Shown one piece after another: positions 1 to 62,053 of a stretch of 62,053 nt of DNA. The stretch covers positions 1 through 62,053 of the forward strand of contig CAZVEV010000001.1 in assembly GCA_964625865.1 (NCBI GenBank), read 5' to 3'. The position numbers and the translations under genes are program-made. Each line of letters starts with the position of its first letter. Within the stretch, counting starts at the first letter, position 1. The stretch comes from an uncultured Planctomycetaceae bacterium (GTDB lineage: Bacteria > Planctomycetota > Phycisphaerae > SM23-33). The notes under the pieces are model-generated. The model saw only the letters and a program-made list of their open reading frames with translations. It was not told the DNA's origin and ran no database searches.

Positions 1-265
1 GGCGCGACACTGGATCTTCTCCCGTCCCGGAGGCGGCCTTAGGCCGGCCGTTCTTGCCGAAGTACGCCTTGAGCACATTCTCTCGGTCGGTCGGGGTCTT
101 GCTCGGGGACGTGTTACTGCGATCCGTGCCGTGTTCGACGCTCCAGCCGTGCCACTCGCGGTACGCGTGGTACGCCCAGTCCCAGCCCTCGGCCTCGAAT
201 AGCTCGATCAGCAGGACCGCCATACCCAGCACGGCCGGACGACATCCCAGAAGGTGCTCGAACAT
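1..265 (-). CDS. hypothetical protein, N-terminal part only (ORF runs off the left edge; absent from the supplied ORF track because it has no stop in the window)
   Basis: ATG at 263-265 with AAGGAG 5 nt upstream. Reads MFEHLLGCRPAVLGMAVLLIELFEAEGWDWAYHAYREWHGW... and stays open to position 1. Third codon positions are G/C-rich. It starts 23 nt after the TAA (289-291) of the upstream same-strand gene. Confidence 0.4.
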   Translation of the reverse strand, partial: MFEHLLGCRPAVLGMAVLLIELFEAEGWDWAYHAYREWHGWSVEHGTDRSNTSPSKTPTDRENVLKAYFGKNGRPKAASGTGEDPVSR

Positions 266-288
266 CACGTCTCCTTCACAGCGTGGTG

Positions 289-3147
289 TTATCGATTCTG
301 CGAGTTCCCGGGCGCCTTTGCGGGGGCCAGGCCCAGCGAGGTCTGGATCGGGAAGTTGCAGATGCAGCCGGAGCTTGCTTCGGGAATCAGCACCATGCCT
401 CCGACGGGCAGGATGTTGATCCAGCAGCCCGGGCGCGTGGCGCGCGTCAGGGGTCCGTGCTTGCCCGAGGCCAGGTCGAACCGGTGGGGGGTGCGGTTCC
501 GGAAGAAGATCGTCGTCGCCGATGCGTTCAGCGCCCCGCACCCGCCGCGCCGCGATTTGACCCACGGCCAGGGCCACGCCGTGCGCTCGCCGGTGTCCAG
601 GGCGTAGGCGTAGGGCTCGATGTAGAGCGTCTTGCCGATGATCAACGGGTGCTGGTCCTGCTCGCCATGGATCGTTCCCGCCCGGATGTTCCGGTTGAAC
701 GACGTGGTCCACGCGACGGCGCCGGTGGCGGCGTCGAAAACGTGGACGTCATACCACAGCCTGCCCTTGAGGTTCCGCGAACCGGTCACCACGACCTTGC
801 CCTCGGTGGCCACCAGGTTCACGCTGTGCTCCAACTTCGCCAGGTCGCACGGCGCCCGCCAAAGCCGCTTGCCCGTCCCGAGATCCAGCGCTGTCACGAA
901 CGCGCCCTTGGCGAACAGGGGGGGCAGCTTGATTCGCCCGTCGGCGTCCTTCAGCGTCTCGGCGGCGGCGCTTTCGACGGCGAACACCTTCCCGTCGTCG
1001 ATGGCGATCGTGGGGTTCGGCACCATGCCGCTTCCGGCGTCGTAGGTCCATCGGGGCCGTCCGGGCCGTCCGGTCCGCACGTCCAGCGCGAACAGCCGCC
1101 TGCTGCAGACGAACGTCCCGTTGTCGTAGTAGCAGCCGTCTCGAAGGGTCGTGGCGCTCTGGGTGCGCCACGACGCCCCGGCCGGCGTCACACTGCCGAC
1201 CAGCACGCCGTCAACGGCGGCGAGGTAGCCCCACTCGCCTTTGACCTCGGCCGTCAGCGGCGGGGCCGTAAAGACCCGGCGCGGCTTGCCGGTTTGCGTG
1301 TCCAGCGCGAAGCACTTGTCGCCGGCGGCCACGTAGAGGCGGTCGCCGGCCAGCGCCATGTGACCGCTGTTGCGCAGGGCACCGACGCGAAGCGAGCCGG
1401 GGACCTCCCGTTCCCACAGCATCGTGCCGTTGCAGGCATCGAGGGCGAACACGCGGCCGGCGCCGGGTACGAACAGCCGTCCGGCCTGCCAGAGTGGCGA
1501 CATGACGCGGTGGTGGCGATCGACCATGTTCCGCGGTCCGGGGCGCCCGAACCACTGGAGAGCGAGCGGGCCGGAGGGTGTGGCGTCGCCGCTGCAGGCG
1601 GTGTTGCCCGGCGTGGCGTACATGTGCGACCACTGCCCGCCGCCGCCCGGCCCGCGACGCGCAACGCGCCCCGCGTCGGCGCCCTGGACGACGGCCCCGC
1701 CAAACGGGCGACAGACGCGCATGGCTTCGGCCTGTGCGGCGTCGGCGGGATCGTCCCAGATGACGAGATTGAACAGGCCGTCGGCGTAGGGCAGGGGGGC
1801 CGCCGAACGGTGAACCACCACGCGGCCGTACAGGCCTGCTGCGTCGATGGCGCTCCGTGCGGCGGCGGCCTTGGTGGGGTCGGATTCGACGCAGACGACC
1901 CGCAGCGTGGTCAGGCGGGCAAGTTCGCAGGCCAGCCCCACCGTGGCACCGGGACCGATCAACGCGTAGCCCTTCGTCGCGCCGGCCCGCGCGATGAGTC
2001 GTCGCGCGGCGTCGGTGGACCGCTTCGGGGCCGTGCGGTTGGTGTAGGGCAGCGGCTTCGGCGCCGGCGAGGCTTCGTCACCCGAGCCGGCCGGCCCCGG
2101 TGCGAAGCAGGTGACTATCCCCTTGTCCGTGCTGACCAGCAGCCGCCCGCCGGCAACAGCCAGCGAATACGCCTTGCCGTCCACCCCCGCCGACCAGGTT
2201 TCCTTCCCGTCAGCGCCACTGATCGCCGCGACCTTGCCCTCGCCCCCGCCGAACCGCATCTTGCCCGCGCCAATGAACGCATACGGATAGGCGGCGGGTA
2301 CCTTCATCGCCGCTACCGCAGGCCCCTTGCCCCGCCGCGCCAGCGAGGCGATGAAGCTCCCTCGCGTGTCGCGCCCGGTCTGGCCGTGCAAACGGTCGCC
2401 CCGTCGCGCCAGGTACCCCTGCATCGCTGCTCCCAGGCGTTTGCTCTCGATCTTCCGCCCCGTGCGGACATCCAGCGTTACCAGCTCGACGCCCCACGTC
2501 GGGAACATGCCCGCGCAGAAGTATGCCCGGTCGCCCTCGACCAGTACGCCGGTCCGCACCGGGTGGTCGCTGATGATCCGCCCGTTTCCCGCGATCCGCC
2601 GGTCGGGCCAGGCCGCGTGGCGATACGTCCACAGCAGGCGACCGGTCCGGCTGTTCAGGCAATACACGCGCCCGTCATCGGAGCCGAACAGCAGGCGATC
2701 GCCCGCCACCGTCGGCGCCAGGCGCACGGGCCCCTCGGTGAAGAATCGCCACACCTCGCGCCCGGTGACGGCGTCGAGGCAGGTGACCGTATCATCAGCC
2801 GACGAGCCGAAGTAGACCCGCGAGTCGGCGGCTACCAGGTGATACGCCCGGTCGTACGTCACACGCGGCTTGAGATTGCTCCGCCGGTGCCAGTAGTCGT
2901 GCCTCGCCGGTGCGGGCCAGGCCGCCTCCGGACGGTGGCGACAGCGATAGGTCCACTGCCGTTTCAGCGGCAGGGCGAGCGTCTCGGGCGTCAGGCCGGT
3001 CCGGGCGTTGTTCTGCATGTATGTGCCCCACCCCGCGACGGGGGGGGCGGCCTGCTGTTCCGCCTTCCCGTCGTCCGCACGGACTGCGGCCGAGGCGCAC
3101 GCGGCGACCAGAAGCACCGCCAGCGGTCTGCCCACCGTTCGTATCAT
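289..3147 (-). CDS. secreted PQQ/BamB-like beta-propeller repeat protein with an internal degenerate Rossmann/methyltransferase-like segment
   Basis: ORF 289-3174. ATG 3147 has AAGGAC upstream and gives signal peptide MIRTVGRPLAVLLVAACASAAVRA; 3174 is the alternative start. Repeated blades include VYFGSSADDTVTCLDAVTGREVWRF, RLLFGSDDGRVYCLNSRTGRLLW and RLYVAAGDKCFALDTQTGK. Internal segment GYALIGPGATVGLACEL..VVCVESD. C-terminal motif GCW..P.GG..L.P...GCIC. The antisense 965-aa ORF is R/G/P-rich junk. Confidence 0.8.
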   Translation of the reverse strand: MIRTVGRPLAVLLVAACASAAVRADDGKAEQQAAPPVAGWGTYMQNNARTGLTPETLALPLKRQWTYRCRHRPEAAWPAPARHDYWHRRSNLKPRVTYDRAYHLVAADSRVYFGSSADDTVTCLDAVTGREVWRFFTEGPVRLAPTVAGDRLLFGSDDGRVYCLNSRTGRLLWTYRHAAWPDRRIAGNGRIISDHPVRTGVLVEGDRAYFCAGMFPTWGVELVTLDVRTGRKIESKRLGAAMQGYLARRGDRLHGQTGRDTRGSFIASLARRGKGPAVAAMKVPAAYPYAFIGAGKMRFGGGEGKVAAISGADGKETWSAGVDGKAYSLAVAGGRLLVSTDKGIVTCFAPGPAGSGDEASPAPKPLPYTNRTAPKRSTDAARRLIARAGATKGYALIGPGATVGLACELARLTTLRVVCVESDPTKAAAARSAIDAAGLYGRVVVHRSAAPLPYADGLFNLVIWDDPADAAQAEAMRVCRPFGGAVVQGADAGRVARRGPGGGGQWSHMYATPGNTACSGDATPSGPLALQWFGRPGPRNMVDRHHRVMSPLWQAGRLFVPGAGRVFALDACNGTMLWEREVPGSLRVGALRNSGHMALAGDRLYVAAGDKCFALDTQTGKPRRVFTAPPLTAEVKGEWGYLAAVDGVLVGSVTPAGASWRTQSATTLRDGCYYDNGTFVCSRRLFALDVRTGRPGRPRWTYDAGSGMVPNPTIAIDDGKVFAVESAAAETLKDADGRIKLPPLFAKGAFVTALDLGTGKRLWRAPCDLAKLEHSVNLVATEGKVVVTGSRNLKGRLWYDVHVFDAATGAVAWTTSFNRNIRAGTIHGEQDQHPLIIGKTLYIEPYAYALDTGERTAWPWPWVKSRRGGCGALNASATTIFFRNRTPHRFDLASGKHGPLTRATRPGCWINILPVGGMVLIPEASSGCICNFPIQTSLGLAPAKAPGNSQNR

Positions 3148-3193
3148 GCTCGCGTCCTTATCATGGTTCGCCATCGCTGAGGCAAAGTGGCAG

Positions 3194-4633
3194 CTACAGG
3201 GTCCAGCCTGGCCTGTACTCGCGGCGGATGAGCTTGTTTGCCGCGGCTACATTGGTGACCTTCATCTCGCTGACGTCCCACTCGATCTTCCGGCCGGCCT
3301 GGAGGGCGACGTTGCCTAGCAGGACCATTTCGGTCAGCGGGCCGGCCCGGTCGAAGCTGGAGCAGGGCTGCTTCTTCGCCTGACACGCGGTGAGCCATTC
3401 CTGGATGTGGCGCGACCCGGTCTGCCAGCCGTACCGGTCCGCCACGGGCGGGATCTTCTTAAACGACTTGTTCACGGGCGTGATGTCGGCAAACTCGGGG
3501 ATTGTGCGCGGCCCGGCCTGCCCGGCGAGCGTGCCGGCCGTGATGCCTCCGAACGTCATCGCGCATTTCTCGCCGATGAAGATGCTCCCATTGCTGCCGA
3601 GCCCCCTGACGTTGGGGAAGCCCTTGGGCAGGGGAGGCTTTCGCCCGCCGTCGTACCAGGTGATCGTCACGGGCGGCGCCTCGCCCCGAGCGGGGAAACG
3701 GTAGCGAACGGTCGAGGCGGCCGGGTAGGTCCCCGCGCCGACGCCGGTCGACTCGGCTTCCACGGAAAACGACGTGGCCTCGGCCAGATGCATCGCCCAG
3801 AACGGCCCGTCCATCACGTGACAGCCCATCGCGCCCAGCGCCCCGGTGCCGAAGTCCACCCACCCCCGCCAGCGATACGGATGGTACGCCGGGCTATACC
3901 GCCGCTCGGGTGCCGGGCCCAGCCACAGGTCCCACGCCAGGTCCTCGGGCGTCGCGACGGGCTTGCCTGCCTTGACGTTCCCCTGCGGCCACACGGGGCG
4001 GTTCGTCCAGCAGTGGATGTCCCGGATCGGTCCGAGCCCGCCGCCCCAGACCATCTGGCAGGCGCGGCGGATAGTGGGCCCGGAATGGCGCTCGTTGCCC
4101 ATCTGCGTGACCACGCCCGTTTCGGCGGCGATCTTGACCAGTTGCCTGACCTCCCACACGTCGTGGGCCAGCGGCATCTCCGTGTAGACGTGTTTGCCTC
4201 GCCGCATCACCTCGGCGGTGATGACCGCATGCGTGTGGTCGGGCGTGGAGACCACCACCGCGTCGATGGACTTCTCCTTGTCGAGCATCTTGCGGAAGTC
4301 CTTGTACTTCGCGGCCTTCGGAAACCGCTTCATCGCGACGGCAGAGAGCGTCCAGTCCACGTCGCACAGCGCGACGACGTTGTGGCCGATGCACTTTTCG
4401 AGATTGGCCAGCCCGCACGCGCCCAGCCCGATGCCTGCGATGTTCAGCTTCTCGCCCGGGGGCGGCGGCGCGGGCTTGCCTTTCTTCTTCTTCCGCTTGG
4501 CACCCAGCACGCTGCTCGGGACGATCGTCAGGGCCGCTCCCGCGGCGCCCCGGCTGAGCAGTCGCCGCCTGGAGATCCGCCCGCCGCTTTCTGGTCGCTC
4601 TGCTCTTCGTTCAGACATGTTCTCGGTATCCAT
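3194..4633 (-). CDS. TAT-exported Gfo/Idh/MocA family oxidoreductase
   Basis: Twin-arginine signal ISRRRLLSRGAAGAALTIV. Rossmann motif LNIAGIGLGACG and the typical VVVSTPDHTHAVI..GKHVYTEMPL core. ATG 4631-4633 has AAGAGGG upstream and lies 1 nt after the TAA (4635-4637) of the preceding gene. The track start 4666 would overlap that gene. Confidence 0.85.
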   Translation of the reverse strand: MDTENMSERRAERPESGGRISRRRLLSRGAAGAALTIVPSSVLGAKRKKKKGKPAPPPPGEKLNIAGIGLGACGLANLEKCIGHNVVALCDVDWTLSAVAMKRFPKAAKYKDFRKMLDKEKSIDAVVVSTPDHTHAVITAEVMRRGKHVYTEMPLAHDVWEVRQLVKIAAETGVVTQMGNERHSGPTIRRACQMVWGGGLGPIRDIHCWTNRPVWPQGNVKAGKPVATPEDLAWDLWLGPAPERRYSPAYHPYRWRGWVDFGTGALGAMGCHVMDGPFWAMHLAEATSFSVEAESTGVGAGTYPAASTVRYRFPARGEAPPVTITWYDGGRKPPLPKGFPNVRGLGSNGSIFIGEKCAMTFGGITAGTLAGQAGPRTIPEFADITPVNKSFKKIPPVADRYGWQTGSRHIQEWLTACQAKKQPCSSFDRAGPLTEMVLLGNVALQAGRKIEWDVSEMKVTNVAAANKLIRREYRPGWTL

Positions 4634-4634
4634 G

Positions 4635-7600
4635 TTAACGACCCTCTTTCTCGCCCAGGCAGACAAGCGCCCCGTCCATCGTGGCCATGTACAGGCGTCC
4701 GCCGGCGGCGATCAGCCCGTCGAAGACCGGCACTCGCTGGGTCTTCAGTTCCGACAGCGTGCTCCCGTCGGCGGCTCGCATTACGCGAAGCACGGACCCT
4801 CTCCGCCCGGTCATCGCTTCGAACGCCCCCGCGTCGGGGGCAAGGTCCGGCGGGCCGGCGATGTAGAGATGCTTGCCCTGTCCTGAGCCTGTCGAAGGGC
4901 CTGCCCCGCCCTTCGTCGAGGCCCCGGCCAGCACCATCCCGTGGGCGCGAATCGGCACCCGCTCGGACCATATCGGAAGCTCCGTCCGCGAGAAGCCCCG
5001 TCCCTTCTCGCGCCCGATCTCGATCGGCCTCAGCGTCGAAATGGTCGTGTTGCGGTCGGCAAACAGTTCATATCCGTCGCCGGGCGTGAACTCCGGGCTG
5101 TGTCCCCTGCGGTGGCGGTAGACCTTCAGGCCGTACGTCGTGCTCTCGTCGAAGGCCAGGATCTGCCCGGACTTGGCGCCGAGGTAGTTGAAGTAGTACC
5201 CGGGCCAGCGCTGCCCGTACACCCAGTAGGTCCGGTTGAACCACGTCTTGTCCAGGAAGCCGTCGGTGGTCATCAGGTGCATGCCCACCATGCGGTCGCC
5301 CAGCTTGGTCACGCGTGTGGTCGGCTGGACCGTCAGATCGGCGTTGAACCGCATCTGGAACATGTAGATGTCTTCGGCCCCGGCGACGAGGATGTCCGTC
5401 TTCGTGCCGGTCATGTCAAACGGGCGCCCGGCGTCCTTCGAGGTGTCGGGCCTGGGACTGGCGAGGTGTCTCTCGTGAATCACCTTGCCCGTCGCCGGGT
5501 CCAGGGCGTAGGCGGTGATGCCGCCGTCGAGGTACGAGGACCGCCCGGCCGTGAAGTACACGGTGGCACGGGCATCTTGCCCGTGTTGTCCCTTTACGGG
5601 CGAGACGCCCCTGCTACGAACCAGCACGCTGCCGTGAACGGGCCAGGCCGACTCGAGCTGCCCGCGTATGCAGACTTGGCGCAGCTTCGGCGCGGCCCGG
5701 AAGCGCCACACCAGCGCCCCGTCCGAGGCCCGCAGGCAGTAGACGTGTCCGTCGGTGCACCCGAACAGGACCAGCGATCCGTGTATGGTGGGGGGCGAGT
5801 CCACGCGGGCCCCCGCGATGTAATGCCACAACCGCTTGCCGGTCCCGGCGTCGACGCAGTGGACGGTGTGGGCGTCCGGCTCGGCGACGAAGACCCTCCC
5901 GCCGGCCGCCACCGGCGGCGTCAGCGCGCCGTGGCGCTGCTCGGGACGGACGTATTGCAGGCTTGCGCTTGGGCCGCCGCCGGGCGGCTTGTCGGGGCCG
6001 ATGGCGACGGCCTTGACGTTCCCCAGACGCCTCTCCACCTGCTTGACGGGCCGAACGCTGACAGTGAGGGCCCCGGTCTTGGCCAGGTTGACCTGCCCGA
6101 CGCGAACCCACACGAAGTCCGTCCAGCCGTTGGTATGGCGGATGCGGCCGGTGAGTTTCGCTTCACCGACGGCCAACTCGAACACCGATCCACCGGGGCC
6201 CGCGTTGGACTGGCAGATCCAGACCGTCTGCCTGCCGGCCGTCTGGATCTTCGCTCGCCACGTGATATACGTGTCCTTGCCGCGCCAGGCGCTTATATGG
6301 TCGCCGCTCTTCTTCGCTCCGCTGCCGTGGACCGTCGCATCGGCTGCACGGAGAACGAGGTGGCTGACCTTGTCAGTCGGTTCCTTGGGCTCGGGTTTCC
6401 CACCAGTGGCGGCTGTCCCGATCAGCGCGGTTGTCCACAGGCTGGCCGGCTTGGCGGTCAGGGCGGCGGTCGTCGATCCGCTCCGCCGGGCGTCGTGACG
6501 GTACGTGGGCCAGTCGGATTGTCGATTGTCGATTGCCGACTGCCGATTGATCTTGCCGTACGCCGGGCCGCGCGTCAGCCGGTCGGTCTTGTCAGCCTTG
6601 GGGACATCGTCGCTCGCACGCATCTTTGCGCCCAGGGCGTTCAGGCCGGTCAGCATGACGCCGGGGTAGCAGAAGCACTGGTGGGGGGGCACGTAGAGCA
6701 GCCCGTTGGCCGGGATCACGCCGAAGCCGCACGCCCCGCGCATCCAGTTGTGCCTCATGTGGTTCCTGCTGACCAGGTCGAAGAACTCCACGCCACGCTT
6801 GTTCAGCAGGAGGTAACGCTTGGTCGCCTTGGGGGGATAGCAGCGAATGTGGTGGCCGGCCGTAACCAGCCGCTCGGCCGTCACCGTCCGCGTCACCTTG
6901 CCGGTCTTCGGGTCGTAGCCGTTGCGGGTCTCGGGATCCGGCTGCCACAGGAAGCTCCTGCCGTGCCCGCCGGCCCAGGCCCGCCAGAGGAGGCCCGAGG
7001 CCACGAACAGCCCCGGCGGGTTCCGCGCGTGGCCGCTGGCGTTGGGGCCCTTCCAGAGTTGCTTGCCCGTCTCGGCTGACACCGCCAGCGTCCCGCTGCC
7101 AGTCAGGTAGACTGCGCCATCGTGCATGACCACGTATCCGCGGGAGCCTCCCTTCGCTGCCGTCCGCCACAACTCCTTGCCGTCGGACAGCCTCAGGCAA
7201 ACCACCTCCTTGCCGTTGAAGTAGCACACCCGCCCGCCGCCGGCTACCAGCGTGTTGCTCGCGATGGACGTGGCCTTGGTCGCCCACAGGACCTTCCCGT
7301 CGGCCGCGTCGGCTGCCACCACGTGCTTGCCCGCCTGGCCGCCGGCGGGCTTGACCGTGGTGTTGAGTATCACCTTGCCCTCGCAGACCGCGATCTCGCT
7401 GACCGTGCCGGTGTCCTTGCAGGTGTGGAGCGTCTTGCCCGTTGCCGCGTCCAGGATGCACAGGGGGCCGCGCCCGTTCTGCGGGGCATACAGCCGGTCC
7501 CCGGCGGCTGTCAGGGCGTGGGGATGGCCCCTGTTCCAGGGCCGCTTCCAGAGCAGCACGCCGTTGAATGCGTCGCGCGCGATCAGCGTCCACAGCGCGG

Positions 7601-8270
7601 GCACGCCGCGCGGCTGGCCGATGATGCCCTCGTCGATGATGGCAAACATGCGCCCCTTGGCGGTGACCATGGCGTGGACGCTGGATGCGAACTCGTGGCT
7701 GCGACACCACAGGGGCGTGGCCTGCCATTGCAGACGCTCGGGCGGGCCCACGCGGTCATCATCGGCTACTGCGTTGTTGCCCGAGTCGTGGAGGTAATGG
7801 CTCCACTCGTCTATTTCGTCCGGCCAGGGCTTGACCGTCCGCGTCCACTTGTCGCCTTGTCGCCTGACAAGGACGCCCAGCGGGGCCAGGACCCGCATCA
7901 TCTCCTCGCGGGAGACGCCCGCGTCGCCCTCGACGACCAGGAGGTTCACCATGTCGGCTGACAGGGGCAGGTGCTTGCTTCGCCAGTGCTCGACCGACAC
8001 CTTGCCGTACACACCCAGCGAACGGATATGCTCCCGGGCCGCCGCGACCTTGGCCGCATCGCGCTCGAGCCCCCGCACGAGGTAGCGGTCGTTGGCGCGT
8101 AACGCCGCCGTCAACTTGCCATCCCCGCAGCCGACGTGTACCACCAGTCCGCCTTTGACGCCTGCGGCCTCAATGATCTTCGAGGCCTGGCCATCGGCCG
8201 CCTGCAGCGTCCCGGTCATCATCAGAAGTGAAGCCAGTACGCACACTGCTGCCAACCGTCGGAATATCAT
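4635..8270 (-). CDS. paralog A: signal peptide + SAM-methyltransferase-like domain + double PQQ-like beta-propeller, with a CBM-like insertion
   Basis: 1211-aa ORF. Signal peptide MIFRRLAAVCVLASLLMMTGTLQA. Motif I-like VVHVGCGDGKLT followed by LVRGLE. DEWSHYLHDSGNNAV. Blades such as GRVFVAEPDAHTVHCVDAGTGKRLWHY. 4-Cys motif HHIRC..RGACGFGVIPANGLLYVPPHQCFCY. AAAGGTG precedes ATG 8270. Confidence 0.85.
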   Translation of the reverse strand: MIFRRLAAVCVLASLLMMTGTLQAADGQASKIIEAAGVKGGLVVHVGCGDGKLTAALRANDRYLVRGLERDAAKVAAAREHIRSLGVYGKVSVEHWRSKHLPLSADMVNLLVVEGDAGVSREEMMRVLAPLGVLVRRQGDKWTRTVKPWPDEIDEWSHYLHDSGNNAVADDDRVGPPERLQWQATPLWCRSHEFASSVHAMVTAKGRMFAIIDEGIIGQPRGVPALWTLIARDAFNGVLLWKRPWNRGHPHALTAAGDRLYAPQNGRGPLCILDAATGKTLHTCKDTGTVSEIAVCEGKVILNTTVKPAGGQAGKHVVAADAADGKVLWATKATSIASNTLVAGGGRVCYFNGKEVVCLRLSDGKELWRTAAKGGSRGYVVMHDGAVYLTGSGTLAVSAETGKQLWKGPNASGHARNPPGLFVASGLLWRAWAGGHGRSFLWQPDPETRNGYDPKTGKVTRTVTAERLVTAGHHIRCYPPKATKRYLLLNKRGVEFFDLVSRNHMRHNWMRGACGFGVIPANGLLYVPPHQCFCYPGVMLTGLNALGAKMRASDDVPKADKTDRLTRGPAYGKINRQSAIDNRQSDWPTYRHDARRSGSTTAALTAKPASLWTTALIGTAATGGKPEPKEPTDKVSHLVLRAADATVHGSGAKKSGDHISAWRGKDTYITWRAKIQTAGRQTVWICQSNAGPGGSVFELAVGEAKLTGRIRHTNGWTDFVWVRVGQVNLAKTGALTVSVRPVKQVERRLGNVKAVAIGPDKPPGGGPSASLQYVRPEQRHGALTPPVAAGGRVFVAEPDAHTVHCVDAGTGKRLWHYIAGARVDSPPTIHGSLVLFGCTDGHVYCLRASDGALVWRFRAAPKLRQVCIRGQLESAWPVHGSVLVRSRGVSPVKGQHGQDARATVYFTAGRSSYLDGGITAYALDPATGKVIHERHLASPRPDTSKDAGRPFDMTGTKTDILVAGAEDIYMFQMRFNADLTVQPTTRVTKLGDRMVGMHLMTTDGFLDKTWFNRTYWVYGQRWPGYYFNYLGAKSGQILAFDESTTYGLKVYRHRRGHSPEFTPGDGYELFADRNTTISTLRPIEIGREKGRGFSRTELPIWSERVPIRAHGMVLAGASTKGGAGPSTGSGQGKHLYIAGPPDLAPDAGAFEAMTGRRGSVLRVMRAADGSTLSELKTQRVPVFDGLIAAGGRLYMATMDGALVCLGEKEGR
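6517..6551 (-). repeat. in-CDS heptanucleotide tandem repeat, paralog A (GATTGTC-type, 5 units)
   Basis: gattgtc gattgtc gattgcc gactgcc gattgat. Encodes KINRQSAIDNRQSDW. Confidence 0.9.
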
Positions 8271-8285
8271 CTCTGCACCTTTCTG

Positions 8286-11200
8286 CTACTGCGCCTTTCC
8301 CAGGCAGATCACCTTGCCGTCGATCGTCGTCATGACCAGTCGGCCGTTGGCGGCGGCCAGCCCGTCGTGGACCGGCACGCCGGGGAGTTTCAGTTCGGCC
8401 TGCTTCGCGCCGTCCGATCGCGAGACCGCCCACAGCAGGGCCCCCTCGGCGCCCTTGAGGGCCGCGGCCTGTCGGACAAGCCTGGCCTGCGTGGCGGGCT
8501 GGTCGAACGTCTTGAATGAGTCCGGCTCATCGATCAGGTCCGGCGGGCCGGCGATGAAGAGCGTCTCGGCGGCAACGGCCATCGCGCGGACCCGCAGGGG
8601 CACGTCCTTCTGCCACGCGAACGGGATTCTGAACTTCCCGGCGCGGGAGTGGGGATAGTCGCGATTGGCACGCATGTAGTCCGTTGGGGGCGCGGGCGGA
8701 ACCGATGCCCTGGTTACAGCAAACAGGTGGTACTTCCGCCCGGTGGCGCCGGCGTAGGACCTGGGCTTGTACCCGTAGCCGTAGATCGTCTTGTCGGTGA
8801 CGGTCAGCAGCCGTCCGGCGGGGTTCTCGTGTCCGGCGAAGTACCAGCCGATGTAGCCCGAATAGAAATGCTCGCCGTAGATCCAGTACGTGCGGTGCCA
8901 CCAGTCGCCGTTGAGGAAGCCGGCCGGGCTGTACAGGTGCGGGCGCGACTTGGCGGGCTTCAGCGTCGCCGCGTCAAACGCCAGGCGGCGCATGAACACC
9001 TGCTTACCATCGCCGGACAACACGTCGGGAAGGGCGCCGGGCATCTCGAACCGGATCGGCTCGGCCGGCTGATCGACGGCGTCGTCGCCACGGCTGTACA
9101 GGCTCTTACTCGAAAGCTCCCGGCCGGTTCTCAGGTCCAGGCGATGCAGCGTCATCCCGCCGTCCAGATACGACGACCGCCCGGCCGCGAAGGTTACCAC
9201 GCCATCGCGAATCAGCACGCTTCCGTGGACCGGATGCGCCGAGGCGACCTGGCCGAACGCGACGATCCGCCGGCTCGTCGGGGCCGCCCGGAATCGCCAG
9301 GCCAACTCCCCATCGGCCAGCCTGACGCAGTAGACCCACCCGTCGGCCGAACCGAACACCGCCACGCCCTGCGAGACCGACGGCGGAGAGTCCACTCGTC
9401 CGCCGGTGGTGAACGACCAGGCCTCCTTGCCCGACGCGGCGTTCAGTGCGTGGACCGTGTGCGTGTTGATCGACGCGACCAGCACCTTACCGTCCGCCAC
9501 CACCGGGGCCGACAGCCTCCCACCTACGCCAGTGGTCCACGCCCGGGTCAGGTTCGCGGGAACCGCCGTCTTCGTGAATCCGCTTCGGGCCGCATCATGA
9601 CGATACGTGGGCCAATCGCCATTTGAAATCTGAGATCGGGAATCTGAGATTTCAGATTTGGAGTCTGAGATTTGAGACTTGAGATTTGAAATGTCCTTGC
9701 CGAATGCAGGCCCTTTCTCCAGTCGAGGCCCCTTCTCGATGGGAGGAACTTTCAACCTTGAACCTTCAACCTTCAACCGCCGTCTGGGCGCCAGCGCCAG
9801 AAAGCCCGTCAGCTTGGCCTCGATGTAGCAGGCGCACGAGTGGGGCGGGACGTAGAGCAGGCCGTTGCACGGGAGCGTGCCGAACTGGCACGTGCCGCGG
9901 ACCCAGTGATGGCGAAGCCCCTGTCCGCTTGCCAGGTCGATGAACTCCACGCCCGTCCGACCGGCTACGATGTAACGCGAGGTGGCGCGGTTGCGGTGGC
10001 ATCGATGGTGGGGCATGGTGGTCTTGAAGGCCCTGTCCGGGCGGATGCGCTTGACGATCTTGCCCGTGTGCAGGTCGCGCCCCGTGGTGAAGTCCGGGCC
10101 CGTTCGCGAGCGGCTCTGCCCGTACCACACCACGCCGTCGACGACGAACACGTCGATCGGGGCGTGATAGGCCTCGGCGGCCCGACACCGCCACAGTTCC
10201 TTACCGGTCGCGGCTGCGTGGGCCACCAGGTCGCCCGGCCAGCCCTCTCTCGCCAGCCAGGTCGCTATCCGCTTGCCCGTGCTCTCGTCGAGGTTCGATG
10301 CGGGGGTAGCCTGTCGGTCGGTGCAGAGGACGACGTCGCCGTGGGCAACAACCGTGGGGGCGGACCAGCCGGGTCGCTTCAGCGCGACGGTGCGCCCGGC
10401 CCGCCACAGTTCGCGGCCGGTCCCGGCATCCAGGCCGACCAGCCCGCGAGTGTCCATGTAGAACACGCGCCCGCCTGCGACGGTCAGGGCGGACGGCAGG
10501 ATGCGGACGTTGGGCTTCTTCCAGAGCACGTCGCCCTTGGCGGCATCGACGGCTAGGACAGTCATGGGCCCGGGCCCTGCACGGCCGGACCGCTCGGTCG
10601 CCGACGCTGCCGGGCTCGCCACGAGATAGAGCACGCCGTTGGAGTGGAGGATCTCCTCCGTGCCCTCCGTGCCCTTGTAGGTCGCAACCGTCCGCCCAGT
10701 CGCGGTGTCGAGGGCCGTCACTGGCGCCTGCAGGCCAAGCGTGACGTAAACACGGTTCTTCGTTGCGACGAGTCGTCGGGCCAGGGCAGGGGGGCCCTGG
10801 CGGAACGGCTTGAGGTGCGGGTGCCAGACCGGAATCGACCGCCTCCACAGCACCACGCCATTAAACGCGTCTCGTGCGACCAGCGCCCACTTCGGCGGCA
10901 AGACGACCGATGCGGCCGGGGCCTCGTCGATGATTGTGAACAGTCGCCCGCCCGCGGACACCACCGCCGTAACGCTGGCCAGTCGCTCGTGGTGGCGGGC
11001 GTTTCGGGGGGCGGCGATCCACTGAACGTGGTGCGGAGGGCCCACCGCCGTATCGGCGGCGACGGCGTTGTTCGTGGCGTCGTACAGCGTGTGCGTCCAG
11101 TCGTCGATCTCGCCGGGGCGCGGCTTGGCGATCTTCGCCAGACCGTCGGCCTGCCGGATGCATGCCATTCCGCCGGGGGCCAGCACACGGAGCAACTCGC

Positions 11201-11561
11201 CCGGCGGGACCTTCGCCCCGCCGTCGATCACGACGAGGTTGACCAGGTTCTCCGCATACGGCAGGGCCGGCGCGGTGCTCCACCGGTCGATCGACACCGG
11301 GCCGTACAGGCCCAGCGAACGGACATGCTTGCGGGCGGCAGCAACGTTCAGGGCCTCCGTGTCCAGGCCGTGGACAAGAAACGCATCACTCGCTCGCAGC
11401 GCGGCGGTCAGCTTCCCATCACCGCAGCCGACGTGCACGACCAAGCCGCCGGTGACGCTCGCAGTCTTGAGAATATCGTTCGCCTCGGCCGCCGTGATCA
11501 TTGGCGCGGAGATCGCGATGATCGCCAATCCCGCCAGAACAGTGCACATCGTCCGCATCAT
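8286..11561 (-). CDS. paralog B: signal peptide + SAM-methyltransferase-like domain + double PQQ-like beta-propeller
   Basis: The ORF track begins at 11762 (GTG inside a palindromic repeat). I place the start at ATGATG 11556-11561, with GAGGAG 6 nt upstream, giving MMRTMCTVLAGLAIIAISAPMITA. Motifs VVHVGCGDGKLT..LVHGLD, DDWTHTLYDATNNAV and PHHRCH..RGTCQFGTLPCNGLLYVPPHSCACY are present. Confidence 0.85.
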   Translation of the reverse strand: MMRTMCTVLAGLAIIAISAPMITAAEANDILKTASVTGGLVVHVGCGDGKLTAALRASDAFLVHGLDTEALNVAAARKHVRSLGLYGPVSIDRWSTAPALPYAENLVNLVVIDGGAKVPPGELLRVLAPGGMACIRQADGLAKIAKPRPGEIDDWTHTLYDATNNAVAADTAVGPPHHVQWIAAPRNARHHERLASVTAVVSAGGRLFTIIDEAPAASVVLPPKWALVARDAFNGVVLWRRSIPVWHPHLKPFRQGPPALARRLVATKNRVYVTLGLQAPVTALDTATGRTVATYKGTEGTEEILHSNGVLYLVASPAASATERSGRAGPGPMTVLAVDAAKGDVLWKKPNVRILPSALTVAGGRVFYMDTRGLVGLDAGTGRELWRAGRTVALKRPGWSAPTVVAHGDVVLCTDRQATPASNLDESTGKRIATWLAREGWPGDLVAHAAATGKELWRCRAAEAYHAPIDVFVVDGVVWYGQSRSRTGPDFTTGRDLHTGKIVKRIRPDRAFKTTMPHHRCHRNRATSRYIVAGRTGVEFIDLASGQGLRHHWVRGTCQFGTLPCNGLLYVPPHSCACYIEAKLTGFLALAPRRRLKVEGSRLKVPPIEKGPRLEKGPAFGKDISNLKSQISDSKSEISDSRSQISNGDWPTYRHDAARSGFTKTAVPANLTRAWTTGVGGRLSAPVVADGKVLVASINTHTVHALNAASGKEAWSFTTGGRVDSPPSVSQGVAVFGSADGWVYCVRLADGELAWRFRAAPTSRRIVAFGQVASAHPVHGSVLIRDGVVTFAAGRSSYLDGGMTLHRLDLRTGRELSSKSLYSRGDDAVDQPAEPIRFEMPGALPDVLSGDGKQVFMRRLAFDAATLKPAKSRPHLYSPAGFLNGDWWHRTYWIYGEHFYSGYIGWYFAGHENPAGRLLTVTDKTIYGYGYKPRSYAGATGRKYHLFAVTRASVPPAPPTDYMRANRDYPHSRAGKFRIPFAWQKDVPLRVRAMAVAAETLFIAGPPDLIDEPDSFKTFDQPATQARLVRQAAALKGAEGALLWAVSRSDGAKQAELKLPGVPVHDGLAAANGRLVMTTIDGKVICLGKAQ
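9623..9692 (-). repeat. in-CDS heptanucleotide tandem repeat, paralog B (YTGAGAT-type, 10 units)
   Basis: ttgaaat ctgagat cgggaat ctgagat ttcagat ttggagt ctgagat ttgagac ttgagat ttgaaat. Encodes ISNLKSQISDSKSEISDSRSQISNG. Confidence 0.9.
9752..9779 (-). repeat. in-CDS heptanucleotide tandem repeat, paralog B (TCAACCT-type, 4 units)
   Basis: tcaacct tgaacct tcaacct tcaaccg. Encodes RLKVEGSRLKV. Confidence 0.9.
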
Positions 11562-11653
11562 GTTCGACTCCTCGCCGCTGTGTGTCATGAGTACAGGATA
11601 GCGTATCCGGACACGAAACGGCATCGTGCGGTTCACCTGCGGATCGCACAACG

Positions 11654-11682
11654 AATCCCGATGTATATCGGGATTCACTCTC
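11654..11682. repeat. repeat family 3, copy 1 (AATCCCGATGTAYATCGGGAYTCACTCT)
   Basis: Palindrome TCCCGATGTATATCGGGA plus a conserved TTCACTCT tail. Confidence 0.8.
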
Positions 11683-11695
11683 CAACCGCCCAGTC

Positions 11696-11769
11696 GTAGG
11701 GCGTGCAACTGGTTTGCACGCGGAACGAACAGGCAATCCGTTCCGCGTGCAACGAGTTGCACGCCCTAC
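11696..11769. repeat. palindromic repeat family 1, copy 1 (GTAGGGCGTGCAAC...GTTGCACGCCCTAC)
   Basis: 74-bp nested palindrome. Each arm itself contains GTGCAAC..GTTGCAC. Located between paralogs B and C. Confidence 0.9.
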
Positions 11770-11804
11770 AACTACCGGGTGCGACAGTCCGCGACGGGTG
11801 GCGT

Positions 11805-14800
11805 CTACTTCCTGCCGCTCATGCAGATCACCGTTCCGTCGGTCAGGGCGATGATCAGTCGTCCGCCGGCGACGGCCAGCCCGTCGAACACCGGCGGGGC
11901 GGGCAGCGTGTAGTTGGCCAGCGTCTTGCCGTCTCCTGCCGCTACGGCCCGCAGCACGGCGCCGCTCTTGCCCAGAAGGGCCGCTTCCTGCTTGAGGGCC
12001 TGCTGGGCGTTTGCGGCGGACTGCTTGCCGGCAGACGCCTCGTTCAGCACGTCCGGAGGGCCGGCGACGAAGAGCGTCTTGTCAGCCAGCGCCATCGCGC
12101 GGACCAGGATGGGCACGTCGGTTGACCAGGCGTAGTTCTTGGGGTTCGTCACAGGACCGGCCCCGCCGCGGGGGCGGCCTTTCTTCTTCTTGGCGCCCTT
12201 GGCCTTCGGCGCCGGCTTGGGCGGAAGACGCCCCGGCGCGGCGGCCTTCCACTGCTTGTTCGCGGCGAACAGGCGATACTCCAGCGGCACGGTCCACTTG
12301 TAGTACTGCGGCTCGCGGCCGAACACGTAGACCTTCTCGTCGCCGACGCAGATGATCTTGCCCGCCGGTGCGTGCTTGCCCGCGACGAAGTACCCGCACC
12401 ATCCGCTGGACCACGTGCTGCCGTACATCCAGTACGAGCGGTGGAACCACGTGTCGTCGAGGAAGCCGGTCGGGCAAAACAGGTGCGTCCGCTCAGCGAC
12501 CTGCCGCGACCCCTCCTGCGCGCCGCCGACCGTCGGCCCCATCGCCAGCCGCTTGCCTTTCAGGTCAAACGCCTGGCTCCGCATGTAGATCCGCTTGCCG
12601 TCGCAGCTCAACACGTCGGGTCGCCCGACGGCCATGTTCAGCCACTTGACCGTGTCCTGGATGTTCTTGCCCGTGTTGGGGTTGGTCTCGTTGAGGGCCG
12701 TCCGTGAGACGACGGCCCCGGTCCGGGCGTTCAGGCGGAACAGCGTCATCCCGCCGTCGACGAACGCCGACCGCCCCGCGACGAAGTGGGCCACGCCCTC
12801 GCGCACGAGCACGCTGCCGTGGACGGGCCAGAGCGATTCGACCTGCTCGTAGACGAGGATTCGCCGGTCGGCCGGCGCGGCCCGGAAACGCCAGATCAGC
12901 GTCCCGTCGTCGGCCCGCAGGCAGTACACGTACCCGTCGGCCGAGCCGAACAGCATGCGCCCCTCGAAGAAGGTCGGGGGCGAGTCGACCCGCCCGCCCG
13001 CCGTGAACCGCCACACCGGCTTGCCGTTTCGCGCGTCTATCGCATGGACCGTATGCGTGTCGATCTCCGCCACAAACACCTTGCCCGCCGCCGCCGTAAC
13101 CGTGCTGAGTTTCCCGCCGATGCTGGCTTTCCAGGTTGTTCGCAGCCGGCCGGGAACGGACGACGACGTCGCGCCACTACGCGAGTTGGAGCCCCGGTAT
13201 GTGGCCCAGTCGCCATCTGAAATCTGAGATCTGAGATTTGAGATATCCTTACCGTACGCGGGCCCCTTTTCGAGCGGCGGGACCTTCGACCTTCGACCTT
13301 CGACCTTCGACTTCGGCGCCAGCGCATTGAAACTGTGAAGATACGTTTCCGCGTAGCAGGCACACGGCGACGGGGGCGTGTAGAGCAGGCCGTTTGCGGG
13401 CATCAGGCCGTACAGGCACGGGCCGCGCGTCCAGTGGTTCAGGTCCCACGTCTTCTTGCGGAAATCAATGAACTCGGTTCCCGTGCGGGAGGTGATGATG
13501 TAGTTGCTCGTCGCCCGCCCGGAGTGGCAGCGGTGGTGGAACCAATAGCTCCTGTTGTCGGCTGGGAAGCTGTGGGCCTTGCGCCCGGTCTTCAGATCGA
13601 AGCCCACCACCCTGCCGTCGGCCCCGCCGTACGAACTCGTGGGGCACCAGACGATCCCGTCGATCACGAACAGGTCCTCGGGCGAACTGTATCCCGAGGG
13701 CGGATGCTTGCCCTGCCACAGCGTCTTGCTCGTCTGGGCTGACAGGGCCGTCAGCGTGTCCGGCTTGTTCGCGCCGCCGGTGGACTTGATCATGCCCGAG
13801 TATTCCCCGCTGGCCAGCAGGACCACGCCGTCGGAGACCACCAGCTTCGATGCGAAGAAGGACTTCTGCGCCTTGGGCGTCGGCAGTGTGTCGGCAGACG
13901 TCCAGAGCTTTTGGCCGGTCTTGCGGTCCAGGCAGATCACCCGCTGGGTGGCGAAGTTGAAGTAGTACACGCCGCTGCCGTCGACAGCCATCGTCAGCGC
14001 CGCCACCACGTCGGTCGCCTGCCACAACTTCCGTCCCGTTGCGGCGTTGATCGCGACGATTCGCCGCTTCTCGGCCGGGCGCTCCAGGCGCTTGCCGTCA
14101 CCGATGGACCCCGGGCCGATCAGCACGTACAGCACGCCGTCGGACAGGATGATCTCCTCGGCGCCCTTCGTACTCTCGTAGGTTCGCACCGTCTTGCCGC
14201 TGGCCGCGTCCATGCACGTAACCGGGCCCTGGAGGCTCAGCGTGGCGTAGACGCGTCCGCCGGCAGCGACCAGGCGCCGCGGGGCGTCGGCGGGGCCGTC
14301 CTTGAGGCCCTTGAAGGTGTTGTACCACCGCCCGATCTTCCGCGTCCAAAGCCGCTTGCCGTTAAACGCGTCGCGGGCGATCAACGCCCAGTGGGGGGGC
14401 AGGTGGATCGACGCGGTCGAGCCCTCGTCGAAGATGTAGAATATCCGTCCGCCCTCGGACACCATCGCGCTGATGCTCGACATCTTGTCGTGGTGGCGCG
14501 TCCACTTGGGCCCCGCCTGCCACTGAAGCCGGCGCGGCGGGCCGACTACCGTGTCAGCGGCCACCGCATTGTTGTCCGGGCCGTGCAGGTAGTGCGTCCA
14601 CTCGTCGATGTTGGCCGGGCGCGGCTTGACGGTCTTCGTCCCGCTGACGATCGCCACGCCGCCCGGGGCGAGCACGCGCATGATCTCCGCCCGCGCCACC
14701 TTGCCCGGCCGCTCGGCCACCACGAGGTTGACCGTGTTGTCGATGTACGGCAGGTGCGAACCGTCGAATGTGTCGACCGCGACCTTGCCGTACAGCCCGA

Positions 14801-15047
14801 GCGATCGGATGTGCTTCCGCGCGGCGGCAACGTTCTTCGCGTCGGCGTCCACGCCGTGAACGGTGTACGCGTCGCTCGCCCGCAGTGCCGCCGTCAGCCT
14901 GCCGTCGCCGCAGCCGACGTGGACCACCAGTCCGCCGGTGATGCCCGCGGTCTTGAGAATATCGTCCGTACTCGCCGCGTGTGCGTGTGGCGCGAGGGTC
15001 ACGACGATCGCCAATCCTGCGAGGACGGCGCTGAGTGTTCGTGTCAT
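11805..15047 (-). CDS. paralog C: signal peptide + SAM-methyltransferase-like domain + double PQQ-like beta-propeller
   Basis: 1080-aa ORF. MTRTLSAVLAGLAIVVTLAPHAHA signal. VVHVGCGDGRLT..VHGVD. DEWTHYLHGPDNNAV. HHRCH..RGPCLYGLMPANGLLYTPPSPCACY. AAGGAG SD before ATG 15047. Lys-rich tail segment KPAPKAKGAKKKKGRPRGG. Confidence 0.85.
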   Translation of the reverse strand: MTRTLSAVLAGLAIVVTLAPHAHAASTDDILKTAGITGGLVVHVGCGDGRLTAALRASDAYTVHGVDADAKNVAAARKHIRSLGLYGKVAVDTFDGSHLPYIDNTVNLVVAERPGKVARAEIMRVLAPGGVAIVSGTKTVKPRPANIDEWTHYLHGPDNNAVAADTVVGPPRRLQWQAGPKWTRHHDKMSSISAMVSEGGRIFYIFDEGSTASIHLPPHWALIARDAFNGKRLWTRKIGRWYNTFKGLKDGPADAPRRLVAAGGRVYATLSLQGPVTCMDAASGKTVRTYESTKGAEEIILSDGVLYVLIGPGSIGDGKRLERPAEKRRIVAINAATGRKLWQATDVVAALTMAVDGSGVYYFNFATQRVICLDRKTGQKLWTSADTLPTPKAQKSFFASKLVVSDGVVLLASGEYSGMIKSTGGANKPDTLTALSAQTSKTLWQGKHPPSGYSSPEDLFVIDGIVWCPTSSYGGADGRVVGFDLKTGRKAHSFPADNRSYWFHHRCHSGRATSNYIITSRTGTEFIDFRKKTWDLNHWTRGPCLYGLMPANGLLYTPPSPCACYAETYLHSFNALAPKSKVEGRRSKVPPLEKGPAYGKDISNLRSQISDGDWATYRGSNSRSGATSSSVPGRLRTTWKASIGGKLSTVTAAAGKVFVAEIDTHTVHAIDARNGKPVWRFTAGGRVDSPPTFFEGRMLFGSADGYVYCLRADDGTLIWRFRAAPADRRILVYEQVESLWPVHGSVLVREGVAHFVAGRSAFVDGGMTLFRLNARTGAVVSRTALNETNPNTGKNIQDTVKWLNMAVGRPDVLSCDGKRIYMRSQAFDLKGKRLAMGPTVGGAQEGSRQVAERTHLFCPTGFLDDTWFHRSYWMYGSTWSSGWCGYFVAGKHAPAGKIICVGDEKVYVFGREPQYYKWTVPLEYRLFAANKQWKAAAPGRLPPKPAPKAKGAKKKKGRPRGGAGPVTNPKNYAWSTDVPILVRAMALADKTLFVAGPPDVLNEASAGKQSAANAQQALKQEAALLGKSGAVLRAVAAGDGKTLANYTLPAPPVFDGLAVAGGRLIIALTDGTVICMSGRK
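13217..13244 (-). repeat. in-CDS heptanucleotide tandem repeat, paralog C (CTGAGAT-type, 4 units)
   Basis: ctgaaat ctgagat ctgagat ttgagat. Encodes ISNLRSQISDG. Confidence 0.9.
13281..13315 (-). repeat. in-CDS heptanucleotide tandem repeat, paralog C (GACCTTC, 4 perfect + 1 imperfect unit)
   Basis: gaccttc x4 then gacttcg. Encodes SKVEGRRSKV. Confidence 0.9.
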
Positions 15048-15136
15048 AATCGACTCCTTGTCAGTTCAGTTCGTCGTCGGATCGAACGACACGCGCGGAG
15101 CAAGCTCCGCCGCTTCACATGGATGGGACGACAAGT

Positions 15137-18100
15137 TCAACCGCCGCCAAGGCAGACGATCTTCCCGTCGGTCGTCGCGATGACCAGTCGCCCGGCGGTG
15201 GCGATCAGGCCGTCGAACACCGGCGGGGCGGGCAGCGCGAGTTCGGCGAGTTTCGTTCCGTCTTCGGTAGACACCGCCCAAAGTACCGCGCCGCGTTTGC
15301 CTTCCATCGCCTCGACCTGGGCGGCCAGCGCCTTTTGCGTCTCAGCGTCGTTCATCTTCCGGTAGGCCTGCTCTTCGTCCACCAGGTCGGCGGGGCCGGC
15401 AAGGAACAGCGTCTTGTCCGCCACGACCATCGCCCGGGCCATCAGCGGCAGGTCGACCGTCCAGTTGTGCTTGACCTTGAAGCCCTTTACCGCCGGGCTG
15501 CTCCCGCCCGTACCGCCAAAGAACCTCATCGCCTTGCCGACCTTCCCCGCCACCGCGCGAGCGCCCACGACCTTGCCGTGATTGCCCCTCCCCGACGCGT
15601 CGCTCGCCTTGCCGTCGTCGAACGAGCAGGCGAGGACCAGGTGCGCGTCCTTGCCGGCCGCCTTGCCTCCCGCCGCGGCTGCGATCTCAGCGGCGCCCAG
15701 GGCCCGACGATACACGCGGACCTCGTCGATCAGCCCGGTCAGCGGCAGCGTGCTGTTGTAGCCGCCGACGGACGACTCGTCGTCCATGCCGATCTCCATG
15801 CCTTCCTGCGGGTCGCCCGTGATCAGGCCCGGGGCCTTGCCCGACCCGGCCGGCTTGCCGTCGACATGGACCAGCACCTTGCCTTCGGCCGTGAGCACGC
15901 CTGCGACGTGCGTCCATTTCCCGACGACCTTCGCCTTGGCCGCCGCGGCGTGGATCTTGCCGTTCAGCCGTATCGCGAATCGCGCCCGCCCGCCCTGGAG
16001 GTACAGCACGTAACCCATACCCGTCCCGCCTCGGGCCAGGATCACGCCGTCCGGCTTGTCGCTCTTGACCCACGCGGCGACCGTCACCGGCTTGCCCGCC
16101 GTGTTGAGGGCCTTGCTCTTGGCGATCTGGATCAGCGACCGCTTGGGCGTGCGGGTCGGCTTGCGGGGCACTGACGAGGGGGCGGCATCCGGTGACTTTG
16201 CGGCCGCGAACAGGTGATGCTCGATCGGTGTGGTCCAGCGGTAGTACTTGGGCTTGCGTCCGAAGCCGTAGATCTGCTGGTCGTCGACGACGAGAATCCG
16301 CCCGGCCGGGGCGGCCGTGCCGCTGCGGTAATATCCCTGCCACCCGCTGACGAACATGCTGCCCCACATCCAGTACGTGCGATGCCACCACGTGTCGTCG
16401 AGGAAGCCTGTGGGGCTGAACAGGTGGGTATACTCCTTGGTCTGCGTCGGCGGCGGGGCGCCCTGGTCAGCGTCCTTTCCGCGGGGGAAGGGCTTGAGCG
16501 GCAATCGCTTGCCGTCGAATCCGAACGGCTGGGACCGCATGTAGACGAACTTCTCGTCGGCCGACAGCACGTCGGGCAGGCCCACGGGCATGTTCAGCCA
16601 ACTGACGTAGTCCTGCAGGCTCTTGCCCGCCTCGGTGTCCTTCTCGTCCAGGACGGTGCAGGACAGGACGGCCCCCGTGGCGGGCCTCAGCCGCCACAGG
16701 CGCAGGCCCGTGTCGAGGAACATCGAGCGCCCGGCGACGCAGTAGAGCACGTCGTCGCGGATCAGCACGCTGCCGTGGACGGGCCAGACGCTTTCGACCT
16801 GGCCGAACGAGACGGTTCGCTGGTCCATCGGCGCCGCGCGGAACCGCCACGCCAACTCGCCGTCGGCCACGCGCACGCTGTAGACCCATCCGTCGGCTGA
16901 GCCGAAGAAGGCGTGCCCGTTGTGGATGGTCGGCGGCGAGTCGACCCGCCCGCCGGCCCGGAACCGCCACCGCAGCTTGCCGGTCTCGGCGTCAACCGCA
17001 CAGACGGTGTGGTCGTCGATCGACGCGACGAAGACCATGCCCGCCGCCATCACCGGAGCTGACAGCTTCTTGCCCAAAACGCCCGTCGACCAGGCTGGCT
17101 TGAGCTGTGCGGGCACCTTCGTGGTCGACTTCCCCGTGCGGGCGTTGTCGTGACGATACGTCGGCCAGTCATTCGATTTACGATTGTAGATTTTAGATTT
17201 TAGATTGATCGTGCCATACGCGGGGCCCTTATCGAGGCGCGGGACCTTCGACCTTCGACCTTCGACCTTCGACGCCGGTGCGAGCGCATTAAAGCCGGAG
17301 AGCTTGGCTTCGAGGTAGCAGGCGCAGGGGTGCTGCGGGGCGTAGAGCAGGCCGTTGGCCGGGAGCACGCCGTATCCGCACGCGCCGCGGACCCAGTGGT
17401 TCACGTCCCAGGTCTTGTTGCGGACGTCGATGAACTCCGTGCCCGTGCGGGCCATCAGGAGGTACCGGTCGGTGGCCTTGCCGCGATAGCAGCGGTGGTG
17501 GAACCAGTAGATCTCGACGTCGGGTGGGAACTGGCGCACGACCTTGCCTGTCCGCGGGTCGCGCCCGGTAAACACGCCGACGGCCCGCCCGCTGGTGGTC
17601 TCGCCCGTCCAGACCAGTCCGTCGACGACCAGCAGGTCCTCCGACGAGCGGTAGCCCGACGGCGGGTGATACGCCGACCAGAGCACCTTGCCCGTCTTGC
17701 CCGACAGCGCCGTCATCGTGTCTTTGCCCTTGGTGTACCACGAGCCGGTCTGCATGCCCGCCGTCTCGCCGCCGGAGAACAGGACCACGTCCTCGTAGAG
17801 GACCAGGATGGGCCCGTAGAAGGCCTTGATCTCCTTGGCCCGCGCGATCGGGTCCGATCGCCAGGCCTGCTTGCCCGTCTTGCGGTCGAGGCTGACAACG
17901 CACTGCCCGTCGTGGAGCACCACGCGCCCGGAGTCGGCGGCCAGCGTCATCGGGAGGACCTTGGTCTTGACCGACCAGAGGGTCTTGCCTGTGTCCGCCT
18001 TGACCGCGACGATCTGCCTCTCGGCCTCGTCCCAGAACTTCGAACCGTATCCGCCGCGCGGCGGGGTGTACTCGGCGGTGTTGACCAGCGCGAAGAGGAC

Positions 18101-19012
18101 GCCGTCAGACAGGAGCATCTCCTCGGCGACCTTGGTCTGCTCGTACGTGCGCACGGTCTTGCCCGTCGCCGCATCGAGCGCCACGACCGGCCCGTCGATG
18201 CTCAGCGTGACGTATACGCGGTCGCCGGAGGCGATCAGGCGGCGCGGCAACTGGGCCGGGCCGCTCTTGAGCGGCCAGAGGTGCGTGTGCCACTTGCCCA
18301 TCTCCCGCTTCCACAGCACCACGCCGTTAAACGCGTCGCGGGCGACCACCGTCCATCGCGGCGCGGCCAGTATCGACGTGGGCGTCGCTTCGTCGAAGAT
18401 CGTAAAGACGCGTCCGCCGGCGGTGACGGCCGCGCTGAGGCTCGTCATGCGGTCGTGGTGGCGCGAGTACCTCGGCCCGCTGACCCACTGCATCCGGCGC
18501 GGCGGGCCGGCGACCGTGTCGCGGGCGACCGCGTTGTTGGTCGGGCTGTGCAGGAAGTGCGTCCACTCGTCGATCTCCTTCGGGCGCGGCTTGACGGTCT
18601 TGGTTCCGCCGATAAGCGCCACGCCGTTGGGCGCCAGGACGCGCATGACCTCGGCCATCGGCACCGAACCGAGGTCATCGCTGACGACCAGGTTGACCAG
18701 GTTGTCCACGTAGGGCAGGCGCGCGCCGTCGAACGTATCGACGGAGACCTTGCCGTACAGCCCCCTCGCCGCCACGTGCTTCCGTGCGGCGGCGACGTTT
18801 CGCGCGTCGGTATCAAGCCCATGAACGAGCAGGTTGTCCGCCGCGCGCAGGGCGGCGGTCAACTTCCCGTCGCCGCACCCGACGTGCACGATCAGTCCGC
18901 CGGTGACACCCGCAGTCTTGAGGATATCGTTCGCGCTCGCCGCGCGGGCGGGCGGGGTGAGGGTTACGATGATCGCCATCCCCGCAAGGATGGTGGCGCA
19001 TGTCCGTGTCAT
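15137..19012 (-). CDS. paralog D: signal peptide + SAM-methyltransferase-like domain + double PQQ-like beta-propeller, with a LamG/concanavalin-like insertion
   Basis: 1291-aa ORF. MTRTCATILAGMAIIVTLTPPARA signal. IVHVGCGDGKLT..LVHGLD. HHRCY..RGACGYGVLPANGLLYAPQHPCACY. LamG-like block VTVAAWVKSDKPDGVILARGG..YVLYLQGGRARFAI..WTHVAGV..LIDEVRVYRRAL. AAGGAG SD before ATG 19012. Confidence 0.85.
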   Translation of the reverse strand: MTRTCATILAGMAIIVTLTPPARAASANDILKTAGVTGGLIVHVGCGDGKLTAALRAADNLLVHGLDTDARNVAAARKHVAARGLYGKVSVDTFDGARLPYVDNLVNLVVSDDLGSVPMAEVMRVLAPNGVALIGGTKTVKPRPKEIDEWTHFLHSPTNNAVARDTVAGPPRRMQWVSGPRYSRHHDRMTSLSAAVTAGGRVFTIFDEATPTSILAAPRWTVVARDAFNGVVLWKREMGKWHTHLWPLKSGPAQLPRRLIASGDRVYVTLSIDGPVVALDAATGKTVRTYEQTKVAEEMLLSDGVLFALVNTAEYTPPRGGYGSKFWDEAERQIVAVKADTGKTLWSVKTKVLPMTLAADSGRVVLHDGQCVVSLDRKTGKQAWRSDPIARAKEIKAFYGPILVLYEDVVLFSGGETAGMQTGSWYTKGKDTMTALSGKTGKVLWSAYHPPSGYRSSEDLLVVDGLVWTGETTSGRAVGVFTGRDPRTGKVVRQFPPDVEIYWFHHRCYRGKATDRYLLMARTGTEFIDVRNKTWDVNHWVRGACGYGVLPANGLLYAPQHPCACYLEAKLSGFNALAPASKVEGRRSKVPRLDKGPAYGTINLKSKIYNRKSNDWPTYRHDNARTGKSTTKVPAQLKPAWSTGVLGKKLSAPVMAAGMVFVASIDDHTVCAVDAETGKLRWRFRAGGRVDSPPTIHNGHAFFGSADGWVYSVRVADGELAWRFRAAPMDQRTVSFGQVESVWPVHGSVLIRDDVLYCVAGRSMFLDTGLRLWRLRPATGAVLSCTVLDEKDTEAGKSLQDYVSWLNMPVGLPDVLSADEKFVYMRSQPFGFDGKRLPLKPFPRGKDADQGAPPPTQTKEYTHLFSPTGFLDDTWWHRTYWMWGSMFVSGWQGYYRSGTAAPAGRILVVDDQQIYGFGRKPKYYRWTTPIEHHLFAAAKSPDAAPSSVPRKPTRTPKRSLIQIAKSKALNTAGKPVTVAAWVKSDKPDGVILARGGTGMGYVLYLQGGRARFAIRLNGKIHAAAAKAKVVGKWTHVAGVLTAEGKVLVHVDGKPAGSGKAPGLITGDPQEGMEIGMDDESSVGGYNSTLPLTGLIDEVRVYRRALGAAEIAAAAGGKAAGKDAHLVLACSFDDGKASDASGRGNHGKVVGARAVAGKVGKAMRFFGGTGGSSPAVKGFKVKHNWTVDLPLMARAMVVADKTLFLAGPADLVDEEQAYRKMNDAETQKALAAQVEAMEGKRGAVLWAVSTEDGTKLAELALPAPPVFDGLIATAGRLVIATTDGKIVCLGGG
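17172..17206 (-). repeat. in-CDS heptanucleotide tandem repeat, paralog D (TTAGATT-type, 5 units)
   Basis: ttcgatt tacgatt gtagatt ttagatt ttagatt. Encodes INLKSKIYNRKSN. Confidence 0.9.
17243..17270 (-). repeat. in-CDS heptanucleotide tandem repeat, paralog D (GACCTTC, 4 perfect units)
   Basis: gaccttc x4. Encodes SKVEGRRSKV. Confidence 0.9.
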
Positions 19013-19075
19013 AGTCGACTCCTTATCAGTTCAGTTCGTTGTCGGACCGAACGACGAACGCGGGGCGTTGCCCCG

Positions 19076-19137
19076 CCGCTAAACGTTGTGTGCGGTAGAG
19101 CAGCGCCATGCCGCGCGGGTGCGCCACTGTTTAGCGG
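19076..19137. repeat. repeat family 2 termini in inverted order (CCGCTAAAC ... GTTTAGCGG)
   Basis: CCGCTAAAC at 19076-19084 (preceded by the GCGGGGCGTTGCCCCGC hairpin) and GTTTAGCGG at 19129-19137. Confidence 0.6.
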
Positions 19138-19143
19138 TTGGGC

Positions 19144-19172
19144 AATCCCGATGTACATCGGGACTCACTCTT
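19144..19172. repeat. repeat family 3, copy 2
   Basis: AATCCCGATGTACATCGGGACTCACTCT. Confidence 0.8.
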
Positions 19173-19208
19173 CATCTGCGCAGTGCGTTCGTCATCGAAG
19201 CACGAGGT

Positions 19209-22200
19209 CTACTTCGCACCGCCCATGCACGTGACCTTGCCGTCGGTCGTTACGATGTAGATCCGCCCGGCGGCGGCGATCAGTCCGTCGAACACCGGCG
19301 GGGCGGTGAGTTTCATCTCGGACACCATCTTACCGTCGCCGGCCGCGTGGACGCGCAGCACGGCGCCCTTGCGCCCCTCGAAGGCGCCCATCGGATCTTT
19401 CGGGTCCAGGACGTCCGGCGGGCCGGCGATCACCAGGTGCTTGCCCGCCAGCGTCATCGCGCGAATGCGGACCGGGACCCACTTGAACCACGCCGGCGGG
19501 GCCTTCCGCGTAAAGCCGATGCCCTTGGGCACGCCTCGCGTGTAGTCCGGAAGCACCGGGTCGTTGTCATTGGCGTCGGCGAACAGGAGGTAGCCTTCCT
19601 TGCCCGGCGTGAACAGGGGGCTCTGCAGGTTCCTGTACGGGAAGGCCTGCACGGCGTACGTCCTGTCCGGACCGACGACGAGCAGTTGTCCCGTCTTGGC
19701 GCCGTAGTTGGCGATGTGGAAACCGGGCCAGGTTGGCGAGTACATCCAGAACGTCCTGTTGTACCACGAGTCGTCGAGGAACCCGCCGGTGGCGAAGATG
19801 TGGCGGCCCATCGTCCGCTCGCCCATACTGCTTGCGCCATACTTCTTCTTGTGCTCCGCCGTCATCTTCGGCCACACGCGAGCCTGCCAGTTCCTCTGGA
19901 CCACCTCGTCCTTCTTCTGTGTCTGCACCCTCAACGCATAGGGCTTGTCCAGCAGGTCCTCCATGCCCATCGCGTCGGGATTCTTTTCATCCTTGAGCAG
20001 CGGGTAGGGGACGTCTTCCTGCTTCAGGGCCAGGTCGAGTTGATACTGACCCAGGTAGATCTTCCCGCCTTCGCTTACCAGCACGTCCGACGTGGCGCCC
20101 TCGATGTGATAGCTCGGGATGAACGGCTTGTCCTTGGCGTCCTGGCGCGTGTGGGCCCACGTGTCCAGGCGCGTCTGGGCCACGATCTTGCCCGTGGCCG
20201 GATCGAGTGCAAAGACGTAGATCCCGCCGTCGAGGAACGTCGATCGCCCGGCCGTGCAGTAGGCCACGCCCTCAGTCACAAGAACGCTGCCGTGCACGCG
20301 CCAGGGCGATTCCAACTGGCCGAACGCGACGATTCGCCGTTCCCGCGGCGCCGCGCGGAACCGCCACGCCAGCGCGCCGTCGGCGGCACGGAGGCAGTAA
20401 ACGTATCCGTCCGCACTGCCGAACAGGACGCGCCCGCCGTCGATGGTCGGGGGCGAGTCGATCCGCCCGCCTGCCGTGAACTGCCACACCCCCTTGCCGC
20501 TTCGCACATCCAACGCATACAGCGTGTGGGCGTCCCTGGCGGCCACGTACACCCGCCCCCCGGCGGCTACCGGAGGCGTGAGGCGACCCTTGAGTTCCAC
20601 CGTCCACTGTGCGGCCAACTTGGCCGGCACCTCGCACGTCGCCGCGCCGCTGCGCCGAGCGTCCCGGCGGTACGTGGGCCAATCCGATTTCGGATTTCGG
20701 ATTTCGGATTTCGGATTCTTCGCTCCGTACGCGGGTCCCTTTTCGAGGCGCGAGACCTTCGACCTTTGACCTTCGACCTTCGACGGGTCCTTCCCTGTCA
20801 GCGCCTGGAAGCCGGTCAGCTTCACGCCGGGGTAGCAGAAGCACGGGTCCGGCGGGACGTAGAGCAGGCCGTTGCCCGGCATCACGCCGTACTTGCAGGC
20901 CCCGCGCGTCCAGTCGTGCTGGGAGTTCTTCTGGCCGGTCAGGCTCACGAACTCCACGCCGCGACACGGCGTGATGACGTACTTCTCGGTGGCCTTGCTC
21001 TGGTAGCACCGCGGGTGGTGGCCCGGGGTGAACACGTCGGCGGCGCTGACCTTCTCGCCCGCCTTGCCGGTGGCCAGGTCGATGCTCGCCATCCCACTGC
21101 CGCTTCGCTGCCAGATCTTGCCCTGTGCGACGAACGGCTCGGCGCCGAGCCTGCCCTTGGCCGTCCACAGCGTCTTGCCCGTCTTGACGTCCACCGCCGT
21201 CATCCCTCCGGGGCCGTTGAACAGCACGCGGTCGCCGCAGGCCAGCACGAGCCCCGCCGGTGCGCCCCGCCGCCTCTTGGGCTTCTTCGCGCCGGGCTTC
21301 CTGGGCGCCGGCTCGGGCTTCTTGACCGGAGCCGGGGCCGCGGTCTTCCACAATTCCTTGCCCGTCTTGAGGTCGAGGCACGTGACGGCCTGCCCGGCCT
21401 GGTAGAAGGCCCTGCCGTCCTGGGCCGCCAACGACAGGGCGTTGAGGGCGGCGGTCTTGACCCAGAGTTTGCGGGCGGTCTTGGCGTCAAAGGCCATCAC
21501 CACGTTGGCGCCTTTGCGGACCAGGACCACGCCGTCGCAGCAGCGAAGTTCCTGGGCCCCGTCGGAGCCCTCGCAGGTGGCGAGCACCTTGCCCGTCGCC
21601 GCGTCGAGAATCGACACCGGCGCGGTGTAGCCCAGCGTGACCATCAGGCGGTCGCCTTCGGCCACGATGCGCCGCGGAACCGTCGGCGGGATGCTCCGCA
21701 GGGCCTTGCTTCGCCACTGGCTGGTGCCCCACTGCTTGAGCGGGCGCTCCCACAGGAGCACGCCGTTAAACGCGTCCCGCGCGGTCAGCACCCATCGCTC
21801 GGGCAGGGGCCCGTCGGTGATGCCGGTCTTGCCCTGGTCGGCGATGTAGAACACGCGCCCGCCGGCGGAGATCATGGCGACGAGGCTGGAGTTGAACTCG
21901 TGGCTGCGCGACCACAGGGGCCCGCAGGTCCACCGCAGTCCGCGCGGCGGGGCGATCCGCGTGTCGGACGCCACCGCGTTGTTCGACGCGTCGTGGAGGA
22001 AGTGCGACCAGTCGTCAATGTCGCCCGGGTGCGGCTTGACGGTCTTGACGCCGCCGATGTACGCTGCGCCCTCCGGCGCCAGGACGCGCATGACCTCGGC
22101 CATCGGCACCGCGCCGAGGTCGTCGGCCACCAGGAGATTGACCAGGTCGTCGGCGTACGGCAGGGCCTTGCCCGCCAACCGGTCAACCGACACCTTGCCG

Positions 22201-22460
22201 TACACGCCGAGCGACTGAATGGTCTTGCGGGCCTTGGCGACGTTCGCGGCTTCGGTATCCAGGCCGTGGACCAGGAATGCGTCGGTCGCTCGCAGGGCCG
22301 CCGTCAGCTTGCCGTCTCCACAGCCGAGATGCACCACCAGCCCGCCCTTGACGCCCGTGGCGTCGAGGATGCTCTTTGCGTCCGCGGCCCGGGCGGCCGG
22401 CGCTACGCTCAGCACGATCACCAATCCAGCCAATACCGTATGCTCAATCCACTTTGTCAT
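19209..22460 (-). CDS. paralog E: signal peptide + SAM-methyltransferase-like domain + double PQQ-like beta-propeller
   Basis: ORF 19209-22493. ATG 22458-22460 has AAGGAG 7 nt upstream and gives MTKWIEHTVLAGLVIVLSVAPAARA. VVHLGCGDGKLT..LVHGLD. DDWSHFLHDASNNAV. HHPRCY..RGACKYGVMPGNGLLYVPPDPCFCY. The antisense 1232-aa ORF is R/G/P-rich. Confidence 0.85.
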   Translation of the reverse strand: MTKWIEHTVLAGLVIVLSVAPAARAADAKSILDATGVKGGLVVHLGCGDGKLTAALRATDAFLVHGLDTEAANVAKARKTIQSLGVYGKVSVDRLAGKALPYADDLVNLLVADDLGAVPMAEVMRVLAPEGAAYIGGVKTVKPHPGDIDDWSHFLHDASNNAVASDTRIAPPRGLRWTCGPLWSRSHEFNSSLVAMISAGGRVFYIADQGKTGITDGPLPERWVLTARDAFNGVLLWERPLKQWGTSQWRSKALRSIPPTVPRRIVAEGDRLMVTLGYTAPVSILDAATGKVLATCEGSDGAQELRCCDGVVLVRKGANVVMAFDAKTARKLWVKTAALNALSLAAQDGRAFYQAGQAVTCLDLKTGKELWKTAAPAPVKKPEPAPRKPGAKKPKRRRGAPAGLVLACGDRVLFNGPGGMTAVDVKTGKTLWTAKGRLGAEPFVAQGKIWQRSGSGMASIDLATGKAGEKVSAADVFTPGHHPRCYQSKATEKYVITPCRGVEFVSLTGQKNSQHDWTRGACKYGVMPGNGLLYVPPDPCFCYPGVKLTGFQALTGKDPSKVEGQRSKVSRLEKGPAYGAKNPKSEIRNPKSDWPTYRRDARRSGAATCEVPAKLAAQWTVELKGRLTPPVAAGGRVYVAARDAHTLYALDVRSGKGVWQFTAGGRIDSPPTIDGGRVLFGSADGYVYCLRAADGALAWRFRAAPRERRIVAFGQLESPWRVHGSVLVTEGVAYCTAGRSTFLDGGIYVFALDPATGKIVAQTRLDTWAHTRQDAKDKPFIPSYHIEGATSDVLVSEGGKIYLGQYQLDLALKQEDVPYPLLKDEKNPDAMGMEDLLDKPYALRVQTQKKDEVVQRNWQARVWPKMTAEHKKKYGASSMGERTMGRHIFATGGFLDDSWYNRTFWMYSPTWPGFHIANYGAKTGQLLVVGPDRTYAVQAFPYRNLQSPLFTPGKEGYLLFADANDNDPVLPDYTRGVPKGIGFTRKAPPAWFKWVPVRIRAMTLAGKHLVIAGPPDVLDPKDPMGAFEGRKGAVLRVHAAGDGKMVSEMKLTAPPVFDGLIAAAGRIYIVTTDGKVTCMGGAK
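20684..20718 (-). repeat. in-CDS heptanucleotide tandem repeat, paralog E (CGGATTT-type, 5 units)
   Basis: ccgattt cggattt cggattt cggattt cggattc. Encodes KNPKSEIRNPKSD. Confidence 0.9.
20754..20781 (-). repeat. in-CDS heptanucleotide tandem repeat, paralog E (GACCTTC-type, 4 units)
   Basis: gaccttc gaccttt gaccttc gaccttc. Encodes SKVEGQRSKV. Confidence 0.9.
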
Positions 22461-22584
22461 GGTCGGCTCCTTGTCGCGGACTATCGTGTGCACAAGAGCA
22501 TACCGTATTGCCCCCCCCGAATGCCACGCGACATCGCAGAGGGCTCCATAGAGACGATGGCAAGGCGGCCAGGAGGGCGGCTAA

Positions 22585-22609
22585 GGGGTCTGGCCTTGCG
22601 CCTAGCCGC
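22585..22609. repeat. repeat family 7, copy 1 (inverse orientation)
   Basis: GGGGTCTGGCCTTGCGCCTAGCCGC is the exact reverse complement of 56144-56168. Confidence 0.8.
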
Positions 22610-22780
22610 CTTTCGGCTCGATAGGGGGGGGCCGGTCCCCTATGCGCTTGGCAGGCGGCTAGCCCCCCGGCCAGTGCGTCAGGCCGGGTTGCCCCAAGAG
22701 ACGTATGATGCAGTGGTGAGTTTGGGTGCCCCGCACTCGGACCGCTTGCACGGGGCGGCGCCGGAGCGTAGGCTGACGGC

Positions 22781-24046
22781 ATGAAACCAGACCGCAGGTC
22801 AGTGTATTGGTGTTCGCGGGTTTCCTGTGTGATCCTCGTGTGCGTTTCCGCGGCCGTTGCGGGGGCCGACGAGCCGACGCCCGTACGGCCTCGCGGGCTC
22901 CTGCCGCGGGTGGCACTGGCGCCGTTCGGCGGGTCGAGCGTCGAGGACGGCAAGGTCCGCCTCGGCGCGAGGGCTGTCTGCGCGGGCAGGGGCGTCGCGG
23001 ATGTCCGCGTAATCGTCTACCGGGACCGCGCCTGCCGCGAGACGCTCTGGCAGGGCACGACCGGCGCTGACGGCGTCGTGCGGCCTTTGGTGCCGAAGGA
23101 CACCGCCCCCGCGAGCGTGAGCGTTCGGCTGGCCAGGGAGGGCTACTCCCAGCCGGCCCATATCCGGCTGCTCTGGGCGCTGAAGACCGGATCGGTGAGC
23201 GTCACGCAGGACACCACGCCGTGGGTCTCGACGGCGAAACTCGACAGGTGGGCGATCTCCGACGGCGGGGCACACGTCTACTTTGCGTGGGCCCATCGCG
23301 CATTTGCCCGCAAGGTGCTGGCCGCCCTGGTCCAGCAGCGGCGGGAGGTGGCCCGGCTGCTCGGCGTTGATCCGGAGCCGATGGGCGTGATCGTCGCTGC
23401 CGACGTCGCCGGCGCCGGTCAACTGATCACGCGGAAGGGCACGCACACGATGCGCCGCGGCGCGTTCGTGCACGGGGTTCGCTCCTGGCCCATCATCGCG
23501 GCCTCGATGGAGGAGTTGAACAAGCGGCCCGACGAGCGGCGCGAGTTGTACCTGATCCTCGCTCACGAACTGGCCGAGAACACGCTGATCGATCCGGCGG
23601 GGGTGGGGCTGACGCACAGGGGCACGCGGTGGTTTCGTGACGGCGTGGCCGAGTTCGTCGAGTGTCGCGTCGTCCCGCCGGCCTGCCGGGACATCGCGGT
23701 CAGGCACGTCGCCGATCGCATCGAGCATCTCAAGAAAGGCATCAGGGATGGCGAGAGGACCGTTGACCTGCTGGCCTGGTCCCAGGCATCGAAAAAGTCC
23801 GTCCTGCCCCGTTACGCAGCGTCCCTGGCGGTGACCGAGCAGATCGTAGCGACCATCGGCGCCCCTGCGCTGCGGAAGATCCTTCTCGCCGCGGCCGGCA
23901 GGGCGTCCACCACCAGCGCCGACCTGCAGGCCATGCTCACCGAGGCCGGCGCCGGTCCGGTCGTCAAGGGCCTGGGGCGCGTGGACCTCCGCGCGTGCGT
24001 CAAGGTCCTCGAGGCAAGTAAGAAACGCCTCGCCGGCGCCGGGTGA
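22781..24046 (+). CDS. hypothetical secreted protein; possible degenerate MA-clan (gluzincin-like) peptidase fold
   Basis: 421-aa ORF with G/C-rich third positions. N-terminal hydrophobic segment VSCVILVCVSAAVAGA. ILAHELAENTL (HExxE rather than HExxH) is followed ~20 aa later by RWFRDGVAEFV, resembling the HExxH...W..EG.AEY layout of Peptidase_MA-like domains. The antisense 454-aa ORF was rejected. Confidence 0.6.
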   Translation: MKPDRRSVYWCSRVSCVILVCVSAAVAGADEPTPVRPRGLLPRVALAPFGGSSVEDGKVRLGARAVCAGRGVADVRVIVYRDRACRETLWQGTTGADGVVRPLVPKDTAPASVSVRLAREGYSQPAHIRLLWALKTGSVSVTQDTTPWVSTAKLDRWAISDGGAHVYFAWAHRAFARKVLAALVQQRREVARLLGVDPEPMGVIVAADVAGAGQLITRKGTHTMRRGAFVHGVRSWPIIAASMEELNKRPDERRELYLILAHELAENTLIDPAGVGLTHRGTRWFRDGVAEFVECRVVPPACRDIAVRHVADRIEHLKKGIRDGERTVDLLAWSQASKKSVLPRYAASLAVTEQIVATIGAPALRKILLAAAGRASTTSADLQAMLTEAGAGPVVKGLGRVDLRACVKVLEASKKRLAGAG

Positions 24047-24163
24047 CTGGTGGACCGGCAATACCGCGCAATCGGAGGCGGTCCTCGTTCGCCCAGACCC
24101 CACGGGATGGCACCGGCGGGCGTTTGTTCCTCTCGCGATCATCCGTGATGCCGCGCCCCGCAA

Positions 24164-24209
24164 ACGCCCACAGGTTCCCTCCTGTGGGGTTTCGGCGAAC
24201 GAGAACCCG
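24164..24209. repeat. repeat family 5, diverged copy in inverse orientation
   Basis: ACGCCCACAGGTTCCCTCCTGTGGGGTTTCGGCGAACGAGAACCCG resembles the reverse complement of family 5. Confidence 0.5.
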
Positions 24210-24397
24210 TCATCTTAGACGGTCGGGCTGGACGGCGCAGATAAAGCAGATAAATAGGTACAGTCGGCGATGATACTGTCCGAAGAAAAGCAAGAGAACG
24301 GAACGGTGTGGACGGGGGGCGCTGCCCGTTCGTCCGGACGTTTGCCGAGAGTATCCTGGCGCCCGGTAGCATGGGGCGTTGAAAGCGAGTTGGACCG

Positions 24398-24973
24398 ATG
24401 ATGGTCTTGAGCGGCACATTCTACCTGATTCTCCTGTTCGTCATGCGAACGTGGAAGATCAGTCGTGACCTCGACCTGGGCAGCCCCCGGGCCTCGAAGG
24501 GGCTCAAGTGTGCGGCGGCAGGGGGGCAGATTCTGGTCCTTGGGCTCCTGGCCGTTCCGGGCATTCTCCTCCTGCGGATGCACGGGCCGGCCGCGGCGAT
24601 TATTGGGGCCGTCGTGGTCGTCGCCGTCGGGCTGGGGGCGCTCCTGGTCCCCCATCGCCCCCTTCACCGGCGCGCCCCTCAGACGTCGGGCAGTCGCTCG
24701 GTCTTCCTGCTGGCGGCCGTGCTGTTTTGGGCATACCTGATCCAGTTGAGCGCCGCGACGACCACGCGGTTCTTCCCGCAGGCTGTGGTCAGGAACGGCA
24801 GGATCGTTTGCCGCACAGCCTGGAAGGGCGCCGGGTTCCGCGAGAACATGCTCCCGCTGGTCGGTCTGTGGTATCTCGTCGGCCCGGACTATTACTACAC
24901 CGAACGCCCGGGGGACAGCGGCAAGACGGTTTCCGAGCGGGTCGTCATGCCGACCGAAGAGATCCCCCCTTGA
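24398..24973 (+). CDS. hypothetical integral membrane protein (about 4 TM segments)
   Basis: ATGATG at 24398. Hydrophobic stretches FYLILLFVM, ILVLGLLAVPGILLL, AAAIIGAVVVVAVGLGALLV and VFLLAAVLFWAYLIQL. Strong G/C bias at third positions in this frame only. Confidence 0.5.
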   Translation: MMVLSGTFYLILLFVMRTWKISRDLDLGSPRASKGLKCAAAGGQILVLGLLAVPGILLLRMHGPAAAIIGAVVVVAVGLGALLVPHRPLHRRAPQTSGSRSVFLLAAVLFWAYLIQLSAATTTRFFPQAVVRNGRIVCRTAWKGAGFRENMLPLVGLWYLVGPDYYYTERPGDSGKTVSERVVMPTEEIPP

Positions 24974-25272
24974 CGCGCGGCCGGTCGCGGTCGAACATCC
25001 TCCGGTCCACAGCCTTCAGTTGACTCGCCCCGCGGTTCGTCCACAGACATGGCAGGCCCGCGTTGACGCCACTGGCAGGCGCTGCACCCCAAACCGACCT
25101 CAATGATACGCGAGACCTGTCCGCCCAAGCCCCCGCTCGCACAGCCGAACTCCGCAAACTCCTGACCACCTGCGCCCAAGCCGACTCGGCCACCCGCCCG
25201 CCGGATGCAGGCAAATCACGAGGCCCGAAGTAACCATAGCGTGTGGCGGTGGAACGGGGTATCATTGCGTAC

Positions 25273-26928
25273 ATGAGGTGCACTACTGCCATGAGAGCGG
25301 CACTGGTTCTGGCGGTGGTTCTGTACGCCAGTTCGCGCGCGATCGCAGCAGCGCCCTTGGGGGCCGGCGGCGAGGCGAACCTCTCGGCGGCGCAGAGTGA
25401 GGTGCTGTATCGGAAGCTCCTGGCAGGTTACTGCGGGGTGATTGCCAAGTCCCGCGACACCGCGCCCATTCCCGTCAAACTTGGCGGGTGGGCCGCCCTG
25501 CAGGTGCCTTCCAGCAGCGTTATGGGGCTTGTGCTTTTGGGAGAGGGCAACACACGAACGAAGGGCCCGCACGCCAAGTGTCTCGACAAGCTCTACACGT
25601 ACGTCGCCCTGGCCAGCAGCAAGAAAGAGGCCCTCCAGTCACATGAATCGTGGACGCTGGCCTTTGCGATCCTGTTCCTGTCGGAGGTCCATCGCGTCGA
25701 GCCGTCGACGAGTCTGAAGAACCGAATCGCCGGCTTGGTCAAGCTGCTCGAAACCGGCCGCAATGGCGAGAAGGGCTGGTATCACAGTCTCAAGAGCGCG
25801 AACTACGGGCCGTTTGTGGGTGTGACGATCTGGTGCACCGCGGCGCTCGCCGCGGCCGCCGAACAGGGCGTGCCGGTCGACAAGGCGGGCCTGGCTGCGT
25901 CATTGAAGGGCCTGAGCAATTCGCTGAGCACCACCGGCGGGGGATACTACTTCACCCACAAGAAGAACGCGCACATGACGCCCGGGCGGACCGGCGGCGT
26001 GCTGTGGGTGCTCTCGCGATACGGAGACCCCAAAGACCCGAAGATCGCGCCGGCAAGGAGCTTTCTCGCTCGCAACGCCGCCGCCGCTCCAGCCGGCCAT
26101 GCGTCGTGGATGATGAACATGGGCTGGGCTGCCCTGGGCGCCTCATCGGCGGACAAGGCCACACGGGATGCGTTCTGGACAGTCCATCGCCCCACGATCT
26201 TCAAGACCCGTGCGCCCGGCGCGTATTTCCGCGTGCAGAAGTGGACCGAGACGGGCTTTCGCGGGGGCAAGAACCCCAAAGCGGCGAAGTTGGGTGACGG
26301 CAAGACCTGGCCGGACCCGATGTACGGTGATGCGTGGGCGACGGTGTGGATGTTCCTGGTCTGGCAGGCCGAGCGGGGCAAGTGCGTGCTGACCCGCAAG
26401 CTGCCCGGCCCAAAGGCTGTCGTCGACCCGAAAGTCCCCGCCGGCGCCGCCCTGAACGAAGAGGCCCTCATCGCCCGGATCAGGAAGGGCCAGAAAGTCG
26501 CCGTTCGCGCCGAACTGTCCGCACTGATACGCAAGAATCCCAATGATGCGAGACTCTACCGACTGCGCGCAATGGCCTACGTGCCGGCCCTGCTCGAACC
26601 GTTCCCGCTGAAGGCCAAGACGTTCATCAAGGGATGGGGCTTCTCGGCCGAGTCGCAGGCCCTCCGCGACCTGGTGATGGCGCTGTCGAGAAAAGAGGGC
26701 AAGGGCGACCTGCCCAACGAGTTCAACGGCGAGATTCACTGGCTTCGGGCCAAGATCCACGGCAAGCGGGCCCTGTCGATGATCCGCCCGAGGAGCACGT
26801 CGTGGATTCCGCACTACAACGCGTTCGGCCGCGAGATCAAGGCCATGCTCAAACTCAGTGGCGATCGCAAGGAAGCCTGGGAACTTCTCCAGGTCGTCAA
26901 CGCCCGCGCCCGCGAGAGCAGGAAGTAG
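25273..26928 (+). CDS. hypothetical secreted protein; possibly alpha/alpha-toroid (prenyltransferase/terpene-cyclase-like) with a helical-repeat C-terminus
   Basis: Signal peptide MRCTTAMRAALVLAVVLYASSRAIAAAP. Alternative ATG 25291 has GAGGTG upstream; the track start 25243 is GTG. Motifs ESWTLAFAILFLSEV, GWYHSLKSANYGPFVGVTIWCTAALAAAAEQG and GGGYYFTHKK. The fold call is weak. Confidence 0.6.
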   Translation: MRCTTAMRAALVLAVVLYASSRAIAAAPLGAGGEANLSAAQSEVLYRKLLAGYCGVIAKSRDTAPIPVKLGGWAALQVPSSSVMGLVLLGEGNTRTKGPHAKCLDKLYTYVALASSKKEALQSHESWTLAFAILFLSEVHRVEPSTSLKNRIAGLVKLLETGRNGEKGWYHSLKSANYGPFVGVTIWCTAALAAAAEQGVPVDKAGLAASLKGLSNSLSTTGGGYYFTHKKNAHMTPGRTGGVLWVLSRYGDPKDPKIAPARSFLARNAAAAPAGHASWMMNMGWAALGASSADKATRDAFWTVHRPTIFKTRAPGAYFRVQKWTETGFRGGKNPKAAKLGDGKTWPDPMYGDAWATVWMFLVWQAERGKCVLTRKLPGPKAVVDPKVPAGAALNEEALIARIRKGQKVAVRAELSALIRKNPNDARLYRLRAMAYVPALLEPFPLKAKTFIKGWGFSAESQALRDLVMALSRKEGKGDLPNEFNGEIHWLRAKIHGKRALSMIRPRSTSWIPHYNAFGREIKAMLKLSGDRKEAWELLQVVNARARESRK

Positions 26929-26965
26929 GGCGGATAAGGTCCGGTTCCAGACGGTCGTGGCGCTG

Positions 26966-28129
26966 CTACCACCGGATTCCGCGGGTCAGGGGATTGCACA
27001 CTGTGAGACCCCTGTAGGTCGTCTTTCTCTCGCCGTTGTACCAGACGATCCCTTCCGGCGGGGCGGCGAGATCGGCGTTCTGCTGAAAGCTGAGGATCCC
27101 TTTGGCGAACTCCGGTTGGAACGTTGTGGCCGACTTGATCTCGACGGCGACGAATGAACGGTCTTTGGGGATCAGGAGGTCCACCTCGTTTCCGTTGCGG
27201 TCGCGATAGAAGTGCAGGTTTGGCGTGCGGCCCTGATACAGGATCGCTTTGACGACCTCCATGATGACGAGATTCTCGTACAGGGCGCCTCTCAGCGGAT
27301 CGCGCTGCACCTGCTCAGGGGTCTCCAAACCCAGCAGCCATGTGGCCAGGCCGACGTCGGTGAAGTACAGCTTGGCGGACTTGACGAGTCGTTTGCGGAT
27401 ATTGGCGAAATAGGGAGGCAGTTCGAACAGGAGATAAGAGGCTTTCAGCACCGAGACCCAGTTCTTGATGGTCGTGGACGAAACCCCCACGTCGTTGGCT
27501 AGTGATGAGTAGTTGACCAGTTGACCGACCCTGCCGGCTAGCAGGTGCAGGAACTCCTCGAATCGTGTCAGGTCCTTGATATGGATCATCGCCCGCACGT
27601 CGCGCTCGACGTAGGTTGCCAGGTAGGAACTGAAGAACCGCCGAGGTCGCAGTTGGTTCTCGTGCAGTCGCGGGTAGAAGCCCTGAACGATCCACGCGAA
27701 AGGCGACTGGTCGGGACGCTTGTACCGCCGGACCTCGTCAAGCGAAAACGGCAGCAGTTCCAGCACGGCGGTCCTTCCCGCCAGGGACTGACTGATCGCC
27801 TGGTGGAGTTGAGGCTGATGGCTACCGGTCAGGACAAACCGCCCCGGGCGAGGATCGGCGTCGATGATGCCCTGGAGGTAGCTCAGGAGTTCCGGCGCTC
27901 GCTGGATCTCGTCGAGAATCGCCCCGTCGGGAAACTCGTCGAGGAGGCCTCGGGGGTCATTGTGACTCTGGCGACGGGTATCCGGGTCTTCCAGGGAGCA
28001 GTACGGCAGCTTGCCGAACGTCATCTGTGCCAGTGTCGTCTTGCCTGACTGGCGAGGCCCGAGTATCGTAACGGCCGGATACTCCGCCGCACATGCCAGC
28101 AGTTCCGCCTTTATTCTTCGTGTAATCAT
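26966..28129 (-). CDS. AAA-family ATP-binding protein (AAA_14 + DUF4143 type)
   Basis: Walker A ILGPRQSGKTTLAQ. Walker B-like RFVLTGS. Typical family body ...YLATYVERDVR..I.DL..F..FL.LLAGRVGQLVNYSSLANDVGVSSTTIKNW.SVL..SYL.F.LPPY. Third positions are visibly more A/T than in neighbouring genes. Confidence 0.85.
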   Translation of the reverse strand: MITRRIKAELLACAAEYPAVTILGPRQSGKTTLAQMTFGKLPYCSLEDPDTRRQSHNDPRGLLDEFPDGAILDEIQRAPELLSYLQGIIDADPRPGRFVLTGSHQPQLHQAISQSLAGRTAVLELLPFSLDEVRRYKRPDQSPFAWIVQGFYPRLHENQLRPRRFFSSYLATYVERDVRAMIHIKDLTRFEEFLHLLAGRVGQLVNYSSLANDVGVSSTTIKNWVSVLKASYLLFELPPYFANIRKRLVKSAKLYFTDVGLATWLLGLETPEQVQRDPLRGALYENLVIMEVVKAILYQGRTPNLHFYRDRNGNEVDLLIPKDRSFVAVEIKSATTFQPEFAKGILSFQQNADLAAPPEGIVWYNGERKTTYRGLTVCNPLTRGIRW

Positions 28130-28367
28130 GGTAACTGTATTATAGTTCAGCCTGTGCGGATTTCAAGTTGAACTTGAGATTTGCCCGGCTGGGTCGTGGC
28201 CGAAGAACGTGTCGCCGCCGTGCCCCGGCCAGGCTCCATATACGCCCCTCAGACGCCTTTGCCGCCCGAAATCGACTCTGGCGCCTCGGCCGGGAGATCG
28301 TCGCTCAGGCCGCCTCTCTGCGGGTCTGAGGGGGTCTGGCTGGGCTTGGGGGCATTGCGCTGGACGG

Positions 28368-29567
28368 CTACTCGGTGGGCTTCAGGAACAGGTAGTACAG
28401 TCGCCCTTCGGCGTGCGTTCGTCCGGCGAGTTGGCCCGCTTCGTTGCCGACACCCATGTACAGGTCGCACCGTCCCGGGGCGCGGATGGCGCCGCCGGTG
28501 TCCTGGTCCAGGGCGAACAGGTGATAGGGGACGCTCTTGATCCTGCCGCCCAGGCGGCGGGGCAGGGGCACGGACAGGAATGCCATTGCTGCCGGCGGAT
28601 ACACCGCCTTGTCGGTCGCGATCGACCGCATGGGCGTTACCGGCTCGTTCAGGCTGCCCCGCGCCGAGCCGGATTCCTTCGCGAAGAACACGTACCGCGG
28701 ATTGCCCCGCACGTACGGCTCGACCTCGTGAGGGTTGGCCTTGAAGTACGCGATCATCGTCTGGAGGCTCAGTGCGTCGGGCAGGATCTTGCCGTCAGCC
28801 ACCAGCTTCTTCGCCACGCTGCGATACTCGTGCCCGTTATTGCCCGTGTACCCCACCGACACCATCTTGCCGTCAGGCAGGCGCAACTGGGCCGAGCCCT
28901 GCACGTGACAGATGTAGACCTCGAACGGATCGGACAGGTAGATCAACTCAAGTCCCGCCAGCATGCCGGTGACCTCGATCTCGCCTCGGGAGGGGTATTT
29001 CGTGATGGTCCCGTCGACGCCCTTTCGCCCGAGAATGGTCCCGTCTTCGCCTTTGACCAGGTCGTCGGGCAGTCGATACAGCGGGTAGGCGAACTTGGGC
29101 GTTCGGACGAGCGAGGCGGTGAAGATCGGCGTGTAGTAACCGGTGTAGAGCACGCCCCCGTTTCCGTCCCAGCCGACCGACGTGTACACGTCGAAGTCGC
29201 GCCGGATGGTCCGATTCAACTCCGAGGGGCTGGCCCCCGAGGCCAGCAGGGCGTCGAACGTCTCAAGGCTGCGGACCACCTGCTCGTGCGTCACCCCGCC
29301 GAAGCCCTGGAGGTACCACTTCTTGCTCGTGGGCTTGGCCAGGTAGTTCAGGCTCCTGCCGATCGCCGGGCGCAGGCCCGTGGTGTCCGCCAGCGCCGGC
29401 GTGAAGTCGGGGATATCAGCCGGATCGGTGATCTTGCGCAGGGCCCACTGTCCGGGGCCCAGCGGGCGGCTGTACTCGGGCTTGATCTCGGGCGTGTCCG
29501 CGCGATGACAGCCGGCCGCGGCGATCACGATGCACACACCGATCAGTACGACAAGACGATTGCTCAT
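28368..29567 (-). CDS. mltA: membrane-bound lytic murein transglycosylase A (lipoprotein)
   Basis: Lipobox IAAAGC. MltA-type body ...YYTPIF.AS......F.YPLYR.PDDLV... C-terminal 3D-domain-like IATDKAVYPPAAMAFL...FALDQDTGGAIRAPGRCDLYMGVG. AGGAGA SD before ATG 29567. Confidence 0.85.
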   Translation of the reverse strand: MSNRLVVLIGVCIVIAAAGCHRADTPEIKPEYSRPLGPGQWALRKITDPADIPDFTPALADTTGLRPAIGRSLNYLAKPTSKKWYLQGFGGVTHEQVVRSLETFDALLASGASPSELNRTIRRDFDVYTSVGWDGNGGVLYTGYYTPIFTASLVRTPKFAYPLYRLPDDLVKGEDGTILGRKGVDGTITKYPSRGEIEVTGMLAGLELIYLSDPFEVYICHVQGSAQLRLPDGKMVSVGYTGNNGHEYRSVAKKLVADGKILPDALSLQTMIAYFKANPHEVEPYVRGNPRYVFFAKESGSARGSLNEPVTPMRSIATDKAVYPPAAMAFLSVPLPRRLGGRIKSVPYHLFALDQDTGGAIRAPGRCDLYMGVGNEAGQLAGRTHAEGRLYYLFLKPTE

Positions 29568-29685
29568 TCTCGACGGTCTCCTGGGGGTCAGTCGTTTGTT
29601 GCAGGTCGTATCGGCAAGAGCGGCGACGCTGCGCCAGTATACCGTGCGGCGCTCGCTGTCGGAGGGTTAAGCGGACGTTCCAGGA

Positions 29686-29737
29686 AAAACGGAAAGAGGA
29701 CGGGGATTTCACGGATTATCGGAGGATTGAGAGGATG
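29686..29737. repeat. repeat family 6, copy 1 (AACGGAAAGAGGACGGGGATT.CACGGATT...)
   Basis: Left arm of the composite element 29686-29935. Confidence 0.8.
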
Positions 29738-29760
29738 AAGGTGTGAGCGTCTGTTCCATT

Positions 29761-29870
29761 GTTTAGCGGGCGAGCTTGCTCGCCGTGTTCCTGGTCGATG
29801 GGCGCAGCGCGTCCGATGCTCTTCGGCGTCGGAACCGACGCCGCACGCGGGGCAAGCCCCGCCGCTAGAC
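29761..29870. repeat. repeat family 2, copy 1 (110-bp unit with GTTTAGCGG / CCGCTAGAC inverted termini)
   Basis: Three successive hairpins: GGCGAGCTTGCTCGCC, GGCGTCGGAACCGACGCC and GCGGGGCAAGCCCCGC. Confidence 0.85.
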
Positions 29871-29885
29871 GTGGAGCCCCCCCCC

Positions 29886-29935
29886 CAATCCCTGTAATCT
29901 CTTAATCCGTGTAATCCTCGTCCTCCTTCCGTTTT
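29886..29935. repeat. repeat family 6, copy 2 (inverted)
   Basis: Its reverse complement AAAACGGAAGGAGGACGAGGATTACACGGATTAAGAGATTACAGGGATTG matches copy 1. Confidence 0.8.
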
Positions 29936-29958
29936 GTCGTCCCACGGCCGCTCGCGTT

Positions 29959-31245
29959 CTATTTCGTCTCGATGCGGTACAGGTGCGTCTTGGTGCGAAG
30001 GAACATCGCCTTGCCCACCACCGCCGGCGAGGCCATGCATCCGGACTCCAGCGTGTTGGTCGCGAGCTTCTTGTAGGTGCGGGCGGCTTCGATGACGGTC
30101 GACTTGCCGCGGTCGTCGAAGAAGTAGACCCGTTTGCCCGCGATCAGCGGGGAGGCCGAATACCGCCCGCCGAGGCGCTCGGTCCACACGGCTTTGCCGG
30201 TCTTGGCGTCGAGGCATGTCAGCACGCCGCCGTTGTCGGAGGTCATGAAGATCAGCCCGTCGACCACCGCCAGCGAGGGCTTGATCGGCACGGACTTGGT
30301 GTACTCCCACGCCACGTGCGATTTCGTCACGTCCCCGCGCCCGCCCGGCCGGACGGCCAGCAGGCGGGCCTTGGTGAAGCCGCTGTTAATCAGCACCAGC
30401 CCGCCGGCCAGCGCGGGGCGACAGACGTTCGAGAAGCCCCTGCCGTACCGGCAGGTCCATATCTCCTTCCCGGTGGTCGGTTCGTACCCGTACGCCGCCC
30501 CCGCTCCGTTGCAGACCAACTGCACGGTTCGGCCCACGTTCAACAGGCTCGGCGTGGAGTACGCCTTGCGATAGTCCCCGTCGGTCTTCCCGAAATCGAT
30601 CGAGCGTGTCGTCTTCCAGACCGTCTTGCCCGTCGCCGTGTCCAGCGCCGCGATGTACTGCACGTCCATGCCGTCCAGCGTCACGATCAACTGTTTGCCC
30701 ATCAACAGGACGCTCGAGCCGGGGCCCATACTGTGGTCGCAGTTCAGGTCGCGGCGGGACCACAGGACCTTGCCCGTCGCCGTGTCCAGGCACGCTGTCC
30801 CATACGTGCCGAAATGCACGTACACCCGCCCGGCCTCGATGGCCCCGGTCGGCGAGGCGTACGAGTTGAGCTTGTTGATGCTCTGCGGGCGGCGCACGTC
30901 GTAGATCTTCACGTCATGCAGGACCTTGCCCGTCTTGCGGTCGGCGCAGACGGCGAACATCTTCTTGCCGTCCGCCGTCGCCGTTGTCATCCATATCTGG
31001 TCGCCCCAGATGATCGGCGAGGACCAGCCGCGGTCGTGGACGGGGGTCTTCCACACGACGTTCTTTGTCTCGCTCCAGGTCACCGGCAGCCCCGTCGCGT
31101 CGGTATGCCCGTCGCCCGAAGGCCCGCGAAACTGAGGCCAGTTCTCGCCCGCTCGCGCCAGCCCCGTCGCCATCACCACTGCCGCCGCCAGCCACACCAT
31201 CTTTCGCATAGTCCACGTCTTTCTCATAGGGGACACGTCACACAT
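29959..31245 (-). CDS. secreted PQQ/BamB-like single beta-propeller protein
   Basis: 428 aa. Signal MRKMVWLAAAVVMATGLARA. ENWPQFRGPSGDGH start typical of this family. Blades such as DQIWMTTATADGKKMFAVCADRKTGKVLH and GLIFMTSDNGGVLTCLDAKTGKAVW. GGGAGG lies upstream of ATG 31245. Confidence 0.8.
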   Translation of the reverse strand: MCDVSPMRKTWTMRKMVWLAAAVVMATGLARAGENWPQFRGPSGDGHTDATGLPVTWSETKNVVWKTPVHDRGWSSPIIWGDQIWMTTATADGKKMFAVCADRKTGKVLHDVKIYDVRRPQSINKLNSYASPTGAIEAGRVYVHFGTYGTACLDTATGKVLWSRRDLNCDHSMGPGSSVLLMGKQLIVTLDGMDVQYIAALDTATGKTVWKTTRSIDFGKTDGDYRKAYSTPSLLNVGRTVQLVCNGAGAAYGYEPTTGKEIWTCRYGRGFSNVCRPALAGGLVLINSGFTKARLLAVRPGGRGDVTKSHVAWEYTKSVPIKPSLAVVDGLIFMTSDNGGVLTCLDAKTGKAVWTERLGGRYSASPLIAGKRVYFFDDRGKSTVIEAARTYKKLATNTLESGCMASPAVVGKAMFLRTKTHLYRIETK

Positions 31246-31315
31246 CCAGCCGGCCTCCCACGATCCTCACCGCCGCTGCATCGGTCCCAACCTTACTCCA
31301 CAACTCCGCCGGCGG

Positions 31316-32416
31316 TCAAGAACCCCCCAGGGCCGGCAGGACGTTGCCCTCGGAGTCGAACAGGGCCATCGCTCCCCTGTTCCAGACGCCCAGGCCCTTG
31401 ACGGGGATCGACTCGGGATACCACCAGAGCACCCCCGCACCGCGCCCGCCGGGCGTTTGGCGAACGGTTTTGATCACGTCGGTCAGGAACGCACGCTGGC
31501 CTGCAGGCGATATGGGCCAGGCCATGTTCTTGCGGGTGGTGTACCGCTTGGCGTCGCGGTAGGGGTAGGCCGTCTCGACCACGACGATGTCCTTCCCGTA
31601 CGCCTTGGCCGTCGCGTGGAGGTTCTCCTTCAGGTCGCCGATCGTCCCGTGCCACCACGGATAGTAGCTCAGGCCGATGATGTCGAACTGCACGTCCCGC
31701 TGCGTGAGGTTATCGAAGAACCACTTCGTCCCGGCGCGGCTGCCCCCGCAGTGGATGTGGACCATGATCCGCACCTTGTCGGTCGGCCCCAGCGGTTTGC
31801 GCACTCCGCGAATGCCCGCCTTGATCAGTTGGGCCAAGCGATCCCACCGTTTGTCCTGGTCCTCTCCGCGGCGGAGTTGTCCGTCCGGCCAGAGCATCCC
31901 CGGGGTGATCTCGTTGCCGACCTGGACGATGTCCGGCAGGGCCCGTTGCTTCTTGAACTCGCCGATGACCGATGTGGTGTAGGTCTCGACTCGCTTGACC
32001 AGCGCGTCGAAGTCCAGGTCCTTCCACGCAGCGGGTTTGATCTGCTTGCCGGGGTCTGCCCACGTATCCGAGTAGTGGAAGTTCAGCAGCAGTTTGGCCC
32101 CCGTCCGTTTGATGCGCTTGGCTAGCGCGAGGGTGTAGGGCAGGTTGTTGATTACCGCACCCTTGCCGCTGGGATTCACAAAGAGCCTCAGGCGATAGCA
32201 GTTGCATCCGTGGTCGCCGAGGATCGCGAGGCAGTCCCGCGGCTTGCCCTTCTCGCGGAATACCCCGCCAAGGGCCTCGATCCGCGTCAGCATGGAGATG
32301 TCTCCGCCGAGGAGGAACTCCTTGCCGTTAACGGGCTGGGCCGCACAGCTCGATCCCAGCACCAGTACGGCTGCGGCGACGAGGCCGGCCCGGTATGGTG
32401 TCAGTGAACGACGCAT
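31316..32416 (-). CDS. arabinogalactan endo-beta-1,4-galactanase (glycoside hydrolase family 53)
   Basis: Signal peptide. GGDISMLTRIEALGGVF, NCYRLRLFVNP, LLLNFHYSDTWADPGKQIKPAAW and VQVGNEITPGMLWPDG match the canonical GH53 blocks. Confidence 0.85.
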   Translation of the reverse strand: MRRSLTPYRAGLVAAAVLVLGSSCAAQPVNGKEFLLGGDISMLTRIEALGGVFREKGKPRDCLAILGDHGCNCYRLRLFVNPSGKGAVINNLPYTLALAKRIKRTGAKLLLNFHYSDTWADPGKQIKPAAWKDLDFDALVKRVETYTTSVIGEFKKQRALPDIVQVGNEITPGMLWPDGQLRRGEDQDKRWDRLAQLIKAGIRGVRKPLGPTDKVRIMVHIHCGGSRAGTKWFFDNLTQRDVQFDIIGLSYYPWWHGTIGDLKENLHATAKAYGKDIVVVETAYPYRDAKRYTTRKNMAWPISPAGQRAFLTDVIKTVRQTPGGRGAGVLWWYPESIPVKGLGVWNRGAMALFDSEGNVLPALGGS

Positions 32417-32521
32417 GTCTTCATGCCTTCAGGAGTCTCGCATCCTTATCGCTAGAGAAATCACCTGCCGTGGTGCCGCACGGGGCCATCACATGCTTCT
32501 TCACTCGGCCGGCCGGGGAGG

Positions 32522-33583
32522 CTACTTCTTGGGCAGCAATTCCAGCATGGCTTTGCCCATCGCCTTGCCGATGCGGTTGAACCAGATCGCGCTGCCCATG
32601 TAGTGGTAGCCGAAGTCCGATCCGGTCTTCTCCCACTCCTCGAAACGCTTGCGCCAGTGCGGATACAGTGCCTCGGCGGCCTTGTCGATCAGCACGTCGG
32701 TGGCGATCGTCTTGACGTTACCCTTGAATTCCGGCACGTCGTTCATTGCGAACTGGGCTTTCTTCACGACGGCCATGTTGCCCGAGGCCGGCTTGGAACC
32801 GTTCTGGCCCATCGCGGCGATCACAAACGGCATCTTCGGCGCCTTCAGGTCCTTGCGCACGTCCTTGATGAAGTGCTTCATGTTCGATTCGTACTGGTCC
32901 GGCCCGATGCCGTACATGTCGTTCCAGCCCTGGAACCAGACGAATCCGGCGATCTCGAGCTTCTTGCCCTTCAGCGCCGGAAACATGGTCTCGTAACTGT
33001 CGAAGACCTCTTTGACCTCAGCGAGCATGTTGCGATAGGAACTGCCGAACGGCTTCTTGATGTCAGCCATCGTCGGCAGGGGATCGTTGCGTTTGCGCTT
33101 CTCGTTGTTCTTCTTCGTGCGCTCCTGTGCCTTGACCAACTCCGCCTGGAAGTACTCGTCGCTCGGCATGCCCGCCGACGGCGAGCGGAACAGCTTGTAC
33201 AGGGAGTGACCGCCCCAGGCGGCCTTGATCAGGATCACCGGCTCGTCGAAGTGGTCTCCCATCACCGTGCCGAACTCCAACTCCGCGCCGGTGCGTCCCG
33301 GCGAGCCGTAGCCGACCGTCAGCCCGCCGCTGCGCTTGAGGAACTTGATAAACACGTCATCCCGCACAATCCACTTGCCGTCCTTCCGCAGGTGGGCGAA
33401 CAGGTCCTTGGTCTTGGCGTCGGTGGCCTGGTGGTCCAGCAGGGAGTTCTTGGCCTTGCCTTCCATATTGGACTGGCCGGCCAGAATGAACACCTTGACC
33501 GTGCCCTCGGCGCCAACCAGCGGCTCGCCGACAAAACACAGCACCAGACCCGTTACCACTCCCATCGTCCGTAGCGTCGTCAT
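32522..33583 (-). CDS. SASA/DUF303-type carbohydrate esterase (sialate O-acetylesterase-like, SGNH fold)
   Basis: VFILAGQSNMEGKA catalytic-Ser block, ILIKAAWGGHSL and GFVWFQGWNDM. ATG 33583 has GGAAGGA 6 nt upstream; the track start 33601 is the alternative. Confidence 0.8.
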   Translation of the reverse strand: MTTLRTMGVVTGLVLCFVGEPLVGAEGTVKVFILAGQSNMEGKAKNSLLDHQATDAKTKDLFAHLRKDGKWIVRDDVFIKFLKRSGGLTVGYGSPGRTGAELEFGTVMGDHFDEPVILIKAAWGGHSLYKLFRSPSAGMPSDEYFQAELVKAQERTKKNNEKRKRNDPLPTMADIKKPFGSSYRNMLAEVKEVFDSYETMFPALKGKKLEIAGFVWFQGWNDMYGIGPDQYESNMKHFIKDVRKDLKAPKMPFVIAAMGQNGSKPASGNMAVVKKAQFAMNDVPEFKGNVKTIATDVLIDKAAEALYPHWRKRFEEWEKTGSDFGYHYMGSAIWFNRIGKAMGKAMLELLPKK

Positions 33584-33843
33584 GACAGTCCTTCCGTCCA
33601 TCGAGGGATCATTCCCGTCGATCAGGCATTGTCCGCACGGCCGATGTCGAAGTCAAATCGCTTTCCGCCGGAACAGAGGAGGCGCCGGCCCGGTGCGCAT
33701 ACCGAGAACCATCGCATCGCAGTAGGCGCAGGCCAAACGGGGCGGTACACTGTGTCACGCGATGTCCGGCAGTGTAGCCGGGCAACGTGTGTACGGGATG
33801 CCCCGATCGCGGAGCGTTCTGGTCGTATGCCACAGGAGCAGAT

Positions 33844-34056
33844 ATGCAGACAAAGCACGTGATTCTCGAACTCCCCGCACAGGGCGAGACCCTGAATGAG
33901 ATTACCGCCGACAAGCAGCATGACGTGCTGAGCATCTCGCTGTCTTCCGTTGCCGACGGCGGCATCAAGCACTTCGCGCTGGTCGTGTGGATCGACAAGG
34001 ACAGCAGCGAGCACTGGCACGTCGGGACGACTCCGGGACGCACCTACAGCGAATAG
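33844..34056 (+). CDS. small hypothetical protein (70 aa)
   Basis: ATG 33844 with AGGAG 5 nt upstream, internal to track ORF 33787-34056. Reads MQTKHVILELPAQGETLNEITADKQHDVLSISLSSVADGGIKHFALVVWIDKDSSEHWHV... No recognisable family. Confidence 0.45.
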   Translation: MQTKHVILELPAQGETLNEITADKQHDVLSISLSSVADGGIKHFALVVWIDKDSSEHWHVGTTPGRTYSE

Positions 34057-34212
34057 ACGCCACTTGGTGACATTCGCCCGCGACCGCCTATGATGGTCTA
34101 ACGGTCATCGTGACCGTCAAGATGTTTATGGTGCCTTCGCGGCGGAAACCGACATCTGCCGCCGGCCCCGAAAACGCCCCGGCAGGGGCAGTCGAAACGA
34201 AAGGACAAGACG

Positions 34213-34954
34213 ATGGGTGATGCCCCCAAGGCAATCAACATTTTCTCCGCGCGTGCGTGTGCCGCGCCGCTGGAAGAAGCCGCCGAAATCTTCACGACCC
34301 AGACCGGTATCGACGTCAACATCAGTGTCTCGCGCAGACGCCGAGGAAGCCGATCCGGAGTCCGGGGGGCATGACTTCCTGGTGGAGATCGCCGAGTACG
34401 GCATTCACGATCTGGCCATCGGCGGGGCCGAGTACCTGCTCGATGACGGCGAGGTCAAGGGGATTGTCCTCAAGGGCGAGCGGCGCCTGATTGCATATCG
34501 CGAGTCGGCCATCGTCGTACCGAAGGACAATCCCGCCAATGTGCGAACGCTCGAGGACCTGGCCCGACCGGGTGTCCGCGTGGGCTTGTCGGTCATCGAC
34601 TGCCTCAAGGGCCTGTGGGAAGACGTCTCCGGGCGCGCGGGCCTGACCGATGAGATCCGGAAGAACGTCGCATTCTACGCCAGCGGGTGCGTGGCCATTG
34701 TGGAAGCGGTGGCTGAGAAGATCGTCGACGCCGCCTTCGGCTGGACGGCCTTCGGGCATCTGGGCGACGACCGCCTGGAGGTCATCCAACTTCCGCCCGA
34801 GCATCGCATCTATCGCGGCACGGGCGTGGGGATGCTGGAGTTCTGCAGGCAGCCGGAGTTGGCGAGGCAGTTCATGGACTTCCTGGTCACCGACGAGGCC
34901 CGCGCCTGCTACGAAAAGCACAAGTGGGTCCTGCCGTCGACGCTTCGAGGATAG
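34213..34954 (+). pseudogene. periplasmic-binding-protein-like (ModA/SBP_bac_11-like) gene split by a +1 frameshift near 34325-34340 (pseudogene or assembly error)
   Basis: The frame from ATG 34213 (AAAGGAC SD) reads MGDAPKAINIFSARACAAPLEEAAEIFTTQTGIDVNISV, a typical PBP beta-alpha-beta start. It then runs into RRRRGSRSGVRGA and TGA at 34372. The +1 frame (track ORF 34217-34954) is R/P/S junk up to about 34330. From there it reads a clean PBP body DAEEADPESGGHDFLVEIAEYGIHDLAIGGAEYLL...VVPKDNPANVRTLEDLARPGVRVGL... Confidence 0.6.
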
Positions 34955-34988
34955 AGGCCCGCGGCATCACGCGCCGCAGACATGAAGG

Positions 34989-35028
34989 CAGGGCGACGGA
35001 TAGTGGAGTCCGTCGCCCTGTCTTATGT
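34989..35028 (+). terminator. hairpin terminator candidate between the convergent PBP-like and H1-like genes
   Basis: CAGGGCGACGGA (34989-35000), 8-nt loop, TCCGTCGCCCTG (35009-35020), a 12-bp perfect stem. Followed by TCTTATGT. Confidence 0.45.
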
Positions 35029-35049
35029 CGAGTCTGCGGATGGGGCCGG

Positions 35050-35949
35050 CTACTTCACCGCGTACTTGCCTCGCCCGACCTGCTTGAACGCGGGGTTCTT
35101 GGCGAGCATCTGGTTGACATTGAGTTTGAAGTTCTTGGCCTTGGACTTGTATCCCTTGGCCAGGACGGCGGCGGTCGCTTCGGCGATGCCGACGGCCTTC
35201 TTGCCCTTGAGAATGTCGATCAGGACCGACTTGAGAGAGCCCGTCGCGGCGGCCTTCTTGGCCTTGGCCTTCGGTGCGGCCTTCTTGGGGGCCTTCTTCT
35301 TCGCAGCCTTCTTGGGCGCCTTGCGTGCGGCCTTCTTGGGCGCGGCGGCCTTCTTCGGCTTGGGAGCGGCCTTCTTGGGTGCAGCCTTGGCCTGGCCGGT
35401 CAGGGCGTAGACGCCGCGTGCGACCTTCACGAAACGCGGGTCGCGGAGGAGCGTCTGGTTGACGATCGTCTGGAACTGCTTTGACTTGGACGTGTACCCG
35501 GTGGCCAGGACCAGCTTGGTCGCCTCGGGCACGCTGACGCCGGCCTTGCCGGACAGGACCTTCACAAGAATGCCTGCCAGTCCGCCTGCGGGAGCGGCCT
35601 TCTTGGCCTTGGGGGCTTTTTTGGCTGCCGGGGCCTTCTTAGGTGCGACCTTCTTCGGCGCCGCCTTTTTCGGTGCGGCCTTGGCCTTGGGGGCCTTCTT
35701 CGCGGGCGTGGCGGCCGCGGGGGCGCCGGCCAGCGCCGCAATCGCGTCGTCAAGGGCCTTGAGGGCCGCGCGGGCCTTGGCCTCGGAGGCCGTCGCCTGG
35801 ACCTGTACGGCCGTGGCGTTCTTGAGGGCCTTGGTTGCCTTACGAAGTTTGGCAGCAGCCTTGGCCTGCCTGGCCTTCAGTGAAGCCATCTGGCCTCGCT
35901 TGGCCTTCAATGCCTGCTGCAGTTCCGCAATCGTCTGTCCTTTTGCCAT
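35050..35949 (-). CDS. Lys/Ala-rich histone H1-like DNA-binding protein with two winged-helix-like modules
   Basis: GAAGGAGAA SD. N-terminal coiled-coil-like AELQQALKAKRGQMASLKARQAKAAAKLRKATKALK. Two KKAAPKK-type low-complexity tracts, each followed by a ~60-aa module (LAGILVKVLSGKAGVSVPEATKLVLATGYTSKSKQFQTIVNQTLLRDPRFVKVARGVYAL and LKSVLIDILKGKKAVGIAEATAAVLAKGYKSKAKNFKLNVNQMLAKNPAFKQVGRGKYAV). Confidence 0.8.
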   Translation of the reverse strand: MAKGQTIAELQQALKAKRGQMASLKARQAKAAAKLRKATKALKNATAVQVQATASEAKARAALKALDDAIAALAGAPAAATPAKKAPKAKAAPKKAAPKKVAPKKAPAAKKAPKAKKAAPAGGLAGILVKVLSGKAGVSVPEATKLVLATGYTSKSKQFQTIVNQTLLRDPRFVKVARGVYALTGQAKAAPKKAAPKPKKAAAPKKAARKAPKKAAKKKAPKKAAPKAKAKKAAATGSLKSVLIDILKGKKAVGIAEATAAVLAKGYKSKAKNFKLNVNQMLAKNPAFKQVGRGKYAVK

Positions 35950-36306
35950 CGAGTTCTCCTTCGTGAACCAGTAGGTAGTGGCGTGTCGATTCGTCGCTGA
36001 ATATGCGAGCGCCGAAGCACTCTACTTCGCACAGCGTACACAAATGGCCGGGCCACGCAAGCCCCCCAATGGCGATTTCGTCAACTTTTTTTTTGAGGTC
36101 GTTTAGGTCCTTGACCTCGCAACGCAGCCTTCGGCCGCAACCAAGCACCAGACTCCGGATCGTTTTCAATACAGAGGCACGAATTATCCGAACCGTTGCC
36201 GAGCTCTCGCGCGGCGCGCGAAGACGTTGATGGACGGTAGTGCAGGGCACCGCCGACGCGTCGGGGGCGGCGAGGCGAACTTAGGTATCGCGGGATGGCG
36301 CCCGGG

Positions 36307-37155
36307 CTACGGCGCGTGATGCGGACTGTGGGCCCACTTGAGCTTCCGCGTCAGCGTCTCGAAGAACGCTCGCCCCGGGTGGGGGATGAACTTCAGACCC
36401 CACGGGGCCTTGCGGATCTCCACGACGTCGCCGTCGCACAGGCCGCTGGTGACCTGCCCGTCCACGCTGACCGCCGTGCCGGGATTCACGCGGGTGGCCG
36501 TCACGAAGATGGGCAGATCGCTGCGGACGACAATCGGGCGCATCGACAGCGAGTGGGGCGCCACGGGCGTGATGGCAATGGCGTCGAGCGTGGGCTCGAG
36601 GATGGGTCCGCCGGCTGACAGGTTGTACCCCGTGGAGCCCGCGGGGGTCGAGACGACAAGCCCGTCGCCTCCGTACCTCGCCACGCTGTGGTCCCCCTGG
36701 CTGACCAGGAGGTCGACCATCCGGAACGGCGGACCGGACACGATCGCCACGTCGTTGGCCGCCGGGGAGTGGAAGTTGTGCACCTGGCAACTGTCGACGC
36801 GGACCTCGAGCATCATCCGCTCGGCCGGCGTGATCTCGCCCGCGAAGAACTCGTCAACGTGACGCTTCATGTGCTCGACATCGAACTCGGCGAGGAAACC
36901 CAGCTTGCCCATGTTCACGCCCAGCAGGGGCACGCCCGCCCGGGCCAGCATCCGCGCTGCACACAACAGCGTCCCGTCGCCGCCAAACACCACGCACAGG
37001 TCGGCCGCGTCAGCCCCCGCGGGGGCGGGTTGGCCTACTTCCACTATCGCTACAATCCGCCCGCGCGCCGCAAACCAGGGTCCCAACGCCTCGATCTGCT
37101 CGGCTACGCCCGGCTTGGTCATGTTCGCCACGATGATGAACTTCTTGTCAGACAT
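36307..37155 (-). CDS. nadK: NAD kinase
   Basis: MSDKKFIIVANM... from ATG 37155. VVFGGDGTLL, GVNMGKLGFL and YGGDGLVVSTPAGSTGYNLSAGGPI signature blocks. The upstream part of track ORF 36307-37929 is R/P/G-rich and overlaps the next gene. Confidence 0.9.
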   Translation of the reverse strand: MSDKKFIIVANMTKPGVAEQIEALGPWFAARGRIVAIVEVGQPAPAGADAADLCVVFGGDGTLLCAARMLARAGVPLLGVNMGKLGFLAEFDVEHMKRHVDEFFAGEITPAERMMLEVRVDSCQVHNFHSPAANDVAIVSGPPFRMVDLLVSQGDHSVARYGGDGLVVSTPAGSTGYNLSAGGPILEPTLDAIAITPVAPHSLSMRPIVVRSDLPIFVTATRVNPGTAVSVDGQVTSGLCDGDVVEIRKAPWGLKFIPHPGRAFFETLTRKLKWAHSPHHAP

Positions 37156-37232
37156 GACCTGTATCCTACCGCAGACGGCGGCGATTGCAATGCCCGCTCG
37201 TCGGGAGATGCCGCAAAGGCCTCCGACGCGGT

Positions 37233-38681
37233 CTATTCGCTGTCGGCGGTCTTGCTGCTGCCGAGGTAGAGGTTCTTGCCCGGGGTGACCGTCAGGTCCG
37301 GGTCGATCCGGGCGGCCAACTCGTCGGCGCTGTCGGCGAACAGGGGGGAGATCTCGATGGCGGCGGCGACCTGTCCGTCGGCGTCTCGCGGCACGGCGAT
37401 GCCCGCATCCTCGAGCCATCCCGCCGCCCGCCTGACCTGGTCGTGCAGGCTGGTGGCGGGTGAGTCGTCGCCCTCGGCGTTCTTGACGGGGCTGAACTCC
37501 TCGCTGCGGTCGGTCTCGAGGATCACCGTCTCGGCGGCCAGCGGCATCGCGTCGAAGATGAACATCTCGAGCTTGACCGCGTTGGGTTCGTCGGGCCGGA
37601 CGGTCCGCCCGGTGGAGTCGACGAAGGGCACGGTCTTCTCGGCGCGGTGGAAGGGCAGTTGGCACCGTCCGTCGGCGGTCAAGCGCTCGACGAACGCTCG
37701 GCTGAGGATGTGGATTGCAATGGAGCCGTCGGCGAAGCGGAGGTGCCCGTCGTCGGTCGTCTGCCGGGCCAGGTCCTCCGGCATGTCGGAGTATTCGATG
37801 ACCGTCGTCTTGCCGTCGACCACGCAGAAGTTGCCCAACTTCTCCATCGGGTCGCGCTTGGGCAGGGCCTTGGCGCTCATCTCGGCCCCGTGCAGGTCGT
37901 GCAGGCCCAGGAACAGCGGGTCGACGCACCGCACCAGCGGATTGTCGACCTGGAAGTAGCTGATCAATTCCACGCCGCGATCGGCCATATCCGACAACGC
38001 CCCGCTGCGCTGCAGGGCCAGCAGCGACCCGCCGTGCCCGTCCGGGCTGGTGGCCAGGGCCGACGGCTTGGCCAGCAGCAGCTTGCCGTCCAACCCGATC
38101 GCCGGCATCGTGCCCTGGGCGAAGAACACCACGTCGCCGGCGTCCATGCCAAAGTTGTCATGCTGGCGGAAGAACGCGCGGGTGGCCACGTCGTTGGCCG
38201 GCGAGGTCATGATATACCACGGGATGCTCGCCCCCGCCCGTTTCGAGGCGGCGAGAATCTGCTCTGCGAAGACCTGGAACAGGGGCTTGCGCGCGATCGG
38301 AGTGGCCTCGAAGCAGCCCTTGGGGCCCTCGTAGCCCAGCCGCGTGCCCTGGCCCCCGGCGACGACGAACGCCGCAACCTTGCCCTGGGCCAGCAACTCC
38401 GCCCCGCGCTGCAGGGCCTCAGCGTATTGACGGGCTTGATCCTCATCGGCAGGCTTGTGCGGGAAGATGCGCGGGGGAGTGATCTCGCTGTCGGTCACGG
38501 AAGCCGGCTGCGGGCTCCGCACGTACTGCTCGACCAACCGGTCAAGCTCGGCCAGATCCAGCGCCGCAACCTGCTCACACAGTGCCGCCCGCCCGGCCTC
38601 GGGAAGATCGTCAACGAACCGCAACACATGCGCCTGGTCGTGTTCAGCCAACGCCTGGCGAATCAATTCAACGTCTGGCAT
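37233..38681 (-). CDS. UDPGP-family UDP-sugar / UDP-N-acetylglucosamine pyrophosphorylase (eukaryotic UAP-like type)
   Basis: ATG 38681 with GGAGAC upstream. AAFVVAGGQGTRLGYEGPKGCFE nucleotide-binding loop, WYIMTS, SPDGHGG and ISYFQVDNPL blocks. Confidence 0.8.
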   Translation of the reverse strand: MPDVELIRQALAEHDQAHVLRFVDDLPEAGRAALCEQVAALDLAELDRLVEQYVRSPQPASVTDSEITPPRIFPHKPADEDQARQYAEALQRGAELLAQGKVAAFVVAGGQGTRLGYEGPKGCFEATPIARKPLFQVFAEQILAASKRAGASIPWYIMTSPANDVATRAFFRQHDNFGMDAGDVVFFAQGTMPAIGLDGKLLLAKPSALATSPDGHGGSLLALQRSGALSDMADRGVELISYFQVDNPLVRCVDPLFLGLHDLHGAEMSAKALPKRDPMEKLGNFCVVDGKTTVIEYSDMPEDLARQTTDDGHLRFADGSIAIHILSRAFVERLTADGRCQLPFHRAEKTVPFVDSTGRTVRPDEPNAVKLEMFIFDAMPLAAETVILETDRSEEFSPVKNAEGDDSPATSLHDQVRRAAGWLEDAGIAVPRDADGQVAAAIEISPLFADSADELAARIDPDLTVTPGKNLYLGSSKTADSE

Positions 38682-38752
38682 GGATGTCTCCACAGTGTCC
38701 GCCGGCCCGTCGGCCCGCCCGGGCCGAGAGTCAAGCATGCGATCCGCCGCGT

Positions 38753-38781
38753 AGATTACCTGGTTAGGCCACCGCAGTCAA
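38753..38781 (-). promoter_or_regulatory. candidate sigma70-type promoter for the UDPGP/nadK genes
   Basis: On the minus strand: TTGACT (38776-38781), 17-nt spacer, TAATCT (38753-38758). About 70 nt upstream of ATG 38681. Confidence 0.4.
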
Positions 38782-38901
38782 TTCCGCAGACGTTACCTGT
38801 CGTGGGGGCGTTTCAGAGCGGGACCCGCCCGGACCGTCCGGCTGCGAAGACGACTCAGTCCGGCTCGGAGTGACACGTCGCATTTTTTTTTGCCAACGCT
38901 G

Positions 38902-38931
38902 TTGACATCGCGTGCGCAAGGGCGGTAGTAT
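38902..38931 (+). promoter_or_regulatory. candidate sigma70-type promoter upstream of pseudopilin copy 1
   Basis: T9 tract (38884-38891), then TTGACA (38902-38907), 18-nt spacer, TAGTAT (38926-38931). It lies ~460 nt upstream of ATG 39394. Confidence 0.35.
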
Positions 38932-39393
38932 TCGTATAGTGGCGGTGGGCAAGAGAGTGATTTACACCGCATTCATGGGTTCTTCAGGCAATCAGCCTAC
39001 TCTCGGAACCCCCCGCCGCGGATGAGTGCCGACATGCATCGTGGACAGGGCATGGTCCGTATCGTCGGCTCCGCCCGTTTGAGTTTGCCCGGACGGAACC
39101 CGGCGAAGACGATCACGTGTTTTGTTTGCCTTGGCCGCTGTGTGTCGGTAGGATGTGCGGCCTTGTCGTGTCGATGATGACGGGGCAAGCGTGTGCTGTG
39201 TGATATTCTGACGGTTTCCGGGCGGAGTTGCCCGGACGCAGATATTTTCCCCATGGTAAGGTCGGCTAAAGAAGTGTCGGCCGAGTCTGGTGCCGGACCT
39301 GCAGCGACGACGGGCATTGAACGAACTGATACGTAAGTAATCCCTTCGCGTCGGTGTACTACGGGCCAGGCGGCAACGTAAGGAGTTCGCATC

Positions 39394-40080
<687 letters not shown>

Positions 40081-40114
40081 CGGACCGCCACCGTTTGACA
40101 GATCAACTGTTCTC

Positions 40115-40150
40115 GGCGGGCCCGCCTCAGGCGGGCCCGCTGTTTTTCTT
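40115..40150 (+). terminator. intrinsic terminator after pseudopilin copy 1
   Basis: GGCGGGCCCGCC tca GGCGGGCCCGCT GC-rich hairpin followed by TGTTTTTCTT. Confidence 0.6.
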
Positions 40151-40164
40151 ACACAGAATGGGGG

Positions 40165-40193
40165 TTGACAGTTCCGGGCTTTCAACCTATAAT
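40165..40193 (+). promoter_or_regulatory. sigma70-type promoter for pseudopilin copy 2
   Basis: TTGACA (40165-40170), 17-nt spacer, TATAAT (40188-40193). Perfect consensus, about 60 nt upstream of ATG 40257 and just after the copy-1 terminator. Confidence 0.55.
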
Positions 40194-40256
40194 CTCAATA
40201 GAGTTAGATAAGCGCTGAAGGAGGCGCAAGGAACCAACCTGAGTGGAGGAAGCACG

Positions 40257-40946
40257 ATGCAATCCAAGAGGGCATTCACACTTATCGAACTGCTGGTGGT
40301 TATTGCCATTATCGCGCTGCTGGTCTCGATCCTGGCGCCGAGTTTGACCAGGATCATGGATGGCGCCAAGCACACCAAGTGCAAGGCGAATCTCGACTCG
40401 CTTCGCAAGTCGATGATGGGCTACGGCGCAGAGAACAACGGCGACTACCCCAGTGAGGCCCTCACGGGCCAGACCGGACAGGCCGAAGTCCTGATGGTCT
40501 TCGCCTATGAACAGGGCGTCAGCGGCGATCTGTTCGTCTGCCCAGCCGTCACGCCGACGGCGACCAGTGACAATCCGATTGACCCGCAGCCGGCTCCGAC
40601 TACGGGCACGGTAACGGCAACTGCTGGTGAAGAAGGCAGTTACTCCTACCAGGACGCCAACGACACTGACAGAGTGATCACCGACGAGAGCAAGAATGAC
40701 GTGGTGTTCCTGGCCGACAGGAAGGGCTCGGGTACGACCGTCAGCACGAGTCACAACGAGGGCGAGTTCATGTTCTACGCGACCAAGAGCGGAGTGTACA
40801 GGTCGCCGGGATGGGGTACCGCCGGTACGCCGGATCCGGCAACGTTCGGGCGCCTGAAGAACAACATCTACACTTCCGAGGACAGCATGGCCGCCGACCC
40901 GAACTGGCTTCCGCGTGACGACAGTTATCTGCTGCAGGTCGATTGA
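40257..40946 (+). CDS. prepilin-type N-terminal cleavage/methylation domain protein (pseudopilin-like), copy 2
   Basis: GGAGGA SD. MQSKRA|[24 protein letters not shown], with Ala rather than Gly at -1. Nearly identical to copy 1 along the whole length, with scattered substitutions. Confidence 0.85.
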   Translation: MQSKRAFTLIELLVVIAIIALLVSILAPSLTRIMDGAKHTKCKANLDSLRKSMMGYGAENNGDYPSEALTGQTGQAEVLMVFAYEQGVSGDLFVCPAVTPTATSDNPIDPQPAPTTGTVTATAGEEGSYSYQDANDTDRVITDESKNDVVFLADRKGSGTTVSTSHNEGEFMFYATKSGVYRSPGWGTAGTPDPATFGRLKNNIYTSEDSMAADPNWLPRDDSYLLQVD

Positions 40947-40980
40947 CGGACCGCCTCCGTTTGACAGATCAGCCGTTCTC

Positions 40981-41015
40981 AGCGGGCTCGCCTCGGGCGG
41001 GCCCGCTGTTCTTTT
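40981..41015 (+). terminator. intrinsic terminator after pseudopilin copy 2
   Basis: AGCGGGCTCGCC tcg GGCGGGCCCGCT hairpin followed by GTTCTTTTGG. Homologous to the copy-1 terminator. Confidence 0.55.
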
Positions 41016-41183
41016 GGGGCACGGGATTCGAGGACCGAAGGAGGGCAGGGGCTGCCCGGGTCGTGCCATCATCTGAGGGGGGCCGTTTTCCGCGTGGTCA
41101 ACCGGTCGGGGGGAAGGTATAATCGGGGCAGGAAAGGGCAGGTGTCCGCGCTGAGCGGATGCGGACTGAAACGAGGGACGGTT

Positions 41184-42149
41184 GTGGAACTGAGCATAGC
41201 AGTTGAGAATCCCGGCAAGGCTGCCGCGCTGTACGGCCCGGCGGACCGGCACTTGAAGCTGATCCGCGAAGCGCTCGGCGTACAGGTCTTTGCGCGGAGC
41301 GGCGAGATCAGGGTCACCGGTTCGGCCAAGAACGTCACGCACGCCGCGGCGGTCATCGAGCGGCTCCAGCGTGCGATTCGTCACGATCAGCCGGTCAGTG
41401 TAGCCAGCGTCGCCGAGGCGATCGGGACCGCTGCCGGTGGGGGCCCCGGGCGAGACTCGGGCGTGCTGGACGTCTATGTTGCCGGCCAGGTCGTCCGGGC
41501 CAAGACCCCCGGGCAGAAGCGCTACATCGAGGCGATGCGTCGGTGCGACCTGGTGTTCTGCACGGGCCCGGCCGGCACGGGCAAGACGTACCTGGCGGTC
41601 GCCTTTGCGGTCCACATGCTCAAGCACAAGCAGGCCAAGCGGTTAATTCTCGTCCGTCCGGCCGTGGAGGCCGGCGAGAAGTTGGGCTTTCTCCCGGGCG
41701 ACATGCAGGCGAAGGTCAACCCGTACCTCCGCCCGTTGTTCGACGCGCTGCACGACATGATGGAGTACGAGCAGATACGGCGCTTCATGACCAACGACCT
41801 GATCGAGGTGATTCCGCTGGCGTTCATGCGCGGGCGAACGCTGAACGAGTCGGTGGTCATCCTTGACGAGGCCCAGAACACCACGACGGCCCAGATGCTG
41901 ATGTTCTTGACGCGGATGGGGCACGGCTCGAAAATGATCGTCACCGGTGATGACAGCCAGGTCGACCTGCCGGACGGCACGGTCAGCGGCCTGTCCGACG
42001 CCAAGCGGCGGCTGGCCGGCATCAAGGGCCTGAGCGTGGTCCGACTGGCCGCCGGCGACATCGTGCGCCACCGCCTGGTGCAGAACATCGTTGCCGCGTA
42101 CGATCCGTCGGCCCCGTCGGCTGGGCCGACGGGAAATACGAAATCCTAA
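41184..42149 (+). CDS. phoH: PhoH-family ATPase (YbeZ-like)
   Basis: GTG 41184 with GAGGGA upstream; the track start 41094 adds an R/G-rich extension. Walker A CTGPAGTGKTYLAV, LILVRPAVEAGEKLGFLPGD, VILDEAQNTT and KMIVTGDDSQVDLP. Confidence 0.85.
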   Translation: MELSIAVENPGKAAALYGPADRHLKLIREALGVQVFARSGEIRVTGSAKNVTHAAAVIERLQRAIRHDQPVSVASVAEAIGTAAGGGPGRDSGVLDVYVAGQVVRAKTPGQKRYIEAMRRCDLVFCTGPAGTGKTYLAVAFAVHMLKHKQAKRLILVRPAVEAGEKLGFLPGDMQAKVNPYLRPLFDALHDMMEYEQIRRFMTNDLIEVIPLAFMRGRTLNESVVILDEAQNTTTAQMLMFLTRMGHGSKMIVTGDDSQVDLPDGTVSGLSDAKRRLAGIKGLSVVRLAAGDIVRHRLVQNIVAAYDPSAPSAGPTGNTKS

Positions 42150-42442
42150 GTTCGAAATACTAAACAAATCCGAATACGGAAACAGAAAATGTCCGAAACA
42201 AGGATAGATGCGTCGCATGCCTCACCTGTGGACGGTGGGGCTTCGCGCAGAGTCTACGATCTGGAGGATAGGACGTTCGGATTTCATTCCGGTGCAACGG
42301 ACAGTCAGATGAGCCACACCGATACAGGGAAAGCCCCCCGACTGCGTCGGGGGGATCCCCGCGACACAGTCACGGGGCGTGTGGTATTGTCTGTTTCCGT
42401 ATTCGGATGTGTTTAGTATTTCGAGACTAGGATTTCGGATTT
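42134..42442. mobile_element. MITE-like element (~309 bp) with ~52-bp terminal inverted repeats, between phoH and the 7TM-HD gene
   Basis: The left arm 42134-42185 and the reverse complement of 42391-42442 agree at 47 of 52 positions by my alignment. The interior carries a family 4 unit. The left arm supplies the last codons and the TAA (42147-42149) of phoH. The right arm ends 6 nt before ATG 42449. No transposase is present. Confidence 0.65.
42330..42365. repeat. repeat family 4, copy 1 (CCCCCCGAC.GCGTCGGGGGGATCCCCGCGAC)
   Basis: AAAGCCCCCCGACTGCGTCGGGGGGATCCCCGCGAC. 9-bp G/C stem. Confidence 0.8.
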
Positions 42443-42448
42443 AACCTG

Positions 42449-44956
42449 ATGTGGCCGTTCAAGAAAAAAGTCGGTCGTCGTCGCCGTGAAGTGCGGCGGA
42501 ACATGCCCCCCAGCGGGCCGGGGCTGTGGCAGCGGATCTGCCACGCCGGAGGCGGCTGGGGGGTCGTGCTGGCCCTTGCACTGTGGGCCGGGGCGGTGGC
42601 GATGGACGCCTGGCCGATCGATCCCCTGCCGTACCGCGCGGGGCAGTTCGTCCCGCAGGACATCCGATCGCGCGTCACGTTCGGCGTCTATGCTCGACAG
42701 AGACACCAGGAACAGCGGCGAAAGGCGCTGGCCGAGGTGCCGAGGCACTATCGCCTGAACGAGGACCTGGCCAAGCGCGTTGCCGACGCGCTGGCGACCT
42801 TGCCGTCTCGCTGCAAGGCCCTGGCCGCCCCCGGCGATGCGGACAAGATCCTCAAGGCCCAACTGGGCCTGACCGACGCCAACGCCGCGGACGTGTTGGC
42901 GGCCTGGCGGGCCTACGCCGAGGGCGACAAACGCACGCAACTGGACGGCCTGATCGACACGCTCGGGCGCGACCTGGCCGATACGTTCACCTACGGGCAA
43001 GCGGACAGCGCCACTGACGTCCAGCCCGTTGTCGGCAGGAAGGTCGTGCTCGTTTCATCGAACGCCAAGGACACCCGCGCCGTCGACGCACGCTGGATGG
43101 TGAGCCTTTCCGAGGACGCCAGGCAGGTCGTTGAGCGTGTCGACGTCCTGGCCGGGGCGTTCCCCGCTGAGATCAAGCCCGGAGTGGCCACCTGCCTCAA
43201 GGGCCTGCTTACGCGGGAGGCGATGTACGTCTACGACGACAGGGCCACCGAAGACGCACGCCGCGCCAAGGACGAGGAGGTCCGAGCGGAAAGGCCTTAC
43301 GATACCTACGCCGCCGGCGACCTGCTGGTCCAGGCCAGTTGGCGCCGACCGGCCGGGCACCGCCCGGGGCTGACCGACGAGGAACTGGCCCTGCTCCAGA
43401 AGGAGCACGAGGCCTTCGCCGGCGGGGTCGGGCGCGACGATCGCCAGTACGCCGGGTCCGAGCGACTGTGGTTCCTCGCCCAACGCCTCGCCGGACGCGC
43501 CTGCACGCTGGGCTTTGTCGTACTCCTGCTGTGTTTCTACGTCTGCTTCTACGAGAGACGCATCGCGCGGAACCCGTGGCGCAGCGTGGCCATCGCCGCC
43601 ACCCTCCTGCTCATGCTCGCCGCCAACAAGCTCCTGGTCACCATCGACTGGGCCAATCCGTACGTCTGCGTCCTGCCCCTGCTCATTGCCACCGTCATCA
43701 TGACCATCGCCTACAACCAGCGCTTCGCGTTGGGGCTCGGCGCGATCATGGCCGTCATGGTGGTCCTGCAACTGCGACAGGGCATCGGCATGTTCGTGGT
43801 GGTGATGGTGCCCGTAACCGCCACCGTGCTCCAGCTCAACGAGATCCGCACGCGGAACAAGCTCATCGGTGCCCTGTCGGTCTCGGCTGTCCTGGTGTTC
43901 CTGGCCACGTGGGGCCTGGGCCTGTTTGCCGCCGCGGGCGAGGAGTTCATCCTCTCCGACAGCCTGTGGGCGGCGGTCTCGACGATACTGGCCGGCCTGG
44001 TCGCCCAGGCCATCCTGCCGGTCATCGAACGCGTCTTCAGGATCGCCACCTCCATGACCCTGCTGGAATGGTGCGATGCGAGCAGGCCCCTGATGCGACG
44101 ATTGGCCATGGAAAGCCCGGGCACGCACAACCACTCGCTTCAGCTCGGTTCGATGTGCGAGGCTGCCGCCGAGGCCATCGGCGCCCGCGGCCTGCTTGCC
44201 CGCGTGGGGGCGTACTACCACGACATCGGCAAGATCAACAAGCCGGAGTACTTCTCCGAAAACGAGTCCGGGTCGGCCTCCAAGCACGCCAAGCTCTCGC
44301 CCGCGATGAGCCTGCTGATCATCATCGGGCACGTCAAGGACGGCGTGGAACTTGCCCGCGAGTACGCCCTGCCGCCCGTGCTCCACGAGTTTATCGCCAC
44401 CCACCACGGCACGACGCTGGTGCAGTACTTCTACCACGTCGCCGCCGAGCAGCGCAAGAGCGATTCGGACCGCGCTCCGGACGAGGTCGAGTTCCGGTAT
44501 CCCGGTCCGAAGCCGAAGTCCAAGGAGGCCGGCATCCTCATGCTCGCCGATGCCGCCGAATCCTCCGTCCGCGCCATGACCGAGCCCACGCCCGGACGTA
44601 TCGAAAACCAGGTCCACGCCATGGTCTCCCGTCGCCTCATGGACGGGCAGCTCGACGACTGCGAGTTGACCCTTCGCGAGGTCCACCAGATCGAGACCTC
44701 GCTCATCAAGAGCCTCTGCGGCGTGTATCACTCGCGGATCGCCTACCCCACGCCGGCCGGCGAGAAGCCGTCCGCCGCCGAGACCCCTCCTCCTGACCGC
44801 GGCAACGGCCGGAACGGGGATGACAAGGCCAACGGCATCAAGGCCCACGAGGTCGAGCCGTCCGCGGCGGACGATCAGACCGAAGCTGACGCGACTGATG
44901 TTGTTGAAGAGACTGCCCCCGTCGCGGCCGACCAGACGGGGCCCGCTGCCTCATGA
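42449..44956 (+). CDS. 7TM-receptor / HDIG-domain phosphohydrolase (PgpH/YqfF-like)
   Basis: 835 aa. Extracellular N-terminal part, a 7-TM block (FVVLLLCFYVCFY...LAGLVAQAILPVI) and HD domain HSLQLGSMCEAAAEAIG..AYYHDIGK. Canonical position between phoH and ybeY. Confidence 0.8.
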   Translation: MWPFKKKVGRRRREVRRNMPPSGPGLWQRICHAGGGWGVVLALALWAGAVAMDAWPIDPLPYRAGQFVPQDIRSRVTFGVYARQRHQEQRRKALAEVPRHYRLNEDLAKRVADALATLPSRCKALAAPGDADKILKAQLGLTDANAADVLAAWRAYAEGDKRTQLDGLIDTLGRDLADTFTYGQADSATDVQPVVGRKVVLVSSNAKDTRAVDARWMVSLSEDARQVVERVDVLAGAFPAEIKPGVATCLKGLLTREAMYVYDDRATEDARRAKDEEVRAERPYDTYAAGDLLVQASWRRPAGHRPGLTDEELALLQKEHEAFAGGVGRDDRQYAGSERLWFLAQRLAGRACTLGFVVLLLCFYVCFYERRIARNPWRSVAIAATLLLMLAANKLLVTIDWANPYVCVLPLLIATVIMTIAYNQRFALGLGAIMAVMVVLQLRQGIGMFVVVMVPVTATVLQLNEIRTRNKLIGALSVSAVLVFLATWGLGLFAAAGEEFILSDSLWAAVSTILAGLVAQAILPVIERVFRIATSMTLLEWCDASRPLMRRLAMESPGTHNHSLQLGSMCEAAAEAIGARGLLARVGAYYHDIGKINKPEYFSENESGSASKHAKLSPAMSLLIIIGHVKDGVELAREYALPPVLHEFIATHHGTTLVQYFYHVAAEQRKSDSDRAPDEVEFRYPGPKPKSKEAGILMLADAAESSVRAMTEPTPGRIENQVHAMVSRRLMDGQLDDCELTLREVHQIETSLIKSLCGVYHSRIAYPTPAGEKPSAAETPPPDRGNGRNGDDKANGIKAHEVEPSAADDQTEADATDVVEETAPVAADQTGPAAS

Positions 44957-45396
44957 CCGCCGACCCCACCGTGAAGATCTGTTCGTCGCAGAAGACCCTC
45001 CGCGTGCCGCGCCGGAAGATCGTCCGTCTGGTGGCGTTCGTGGCACAAAGCGAAGGAGCGCCGCTGCTCGACGTGGATATCGCCGTCGTCGGCGCCGAGG
45101 AGATGGCCCAACTCAACGAGCGGTATCACGGATACGTCGGGCCCACCGACGTGCTCAGTTTCGACCTGTCAGGTCCCCGGGACGCGGGCATCAGTGCCGA
45201 GATCATCGTCTGCGCCGACGTAGCGGTTGCCGAGGCCGCCAAACGCGGCGGGCGACCCCAGAACGAACTGCTGCTCTACATCGTTCACGGCCTGCTCCAC
45301 CTGATGGGCTACGACGACCCCGCCCGCACGGCCGAGGCCGAGTGGATGCACGTCCGCGAGACGGAACTGCTCAACGCTTTCAGATCCCTACGATGA
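44953..45396 (+). CDS. ybeY: rRNA maturation endoribonuclease YbeY
   Basis: IVHGLLHLMGYDD zinc motif. ATGA start/stop overlap with the upstream gene (44953-44956). Confidence 0.9.
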   Translation: MTADPTVKICSSQKTLRVPRRKIVRLVAFVAQSEGAPLLDVDIAVVGAEEMAQLNERYHGYVGPTDVLSFDLSGPRDAGISAEIIVCADVAVAEAAKRGGRPQNELLLYIVHGLLHLMGYDDPARTAEAEWMHVRETELLNAFRSLR

Positions 45397-45399
45397 GCG

Positions 45400-45524
45400 C
45401 CGGGTGGCACCCTCAACCGGAGCGAAGCGGAGGTTGTGGGTGAGGAGGCAGAATCCGTCGTCCACACGAGCGTCCATTTCGTCACAAGAAACACCCACAA
45501 GCTCCGCTTGAGGGTGCCACCCGG
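45400..45524. other. long imperfect hairpin between convergent ybeY and comF
   Basis: 45400-45416 pairs perfectly (17 bp) with 45508-45524. 45427-45442 pairs with 45492-45507 (15 of 16). There is a 10-nt bulge and a ~49-nt loop. Confidence 0.6.
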
Positions 45525-45534
45525 GGCCGGCATC

Positions 45535-46326
45535 TCATGCGCCGGTTGGCAGGTGTTCCGTGTACGCGCGGGGCGGTTCGGCTTTGGCGACCACAGCCAG
45601 ATGCACGCTCGATCCGCCCCCACGGATGATCGTCCGCGCCGCTTCGCCCGCGGTGGCGCCGGTGGTGGTCACGTCGTCGACCAGCAGAATCCGGGCGCCC
45701 TCGATATCGGCGGGGCGGGCCACGCTGAACGCTCCGCGGACGTTGGCGATGCGTCGCGTGCGCGGCAGGTGAACCTGGGCGGGCGTGTGGCGGATGCGGA
45801 TCAGTTGGTCGCCTACCGGCACGTTGAGATGGCTGCTGACGGCACGGGCCAGGCCGCGGGCGTGATCGCATCCGCGCCCCAGGCGGCGCCGCCAGTGCAT
45901 GGGCACGGGCAGGATCAGGTCGAATACGTCCGCCCCGTGGCGCGCCGTCAGTGCGAGGGCGAGCATGCGGCCGAGGTGGCGGTACATCGTTTCGACGCGA
46001 CGGTACTTCAGGCCCTGGACGATGCGGCGAAGCGGGGGGGCGTAGGGCCCCAGGCGCGTGACCGAGGCGAACCGCGGCAGGGGACTCGGGCAGGCCGAGC
46101 AGCCGTCGTCACGCACGGGGATGTTGGGGCCGATCGTCGTCCCGCAGCGCGGGCAGTAGTGCAGGGAAGCGAGGGCAAGCAGTTTGACGCTGCACGCATC
46201 GCAGAGCCCGCCGACCGAGATGTCGTCGGCCCGGCAGGCCGAGCAGGTTGTCGGCAGGACCAGGTCCAGCAGGGCACCCAGGCCCGAGCGAAGGGCCCCC
46301 AACGCTGCGGTCCCCGCGCCGGTCAT
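45535..46326 (-). CDS. comF: ComF-family protein (phosphoribosyltransferase domain)
   Basis: Start at ATG 46326 (MTGAGTAALG...). Zinc-finger-like C.AC...C..C and CPRCG...CSAC. PRTase motif ILLVDDVTTTGAT. ATGA overlap with the stop of the upstream gene (46323-46326). Confidence 0.8.
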   Translation of the reverse strand: MTGAGTAALGALRSGLGALLDLVLPTTCSACRADDISVGGLCDACSVKLLALASLHYCPRCGTTIGPNIPVRDDGCSACPSPLPRFASVTRLGPYAPPLRRIVQGLKYRRVETMYRHLGRMLALALTARHGADVFDLILPVPMHWRRRLGRGCDHARGLARAVSSHLNVPVGDQLIRIRHTPAQVHLPRTRRIANVRGAFSVARPADIEGARILLVDDVTTTGATAGEAARTIIRGGGSSVHLAVVAKAEPPRAYTEHLPTGA

Positions 46327-48275
46327 CGTCGCAGTCCCACCACGAGCCCGCCGCGGCCGACGGCCCATCTGTGGCGCATGAGTCTCGCCTGCCACTGCTG
46401 CATCTGCCCGTCGCCGGCCAGGTCCACTCCGCCCAGCGTGGCGACGGTCCGGTCGAGCACCTCGCCCAGCCTGAGCGTCACGAGCATGTCGGCGGCGTCC
46501 TCGATGGGCCTGCGCGGGTTCAGCAGGAGCCAGTCGATCGTGTCGGCGTCCCCCGAAGCCAGCAGGGCCGTTATCGCACGTCGGCGAGGAAAGCTGGACA
46601 TCTTCCGCAACGTGCGGACGTGCTTGAACTGCTCGTTTTGCCCGAGGACAAGCAGGGCGCACCGGTAGGCCCCAAGGGTCATGAAGTCATCCTCGTACTT
46701 CAGTCGCAGGGCGATACGTTCGATCGCGGCGGCCCGCTGGGCGTCGGTTCGCGCCGACAGGGCCAGCAGCATCGCCCCGGCGGTCCGCTCGCCTTTGTTG
46801 TAGACGGCCCTCAACCCCGCGCGGAGGGGAGGCAGCATCTCGAAGCCCAGTTTCACCGCCTCGTCGCCGGGCCCGTCGAGCCCCACGTGCCACGCCACGT
46901 AGTCGCCCGGAAGGGACAGCTTCTCAAACCGCGTCGCCAGGCGGATCCACTTGCCGCACTCTTTCCTGTCGAGCATCCACAGTTCCACGGCGGCCGCGGC
47001 AGCGGGGAACGGATCGGCGGTGACCTTCTCGGCGCCTCGCCCGGGCCAGTGCTGGCCCGCGTGGGCCGTCGCGGCGGCCAGGCGGAGCAGGCTGACGCAC
47101 TGCCCCCGGCTGGCGAAGCTCTCGTGCGGCTGGTCCTTTGCCGCCTGCCGCCCCAGCAGGCGGACGGCGGCGATCAGCGTCAGGGGCTCGTCGGGGCCCC
47201 AGAGCGTGCGGCACAGCCGGAAGATCTCGTTGCGGACGGGCAGGTCGAGCAGCGCCGCCGCGTCGATGGCAGCCTGGATATGGCCGTGGTCGAGTTCGCC
47301 TTCGTTTCGCTTGCCGGTCAGGACGTCGCGGATGTCCTGCTCGGCCCCGGCGATCTTGAGCCTACCGGCCGCCAGCAGGGCCATCGCGGGCGGATACTTC
47401 TTCGCCGTCCTGGCTGCGATGAGCATGTCCAAGATGGTCTTGCGGGCGGCGTCGGTGTCCAGCACGGTCATCACGTGCAGCAGGCGATCGCGCAGCGGCG
47501 CCGGCGGGGAGGCGGCCAGGAGCGAGCAGGTCTGCTGCCCCGAGCCGTCGGCGTCCACGACGGCCAGCGCGTACGCAGCCGCGGAAACCACCTCGAGCCC
47601 GGCGGGGCTCTTCAGCAGGGGCCTGATCGTGCTGACCAGTCCCTTTCGCCTGCCTGTCGCCGCGGACAGCGCCGCAGCAGAGACCACCGCCGGGTCGTCG
47701 TCGGCCAACAGCTTGCCGAGCTTCTCGTCGTCCCCGAAGCGTGCCGCGAGCATCGTTCCCAGTTCCCGCACACCGACGGCCGAGTCGGCGCAGGCCAGCG
47801 ATACGATGGACCGGACGTGGCGGTTGTCGCGCTCGCTTGCGAGCGTGTCCACCACGATCATCCGCCGCATCATCGCCCGGACCGCCTCGGTTTCCTCGGC
47901 GCCCTTCTGCCCGGCCGCCATGTCCAACGCGCCGAGGCGGTCGATCTGCAGGCCCTGGCGCCCGGGCACGTCCCAGATGTCCATGGCCCTGAGAATCGAC
48001 GCTACGGCGCGGAACTGCAGATCGTCGTCCGTGTCGAGTGCATCGACAAGCCGCGCCCGCGTGTCGTCGTACTCGCGGGCGAGATTGGTCAACTGCATCA
48101 TCGCCTGGTCGCGCACGGCTGCGTCGTCGCTGGACAGGTCGCGGATGAGCAACCGGTCGCGCACGTACGGGAACATCAGCAGTGCCACGAGCCCGCCGAT
48201 AGCCACTGCCAGAGAAGCCGTAAGGGCCCGGCGCTGCGAGGGATGGTCGCGAAAATAACGCAGGAGTGCACCCAT
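46323..48275 (-). CDS. membrane-anchored HEAT/ARM-like helical repeat protein (hypothetical)
   Basis: ATG 48275 gives MGALLRYFRDHPSQRRALTASLAVAIGGLVALLMF (TM anchor), then Leu/Ala-rich helical repeats (DDAAVRDQAMMQL, DDPAVVSAAALSA). The track start 48440 lies inside a repeat element. Confidence 0.6.
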   Translation of the reverse strand: MGALLRYFRDHPSQRRALTASLAVAIGGLVALLMFPYVRDRLLIRDLSSDDAAVRDQAMMQLTNLAREYDDTRARLVDALDTDDDLQFRAVASILRAMDIWDVPGRQGLQIDRLGALDMAAGQKGAEETEAVRAMMRRMIVVDTLASERDNRHVRSIVSLACADSAVGVRELGTMLAARFGDDEKLGKLLADDDPAVVSAAALSAATGRRKGLVSTIRPLLKSPAGLEVVSAAAYALAVVDADGSGQQTCSLLAASPPAPLRDRLLHVMTVLDTDAARKTILDMLIAARTAKKYPPAMALLAAGRLKIAGAEQDIRDVLTGKRNEGELDHGHIQAAIDAAALLDLPVRNEIFRLCRTLWGPDEPLTLIAAVRLLGRQAAKDQPHESFASRGQCVSLLRLAAATAHAGQHWPGRGAEKVTADPFPAAAAAVELWMLDRKECGKWIRLATRFEKLSLPGDYVAWHVGLDGPGDEAVKLGFEMLPPLRAGLRAVYNKGERTAGAMLLALSARTDAQRAAAIERIALRLKYEDDFMTLGAYRCALLVLGQNEQFKHVRTLRKMSSFPRRRAITALLASGDADTIDWLLLNPRRPIEDAADMLVTLRLGEVLDRTVATLGGVDLAGDGQMQQWQARLMRHRWAVGRGGLVVGLRR

Positions 48276-48345
48276 TAGGACCCGAGTGTACCGCTCCGCC
48301 GGCGCCCGCGCCAAGAGGCGATCTTCCGAGATGGCGGGACGCCAC

Positions 48346-48455
48346 GTGTAGCGGGTGAGCTTGCTCACCGTGTTTCCGTTCGATGCATACAGTGCGTCCA
48401 TTGCTCTTCGGCGTCGCAAGCGACGCCGCACGCGGGGCAAGCCCCGCCGCTAAAC
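48346..48455. repeat. repeat family 2, copy 2
   Basis: Collinear with 29761-29870 over ~110 bp, with the same three hairpins and substitutions mostly in loops. A further CCGCTAGAC end occurs at 48480-48490. Confidence 0.85.
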
Positions 48456-48510
48456 GTGGAGTCAAAGGCAAGTTTGACCCGCCGCTAGACATAGAGAAAC
48501 GACAACATCT

Positions 48511-48563
48511 TGATCCCCCTGATCCCTGAAACCCGTGCAATCCCCTTTCGCTTTCCGTCGTCC
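48511..48563. repeat. repeat family 6, diverged inverted copy
   Basis: Its reverse complement GGACGACGGAAAGCGAAAGGGGATTGCACGGGTTTCAGGGATCAGGGGGATCA is related to family 6. Confidence 0.5.
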
Positions 48564-48637
48564 TGCATATCCGCCGGAAAGAAAGGTCGCACCACGCCGG
48601 CGGGAGTTTATAATCACCCGTCGCAAGGAGACCCGTA

Positions 48638-50035
<1,398 letters not shown>

Positions 50036-50091
50036 GTCGTCCAGTGTGGTAGGGCGTGCGAACCGTTCGGATTCGCGCTGAACGTCCCGTT

Positions 50092-50146
50092 GCAGCTTGC
50101 TTCTTCGCGTCTTCCTCATCCGATCAGACGCCAAGAAGCAAGCTGC
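50092..50146. terminator. strong hairpin between convergent fumC and ThuA genes (bidirectional terminator candidate)
   Basis: GCAGCTTGCTTCTT (50092-50105) pairs with AAGAAGCAAGCTGC (50133-50146). An inner GCGTCT/AGACGC stem adds to it. 13-nt loop. Confidence 0.5.
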
Positions 50147-50173
50147 TCCCCGCACGCTGTCCACCCGAAGACG

Positions 50174-50809
50174 TTATGTGCGCGCCGCCCATTCCATGCC
50201 GCGCATGGTCATCTCCAGCACGCGCGGGAAGTCGATGAACTCGTTCGCGCAGTGGCCCAGCGCGGAGTAGAAGACACGCCCGGCGCCCCAGGTCTTGGTC
50301 CAGATGCAGGGCATGTTGACGCGGTGTCCGTCGTAGTCGTAGGGCGTCTCGGCCAGCACGTTCACGCCGGGGTCCACGAGTTGGTAGTACTGCTCGGAAC
50401 TGTAGGTGAACGTCGCAGGGAGCCCCGCGGTGATCGCGTGGGTCGTCTCGGTCAGGTGGACCTCGTAGTCGCCGACAGTGGGGTGACCGACGAACTGCCC
50501 GCCCACCATCCACTGGAATTCCAGGCAGCCGCGCATCGAATCGCCCATCCCGCCGTGGACCCCCGCAACGCCCACGCCGCTGCGGACCGCATCGTCCAGC
50601 GCCTTCCACTGATCGTCGGAGATATCGCCCATCGTCCAGTGAGGCACGATCAGGTCCAGGGCCTTGAGGGCCTCGACGTCTTCGAGCGACGCCAGCGTGT
50701 CGGACCGTTCGACGTCATGCCCCCTGGCTGTGAGCTGCTCGGCGAACAACCCGGAGACTTCCTCCGGCTCGTGACCCTTCCATCCGCCATACACGATCAA
50801 CGCCTTCAT
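50174..50809 (-). CDS. ThuA domain-containing protein
   Basis: MKALIVYGGWKGHEP..., DLIVPHWTMG and WTKTWGAGRVFYSALGH are typical of the ThuA family. Confidence 0.7.
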   Translation of the reverse strand: MKALIVYGGWKGHEPEEVSGLFAEQLTARGHDVERSDTLASLEDVEALKALDLIVPHWTMGDISDDQWKALDDAVRSGVGVAGVHGGMGDSMRGCLEFQWMVGGQFVGHPTVGDYEVHLTETTHAITAGLPATFTYSSEQYYQLVDPGVNVLAETPYDYDGHRVNMPCIWTKTWGAGRVFYSALGHCANEFIDFPRVLEMTMRGMEWAART

Positions 50810-50854
50810 AGCGGTCCCTTCGTGCTTCCGGTCAGCGTGGAATCAACGCGACGT

Positions 50855-52234
50855 TCATTTCGCTGACGCCATAACGGCGTCGGCGACGGCGCGGTGGGTG
50901 GCGGGGTCCATCATTTCGGGCATCAGTTCGCCTTCGGGGACGATCTTCGCCAGTGCGTGGGCGGCGGCCATCAGCATCTCGAGGGTGATCGACTCGGCCT
51001 GCGCGTCCAGCGCGCCGCGGAAGATGCCCGGGTACGCCAGGGCGTTGTTCATCATGCGCCCGTCGGCGTAGATCGCGGCGCCGGCGTCCAGGGCGTCGTC
51101 GCGACTGATCTCGCTGACGGGGTTCGCCAGGGCCAGTACGATCGGCCCCGGCGCCATCGCGCGGACCATGTCCTGGGTGACGATATCGGGCTGGCTGACG
51201 CCGATGAACAAGTCGGCGCCGACCATCGCGTCGGCCAGCGTGCCGCGGATGTTCCGCTTGTTGGTGCGCTCGGCCAGGGCGATCTTCTCGTCGTTCATCC
51301 GCTGCTCGCGCCCGCGGTGGATGATGCCCGCACTGTCGCACAGGACGGTGTCCGGTACGCCGGCGTGCTGGAGCAGGTCGGCGATGGCCGTGCCGGCCGC
51401 CCCCGCGCCGCTGATGGCGACCTGGAGGGTCGTGATGTCCTTGCCGGTCTTGTCCAGGGCGCTGTACAGGCCGGCCAGCACGATCGTCGCCGTCCCGTGC
51501 TGGTCGTCGTGGAAGACCGGGATCGGCAACTTCTCGTCCAGTTCGCGCGTGATGCGGAAACACTCGGGTGCCTTGACGTCCTCGATCTGAATGGCCCCGA
51601 ATCCACAGGCGGTCTTCTCGCAGACGTTGATGAACTCGTCGACGTCGTGGGTGTCGATCAGGAGCGGTTCGGCACTGACGCCGGCGAACTCCCAGAAAAT
51701 CGACGCCTTGCCTTCCATCACGGGCAGGCCCGCCAGCGGACCGATGTCGCCCAGGCCCAGGATGGCTGTTCCGTTGGTGGCGATGGCGACCTTGTTGGCG
51801 ATGTTCGTGTACTCGCGCGCCTTGGCGGGGTCGGCCTCGATGGCGCGGCAGACCCGCGCGACGCCCGGGGTGTAGACGATCCGCAGGTCGGTGTTGGATC
51901 GGATCGGCGCGCGGGTGCGCATCTCGCACGTCCCGCCGCGGTGGGTGTGCATGGCCAGATCAATCACGCCGGCCACTTCCACGCCGTCGATGCCCTCTGC
52001 CGCGGTGCGGACCTCGGCCATCTGGTCGTCGCTGGCGGCAAAGACCTGGATGTCATAGACGATGTGCCTGGCCTGGTGTTCGACCTTGTTGACCTCGCCC
52101 GCGCGGGCCCCCGCGCCGCTCAGTGCCGTCAACACCTTGCCCAACGCGTCGGCCCGGTCGTTCAACCGCACCCGCATCAGGAATACCACTGTTCGCTGAA
52201 ATCTGTCCTGTAACGCTTCAAGAGAAGCCATCAT
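50855..52234 (-). CDS. NAD(P)-dependent malic enzyme with N-terminal ACT-like domain
   Basis: GAGGTG SD. LRIVYTPGVARVC, VAIATNGTAILGLGDIGPLAGLPVMEGKA, FHDDQHGTA and ISGAGAAG. Confidence 0.9.
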   Translation of the reverse strand: MMASLEALQDRFQRTVVFLMRVRLNDRADALGKVLTALSGAGARAGEVNKVEHQARHIVYDIQVFAASDDQMAEVRTAAEGIDGVEVAGVIDLAMHTHRGGTCEMRTRAPIRSNTDLRIVYTPGVARVCRAIEADPAKAREYTNIANKVAIATNGTAILGLGDIGPLAGLPVMEGKASIFWEFAGVSAEPLLIDTHDVDEFINVCEKTACGFGAIQIEDVKAPECFRITRELDEKLPIPVFHDDQHGTATIVLAGLYSALDKTGKDITTLQVAISGAGAAGTAIADLLQHAGVPDTVLCDSAGIIHRGREQRMNDEKIALAERTNKRNIRGTLADAMVGADLFIGVSQPDIVTQDMVRAMAPGPIVLALANPVSEISRDDALDAGAAIYADGRMMNNALAYPGIFRGALDAQAESITLEMLMAAAHALAKIVPEGELMPEMMDPATHRAVADAVMASAK

Positions 52235-52371
52235 ACACCTCGGAATGAACCTCGAACCTGCCTGCCGGCCGGCAGGCTCGCCCGGTCGCCGGGCGACGAC
52301 GCACGATTATATGCCCCCGCCCGCAACATGCCAGAAAAACGTCCACGAGGACGGAGACAAGAACGAATAAC

Positions 52372-52418
52372 AACGGAAAGAGGACGGGGATTACACGGAT
52401 TTAGGGATTCTGGGGATG
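52372..52418. repeat. repeat family 6, copy 3
   Basis: AACGGAAAGAGGACGGGGATTACACGGATTTAGGGATTCTGGGGATG, in the divergent malic enzyme / trpB intergenic region. Confidence 0.8.
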
Positions 52419-52561
52419 AGAAAGCCCGAAGACGGAAACGGAACTCGCAGACCCCGAACTGACCGCCGCGAAGCGGCGCCGCTTGCGGCTTCGCACGCAG
52501 CACGCTACCCGCTTGTCTGTGGAACACCCCTGCGTTACCATGCGGCCCGGAGCAATCGACT

Positions 52562-53779
52562 ATGACAGACAACGTAGACAACGCCTCCCCGCGCGAAGGG
52601 TACTTCGGGTCCTTCGGCGGGCGGTTCGTGCCCGAGACGCTGGTCAAGGCGCTGACGCAACTGACGAGCGAGTTCGCCGCGGCCATGGCCGATGACGCCT
52701 TCGGCGCCGAGTTCGACCGGTGCCTCCGCGAAATCGCCGGTCGCCCCAGCGAACTGTACTTCTGCCGCCGCCTTACCGCCAAGACCGGCGGGGCGCAGAT
52801 CTACCTCAAGCGCGAGGACATGAACCACACCGGGGCGCACAAGATCAACAACACGCTGGGCCAGGCCCTGCTGGCCAAGCGGATGGGCAAGCCGCGCGTG
52901 ATCGCCGAAACCGGCGCCGGCCAGCATGGTGTGGCCACCGCGACGGCCGCCGCGGTGTTCGGCCTCGACTGCGAGGTCTTCATGGGCACCGAGGACATCC
53001 GGCGCCAGGCGCTGAACGTCTTCCGCATGAAGCTGCTCGGGGCGACCGTCGTGCCCGTCAGTTCGGGCCAGCGGACGCTGAAAGACGCCTGCAACGAGGC
53101 GATGCGCGACTGGATGGGCACGGTCGAGCACACGCACTACATCCTCGGCTCGGTCACCGGGCCTCACCCGTTCCCGACGATCGTCCGCACGTTCCAGAGT
53201 TGCATCGGTCGCGAGGCCCGTCAGCAGATGCTCGACGCCGCCGGCCGCCTGCCCGACGTGATCGTCGCCTGCGTGGGCGGCGGGTCCAACGCGGCGGGCA
53301 TCTTCGCCCCGATGATCGACGACGCGGAGGTGGCCATGGTGGGCGTGGAGGCCGGCGGGCGCGGCATGGGCGCGGGCGACCACGCCGCGACGCTCTGCGT
53401 AGGCAGTCCCGGCGTGCTGCACGGGTCCCTGAGTTACGTGCTCCAGGATGACGACGGGCAGACCGCCGACGTCCACAGCGTCTCTGCCGGACTGGACTAC
53501 CCCGGTGTGGGACCCGAGCACAGCTTCTGGAAAGAGACCGGGCGCGTGACGTACACCTCCTGCACCGACGACGAGGCCATGGACGCACTGGTGGAACTGT
53601 CGGAGACCGAAGGCATCATCCCCGCGCTGGAATCGTCGCACGCGGTGGCCGAGGCGGTCCGGATCGCCGCCACGCTGCCGGCCGACAAGATCGTCCTGGT
53701 GAACCTCTCGGGGCGGGGCGACAAGGACTGCAACGAGATAGCCGACATCCTGGCCCGACGGGAAGGGGGCGACCGATGA
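52562..53779 (+). CDS. trpB: tryptophan synthase beta chain
   Basis: [17 protein letters not shown] (PLP lysine), [18 protein letters not shown] and [11 protein letters not shown]. Confidence 0.95.
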
Positions 53780-54606
53780 GCGACTCCAGCGCCTTGAACG
53801 AAAGAAACCGCCTGGTCAAGACGTTCGCCGAACTGCGGGCGGCCGGTAAGAAAACCGTCCTGCCGTTCCTGACGGCGGGCTATCCGGACCTCGAGGCCAC
53901 CGCGGCGATGCTGACCGACATCGAGTCGCGCGGCGCGCGAATCTGCGAACTGGGCGTCCCGTTTTCCGATCCGATCGCGGACGGCCCGACCATCCAGGCC
54001 TCCTATACCGACGCGCTGGCCGGCGGGGTCACCAGCGAGAAGATCTTCGACATGGTCCGGGCCTACCGCGCCGGCGGCGGGCGGATGGCGCTGGTGGCGA
54101 TGGTCAGTTTCTCGATCGTCTTCCGCCACGGGCCCGAGCAGTACCTCGACTCGGCCCGCGAGGCGGGGTTCGACGGCGTGATCGTGCCCGACCTGCCGCT
54201 GGACGAAGCCGGCGCCATGGAAGACCTGACCGCCGCGCGGGGCCTGTGCAACATCCTGCTGATCTCGCCGACGACCCCGCCGGCGCGGCGGATCGAGATT
54301 GCGAGGCACTGCAGCGGGTTTATCTACTTCATGTCGGTCGCGGGGATCACCGGCGAGCGGTCGGCCCTTCCGGCTGAGACGATCTCCGCGGTGGCCGAAC
54401 TGCGCGAGCACACCGAGACCCCCGTCTGCGTGGGGTTCGGCATCTCCTCGCCGGAGATGGTCCAAACCGTCTGCGAGGCCGCCGACGGGGCGATCGTGGG
54501 GTCAGCAATCGTGCATCGAATCACCGATGCCAAGGACTCACCGCGTGAGCAACTGGTCTCTCACGTGGGACAGTTCGTGGGTGAGTTGTTGGAACCGCTG
54601 GACTAG
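53776..54606 (+). CDS. trpA: tryptophan synthase alpha chain
   Basis: ATGA overlap with trp[28 protein letters not shown] and [15 protein letters not shown]. Confidence 0.95.
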
Positions 54607-54704
54607 TGCGATCCCAACGCCCCCAGGCTCCGCCTGGGGGGTCTCTGCGAGTAAGAATCCGTCTCCTTCGCAGACCAGTTCGTGAGACCCCGTCTTATAC
54701 CGGA

Positions 54705-54750
54705 AGTGATCCGTGTTCGCGGATACCCCACAGGTGGAACCTGTGGGCGT
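54705..54750. repeat. repeat family 5, copy 1 (AGTGATCCGTGTTCGCG.A.ACCCCACAGGTGGAACCTGTGGGCGT)
   Basis: 46 bp. Contains the hairpin CCCACAGG tggaa CCTGTGGG. Confidence 0.8.
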
Positions 54751-54776
54751 TGGACTGTGATCGCAGCGCCTCAGGG

Positions 54777-54849
54777 GTAGGGCGTGCAACTTGTTGCACG
54801 CGGAACGGATTGGGTGTTCGTCCCGCGTGCAACGAGTTGCACGCCCTAC
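54777..54849. repeat. palindromic repeat family 1, copy 2
   Basis: Same termini and arms as 11696-11769, with a different central loop. Lies between convergent trpA and accA and ends 5 nt before the accA stop. Confidence 0.9.
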
Positions 54850-54854
54850 CCGCT

Positions 54855-55874
54855 TTACCCGGCGCGCGTGTTGGCGGGGGCCATTTTGGGGACGCCCAGG
54901 ACCTTGCCCATGCGGCGCCAGCGGTCGTACCGGTGGGTCAACAGGGCGTCGGTGTCGACACGCTTCAACTCGCGGAGCGACCGGACGATATGGCGTTCGA
55001 GATTGTTCGCCGCCTCGGCCCCGTTGCGGTGGGCCCCGCCCAGAGGCTCGGGGATGATCTCGTCGATCACGTCCAGGGCCTTCAGTTGCCTCGCCGTCAG
55101 TCTCAGCGCCTCAGCGGCGGCGGGGGCTTGCTCGCCCGTGCGCCACAGGATGCTCGCGCAGCCCTCGGGCGAGATCACCGAGTAGTAGGCGTATTCCATC
55201 ATGGCTATCCGGTCGCCCACGCCCAGGCCGATCGCCCCGCCCGAACCGCCCTCGCCGATAACCACGCAGACGATCGGCGTCTTGAGGCGGCTCATCTCCA
55301 TCATGTTGACCGCGATGGCCTCGGCCACCCCGCGCTCCTCCGAGCCCACGCCCGGATAGGCGCCGCTGGTGTCGATCAAGGTGACGACCGGCAGGGAGAA
55401 CTTCTCAGCCAACTTCATCGCCCGAAGGCTCTTGCGATAGCCTTCGGGGTGGGCCATCCCGAAGTTGCACGCGACCTTCTCCTTCGTGTCGCGTCCCTTG
55501 TGGTGGGCGATCAGGACAACCTTCTCCGTGCCGATGCGTCCGAGTCCGCATCGGATGGCCTTGTCGTCGGCAAACGTCCGATCGCCATGGATCGCGACGA
55601 AATCCTTGACCACCATGTTGATGTAGTCGCCCGCCAGGGGCCGCAACGGATGACGCGCCACCTGGACCGTCTCCCAGGCCGACAGGTCCTTGTACGTCTG
55701 GCGGAGCAGCGAGATGTACTCGCCCCGCAGATTGCGGATCTGGTTGGAGTAGTCGCGCCCGACCTCTTCCTGGTGGCTCTGGAGTTCGTCGATGCGGCGC
55801 TGCAGTTGGACGATCGGCTTCTCGAAGGGCAGTTGGTATCCGTTCTCGACGCCGTTGGATGTATTCTTGGCCAT
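54855..55874 (-). CDS. accA: acetyl-CoA carboxylase carboxyltransferase subunit alpha
   Basis: LPFEKPIVQLQRRIDEL, RHPLRP, FGMAHPEGYRK and PVVTLIDTSGAYPGVGSEERG. Confidence 0.95.
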   Translation of the reverse strand: MAKNTSNGVENGYQLPFEKPIVQLQRRIDELQSHQEEVGRDYSNQIRNLRGEYISLLRQTYKDLSAWETVQVARHPLRPLAGDYINMVVKDFVAIHGDRTFADDKAIRCGLGRIGTEKVVLIAHHKGRDTKEKVACNFGMAHPEGYRKSLRAMKLAEKFSLPVVTLIDTSGAYPGVGSEERGVAEAIAVNMMEMSRLKTPIVCVVIGEGGSGGAIGLGVGDRIAMMEYAYYSVISPEGCASILWRTGEQAPAAAEALRLTARQLKALDVIDEIIPEPLGGAHRNGAEAANNLERHIVRSLRELKRVDTDALLTHRYDRWRRMGKVLGVPKMAPANTRAG

Positions 55875-56143
55875 AATGTGCGGTCTAGCCTTTGCGTCGC
55901 TGCCCGGTTCCCAGCCGCCGGAGCCTGTCGACGCGGAATCTGATATCGAGGTTCTATGCCAACAAAGGACGCGTCAAACGCGTCCTTTGGTTCGTTGGTT
56001 CACACACAAATGATAGCACATTGCGGCCCGGCGGCAAGGAAAAACTGTGGCGGTGGGGCGTGGCAGGCGGTCTGACGTCCATAAACGCCCTCCAGCCGCC
56101 TGCCGACGTCGCAACGGGACCTGCCCCCTCCGACGCCTCAAAA

Positions 56144-56168
56144 GCGGCTAGGCGCAAGGCCAGACCCC
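56144..56168. repeat. repeat family 7, copy 2
   Basis: GCGGCTAGGCGCAAGGCCAGACCCC. Confidence 0.8.
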
Positions 56169-56181
56169 ATCGCGTATCGGG

Positions 56182-56227
56182 AGTGATCCGTGTTCGCGAA
56201 CACCCCACAGGTGGAACCTGTGGGCGT
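56182..56227. repeat. repeat family 5, copy 2
   Basis: Differs from copy 1 at 3 of 46 positions by eye. Confidence 0.8.
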
Positions 56228-56251
56228 GTGTGCCCCGTGCATCGCGCAGCG

Positions 56252-57661
56252 CTACTTCGGGGGCTTCTTCTTCCTTCGTCGCTTCCCGCCGCCGGACGGG
56301 CGGGGACTGTCGGTCACGCCGGGCGGTGGGGGAGGCTGGGCGGTGGCGCCGGTGGCCACGTCTTTCTTCCAGGCGTCGATGGCGGCGAGCATCTGTTTGA
56401 CGCGGGCGGGGTGTTTGGCGGCCAGGTTCGTCGTCTCGCCGATGTCGTCGGCGAGGTTGTAGAGGTTTACGCCCGTGGTGCCGCGCCCGTCGATGATGAG
56501 CTTCCACGGCCCGTCGCGCATGGCCTTGCCGTTCCAGAAGAGCTTTCGCTGTCCGAGCGACTTGCCTTCCAGCAGGAGCGGGGCGAGGCTGATGCCGTCG
56601 AGCTTGTGGCCGGCGGGGACCTTCGCGCCGGCCAGGTCGAGCAGGGTGGGCATGATGTCGAGGCTGATGGCCAGTTGGTCGCTGACCTGCCCTGGCTTGA
56701 TCTTGCCCTGCCATGCCGCGATGGCCGGCTCGCGATGGCCTCCCTCCCAGTTCGTGCCCTTGCCTTCCCTCAGCGGCTTGTTGGACCCGACCTTCGTCAC
56801 GCCCCCGTTGTCGGAGAAGAAGACGATCAGCGTTCGCTCGGCGAGGCCGTGTTTCTTCACGGCCGCCATGATCGCGCCCAGCGAGTCGTCCATCGCCTTC
56901 ATCATCAGGGGGTAGGTCTCTTTGGGGCTGCGTTTGGGTTTGCCCTTGTTCGGCACGTTGCCGCGTTGGGGCGGGTCGTCGGGGGCCTGGAAGGGGCTGT
57001 GGACGGCTTCGTGGGCGACATAGAGGCAAAACGGGCGGTCGGCGTTGTCGGCAATGAACTTGACCGAGTGCTTCGTGATCAGGTGCGTGACGTAGCCGTC
57101 CTCCTTGATCCGCTCGAGGCCCTCCCACCAGTCGTGCGTGCCCATTCGATCATAGTGCGAGATGAAGTCCACGTTGCCGCTGACGTACCCGCGGAACGTG
57201 TCGAACCCGTGGTGCAGCGGGTTGTACTTCTTCGCATATCCCAGGTGCCACTTGCCGATAATCGCCGACGTATAGCCGACTTTCTTCAGCAGCTTGGGAA
57301 ACGTCACCTCGGTGGTCTGCAGGCCCGTGTGGTAGTCGCGCCGCCTCGGGTCGGCTGTCACGACGTGGGCCAGACCCGCCCGCTGCTGGTATCGCCCGGT
57401 CATCAGCCCCGCGCGGGTCGGGCTGCACACGTTGCCGCTGGCGTGGAAGTCCGTCAAGCGGATCCCCCGCGCCGCCATCGCCTCCATGTGCGGCGTCTTG
57501 ATCCACCCGCCGTACGCGCTGGAGTCGCCGTACCCCATGTCGTCGGCGAGCACGATGATGAAGTTCGGCTTTCTCGCGTCGGGCGCCTTGCCCAGGGCCG
57601 CCGGCGCCGCCAGCGCCGCGGCGCCGACGCCGAATGTCTTGAGGAATCCGCGTCGTGTCAT
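56252..57661 (-). CDS. TAT-exported arylsulfatase-family sulfatase
   Basis: ATG 57661 gives MTRRGFLKTFGVGAAALAAPAALG. Sulfatase signature CSPTRAGLMTGR and NFIIVLADDMGYGD. Unusual C-terminal tail PPPPPGVTDSPRPSGGGKRRRKKKPPK. Confidence 0.9.
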   Translation of the reverse strand: MTRRGFLKTFGVGAAALAAPAALGKAPDARKPNFIIVLADDMGYGDSSAYGGWIKTPHMEAMAARGIRLTDFHASGNVCSPTRAGLMTGRYQQRAGLAHVVTADPRRRDYHTGLQTTEVTFPKLLKKVGYTSAIIGKWHLGYAKKYNPLHHGFDTFRGYVSGNVDFISHYDRMGTHDWWEGLERIKEDGYVTHLITKHSVKFIADNADRPFCLYVAHEAVHSPFQAPDDPPQRGNVPNKGKPKRSPKETYPLMMKAMDDSLGAIMAAVKKHGLAERTLIVFFSDNGGVTKVGSNKPLREGKGTNWEGGHREPAIAAWQGKIKPGQVSDQLAISLDIMPTLLDLAGAKVPAGHKLDGISLAPLLLEGKSLGQRKLFWNGKAMRDGPWKLIIDGRGTTGVNLYNLADDIGETTNLAAKHPARVKQMLAAIDAWKKDVATGATAQPPPPPGVTDSPRPSGGGKRRRKKKPPK

Positions 57662-57910
57662 ATCGGGCGGGGCGTTCCGTGTTCCGGCAGTTGCTGTCAT
57701 CTGTTGTCTTCCAATATCTCTTCAGGCAGTCCGGGGCTTGGTTGCATGAGCATAGTCGAATAGCGCAGGGGGCTCAACCAGCGTTCGGGCCGGGCGGAAG
57801 ACGAAGACAGGACGTGGTAATTGCCTCAGGTGGGGGATATGATGTGCCGAAGTGCCCGTGAACGGTGCGGGCGCAAGACAGTGGGTAGTGCCAGCATAGG
57901 TGAGAGAACG

Positions 57911-59044
57911 ATGAGAACACTTCGCGGGAGTTGTGCGTGTGTCGCCATGATCGTGATGACCGGCCTTCTGTCGGGTTGTCTTTTCCCCCTGCCGCCCGAA
58001 CCGACCGCACCAGCTCCGCCGCCGGCGTTCGCGCCGAACGGCAAGGTCCACCTGACCGACGGCAGTACGCTGGTGGTCAACGTCAAGGGTCTGGCCGATG
58101 GCAAGCTGCTGGTCGAGACGTCCTACGGCGGGGACACTGAACTGGACATGGCCACTGTTGCCGGCCTGTCGACGGACAAGCCGATGAACATCCGGATCAA
58201 GGAAAACGGAACCACCGACGCGGGCCTGACGACGCTGGGGTACGATGCGGCGACCGGACAGACGGTGGTCAAGAGGCCTGCCGGCGACCGCCCGGTTCAG
58301 ATCGGGTGGCTCGACGCGATGTGGGCCGACGGTGCCGATCCCCCCGAGGTGGTGGCCGCCAAGGCCAAGGCCGAAGCCGAGCGTCCCAAGTGGACGGCGG
58401 AGCTGGAGGCCGGCATCGTGGGGCGAAGCGGTACGACCGAGCGCACCGCGGCGAACCTGGGCATCGAGATCAACCGCAAGACGCCGACCAACCGCTGGAA
58501 GAACTACTTCGACGCCCGCTACGCGAAAGAGAACGGGCGGAACACCGAGCAGGAGTTTATCGGCGGGACGGCCCTGGAAGTCGACTGGACCGATCGCCTG
58601 TTCGTCTTCGGAGGGACCGAACTCGAGAACGACGTGCGCGAGGACATCAAGCTGCGGTGGACCACGACGGGCGGCTTTGGATATTTCATCATTCGTGAGA
58701 AGGACCACGAGTTCAAGGCCCGCGGCGGCGTGGGTTATGTCCACGAGAGCTACGACAGCGGCGGGACGGACGACAAGCCGATCCTCGAACTCGGCGAGAG
58801 CTACACCAGGAAGCTGACCTACTGGATGAAGTTCGAGCATGACCTGGTCTACAAGCCCTCGCTGCAGGACACCGGCGACTTCAGGATCACGATGGAGAAC
58901 GCCCTGGCCATGCCGCTGTCGAAGAAGGTGGACTGGCAGATCAAGATCGGCGTCAAGAACGACTACAACGCCCAGCCCGGTGCCGCCGCCGACAGGCGTC
59001 TCGATACGTTCTACTTCGCCAACCTCGTCTGGTCGTGGGACTAG
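57911..59044 (+). CDS. DUF481-family outer-membrane lipoprotein (YdiY-like)
   Basis: ATG 57911 gives MRTLRGSCACVAMIVMTGLLSGC (lipobox). C-terminal beta-barrel-like half W.T.LE.G......GNT...N......R.....W....F.A.Y... ending in DTFYFANLVWSW. Confidence 0.7.
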   Translation: MRTLRGSCACVAMIVMTGLLSGCLFPLPPEPTAPAPPPAFAPNGKVHLTDGSTLVVNVKGLADGKLLVETSYGGDTELDMATVAGLSTDKPMNIRIKENGTTDAGLTTLGYDAATGQTVVKRPAGDRPVQIGWLDAMWADGADPPEVVAAKAKAEAERPKWTAELEAGIVGRSGTTERTAANLGIEINRKTPTNRWKNYFDARYAKENGRNTEQEFIGGTALEVDWTDRLFVFGGTELENDVREDIKLRWTTTGGFGYFIIREKDHEFKARGGVGYVHESYDSGGTDDKPILELGESYTRKLTYWMKFEHDLVYKPSLQDTGDFRITMENALAMPLSKKVDWQIKIGVKNDYNAQPGAAADRRLDTFYFANLVWSWD

Positions 59045-59058
59045 GAGCGTTCTGTCCG

Positions 59059-59095
59059 AAAGGCCCCCCGACGGCGTCGGGGGGATCCCCGCGAC
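59059..59095. repeat. repeat family 4, copy 2
   Basis: AAAGGCCCCCCGACGGCGTCGGGGGGATCCCCGCGAC, abutting the family 3 palindrome. Confidence 0.8.
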
Positions 59096-59120
59096 GTCCC
59101 GATGTACATCGGGACGTCGC
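59091..59120. repeat. repeat family 3, copy 3 (extended 30-bp perfect palindrome)
   Basis: GCGACGTCCCGATGTACATCGGGACGTCGC is its own reverse complement. Confidence 0.85.
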
Positions 59121-59215
59121 GTTGCACTGCATGATACGTCGTCTCAAGATGGCGCGCGGTGCCTGACACCAGGCGCCGGAGATTCCCCTTCCCGTGCCCC
59201 TCGAGTGGGCGACTA

Positions 59216-59776
59216 TCAGCGGCGGCGGTTTCCGTGCGACCGCGTTCGCGGCCCGCACGTGCTGCCGTAGCCTCCGATGACGAAGCCCATGGACCCGCTG
59301 TAGGCATGGAAGTAGGGCCCCACGCGCCGGCCGATCCAGGGCGAGCCGTACAGGTCCCCCGACCCGTACGTCCCGTAATGGTATCCTCCCCCGTGGCCGT
59401 ATCTCGATCCGTAGCCGCCGCGCCCGTAGCCGCCCCACGGGTAGTAGCCCACCACCGTTCCGGACGTCGGCCAGGAGTACGTCTGGAGCAACTCGTGGGG
59501 ATCGTAGGGCTGCGGCGCCGCGGCGACCGCCTCGTGGTCAGCGGTGTAGGTCTCGACCGGCTCACCCCGGGGACCGGCCACTTCCACAGCCTCGCCGTCG
59601 CGACCCGGGCGTTCGTAGACCACGTCACCACGGAGGGGATCCAGCCAGTACTCCAGGTAGAACTCCTTCGTGCAGGCCGAAAGCAGCACCGCCGGCGCCA
59701 GCAGCGCGAGCAAAGCTCCCGTACGTCGGATCTGCCAGTGGTGCCCCAAAGTTGGTCTGTCGCTGTTACGTGTCAT
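59216..59776 (-). CDS. hypothetical lipoprotein with Gly/Tyr-rich C-terminal region
   Basis: ATG 59776 with GGAGGTG SD. Signal plus lipobox ALLALLAPAVLLSAC. C-terminus GYYPWGGYGRGGYGSRYGHGGGYHYGTYGSGDLYGSPW. Confidence 0.6.
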   Translation of the reverse strand: MTRNSDRPTLGHHWQIRRTGALLALLAPAVLLSACTKEFYLEYWLDPLRGDVVYERPGRDGEAVEVAGPRGEPVETYTADHEAVAAAPQPYDPHELLQTYSWPTSGTVVGYYPWGGYGRGGYGSRYGHGGGYHYGTYGSGDLYGSPWIGRRVGPYFHAYSGSMGFVIGGYGSTCGPRTRSHGNRRR

Positions 59777-59867
59777 GGCAAGATCACCTCCTGCCCGGGG
59801 GCGGTCAATCAGTTGACCTGCGCCCACTTCATTATACATCACAGCCGTCTGGCCGGGAACGGGTATT

Positions 59868-60881
59868 TCACCGCTGCTCCGTCCCGCGCCGTTCGCCCTT
59901 GACCGTCGCCCCGGCCGCATACCGGGCGTATCGCTCGGCCACCTTGCCTCCCTTCACGTCCCCGCGGTGGACGAGCACGCCCACGCGACGCGCCATGCTC
60001 TTGCCCTTGCCCAGCGTGAACTTCTTGCCGCTCCTGGCCGCGGTGCGCCGCGGGCCGAACGTGCCGTAGTCCCGCGTCAACCACTTGTGCGGGCGGGGGT
60101 TAGTTGGATGACTGAACACCGTCAGCCCTTCAGTCACCCCGCCGACCGTGGCCGAGTAGTCCACCCAGTCGGCCACCTTGCCGTGCGTGCCCTTCTGGTT
60201 GATCCCGCCGGCGGAGTTGGTGATTCGCCCCCCGCCTCCTGCCACCGCGAACGCCGGATCCATCCGCAGGTAAGGCCACGCGTAGTGGACCGAATCGCTG
60301 ACGAAATGCACGTCGCCATACGACGCGGTGACTGTGAACGTAATATCCAGCAGATACTCGCCTTGGCCCAGGGCCTGGACGGTCATCAGCCGCGTCTCGT
60401 TGAGAACGGGCGTCCTGGTGTCCATCTCCCAGACGAGTTTCGAGGTCGTCCTCGCGCTATCGCCCGCGGCCTTGGCGGGCGTGAAACTGACGTGGCGTAT
60501 ATGGTCGCGAAACGGCGAGGTGGGATCGTTCTTGCGGATTCGCGAGTAGAACGCATTGTAGAACGAGACCTTGCGCTTGCCGTCCAGTTGGACGGTGTCG
60601 GCGAACCAGAAACAGCGGTGGTGCGGGTATTTCTGCTTGGCCGTCGGCTGGGGCAGCGTCATGGGCTTGCCCGACGGGCTGTTCAGTACGATGTAGGGCA
60701 GGTCGACGTTCTTGCCGTAGCGGTACGCAAACGCCTCGGCCCCGTCGATGACCGTCGCGATGCGCCCGGTCCGAACGTCTTGCTTGAACGCTATGCGGGG
60801 CGCGTCGGCGGGCTTGGCGGCGCAGGCGGCTGTCGCTGTGGCCAACAGAGCGAGGCAACTCCATGCGGTGCGGCTGATCAT
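59868..60881 (-). CDS. PmoA-family / DUF6807-like secreted protein
   Basis: ATG 60881 with GGGAGAA SD. Signal MISRTAWSCLALLATATAACA. FAYRYGKNVDLPYIVLNSPSGKPMT...YPHHRCFWFADTV resembles the DUF6807 N-terminal block. The family call is moderate. Confidence 0.6.
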   Translation of the reverse strand: MISRTAWSCLALLATATAACAAKPADAPRIAFKQDVRTGRIATVIDGAEAFAYRYGKNVDLPYIVLNSPSGKPMTLPQPTAKQKYPHHRCFWFADTVQLDGKRKVSFYNAFYSRIRKNDPTSPFRDHIRHVSFTPAKAAGDSARTTSKLVWEMDTRTPVLNETRLMTVQALGQGEYLLDITFTVTASYGDVHFVSDSVHYAWPYLRMDPAFAVAGGGGRITNSAGGINQKGTHGKVADWVDYSATVGGVTEGLTVFSHPTNPRPHKWLTRDYGTFGPRRTAARSGKKFTLGKGKSMARRVGVLVHRGDVKGGKVAERYARYAAGATVKGERRGTEQR

Positions 60882-60900
60882 GGCTTTCTCCCTGTGTGGG

Positions 60901-61947
60901 TTATCCGTTGACCACGTCGAGCATGGCCTGGAGGTTCTCGATGGGCGTTCCGGGCGAGACGCCGCCGCCGGGGCTGACCAGCAGGGGGGCACAATCGCTC
61001 AGTTTCGCAAGCAGATCTTCCGTCGCGCGGTGCACCTCGCGGGTCGTGCCTCGCACCAGCACGTCCAGCGGCGGGACGTTGCCCATCAGCACGATGTCCG
61101 GGCCGATCAGCTCCCGGGCGCGAACCGGATCGACGACGTGACTGAAGTTGAACACGTCGATGCCCACGCCGGCCAGCACGGGGTAGACGTTCTCGTTCGG
61201 CGTGTCGTTGTGGAAGACGTGGATCAGCCCGTCGAACTCGTCGAAGATGCGCTTCAAGCGAGGGGCGGCAAACCGTTCGGCGTCGGCGGGCGAGATCATG
61301 CCCACTACGTCATCGAGAACGAGGACGCCCAGTGGATCGGCGATCCGCTCGAGCTGCGACTTCAGGAATCGGATGCACAGGTCCATGGTCTGGTCAAGCA
61401 GGCGCATGCACTTGTCGGGGTCCAGGGGCATGGACATGAGCAGATCGGTCACGCCGACCAGGTGCGATGCCACCGCCAGCGGCCCGCGTACCGCAGCCAT
61501 GCGCGGCGCGAATTCGCTGCATGCCTCGTCGTCGGCCAACCGCTCGTAGCGGCGCAGGACGGCGGGCATGAGCCCGTCAGTCTCGGGGTCCGGCGCGTCG
61601 GCGGCCAGCACCGCGTCGATGCCGCCGGGCACGTGATGGACGCCCGGCGGGGACGTGCCGCTCCACTGGACCGGCGTGCCCCAGCCGCTCGGCTCGGTCG
61701 CCATGCCGAACTCCACCCACCCGTCAGGCACGAAGGCCACGCCGGGCAGGTCCTGACGGATCCGCGTATAGGCGTCGGCCCAGACGCGCGGGTCGAAGTA
61801 GAAGTCCAGCGTGTTGGCCCCCGCGTAGCCGGGCAGCCAGGGCGAGTCGATGATCAGCGCCACCATCGTCTCGTCCGTTCGGCGCTCGCGGACGATGGCC
61901 TCGAAGCGTTCGGTCGGCGCGGCGGGGCTTTCACTGTTGCTGTTCAT
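60901..61947 (-). CDS. uroporphyrinogen decarboxylase (URO-D) family protein
   Basis: ATG 61947 (MNSNSESPAAPTERFEAIV...). TIM-barrel URO-D/MtaA-like layout (LIIDSPWLPGYAG..., IHVFHNDTPN, LMGNVPPLDVL and SPGGGVSPGTP). The track start 62052 is a GTG inside a palindromic repeat. Confidence 0.6.
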   Translation of the reverse strand: MNSNSESPAAPTERFEAIVRERRTDETMVALIIDSPWLPGYAGANTLDFYFDPRVWADAYTRIRQDLPGVAFVPDGWVEFGMATEPSGWGTPVQWSGTSPPGVHHVPGGIDAVLAADAPDPETDGLMPAVLRRYERLADDEACSEFAPRMAAVRGPLAVASHLVGVTDLLMSMPLDPDKCMRLLDQTMDLCIRFLKSQLERIADPLGVLVLDDVVGMISPADAERFAAPRLKRIFDEFDGLIHVFHNDTPNENVYPVLAGVGIDVFNFSHVVDPVRARELIGPDIVLMGNVPPLDVLVRGTTREVHRATEDLLAKLSDCAPLLVSPGGGVSPGTPIENLQAMLDVVNG

Positions 61948-61986
61948 GTCGTCTTCCGTGTGGGTCAAAGGTCGAAAGTCAAAGCC

Positions 61987-62053
61987 GTAGGGCGTGCAAC
62001 TCGTTGCACGCGGAATGATTGCCGCCTCCCTTCCGCGTGCAACGAGTTGCACG
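61987..62053. repeat. palindromic repeat family 1, copy 3 (cut by the window end)
   Basis: GTAGGGCGTGCAACTCGTTGCACGCGGAA...TTCCGCGTGCAACGAGTTGCACG, upstream of the URO-D-like gene. Confidence 0.85.

Follow-up and report, generated by a model that had tools for sequence, protein, structure and literature searches.

The window analysed here, a stretch of 62,053 nucleotides from an uncultured planctomycete, carries on its minus strand an array of six paralogous genes (289-22460; 952-1291 aa each in the ORF listing of the window). The question raised by this locus is what a class I methyltransferase (MTase) fold might do behind an export signal and in front of two propellers. Features of the array are collected in Table 1.

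Table 1. Features of the six-paralog array and of the enclosed oxidoreductase gene
Feature	Position	Strand	Remarks
Paralog E, 1083 aa	19209..22460 (ORF also to 22493)	-	MTase-like core after the signal peptide, then two propellers joined by a linker; 4 Cys in propeller 1
Paralog D, 1291 aa	15137..19012	-	plan of E, but propeller 2 contains an inserted LamG module
Laminin_G_3 (concanavalin-like lectin) insertion of D, residues 970-1111	15680..16105	-	Pfam 74.2 bits, E 1.6e-20
Paralog C, 1080 aa	11805..15047	-	protein chosen for AF2 model
Sec-type signal peptide of C, residues 1-24, MTRTLSAVLAGLAIVVTLAPHAHA followed by AS	14976..15047	-	n-h-c layout, AxA site
Truncated class I MTase core of C, residues 25-140	14628..14975	-	strands 1-5 plus hairpin, GCGDG loop, D67, D92
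Connector of C, K141..D148-x-W150-T-H152-Y-L-H..N-N160-A-V..D165	14538..14627	-	link between core and first propeller
Propeller 1 of C, residues ~171-580	13308..14537	-	PQQ_2/BamB-type; invariant RHHD and WFHHRC clusters
4-Cys region of C (H504 H505 R506 C507 ... C544 ... C562-x-C564)	13347..13538	-	Cys conservation
Inter-propeller linker of C, residues ~581-612	13212..13307	-	RLEKGPAYG core conserved; low-complexity tail variable
Propeller 2 of C, residues ~613-1080	11808..13211	-	PQQ_2 best stretch 637-798; model
Paralog B, 1091 aa	8286..11561	-	longest ORF extends to 11762
Paralog A, 1211 aa	4635..8270	-	most divergent of A-E; extra ~110-aa insert ahead of propeller 2
Insert of A, residues 651-758	5997..6320	-	DUF5077 at 21.3 bits, under 24.6 cutoff
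Tat-signal Gfo/Idh/MocA oxidoreductase	3194..4633	-	between A and F
Paralog F, 952 aa	289..3147 (ORF also to 3174)	-	permuted: a propeller-2-like part follows the signal, then come the degenerate MTase-like module and the 4-Cys propeller 1
Degenerate MTase-like module of F, residues 381-523	1579..2007	-	LIGPGATVG instead of HVGCGDG; D92 replaced by H

An old and widespread family

All six ORFs had been proposed in an earlier sequence-only reading and were recovered on the minus strand with the same coordinates; for B, aligning the signal peptides of all paralogs supported a start at 11561. Their GC3 (0.83-0.90) was similar to that of the remaining window. Pfam searches and the model of C upheld the architecture which that reading had given to A-E, i.e. 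a signal peptide, a class I MTase core, propeller 1 with four invariant Cys, a conserved linker and propeller 2.

Full-length pairwise identities were 56% for C-D, 49% for B-D, 46% for B-C, 42% for C-E and 35-44% between A and the others. Over residues 24-172, identity to C reached 73% for D (the N-terminal estimate of two thirds, made by eye, was thus about right), 64% for B, 61% for E and 58% for A. Sequence comparison indicates that the paralogs are old, since C and D each have orthologues at 72-74% in other organisms (D 72%) and yet share only 56% with one another. The proposal of an old, maintained family rather than a recent amplification was correct as to age, orthologues being closer than paralogs. 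DNA copies of the paralogs were 60-80% alike, and comparison of the array DNA revealed no long near-identical repeats.

The family is neither rare nor local: it comprised 552 clusters at 50% identity and occurred in 578 or more species, most of which belong to Planctomycetota, Verrucomicrobiota or related lineages. Thousands of members are catalogued under the merely generic names "BamB family" or "PQQ-binding-like". In agreement with the sequence-only reading, no characterised function and no functional study of the family were found in the databases and searchable literature.

A truncated methyltransferase core

Methyltransf_25 (Pfam cutoff 27 bits) matched residues ~41-131 of C, D and E at 43.8, 38.6 and 31.8 bits, respectively, while A (25.2) and B (25.1) scored slightly under the cutoff. 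A sequence search of the PDB with the C core retrieved SpnL, SpnF and 3dlc, and Foldseek matched the N-terminal model to the SAM-MTases TleD, SpnL and RebM (E 5e-9; TMq 0.65, TMt 0.35-0.46), with only ~116 core residues aligned at an rmsd of ~2.2 A. Class I MTase homology was thereby established. The fold is not the intact-looking one that had been described: the domain of C spanned 35-46% of the matched MTases in Foldseek, corresponding to the SAM-binding core only, and both AF2 and Foldseek placed it without the N-terminal cap and without the strand 6/7 substrate region. As modelled, the N-terminal domain of A-E is only the cofactor-binding half of a class I MTase.

The motifs reported previously (VVHVGCGDG, LVHGLD, DEWTHYLH..NNAV and the four Cys) proved real and family-wide. 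Among 218 sequences of the A-E type, the canonical adenosyl/SAM positions were conserved in at least 89% of gap-free rows (G45 94%, G47 90%, G49 96%, D67 89%, D/E92 92%), which suggests that the ligand pocket has been retained. In sequence and in structure, the core comes closest to active MTases of small molecules and sugars, such as TleD, RebM/AtmM and MitM. Both observations favour true extracytoplasmic SAM-dependent MTases, which would bind their cofactor at the surface or in the periplasm and would methylate either a small molecule or a polymer that has been exported, be it a glycan, a protein or a lipid head group. We consider this unlikely: besides the absent cap and strand 6/7 region, the glycine loop is wholly missing from some full-length A-E-type members, such as Thermostilla P0068 (VVLEAESVES).

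Export and topology

Inspection of the six paralogs showed signals with a positive n-region, an h-region of 10-15 residues and an AxA-type site, as in E (MTKWIEHTVLAGLVIVLSVAPAARA followed by AD); an equivalent signal occurred in ~70 of 78 aligned family members. The signal peptides had been recognised as such in the sequence-only reading. Since a hydrophobicity scan of the six paralogs detected no membrane-like segment besides this Sec-type signal, we strongly infer from sequence that the MTase-like module is exported with the whole protein.

An uncleaved anchor that would keep the MTase domain cytoplasmic, within reach of SAM, had been offered as an option. Its only support is that enzymes using SAM are generally expected in the cytoplasm, and it deserves practically no credence. 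The positively charged n-region, h-region and AxA site predict an N-in orientation, there is no second hydrophobic stretch between the MTase core and the propellers, and AF2 packed all modules of full-length C into a single body (pLDDT 89.3, pTM 0.92). PQQ_2-type propellers and invariant Cys also suit an exported protein. With a lone N-terminal signal and, in F, the module lying between two propellers, a cytoplasmic MTase is topologically untenable.

The neighbouring oxidoreductase carries a twin-arginine signal, SRRRLLSRGAAGAAL, whereas those of the array are Sec-type, so that a bound cofactor cannot travel out with the folded protein. Neither a SAM pool in the periplasm nor a bacterial SAM exporter is known to us, and a literature search for either found none. 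Both points weigh against extracytoplasmic methylation. The array differs in this respect from BT2158/Gfo, for which co-export of the cofactor with the folded protein has been proposed (PMC8121099).

Connector, propellers and inserted modules

Residues of the connector were invariant or at least 90% conserved (218 sequences), and W150, H152, N159 and D165 were retained in the F type too. Its pLDDT was ~95 in the full C model and below 55 in a model lacking the propeller. For an extracytoplasmic MTase, the connector and propeller 1 would stand in for the missing cap as acceptor site, and the invariant polar residues K141, D148, W150, H152, N160 and D165 right after the core argue for such a role.

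All six paralogs displayed PQQ_2 matches at E 1e-30 to 1e-40 (1e-35 for E). The top Foldseek match of propeller 1 was tetrathionate hydrolase (6l8a/7cqy, E 4e-18, TMt ~0.6), an enzyme that to our knowledge needs no cofactor. The four Cys were invariant in 78 aligned sequences, with identical spacing across A-F. Linker residues R591, L592, P596 and A597 were at least 90% conserved in the same alignment, and the linker of C had a pLDDT of 67-73.

BamB models were the top family-level matches (TIGR03300, 60-84 bits) and BamB structures were among the top Foldseek matches of the propeller; source annotations likewise speak of BamB family proteins. The array products might thus be scaffolds for protein-protein contacts in envelope biogenesis or surface complexes, with the MTase module as an inert relic. 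Tuwongella immobilis reportedly has 28 "BamB" paralogs of 43-193 kDa, of which mass spectrometry detected five (PMC8567305), and this also counts in favour. We hold this to be quite improbable, because scores fell well short of the 285 and 423 bits set as cutoffs for the BamB equivalogs and because the array proteins, which have two propellers and mostly non-lipoprotein signals, reach three times BamB's size. Their many invariant charged, His and Cys residues resemble those of an active or ligand site, and an inert relic leaves the strong conservation of the adenosyl signature in A-E unexplained.

PQQ-dependent dehydrogenases are highly implausible. In their favour are a structural resemblance to quinoprotein alcohol dehydrogenases seen with Foldseek and weak matches to the PQQ repeat models PF01011 and TIGR03075, the latter at 35-58 bits. 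The cutoffs, however, are 480 bits for TIGR03075 and 833 for TIGR03074, similarity was limited to generic blade repeats, and designed repeat proteins and BamB outscored every dehydrogenase.

Of the two inserts noticed earlier, LamG in D was confirmed, and the same Laminin_G_3 insertion defines an orthologous group of ~1300 aa. The "CBM-like" insert of A was reduced to a sub-threshold DUF5077 with no match in a PDB sequence search; it is possibly a beta-sandwich module.

The permuted F subfamily

Paralog F aligned in permuted order, its residues 372-942 corresponding to 19-590 of A-E and 40-240 to the start of propeller 2. This fits the previous description of a degenerate Rossmann-like segment moved to the middle. 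Pfam gave no MTase match in F; an HMM of the family N-terminal domain did match the module (E 2e-18, 59.6 bits). The architecture, with the module between two propellers behind a single signal, is that of a conserved subfamily (1460 matches). In F itself, little is left of the glycine loop and of the Asp that binds adenine. G45, G47 and G49 were kept in only ~40-60% of the F type, and D92 was replaced by His in 77%; the fold survives there without the signature residues of the pocket.

LPYxDxxxN, E121, R124, P128, G130, W150, H152, N159, D165 and the four Cys are common to both types. Since the F type and some A-E members lost the SAM loop while keeping other residues, the function of the whole protein appears to be independent of that loop. 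Its dispensability in F suits a BamB-like scaffold. For an extracytoplasmic MTase, F would be an inactive pseudoenzyme partner, and its sharing of an operon with intact paralogs, as in known enzyme/pseudoenzyme pairs, supports this.

Gene neighbourhood

Genes A, oxidoreductase and F are tightly packed (~1 nt to A, <50 nt to F). The oxidoreductase displayed Pfam GFO_IDH_MocA and GFO_IDH_MocA_C2, and its best NCBIfam match was the BT_2158_fam glycoside 3-dehydrogenase (425.6 bits, cutoff 750). The suggested link to the array held at this locus but not beyond, as a Gfo/Idh/MocA neighbour recurred in only 9-13 of 80 related loci. ORF 1-265, also suggested as part of the system, showed no detectable relation to the array. 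Tandem copies apart, no neighbour was conserved at the 80 loci, nor was any transporter or SAH-recycling gene, which again speaks against active SAM enzymes. Sulfatases occurred in 15 of the 80; this count and that of Gfo/Idh/MocA may be close to background, since both kinds of gene are very numerous in these phyla. Gene neighbourhood is weakly informative.

Glycan reading is hinted at by recurrent LamG insertions in family members, a sialidase-like BNR_2 fusion (P0204), an F-type gene that adjoins a TIM-barrel gene or is merged with it (P0227), genes for GH53 and SASA esterase at a distance of 9-10 kb, the BT_2158-like gene, the sulfatases and the tetrathionate hydrolase match. The link to glycans is circumstantial.

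A putatively repurposed ligand module

Our best guess, a tentative one, is that the proteins of the array are exported, are directed at polymers or glycans and contain an adenosyl-ligand module that has been repurposed. Set against it, the strong conservation of the adenosyl signature in A-E would be exactly what is expected of an active SAM enzyme. What the analysis demonstrates is architecture, homology, conservation and distribution; ligand identity, glycan substrate and any catalysis are only what we infer.

The MTase-like part is predicted to sit where its usual cofactor has no known presence. Under the repurposing proposal, the six genes would encode soluble, Sec-exported proteins, located in the periplasm or at the surface and drawn from a single, very large and uncharacterised family, each a single rigid body of three modules: the half MTase core, the connector with propeller 1 (bearing His/Arg/Asp clusters and the four invariant Cys), and propeller 2. 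The MTase-like module would no longer be a free-standing methyltransferase and would have become part of the larger protein, either as a pocket for a ligand or as a structural wedge, the pocket of A-E probably still binding an adenosine-containing molecule. The whole protein would recognise or process an extracytoplasmic polymer, most plausibly a glycan, and its specificity may have been diversified by tandem paralogs and inserted lectin-like modules such as LamG.

Organization and age of the array

Six long ORFs and one ORF of 479 aa occupied the minus strand of positions 289-22493, delimited as in the sequence-only reading. Five of the long ones (A to E) share one domain order, the sixth (F) is a permuted paralog, and a Gfo/Idh/MocA-type oxidoreductase gene lies between A and F (see table). 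Their GC3 (0.83-0.90) was similar to that of the remainder of the window, the GC content of which is 66-70%. The motifs previously quoted from this region were all present in the translations, i.e. signal-like N-termini, VVHVGCGDGKLT, LVHGLD, DEWTHYLH..NNAV, the 4-Cys motif and a low-complexity linker. Public gene calls differed on the starts of B (1091 vs 1100 aa), D (1291 vs 1280) and F (952 vs 909), and the longest ORF of B (8286-11762) had 67 additional codons before the Met of the signal peptide (11561).

Identity percentages between paralogs were 56 for C-D, 49 for B-D and 35 to 44 for A versus the others, whereas C and D each had orthologues displaying 72-74% identity in other organisms. 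As DNA, the copies were 60-80% alike and long near-identical stretches were absent. The proposal of an old and maintained set of paralogs was thus borne out, and the DNA divergence together with the outside orthologues ruled out recent amplification or gene conversion. Several metagenome contigs carried the same locus with an identical C. Genes A, oxidoreductase and F adjoin with gaps of about 1 nt and less than 50 nt, which suggests a single transcript since they abut. A promoter and terminator scan of positions 1-20000 gave signals no better than chance.

Features of the window and modules of paralog C (residue positions from its AlphaFold2 model)
Feature	Position	Strand	Remarks
Small ORF	1-265	-	start at 265, at least 88 codons, runs off left window edge
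F	289-3147	-	952 aa, permuted paralog
Oxidoreductase gene	3194-4633	-	Tat Gfo/Idh/MocA
A	4635-8270	-	paralog of A-E order
B	8286-11561	-	paralog of A-E order
C	11805-15047	-	paralog of A-E order
C, signal helix	residues 2-17		
C, small alpha/beta domain	residues 25-140		
C, connector	residues 141-170		
C, propeller 1	residues ~171-580		
C, linker	13212-13307 (residues 581-612)	-	lower confidence
C, propeller 2	residues ~613-1080		
D	15137-19012	-	paralog of A-E order
E	19209-22460	-	paralog of A-E order
Coding-looking ORF	22781-24046	+	GC3 0.83-0.87
Coding-looking ORF	24398-24973	+	GC3 0.83-0.87
Coding-looking ORF	25243-26928	+	GC3 0.83-0.87
Propeller gene	29959-31245	-	PQQ_2 only, 428 aa, separate from array
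Neighbours of this propeller gene	28368-29567, 31316-32416, 32522-33601		GH53 galactanase, SASA-type carbohydrate esterase, MltA
Coding-looking ORF	35050-35949	-	GC3 0.83-0.87
Coding-looking ORF	46323-48440	-	GC3 0.83-0.87
Ordinary genes	41094-59044		PhoH, 7TM-HD receptor, fumarase, malic enzyme, TrpB/TrpA, AccA, DUF481
Sulfatase	56252-57700		within 41094-59044

Domain anatomy

C was modelled at full length with AlphaFold2 from 78 family sequences (pLDDT 89.3, pTM 0.92); because pTM is high, the model suggests that the modules pack as a single body. Strands of the predicted alpha/beta domain spanned residues 39-44, 61-67, 89-93, 106-111 and 126-134, with a hairpin at 137-140. The connector was confident only in models that included the propeller (the N-terminal domain alone reached a pLDDT of 86), which we take to mean that it is part of the core/propeller interface.

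The linker, previously described as low-complexity, deserved this name only for its variable Ser/Ile/Lys-rich tail, which is expanded in B. This tail follows a conserved core, RLEKGPAYG, of which R591, L592, P596 and A597 (C numbering, here and below) were found in at least 90% of the family, and equivalents of the linker occurred in A, B, D and E. The other family features (signal peptide, H-x-G-C-G-D-G core, DEWTHYLH..NNAV, HHRC..C..CxC, propeller 2) were likewise present in all of A to E. Paralog D contained a Laminin_G_3 domain (Pfam). The "CBM-like" insert of A was not retained as such, with only a sub-threshold DUF5077 match and no PDB sequence match.

Export and topology

The N-termini of the six proteins, as of about 70 among 78 aligned relatives, comprised one or more Lys/Arg, then a hydrophobic core of 10-15 residues and an AxA-type site located about 10 residues ahead of strand 1. 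A 19-residue hydropathy scan detected no further membrane-like segment in any of the six, and a possible lipobox (LVAAC) was found in F only. These N-termini argue strongly for export of the whole protein by Sec. In F and its relatives, the methyltransferase-like module has exported propellers on either side, and the protein has one signal and no transmembrane segment; judging from sequence, the module must therefore reside in the same compartment as the propellers.

This bears on a cytoplasmic methyltransferase, as would result from an N-terminal anchor leaving the domain inside the cell. Such a location would make SAM accessible, but the predicted topology places the core elsewhere, and the anchor was rejected on account of the single signal, the lack of transmembrane segments and the position of the module between two propellers in relatives of F. 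We regard this alternative as extremely unlikely.

Tat export of the family was ruled out, an RR pair occurring in about 10 of about 70 N-termini and most n-regions being short and Lys/Arg-containing. The oxidoreductase next door displayed a clear twin-arginine signal (SRRRLLS). Tat is the proposed route by which BT2158/Gfo-type enzymes bring a bound nucleotide cofactor to the periplasm (PMC8121099); according to their signals, the array proteins do not use it.

The methyltransferase-like core

Pfam families Methyltransf_25, Methyltransf_11 and Methyltransf_31 matched residues ~41-135 of A to E. Paralogs C, D and E scored 43.8, 38.6 and 31.8 bits with Methyltransf_25, above its curated cutoff of 27 bits, in line with the expectation that HMMs would recognize the N-terminal segment; A (25.2) and B (25.1) fell marginally under it, and F had no methyltransferase match in Pfam. 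The N-terminal domain model of C matched TleD, SpnL, MMP1179, RebM, SpnF, MitM and AtmM with E-values from 5e-9 to 1e-6 (rmsd ~2.2 A, 24-29% identity) over ~116 residues, i.e. 35-46% of the matched enzymes, and sequence alignments agreed. The modelled core consisted of strands 1-5, one hairpin and a single N-terminal helix, instead of a complete seven-stranded fold with cap. On both sequence and model grounds, the domain is a real class I methyltransferase core, limited to the cofactor-binding half. Of the "intact-looking" SAM-methyltransferase fold announced earlier, the class I homology stood; the domain lacks the N-terminal cap and also the strand 6/7 substrate region.

Like Methyltransf_11/25 enzymes (TleD 5gm1/5gm2, SpnL 7v6h, RebM 3bus, AtmM 6uv6, MMP1179 3dlc), the array core displays Rossmann-like strands 1-5, the GxGxG loop, acidic residues after strands 2 and 3, an LP(Y/F)xD loop and RvLxPGG. 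Unlike them, it lies behind a cleavable Sec-type signal, amounts to ~40% of a normal methyltransferase and is covalently fused to two propellers; compared with the usual enzymes, it has His for Asp/Glu before the glycine loop and Asn for Asp in strand 4. SpnF and SpnL, among the closest matches in sequence and structure, are methyltransferase-fold cyclases and not methyltransferases (see also the PDB title of 4pne), which makes them a precedent for this fold serving other chemistry. Yet, they are cytoplasmic, full-length folds of secondary metabolism without propellers. Pairs of a methyltransferase and a substrate-presenting propeller exist in eukaryotes (the TYW4/LCMT2 kelch fusion, METTL1-WDR4); they resemble the array in this combination.

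The adenosyl signature was tabulated in 218 non-identical sequences of the A-E type, i.e. family members with the A-E domain order (percentages of gap-free rows). Conservation was 94% for G45 and C46, 90% for G47, 96% for G49, 89% for D67 (ribose-binding position) and 92% for D/E92 (adenine-binding position), and position 94 was nearly always Phe, Leu or Trp. The A-E type thus carries the methyltransferase signature, motif I GxGxG with acidic residues after strands 2 and 3; a few of its members lost the glycine loop (e.g. VVLEAESVES in Thermostilla marina). Among proteins with the permuted order (F type), the signature glycines were retained in only ~40-60%, D92 was replaced by His in 77% and D67 by Glu in 61%, and the signature as a whole was lacking in F and in about half of its type. 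Residues common to both types were LPYxDxxxN, E121, R124, P128, G130, W150, H152, N159, D165 and all four Cys, with unchanged spacing. Since the fold survives without the SAM signature, retention of this signature at 90% or more in the A-E type argues for selection on the binding of an adenosine-containing ligand, beyond folding. A function common to the whole superfamily would, from the same alignments, be independent of the adenosyl ligand.

The conserved signature is what speaks for the main rival explanation, a true periplasmic SAM-dependent methyltransferase in which connector and propeller 1 replace the cap. We consider it unlikely, as no periplasmic SAM supply is known, the signals are of Sec type and the glycine loop is dispensable in relatives. 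SAM is used outside the cytosol by plant Golgi pectin and xylan methyltransferases, which rely on dedicated SAM transporters; none was evident at the array. A more elaborate version, ranked just below it, would have A-E-type proteins work as SAM methyltransferases in the periplasm or at the cell surface of planctomycetes, verrucomicrobia and relatives of these, with the propellers as acceptor-binding cap and F-type proteins as inactive partners. If true, a source of SAM outside the cytoplasm would have to exist that has not been recognised to date, and glycans or envelope components would be methylated after export, as a new class of such modification.

The permuted sister type

F aligned to A-E in permuted order and displayed LIGPGATVG at the glycine-loop position, as its description as a permuted and degenerate copy had it. 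Domain order in the F type is signal, (LamG), propeller-2-like, internal methyltransferase-like module and propeller 1 with the four Cys. There were 1460 F-type matches; among the best 120, median length was 1178 aa, most included LamG (F itself does not), and the module started near residue 600, between the two propellers. In the related loci examined, the pairing of an F-type with an A-E-type gene was not recurrent, and a few "internal" module positions looked like over-extended ORF starts.

Two further F-type proteins deserve mention. In P0204, an N-terminal BNR_2 sialidase-like domain and LamG are combined with the F-type architecture; with its single signal, this protein is apparently a true fusion. 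An F homologue of 1531 aa (P0227) appeared fused to a xylose-isomerase-like TIM barrel carrying an N-terminal Tat signal. This fusion was rejected because another signal peptide, MAKQMLIGLFLLLTTPVTG, lies around residue 385; gene calling has probably joined two neighbouring genes.

Propellers

All six proteins matched PQQ_2 (Pfam, E-values 1e-30 to 1e-40), and the propeller sequences matched generic blade repeats only. Foldseek ranked tetrathionate hydrolase first (E 4e-18, TMt ~0.6, 14% identity), followed by BamB and quinoprotein dehydrogenases. The Acidithiobacillus ferrooxidans tetrathionate hydrolase (6l8a, 7cqy), which is not known to need a cofactor, shows that an exported PQQ-like propeller can be an enzyme; unlike the array proteins, it has a single propeller and neither methyltransferase module nor 4-Cys motif.

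With BamB (YfgL) and the PQQ_2 family, the array proteins have in common the blade repeat sequence, an eight-blade-type propeller fold and an exported location, so a BamB-like scaffold role was considered. It is doubtful: BamB is a ~380-aa, single-propeller, eight-bladed lipoprotein, whereas the array proteins reach 952-1291 aa with two propellers and the methyltransferase-like core, and they scored 60-84 bits with TIGR03300 (cutoff 285) and 45-74 bits with NF008351 (cutoff 423). A role as PQQ dehydrogenase, also suggested by the structural ranking, is very improbable at 35-58 bits with TIGR03075 (cutoff 480).

Distribution, naming and neighbourhood

Among the candidates scored for C, more than 6500 matched. 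The N-terminal module alone (E<=1e-30) gave 552 clusters at 50% identity, in the best 150 of which it almost always started at residue 20-50. At least 578 species genomes carry the family, in Pirellulales, Planctomycetaceae, Phycisphaerae, Brocadiaceae, Verrucomicrobiota, Kiritimatiellia, Victivallales, Armatimonadota and a few Anaerolineales. Source names were limited to "PQQ-binding-like beta-propeller repeat protein" or "BamB family protein", both below curated cutoffs. The literature search found no study describing this architecture and no paper was traced for PDB entries 9m2c/j/k, which bear the first of these names; literature and database names thus agree with the earlier statement that no characterised function was recognised. 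The closest published remark concerns Tuwongella immobilis, for which 28 "BamB" paralogs of 43-193 kDa were reported, a few having been seen by mass spectrometry (PMC8567305).

ORFs of 80 related loci from other species were clustered. Tandem family copies, sulfatases and Tat Gfo/Idh/MocA genes were the only recurrent neighbours. Runs of as many as six family copies were seen, tandem copies being present in 23 of 77 loci, and short (~270-565 aa) family-clustering ORFs without the module lay near members in ~15 of 80. Sulfatases were recorded in 15 and Tat Gfo/Idh/MocA genes in 9-13 of the 80 loci; these are weak hints and were not counted as a conserved system, since both families are very abundant in these phyla and the counts have no random-window background. 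The suggested co-occurrence with the oxidoreductase thus holds here, where it abuts A and F, and is not a conserved association with the propeller family.

The oxidoreductase displayed Gfo/Idh/MocA Pfam domains, and its best curated match, near full length, was the BT_2158 glycoside 3-dehydrogenase family (NCBIfam BT_2158_fam; 425.6 bits, cutoff 750). BT2158 (Bacteroides thetaiotaomicron BT2156-BT2160) was proposed to act in the periplasm with co-exported NAD(P) (PMC8121099). The Tat signal is a likeness to this pathway; unlike it, the array lacks both a DUF1080 hydrolase and an IolE-like gene.

No link to the array was seen for the elements downstream of F (a domain-free small ORF, a HicAB pair and an ECF sigma/FecR pair), nor for the small ORF at the left window edge, which had been suggested as possibly belonging with it and whose 81-aa gene call on a matching JGI contig had no Pfam match. 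Locus L085 (13164-18178), outside the window and downstream of F, comprised the HicB/HicA pair, the ECF sigma factor, a FecR-like protein (641 aa) and a protein of 632 aa that weakly matched PEMT, a membrane methyltransferase. The five coding-looking ORFs of the table matched no Pfam family at E<=1e-3 or 1e-4.

Significance of the family

The array belongs to a conserved, ancient, multi-copy family organized as methyltransferase core, connector, propeller 1 (4 Cys), linker and propeller 2, beside which a permuted sister type exists. What is new is the exported fusion of core and propellers, together with the sister type; the folds were known and databases already list the family. Our preferred reading, held tentatively and at somewhat under even chances, is that the core now serves a larger propeller protein as ligand pocket or wedge and has lost its methyltransferase role. 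The A-E-type core would still bind an adenosyl ligand, the proteins would act on extracytoplasmic polymers, plausibly glycans, and paralogs and lectin-like inserts would diversify specificity. Hints at glycans were the LamG insertions, the sialidase-like part of P0204, the Tat TIM-barrel gene merged with or adjoining the F-type gene in P0227, and GH53 and SASA esterase genes 9-10 kb from the array.

In bacteria that are the dominant agents of polysaccharide turnover (oceans, soils, wastewater), this is among the larger uncharacterised exported families, often with several copies per genome. An exported core with a cofactor signature would mean either extracytoplasmic methyl transfer or the reuse of a cofactor pocket for another ligand. 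A single recombinant protein would be enough to test which of the two holds, and in both cases thousands of annotations would be corrected.

Follow-up and report, generated by a model that had tools for sequence, protein, structure and literature searches.

Heptanucleotide arrays recur in frame in the inter-propeller linker of a two-propeller methyltransferase-like protein family

Five tandem paralogs with period-7 arrays between their propellers

The window, that is, the whole 62 kb stretch of DNA that was analysed, contains five tandem minus-strand paralogs (A–E), which have in common a signal peptide, a SAM-methyltransferase-like domain and two PQQ-type propellers (Table 1). Paralogs C and D are 67% identical overall, paralog C has an exact protein match in seven public contigs, and the start of paralog B lies at ~11588 (1100 aa) as called in public contigs. 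A sixth PQQ paralog with another domain arrangement (289–3174) has no period-7 tract.

Tandem Repeats Finder (TRF) reports nine period-7 arrays in the 62 kb, all of them inside the inter-propeller linkers of A–E (6517–6549, 9645–9689, 9747–9778, 13215–13244 and 13281–13315 in A–C; 17182–17207, 17243–17273, 20686–20717 and 20754–20784 in D and E), and none outside the five linkers, the intergenic DNA of the window included. One period-21 and one period-14 row fall on these same tracts. The arrays consist of 3.7–6.4 head-to-tail copies of a 7-nt unit with 75–100% matches and start at residues 569–690 of proteins that are 1080–1291 aa long. The tracts are far beyond chance: the five window linkers all score 16 or higher in period-7 self-similarity, and each of 606 control segments of equal length drawn from the same gene family scores below 12.

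Read on the coding strand, the arrays flank the conserved peptide RLEKGPAYG, or more generally (R/P)LEKGPAYG, and encode SKVEGRRSKV, KSEIRNPKS and ISNLKSQISDSKSE, in agreement with the original prediction, which had also placed tandem 7-bp tracts in every one of the five linkers. Its further statement that each paralog carries one or two tracts needs the qualification that paralog A has the downstream tract only, its upstream array being absent. The proposal of a different unit in each gene stands for the downstream arrays, although even these have a coding-strand AATC core in common, but not for the upstream arrays, where C, D and E have the unit GACCTTC (coding GAAGGTC) and the unit of B differs from it by one base. 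A 35-nt stretch of the upstream array of C is perfectly identical to paralog D. The downstream array of B, counted at first as ten units, is present but degenerate, with 75% matches and 10% indels.

Table 1. Coordinates of the paralogs and of the arrays and spacers in their linkers.
Feature	Position	Strand	Description	Basis
Paralog A	4635..8270	-	signal peptide, methyltransferase-like domain, PQQ_2 propeller, linker, DUF5077-like insert, PQQ_2 propeller	ORF + Pfam
Paralog B	8286..11762	-		ORF + Pfam
Paralog C	11805..15047	-	1080 aa	ORF + Pfam
Paralog D	15137..19012	-	Laminin_G_3 insert	ORF + Pfam
Paralog E	19209..22493	-		ORF + Pfam
A downstream array	6517..6551	-	coding-strand CAATCGR, ~4.7 units, peptide INRQSAIDNRQS	TRF + coding-strand reading
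B downstream array	9623..9692	-	degenerate AAATCTC/AGATCTC type, ~6-10 units, peptide ISNLKSQISDSKSEISDSRSQISN	TRF + coding-strand reading
B spacer	9693..9746	-	encodes PPIEKGPRLEKGPAFGKD, EKGP motif twice	coding-strand reading
B upstream array	9747..9779	-	GAAGGTT, ~4.6 units, peptide RLKVEGSRLKV	TRF + coding-strand reading
C downstream array	13215..13244	-	AGATCTC type, 4.3 units, peptide DISNLRSQISDG, residues 601-612	TRF + AlphaFold2
C spacer	13245..13280	-	PPLEKGPAYGK, residues 590-600, strand 592-594	coding-strand reading + AlphaFold2
C upstream array	13281..13315	-	GAAGGTC, 5.1 units, peptide SKVEGRRSKV, residues 580-589	TRF + AlphaFold2
D downstream array	17172..17207	-	AAATCTA/AAATCGN type, ~4-5 units, peptide INLKSKIYNRKSN	TRF + coding-strand reading
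D upstream array	17243..17273	-	GAAGGTC, 4.4 perfect units	TRF + coding-strand reading
E downstream array	20684..20718	-	AAATCCG, 4.6 perfect units, peptide NPKSEIRNPKS	TRF + coding-strand reading
E upstream array	20754..20784	-	GAAGGTC type, 4.4 units, one A variant, peptide SKVEGQRSKV	TRF + coding-strand reading

In an AlphaFold2 model of paralog C both arrays are predicted to lie in low-confidence loops around a confident strand, with a pLDDT of ~53 for the upstream-array peptide, 91 for the conserved spacer containing the strand, and ~62 for the downstream-array peptide.

The linker is a family-wide hot spot

The recurrence of the arrays extends to the whole family, as seen in 101 homologous genes from ~80 genomes of Planctomycetota, Verrucomicrobiota and others, where the linker is a hot spot for period-7 arrays. 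Strong arrays of this kind are present in 17 of the 101 family linkers (0/606 control segments), the best period is 7 in 41 of them, and no other period is enriched, while more than half of the 101 homologues have no detectable array and in many the arrays are decayed or missing at the linker site. In 1.32 Mb of family loci, TRF gives 141 rows of period 7, together with 47, 55 and 131 of periods 6, 8 and 9, respectively, and the linker, although it makes up just 1.2% of the family-locus sequence, accounts for 35 of the 141. Relatives have a second paired hot spot in the methyltransferase domain. Of 83 arrays in related loci, 46 are coding, these being within the two-propeller family, and at least 46 of the ~56 arrays in open frames belong to this one family, at two sites only, a concentration for which a purely passive permissive-loop model does not account.

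Arrays of the type (AAATCCN)n are abundant in metagenomes, where they are mostly intergenic; (AAATCCN)4 is widespread and also occurs in frame in GatA, SecA, UvrC, TsaD and DNA ligase genes, and whole inverted pairs of (AAATCCG)n are found in frame inside DnaE-like and membrane-protein genes. This abundance agrees with the suggestion that the tracts are exapted copies of an intergenic repeat, but the linker measures 141–153 nt in most family genes whether or not arrays are present, and thus nothing indicates that a foreign element was inserted.

Units turn over while position and frame are kept

As originally proposed, the arrays stay in place and it is their unit that is replaced at the DNA level. 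At 74–76% identity, orthologues differ in the unit or are devoid of an upstream tract, there is no upstream array in the closest orthologues of C and E, and two genes that are 90.8% identical in nucleotides carry ATCGGCA and CTCGAAC, respectively, in the same register and at the same length. Across ~1.4 Mb of family loci, (GAAGGTC)2 is confined to this window, where it occurs at the linkers of C, D and E. Units are common to old paralogs of one genome and different between genomes, which points to local gene conversion or to a genome-specific driver. In MAG129, four paralogs that are 51–57% identical have the same unit types, and unit types are also common to two non-homologous sites of one gene (the methyltransferase site and the linker). 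Conversion between homologous flanks cannot by itself account for the units common to these two sites.

Six contigs from six different samples are 99.98–99.99% identical to the window with zero gaps, indicating that the tracts are not an assembly artefact. The six assemblies have no length variants at the tracts, a comparison at the assembly level with low-frequency variants below its reach. The linker anchors are in different frames in 0/101 family genes, and ten clusters of 90% identity contain no linker-frameshifted members. When changes of ±1 or ±2 units are simulated, stops are encountered 0–160 codons further on and the products are ~590–740 aa instead of 1080–1291 aa long, so the expectation that a unit change truncates the product soon after the first propeller is mechanically true.

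Alternative explanations

The proposal that the tracts are phase-variable frameshift switches, in which adding or losing a single 7-bp unit would flip each paralog between the full protein and a truncated methyltransferase-plus-propeller product, fares poorly and is very improbable. It can draw on a unit length that is not a multiple of 3, on the location of the tracts inside ORFs and the nearby stops in the simulation, on the perfection of several tracts, which would fit recent slippage or homogenisation, and on one H. influenzae hmw1A allele that is reported to have (AATTTTG)14 in the middle of the ORF, together with a frameshift (PMC2651432). However, known heptanucleotide phase-variable tracts have 13–38 units (PMC2651432), and phase-variable tracts are enriched near the 5′ end of the ORF (PMC3315296), whereas those described here have 4–5 units (in B at most ~10, degenerate) and are located mid-gene; the six assemblies contain no indel, and the family genes and clusters no frameshifted linker. 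The unit-number polymorphism expected in relatives is not seen either, since between close relatives units are swapped in register at equal length and not gained or lost in steps of 7 bp; and with arrays decayed or missing in many homologues a switch would not be conserved. Signals in the nucleic acid at the domain boundary, either protein-binding sites on the mRNA (HutP-like or cold-shock-like 7-nt footprints) or a translational pause giving the first propeller time for folding or export ahead of the second, are hardly more probable. The position is kept across phyla while the sequence turns over, at each of two sites arrays are paired around a short conserved stretch, the AATC core is frequent downstream, and binding of CspB to heptamer repeats, at one protein for each heptamer, has been reported (PMC4679880). 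Against such a role, more than half of the homologues are without detectable arrays, upstream and downstream arrays have no common core, units vary between genomes, and the linker site also takes unrelated insertions, such as the in-frame palindromic-element-like peptides within the downstream array of P0024, P0162, P0007 and L056 and a REP-like insert in L062. Moreover, none of the five window linkers has significant RNA structure (fold z −0.34 to +1.57), complementarity of the two arrays is not general (p ≤ 0.05 in 9/90 versus 4.5 expected), and there is no Rfam match.

Selection on the peptide, with a hydrophilic, flexible and fast-diversifying tether being favoured (e.g. by phage, predators or proteases) and heptamers serving as its quickest source, is improbable as well. 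The linker is hypervariable among proteins of one 90%-identity cluster, the encoded residues are rich in K/S/E/R/N/P/Q, the proteins carry signal peptides, and the orientation of the arrays always yields a hydrophilic peptide (AAATCCN in sense gives KSEIRNP, and the antisense would be GFRISDF). Yet such selection would not preserve a 7-nt periodicity at synonymous positions, 4–5 units encode less than two peptide periods, and the divergence is close to the expectation for neutral change combined with homogenisation. An active genome-specific process, be it a selfish element of microsatellite type or an activity in repair or templated synthesis, that writes a favoured heptamer into permissive sites is unlikely, but would accommodate the genome-specific unit types of divergent paralogs, the units at two non-homologous sites of one gene in MAG129, the replacement of sequence at unchanged length and the whole inverted (AAATCCG)n pairs in coding genes, and other bacteria are documented to have genome-specific heptamers amplified at over 100 unrelated loci (PMC4692102, PMC4679880). 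By contrast, no candidate enzyme or template was identified, the analysis covers ~60–80 kb of the source genome, the intergenic DNA of the window has no heptamer arrays, and short-patch conversion between paralogs covers most of the sharing within genomes.

A probable reading: heptanucleotide microsatellites in loops that tolerate them

Overall, the arrays look like the footprint of a mutational process at a permissive site and not like a programmed on/off switch. The reading that we favour, at a probability of roughly 60%, is that they are heptanucleotide microsatellites that sit in permissive loops, evolve in concert and are held in frame by selection. Two unconstrained loops would flank the short anchored strand (RLEKGPAYG) in the inter-propeller tether and house the arrays, which replication slippage and short-patch gene conversion between paralogs of the same genome would regenerate and keep homogenising, so that units change in concert. 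Purifying selection would remove frame-breaking variants and large changes in tether length, and the survivor would be an in-frame tract of ~4–5 units that encodes a hydrophilic, disordered and probably neutral peptide.

Several points sit uneasily with this reading. Non-triplet repeats should be strongly counter-selected mid-gene, yet those in open frames are concentrated in this one family at two sites. The unit types common to two non-homologous sites of one gene in MAG129 go beyond conversion between homologous flanks. Homogenisation without frameshifted intermediates requires steps of 21 bp or conversion, neither of which is directly observed. Finally, the AATC core recurs in ~60% of downstream arrays across distant genomes, which could reflect a peptide-chemistry filter or a sequence preference.

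Relation to known repeat systems

The closest parallels are the long heptanucleotide simple sequence repeats (SSRs), of which bacteria with large, GC-rich genomes have an excess (Mrazek, Guo and Shah, 2007, cited by PMC4692102 and PMC4679880). As described in these citing papers, they likewise consist of a few head-to-tail 7-nt units, whose length and sequence change fast from one relative to another and which have no established function, and period 7 dominates, as it does in the 1.32 Mb of family loci, but they are mainly intergenic, and units that are multiples of a triplet are favoured in genes. The window arrays have at least three high-identity 7-nt copies, and the family loci have the period-7 excess, whereas all nine window arrays are coding, in frame and mid-gene, and in the family such arrays occupy two fixed loops across phyla. 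A similar relation holds to the amplified heptamers of other bacteria, namely cyanobacterial STRR, Xanthomonas GGGAATC, Nostoc GGGGAYT and Beggiatoaceae TAACTGA (PMC4692102, PMC4679880). In these, too, one unit type is favoured per genome and differs between genomes, and arrays occasionally lie in ORFs, but they are overwhelmingly intergenic and often near gene ends, in contrast to the exclusively coding arrays of the 62 kb.

Contingency loci such as H. influenzae hmw1A/hmw2A (PMC2651432) resemble the arrays in having a non-triplet repeat within an ORF, where a change in unit number would shift the frame and truncate the product. They differ in tract length, in 5′ enrichment and in length heterogeneity with ON and OFF alleles, and the source here is an environmental planctomycete instead of a host-adapted pathogen. 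A further comparison is with small repeats that are inserted into genes in frame, among them the Rickettsia palindromic elements, palindromic insertions of ~100–150 bp that lengthen the host protein. The resemblance is that otherwise conserved proteins accept repeat DNA of a non-coding type, in frame, in their surface loops; the window arrays, however, are not palindromic and the linker is not lengthened. The fold z-scores, the 9/90 complementarity result and the unchanged linker length speak against an insertion of this type.

Implications

The finding carries a warning for annotation, as unit length alone is no ground for calling such tracts phase-variable, and it accounts for odd peptides that recur in metagenome predictions, housekeeping enzymes included (KSEIRNPKSE, SKVEGRRSKV, GFRISDFGF). 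It is also conceivable, though rather doubtful, that a genome-specific process (microsatellite "drive" or templated repair) writes or homogenises the same heptamer array at several permissive sites, non-homologous coding loops of divergent paralogs included, passive slippage being insufficient; if so, such a process would have left a legible trace in the coding loops of this PVC protein family. Non-triplet microsatellites, which would be expected to be purged mid-gene, persist in frame at two loops of a very large family across phyla, and the family thereby offers a tractable natural system for the generation and homogenisation of heptanucleotide repeats, whose over-representation in bacteria has been noted since 2007.

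Heptanucleotide tracts in the linkers of the window

Tandem Repeats Finder returned nine period-7 rows over all 62 kb, none of them outside the linkers of the five tandem paralogs A-E, and these rows fall at the five places at which 7-bp tracts had been predicted. All five paralogs share the order signal peptide, SAM-methyltransferase-like domain, PQQ_2 propeller, linker and second PQQ_2 propeller, and within the linker an upstream array (in B-E), which encodes SKVEGRRSKV, is followed by the conserved spacer (R/P)LEKGPAYG, a downstream array and then DWPTYR. The original prediction held that every paralog carries such tracts, which is borne out for A-E, with A having one tract only, and that the unit differs from gene to gene, which applies to the downstream array, though with a shared AATC core, and not to the upstream array, which is common to four paralogs. 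The linker of B measures 207 nt, those of A, C, D and E 141-150 nt, and the spacer motif of B is doubled (IEKGPRLEKGP).

A sixth PQQ-propeller paralog adjoins the array of paralogs; it carries no heptamer tracts, and its domain order is permuted, with the methyltransferase-like segment placed between the propellers and not N-terminally. Near the C-terminus of paralog A stands GGAGPSTGSGQG, a PSTGSGQ-type peptide that is also inserted inside arrays of other family members, and the stretch possibly derives from a small dispersed repeat copied into the reading frame. Elsewhere in the window, an ORF for a duplicated lysine/alanine/proline-rich (KKAAPKK), histone-H1-like low-complexity protein contains tandem repeats whose periods (12, 15 and 27) are each divisible by three, unlike the period-7 tracts.

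Coordinates of features in the window and in related or array-bearing sequences (array units on the coding strand; L-numbers, family loci or metagenome contigs from other genomes; P-numbers, homologous proteins)
Feature	Location	Strand	Upstream array	Downstream array	Remarks
Sixth propeller paralog	window 289-3174	minus
Paralog A	window 4635-8270	minus		CAATCGR	ORF; weak DUF5077 match
GGAGPSTGSGQG stretch of A	window 4875-4910	minus			encoded by CCTTCGACAGGCTCAGGACAGG
Paralog B	window 8286-11762	minus	(GAAGGTT)4.6	AAATCTC/AGATCTC	ORF
Doubled spacer of B	window 9693-9746	minus
Paralog C	window 11805-15047	minus	(GAAGGTC)4-5	AGATCTC	ORF
Paralog D	window 15137-19012	minus	(GAAGGTC)4-5	AAATCTA	ORF; Laminin_G_3 insert
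Paralog E	window 19209-22493	minus	(GAAGGTC)4-5	AAATCCG	ORF
KKAAPKK ORF	window 35050-35949	minus			tandem repeats 35249-35779
Second-site arrays	L042 5133-5242 and 10286-10394; L054 10307-10409; L078 10253-10352; L038 1097-1199; L048 6099-6205; L017 10303-10417; L076 10336-10438; L082 6717-6833
In-frame insertions in downstream array	P0024/P0160; P0162-P0164; P0007; L056 9798-9991; L062 1916-2160; L076 17320-17528
Gene with near-complementary arrays	L210/L211 13255-16488 (gene 2)		(TTCCAGG)n	(GAACCCG/AAACCCG)n
Intergenic inverted pairs	L010 3299-3500; L008 7830-7885; L043 10725-10783 and 15292-15339; L009 6157-6218; L088; L092; L095; L118
In-frame (AAATCCN)n in unrelated genes	L097; L099; L126; L137; L143; L155; L088; L095

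Two hot spots in the protein family

The family comprises more than 6,500 matches at E <= 1e-20, chiefly from Planctomycetota and Phycisphaerae MAGs, and also occurs in complete PVC genomes, for instance CP070806.1, Thermostilla marina. Many of 120 homologues carry 7-residue-period peptides directly before DWPTYR (e.g. QIENRNSQIENPN, NPKSEIRNPQS, LDTRHSTLDTS and ELKTQNSELKTEN), and some also upstream of RLEKGPAY. In a set of 80 loci from species-representative genomes (1.32 Mb including the window), the 141 rows of period 7 outnumber those of every other tandem-repeat period; the linkers of the 101 family genes defined by tblastn anchors on either side make up 1.2% of this DNA, yet hold 35 of the 141 rows. 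The best self-similarity period is 7 in 41 of the 101 linkers, and a period-7 score of >=12 was reached by 17 of them compared with 0/606 control segments of the same genes, while among periods 3 to 12 enrichment in these linkers is confined to 7. Linker length is 141-153 nt in most family genes, array or no array, and therefore the arrays replace sequence rather than add to it.

A census of the family loci at a TRF score of >=35 gave 83 period-7 arrays, 29 of which lie in the linker and 17 at a second site corresponding to about residues 109-147 of C; one lies elsewhere inside a family gene, four just outside family genes, nine in other open frames and 23 in DNA without an open frame. The second site is located in the methyltransferase(-like) domain and reads NLVV-[AGTGGNN]n-DEILRVLAPNGVALL-[AAATCCN]n-KPRPxxIDEW, so that, as in the linker, a pair of arrays brackets a short conserved stretch. 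At this site the paralogs of the window show neither period 7 nor a residual trace of it.

Turnover and sharing of array units

Within 90%-identity clusters, no part of the proteins varies more than the linker. The genes of the homologues P0006 and P0179 are 90.8% identical at the nucleotide level, whereas their downstream arrays, (ATCGGCA)n and (CTCGAAC)n, encode AIANRQSATGNQD and ALEPRTSNLATPS, respectively, in the same length and register, with 52% identity across the 90-nt array window. Another 90%-identity cluster is polymorphic, with 0, +8 or +16 residues inserted inside the downstream array, and the inserted peptides (HVLSAAEGS and PVPSTGSGQALSAAEGS) resemble those of palindromic elements. 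The linker site thus accepts in-frame DNA of any kind, and its arrays undergo concerted evolution. In several family members (see table), small elements of palindromic or REP-like type, encoding these two peptides or PSPFGRGAGGEG, lie in frame within the downstream array, similar to the small dispersed repeats reported to insert into heptamer arrays in Nostoc.

Within the window, the overall identity between C and D is 57% for the proteins and 67% for the DNA, yet the two genes agree at 35 successive nucleotides across the upstream array; taken together, array and spacer are 84-87% identical among C, D and E. Family loci from >80 genomes, some 1.4 Mb in total, contain no (GAAGGTC)2 outside the window. 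In one related genome, the orthologues nearest to C (74%) and to E (76%) both have no upstream array, and the downstream arrays of both consist of MAATCCG units; other C-clade orthologues likewise do not have SKVEGRR, and one D orthologue retains it. The four paralogs of MAG129, another genome carrying the family, lie on three contigs and are 51-57% identical; they have AGTGGNG and AAATCCA units in common at the methyltransferase site, and in the linker they share units of AAATCCA type. Such sharing within a genome points either to paralogs exchanging sequence by short-patch gene conversion or to a genome-specific driver. The distances of the N- and C-terminal halves are congruent among A-E, so that shuffling of whole modules at the linker is not indicated.

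Predicted structure of the linker

In an AlphaFold2 model of C built on a 23-sequence alignment (mean pLDDT 75, pTM 0.82), the upstream-array peptide (residues 580-589) has a pLDDT of about 53, falling below 50 at 581-585, the conserved segment P591-G599 reaches 91 and contains a strand at 592-594, the downstream-array peptide (601-612) has 62, and the chain from DWATYR on has 83. From this profile the array pair is thus predicted to form two floppy loops flanking an anchored strand.

At the nucleic acid level, the five window linkers fold as RNA no better than shuffled sequences (z -0.34 to +1.57), and complementarity between paired arrays is not general (9/90 at p <= 0.05, 4.5 expected), on which grounds a hairpin between the two arrays was rejected for the window and as a general rule, respectively. 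Single cases are L023 and gene 2 of L210, the latter having roughly reverse-complementary arrays on either side of an RLERGPAY-coding spacer and thus a potential in-gene hairpin. Rfam gave no match in window 4000-23000. Intergenic heptamer arrays often form inverted pairs (e.g. GAAGGGT...TCACCCT or GTCAGAA...TCTGTCC), several of them directly downstream of genes, and such pairs could, from their sequence, form long periodic hairpins.

Heptamer arrays beyond the family

A metagenome scan for (AAATCCN)4 gave at least 120 stretches on contigs of 30-70% GC. Among the matches listed, 87 arrays in 80 loci were kept, of which 52 lack any open frame within ±210 nt, 10 have an inverted partner array close by and none lies in the PQQ family. 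Several are in frame in unrelated housekeeping genes assigned by Pfam to amidase/GatA, SecA, UvrC, TsaD, methionine aminopeptidase and ATP-dependent DNA ligase, and in a DnaE-like gene and a membrane-protein gene both partners of an inverted pair are present in frame (KSEIRNPKSE...GFRISDFGF). In many large GC-rich genomes no class of long SSRs is more abundant than heptanucleotide repeats, and heptamers specific to the genome are described for Xanthomonas, Nostoc, Calothrix and Beggiatoaceae; polymerase slippage has been suggested as the origin of the repeats, and no function is settled (PMC4692102, PMC4679880). A literature search on heptanucleotide repeats in Planctomycetes, or on the peptide motifs, found nothing.

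Frame integrity and origin of the arrays

The original prediction proposed that the tracts could act as frameshift switches in phase variation, and it is true that with one or two units gained or lost the products would end early, at about residues 590-740. However, none of the 101 family genes has its linker anchors in different frames (tblastn), and no member of ten 90%-identity clusters is frameshifted in the linker. The split gene pair P0143/P0144, found in one cluster, was rejected as an OFF allele, its break being upstream of the linker. An exact copy of the paralog C protein occurs on seven public contigs, six of which, from six samples, match the window at 99.98-99.99% identity with 0 gaps over 9.7-23 kb; they cover all tracts, which are identical throughout, ruling out an assembly artefact and revealing no length variants among these assemblies. 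The six source samples are JGI 3300009431, 3300009128, 3300009320, 3300009314 and 3300013117, and ENA ERZ23498668. Furthermore, known phase-variable heptanucleotide tracts comprise 13-38 units (PMC2651432) and phase-variable coding SSRs cluster near the N-terminus (PMC3315296), whereas the window tracts have 4-5 units and lie mid-gene. The switch is therefore regarded as unsupported.

Two features go beyond what a microsatellite origin explains, namely the strong concentration of in-frame arrays in one family at two sites, and the genome specificity of unit types even at non-homologous sites. Both leave room for an active, genome-specific process that writes or homogenises the repeats, which we consider improbable. 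The reading we favour, with a probability of about 0.6, is that the tracts are heptanucleotide microsatellites and not frameshift switches. The microsatellites would reside in the tether between the propellers, in two loops that are permissive, where purifying selection would hold the arrays in frame, while slippage and exchange among the paralogs of one genome would homogenise them.

Follow-up and report, generated by a model that had tools for sequence, protein, structure and literature searches.

A hairpin element at the phoH/7TM-HD junction of a planctomycete as the likely remnant of an IVS-type gene cassette

The gap between phoH and the following 7TM-HD gene is 299 nt long in this genome and is almost entirely filled by two inverted arms. 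What is the hairpin element that they form, where did it come from, and does it matter to the operon in which it lies? We have addressed these questions in the window (the whole stretch of DNA analysed, 62,053 nt, to whose numbering all positions refer) and by comparison with the remainder of the genome, with related genomes and with metagenome contigs. The genes of the operon and the two arms are the following.

41184..42149, + strand: phoH, encoding a PhoH-like ATPase of 321 aa from the GTG at 41184 (Pfam PF02562, E 1.6e-89)
42134..42190, + strand: left arm, a degenerate array of 7-nt units (repeat search, lag analysis)
42386..42442, + strand: right arm, an inverted copy of the left arm (repeat search)
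42449..44956, + strand: 7TM-HD gene, PgpH-like, 835 aa (Pfam PF07698, PF01966 and PF07697)
44953..45396, + strand: ybeY endoribonuclease gene (Pfam PF02130, E 2.9e-24)

The 7TM-HD start (MWPFKKK at 42449) is conserved among relatives, and ybeY overlaps the 7TM-HD stop by 4 nt. The 321-aa PhoH gene call is also present in two metagenome contigs (L145 and L146). A longer phoH ORF opens at 41094; the promoter scan places a promoter-like site at 41095-41123. The element has the same direction as the operon, with the phoH stop in its left arm and the 7TM-HD ATG beyond its right arm, which ends 6 nt upstream of that start codon. A sequence-only reading of this DNA had described the gap as filled by a hairpin element that is AT-richer than its surroundings, and both statements hold: the element occupies 42134-42442, and the G+C content of the spacer is 0.52 compared with 0.64 for the locus.

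The assembly is metagenome-derived and broken into 559 contigs, and an artefactual hairpin inside a contig could in principle have come from a chimeric join or from the collapse of a repeat. The element sequence is, however, 100% identical in two other independently assembled metagenome contigs, and a homologous but diverged copy exists in L151, the closest relative. Together these refute an assembly artefact, the probability of which we regard as negligible. An exact-protein look-up with YbeY led to the same species in other samples; the element is identical there, hence no polymorphism was seen.

In the repeat search the two arms of the 309-nt element (42134-42190 and 42386-42442), of 57 nt each, are separated by 195 nt and show 89% complementarity; their match rises to ~52/58 when two 1-nt gaps are allowed. 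The terminal inverted repeats had therefore been correctly recognised by the earlier reading, but at ~52 bp they were given too short. A 36-nt arm pattern, searched with up to 3 mismatches, has only two sites in the window, and 0 of 100 shuffles contained any match. The left-arm units read AAATACG AAATCCT AAGTTCG AAATACT AAACAAA TCCGAAT ACGGAAA... At lags 7 and 14, respectively, the match fractions are 0.54 and 0.49 in this arm and 0.46 and 0.42 in its inverted partner. The shuffle test was run on wider stretches of 75 nt (42131-42205 for the left), in which lag-7 matches are 0.46 on the left and 0.43 on the right; it gave a p of ~0.003 for lag 7, or ~0.03 when corrected for the ten lags tried. 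TRF detected no array in the arms, the arrays being too degenerate. The periodicity is real but modest.

The phoH stop codon (TAA, 42147-42149) lies within the left arm, which encodes N-T-K-S-stop together with one base of a Gly codon. The element does supply the phoH stop codon, as had been claimed, but with four preceding codons instead of six. The further claim that it had replaced the native C-terminus of PhoH is overstated: the tail that follows ...IVxAY varies from 0 to 45 residues and is unconserved in all relatives. Beyond this single TAA the phoH frame continues into a short ORF in the loop, where three features are found.

42189..42416, + strand: stub ORF of 75 aa (MSET...RRVYDLEDRTF...), with no conserved homologues
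42234..42284, + strand: probable N-terminal remnant of a PF05635/TIGR02436 four-helix-bundle gene, GGASRRVYDLEDRTFGF (tblastn, subfamily HMM)
42330..42379, no strand assigned: REP-like double-hairpin unit, nested in the loop (35 loci in the own genome)

The stub ORF extends from the inner end of the left arm into the right arm, where it stops. Searches of Pfam and NCBIfam (E up to 10) gave no match to it, and a significant homologue is absent from 92 genomes belonging to the same taxonomic family; one weak match, in the genome G081 (E 0.15), led to an intact relative. In a tblastn comparison with the protein of that intact cassette, the remnant is identical at 11/17 positions (E 4e-6). A hidden Markov model of the corresponding subfamily (named here after its YDLEDRT motif) scores the real frame at 8.7 bits, while the best of 1800 shuffled frames (300 shuffles) reaches 6.9. 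This 17-residue N-terminal stub is apparently all that remains between the arms of a four-helix-bundle gene. Neither Pfam nor NCBIfam detects it, which is to be expected of a remnant of this length. When 79 four-helix-bundle proteins were compared by tblastn with 25 long phoH/7TM-HD spacers, a gene remnant was found in this element only.

The inner palindrome noted earlier at 42330-42365 proved to be part of the full REP-like unit, which follows the pattern AAAGCCCCCCGAC...GTCGGGGGGATCCCC..GAC...GTC..GGGGC and is dispersed over the genome. Like REP and REPIN sequences, it is a G+C-rich double hairpin of ~50 nt that is present in many copies.

The sequence-only reading had called the whole element 'MITE-like'. 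A true MITE would derive from a DNA transposon, lack autonomy and be moved by a transposase with affinity for its terminal inverted repeats. The element does resemble MITEs in being short, non-coding, A+T-richer than its surroundings and bounded by long inverted repeats, and the genome contains several real multi-copy families of inverted repeats. Unlike MITEs, it is present as a single copy. No second copy of the whole element, its arms or its loop flanks was found at E up to 10 in the 6.46-Mb, 559-contig, 86%-complete assembly. In a blastn-short search of the same assembly with the arms and loop flanks, at E up to 50, the REP-like palindrome alone recurred. The earlier reading had itself named a lack of further terminus copies as an observation that would speak against it. 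Nor is there a target-site duplication at the borders, where the flanks read ...GCCGACGGG before the left arm and AACCTGATG after the right arm, with no direct repeat. Finally, the related full-length elements with homologous arms (described below) carry a PF05635 gene only and no transposase, so that a transposase-bearing parent is missing as well. The MITE reading is thus largely refuted and we consider it highly improbable.

The alternative origin is indicated by the intact four-helix-bundle genes of the same genome. All three intact PF05635 genes are flanked by inverted arms of at least 26 nt composed of 7-nt units, and the unit differs from one cassette to the next: GGCAATA (contig C4), GGTGAGA (C239) and TAGATTT (C19). 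A fourth, sub-threshold PF05635 match (C260) has 17-nt arms with GTGGAC-type units and a period of ~9 nt. A whole-genome scan for inverted repeats whose arms reach 24 nt or more identified 432, and 87 of these have an arm period of 6-9 nt. Seven periodic-arm hairpins have loops of 414-842 nt; three of these hold four-helix-bundle genes (loops of 414-651 nt), and a GxxExxY gene (TIGR04256, E 4e-39) lies in another, whose arms are made of the 9-mer CGCAGATTT.

Intact cassettes are co-directional with their neighbours and lie between a stop codon and the next start codon. Sites in this genome include the junction of the V-type ATPase B and D subunit genes and that of a Y-family polymerase gene with a DnaE2-like gene; the GxxExxY cassette is found between a class-V aminotransferase gene and a 2-hydroxyacid dehydrogenase gene. 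The association of gene and arms extends to the family: PF05635 genes are present in 83/92 genomes, and arms of at least 18 nt flank 27 of the 33 genes inspected, with 7 as the best lag in nearly all cases.

The intact cassette of G081 (locus L079/L231) has arms, AAATCCGAAGCCCGAAACCCGAAATCCGAG... and ...TTTCGGATTTCGAGTTTCGTATTTCGGATTT, of the same type as those of the element. Its protein starts ...GGVRKRPYDLEDRTLAF, compared with GGASRRVYDLEDRTFGF in the element, and gene and remnant have the same strand and lie on the same side relative to the arms. Across 99 genomes of the order, the YDLEDRT subfamily to which it belongs is represented by ~32 intact members. A genome usually has a single member, the genome studied here has none, and the arms of the subfamily are of the CGAAATC/AAACAAAT type. 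The left arm of the element matches the arms at 18/30 loci of this subfamily (best E 4e-12, 81% over 59 nt). In control comparisons with two other four-helix-bundle subfamilies, 0/29 and 2/29 loci were matched, the latter weakly. The arm-to-arm span of intact cassettes is 454-626 nt compared with 309 nt for the element, and therefore ~300 nt of the gene is missing.

The gene that precedes cassettes of the YDLEDRT subfamily is etfA (eight genera), an RnfC-like gene (2), an E2 acyltransferase gene (3-4), pgk or lysS; no intact cassette was found at phoH. In at least five intact cassettes the upstream protein terminates within the left arm (one EtfA, for example, ends ...IRKTKSEIRNNKQ-stop). The EtfA, RnfC-like and E2 genes of relatives thus end within a cassette arm as PhoH does here, and an arm-supplied stop codon is therefore a recurrent by-product of the cassette design. 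Given this anatomy and these homologies, we consider with good confidence that an IVS-type cassette, in which a small four-helix-bundle gene (PF05635/TIGR02436) was carried between inverted arrays of ~7-nt repeats, has decayed to give this element.

No target duplication was seen at the intact relatives of the element. To our knowledge, no movement, enzyme or target duplication has been described for this class of cassette, and for this reason the term 'insertion' rests on the comparison of filled with empty sites. We compared 74 phoH/7TM-HD junctions, drawn from 30 genome loci and 80 metagenome loci. An inverted repeat is absent from 64 of them, and many of the gaps are shorter than 60 nt. 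Relative to most of its relatives the element is an insertion, in agreement with the earlier reading. In the PhoH tree the genome studied here (G000) and L151 are sisters (support 100/100), and their next sister, G012, has an empty gap of 39 nt.

L151, whose PhoH is ~88-90% identical, carries a homologous element that is shorter and further decayed. Common to the two copies are the start of the left arm, the ATG context (16/16) and the remnant (RRVHDLEDKTF in L151), and the L151 phoH gene ends ...S-T-K-S-stop, the counterpart of N-T-K-S-stop. L151 lacks a 126-nt segment, made up of the REP-like unit together with the inner half of the right arm. The stub ORF of L151, as translated from its sequence, has 43 aa compared with 75 aa, diverges after residue ~32 and ends 5 nt upstream of the 7TM-HD start. 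The fold of the L151 hairpin is not significantly better than those of shuffled sequences (z -0.78).

CGAAATC-type arms occur at the same junction in L154 and G023, and both match the arms of the same cassette subfamily. The junction is empty in the sisters of L154 (L175 and L193), while L169 and L186 have solo CGAAAT-like arrays. Arms of a second type, GCGACAA, are found in the clade formed by L041, L177, L178 and L180, where they also encode the PhoH end; this type matches sequence beside a four-helix-bundle gene in G061. The junction of G015 contains a hairpin of GTAATTC units, which match no cassette compared.

These comparisons also bear on another explanation, that the hairpin is a native regulatory structure (an attenuator, a terminator or a processing site) which evolved in place. 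Its predicted stem is very stable, and some hairpin is present at this junction in several relatives. Most related junctions nevertheless have no inverted repeat at all, the hairpins of other lineages are built of unrelated arm units, and one of these types, GCGACAA, also adjoins a cassette gene. The fold has been lost in the sister copy, and a conserved, covarying structure was not seen at the junction across the family. In a scan of 42134-42442, promoter-like and terminator-like sites were both absent, as was the G+C-rich stem with a T run after it that is expected of an intrinsic terminator; no Rfam family (matches were at chance level) and no rRNA match were found in the element. A native hairpin is consequently very unlikely.

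The conservation of the stub raises a different possibility. Between the element and L151, the left arm and stub are 73% identical over 154 nt, whereas 4-fold sites of phoH and 7TM-HD are 59% identical, and of the changes in the DLEDRTF codons (11 compared), 3 are synonymous and 2 conservative. Two accounts would explain this: the gene may have been broken only some time after the two lineages separated, or translation of the stub may continue to this day. In the second case the element would be a domesticated relic, in which translation through the loop and right arm would open the stem and couple 7TM-HD expression to that of the stub. The fully conserved start context, the better-kept codons and the end of the L151 ORF so close to the 7TM-HD start would all fit. 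Very few sites could be compared, however; the two ORFs differ in length and, after residue 32, in sequence; significant stub homologues are absent elsewhere in the 92 family genomes; and the same pattern would result from a gene that was not yet broken during part of this divergence. We therefore regard domestication as unlikely.

Returning to the element as a decayed cassette, the most probable course of events is as follows. A cassette whose arms were of the CGAAATC/AAACAAAT type and whose protein had a YDLEDRT N-terminus would have entered the phoH/7TM-HD junction, co-directional with the operon, before the split from L151 and after that from G012. Its left arm would have overrun the phoH 3' end, providing the last four codons and the TAA. 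A deletion may then have taken away the cassette gene from ~codon 33 onward, and the REP-like unit presumably came to lie in the loop. What would be left is the present non-coding 309-nt segment, whose arms can still pair over 57 bp.

The earlier reading had also proposed a strong hairpin in the operon transcript, and folding supports this: for the RNA of 42120-42455 a 57-bp stem is predicted, with a dG of -160.9 kcal/mol (z -10.5). A long double-stranded stem would thus form in the phoH-pgpH-ybeY transcript. The genome has an RNase III gene, and, by analogy with rRNA intervening sequences, the present effect of the element is probably to offer this enzyme a substrate. Cleavage in the stem would separate the phoH RNA from the pgpH-ybeY RNA. 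According to the fold model, the right arm would also cover the translation initiation region of the 7TM-HD gene: the stem would bury the region just 5' of its start codon unless ribosomes terminating on phoH melt the base of the stem, and a ribosome halted at 42147-42149 would be expected to open only its outer part. The L151 hairpin has lost its fold, which suggests that the stem is not under selection and hence argues against a retained function. The relic is probably of little consequence to the cell.

At a more general level, relics with at least two cassette-matching arm types occupy the phoH/7TM-HD junction, namely CGAAATC (G000 with L151, L154 and G023) and GCGACAA (L041/L177/L178/L180), and every filled lineage has empty or arm-less sister lineages. 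It is conceivable, at a little under even chances, that four-helix-bundle cassettes are transposase-less insertable elements that enter stop/start junctions of operons, and that this junction has undergone repeated gain and decay across genera. With a PhoH tree whose backbone lacks resolution, the filled junctions may reflect either one old insertion with many losses or at least three separate insertions.

The PF05635/TIGR02436 four-helix-bundle family (annotated as 'S23p' or '23S rRNA IVS protein') was first found inside intervening sequences of 23S rRNA. ORF-bearing 23S rRNA intervening sequences were reportedly described in Leptospira by Ralph and McClelland in 1993. The element shares with these sequences terminal inverted repeats that form a long stem, tandem heptamers in the arm, a cargo apparently of the PF05635 family and a decaying ORF. 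It differs from them in its location, which is the phoH/7TM-HD junction of a protein-coding operon and not helix 25 or 45 of 23S rRNA, in the reduction of its gene to a 17-residue stub and in the provision by its arm of the stop codon of a host gene. The intervening sequence of Coxiella burnetii has a 28-bp stem with tandem heptamers, and both the Coxiella and the E. coli RNase III cut it mid-stem in vitro (Warrier et al. 2016, PMC4990558). At 57 bp the arms of the element are twice as long as this stem, and for them cutting by RNase III is predicted.

With the intact four-helix-bundle cassettes at operon junctions, the element has in common the inverted 7-nt arrays, the co-directional orientation, the stop/start site, the single copy and an arm type that tracks the protein subfamily; unlike them, it has lost its gene by deletion and contains a nested REP-like unit. 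Our literature search found no published description of heptamer-armed four-helix-bundle cassettes in protein operons. Intergenic heptanucleotide arrays (for example, GGGNATC in Xanthomonas and Nostoc) have been reported mostly between co-directional genes, near stop and start codons, and are described as G-quadruplex-forming tandem arrays with no attached gene family (Rehm et al. 2015, PMC4692102). The arms of the element are likewise arrays of 7-nt units between co-directional genes, but they differ in being A-rich when read on the coding strand, with the inverted arm T-rich, in being paired as inverted arms and in being tied to a four-helix-bundle gene lineage.

The element is, then, a gene-less relic of an IVS-like cassette at a new site, accompanied by a series of filled and empty sites. 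Its analysis corrects an annotation trap, in which the remains of an IVS-like gene cassette in a conserved operon look like the inverted repeat of a MITE. It also shows how the upstream gene acquires a new 3' end from such a cassette, which here gives PhoH its stop codon. If the reading of repeated gain and decay is true, the element would represent one stage of that cycle. Stages of decay, together with filled and empty sites, can be followed at this one orthologous junction in several genera; such evidence was formerly scarce, and it bears on the past or present mobility of these cassettes and, by extension, of rRNA intervening sequences.

At four loci of another clade (L041, L177, L178 and L180) the phoH/7TM-HD junction is also filled by a hairpin, whose arms consist of GCGACAA units. 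This hairpin supplies the C-terminal residues of PhoH (...SDKRQE-stop), as does the element in the window. The loop of the L180 hairpin contains a large, unrelated nested palindrome, comparable to the REP-like unit (a double-hairpin palindrome) in the loop of the window's element.

The 75-aa stub ORF carried by the element is in frame with phoH and, across 42147-42191, the only interruption is the TAA stop codon at 42147-42149. This in-frame run is probably due to chance. Three further features of the window are the following:

39394-40946, two near-identical prepilin-type N-methyl domain genes in tandem (228 and 229 aa), upstream of phoH
20683-20722, tandem array (CGGATTT)x5
20756-20786, array (CGACCTT)x4, about 35 nt beyond the CGGATTT array

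L146, a metagenome contig from the same species, includes a single copy of the prepilin-type gene, and its upstream neighbour differs from that in the window. The CGGATTT unit is also that of the element's right arm (42386-42442). Each of the two arrays lies within long ORFs on both strands.

In the whole genome of the organism (G000), at least five inverted-repeat families occur in multiple copies; their arms measure 40-56 nt and their loops approximately 100-120 nt (e.g. GCAGGCCCGAAGGGCCG.CCGATCTTAGCCGGGCCCGG and GGGTGCCGTGGGCTGCGGAGCGAAGCGGAGCAACCACG). As candidates for MITEs or REPINs, these families are better than the phoH/7TM-HD element.

Cassettes of the YDLEDRT subfamily, with an intact four-helix-bundle gene, are located immediately 3' of etfA in eight different genera (L235, L236, L238, L239, L241, L243, L244 and L248), which suggests long vertical retention at this one site. 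The related genome G023 (sites G023:C7:2747-3091 and G023:C85 (L039)) carries, at one site, a YDLEDRT-subfamily gene with an in-frame TAG and, at the phoH junction, a hairpin with CGAAATC-type arms and no gene.

Inverted arms also enclose a gene of a different type in G000:

G000:C55:14705-15248, GxxExxY protein gene (TIGR04256, E 4e-39) with its enclosing arms

The arms are built from 9-nt units (CGCAGATTT), and the hairpin is flanked by a class-V aminotransferase gene on one side and a 2-hydroxyacid dehydrogenase gene on the other. Arms of this 9-mer type are also present on several hairpins without a gene (contigs C118, C181, C21, C237, C10 and C96). GxxExxY is a second cargo family for the same type of repeat-armed hairpin as that carrying the four-helix-bundle genes.
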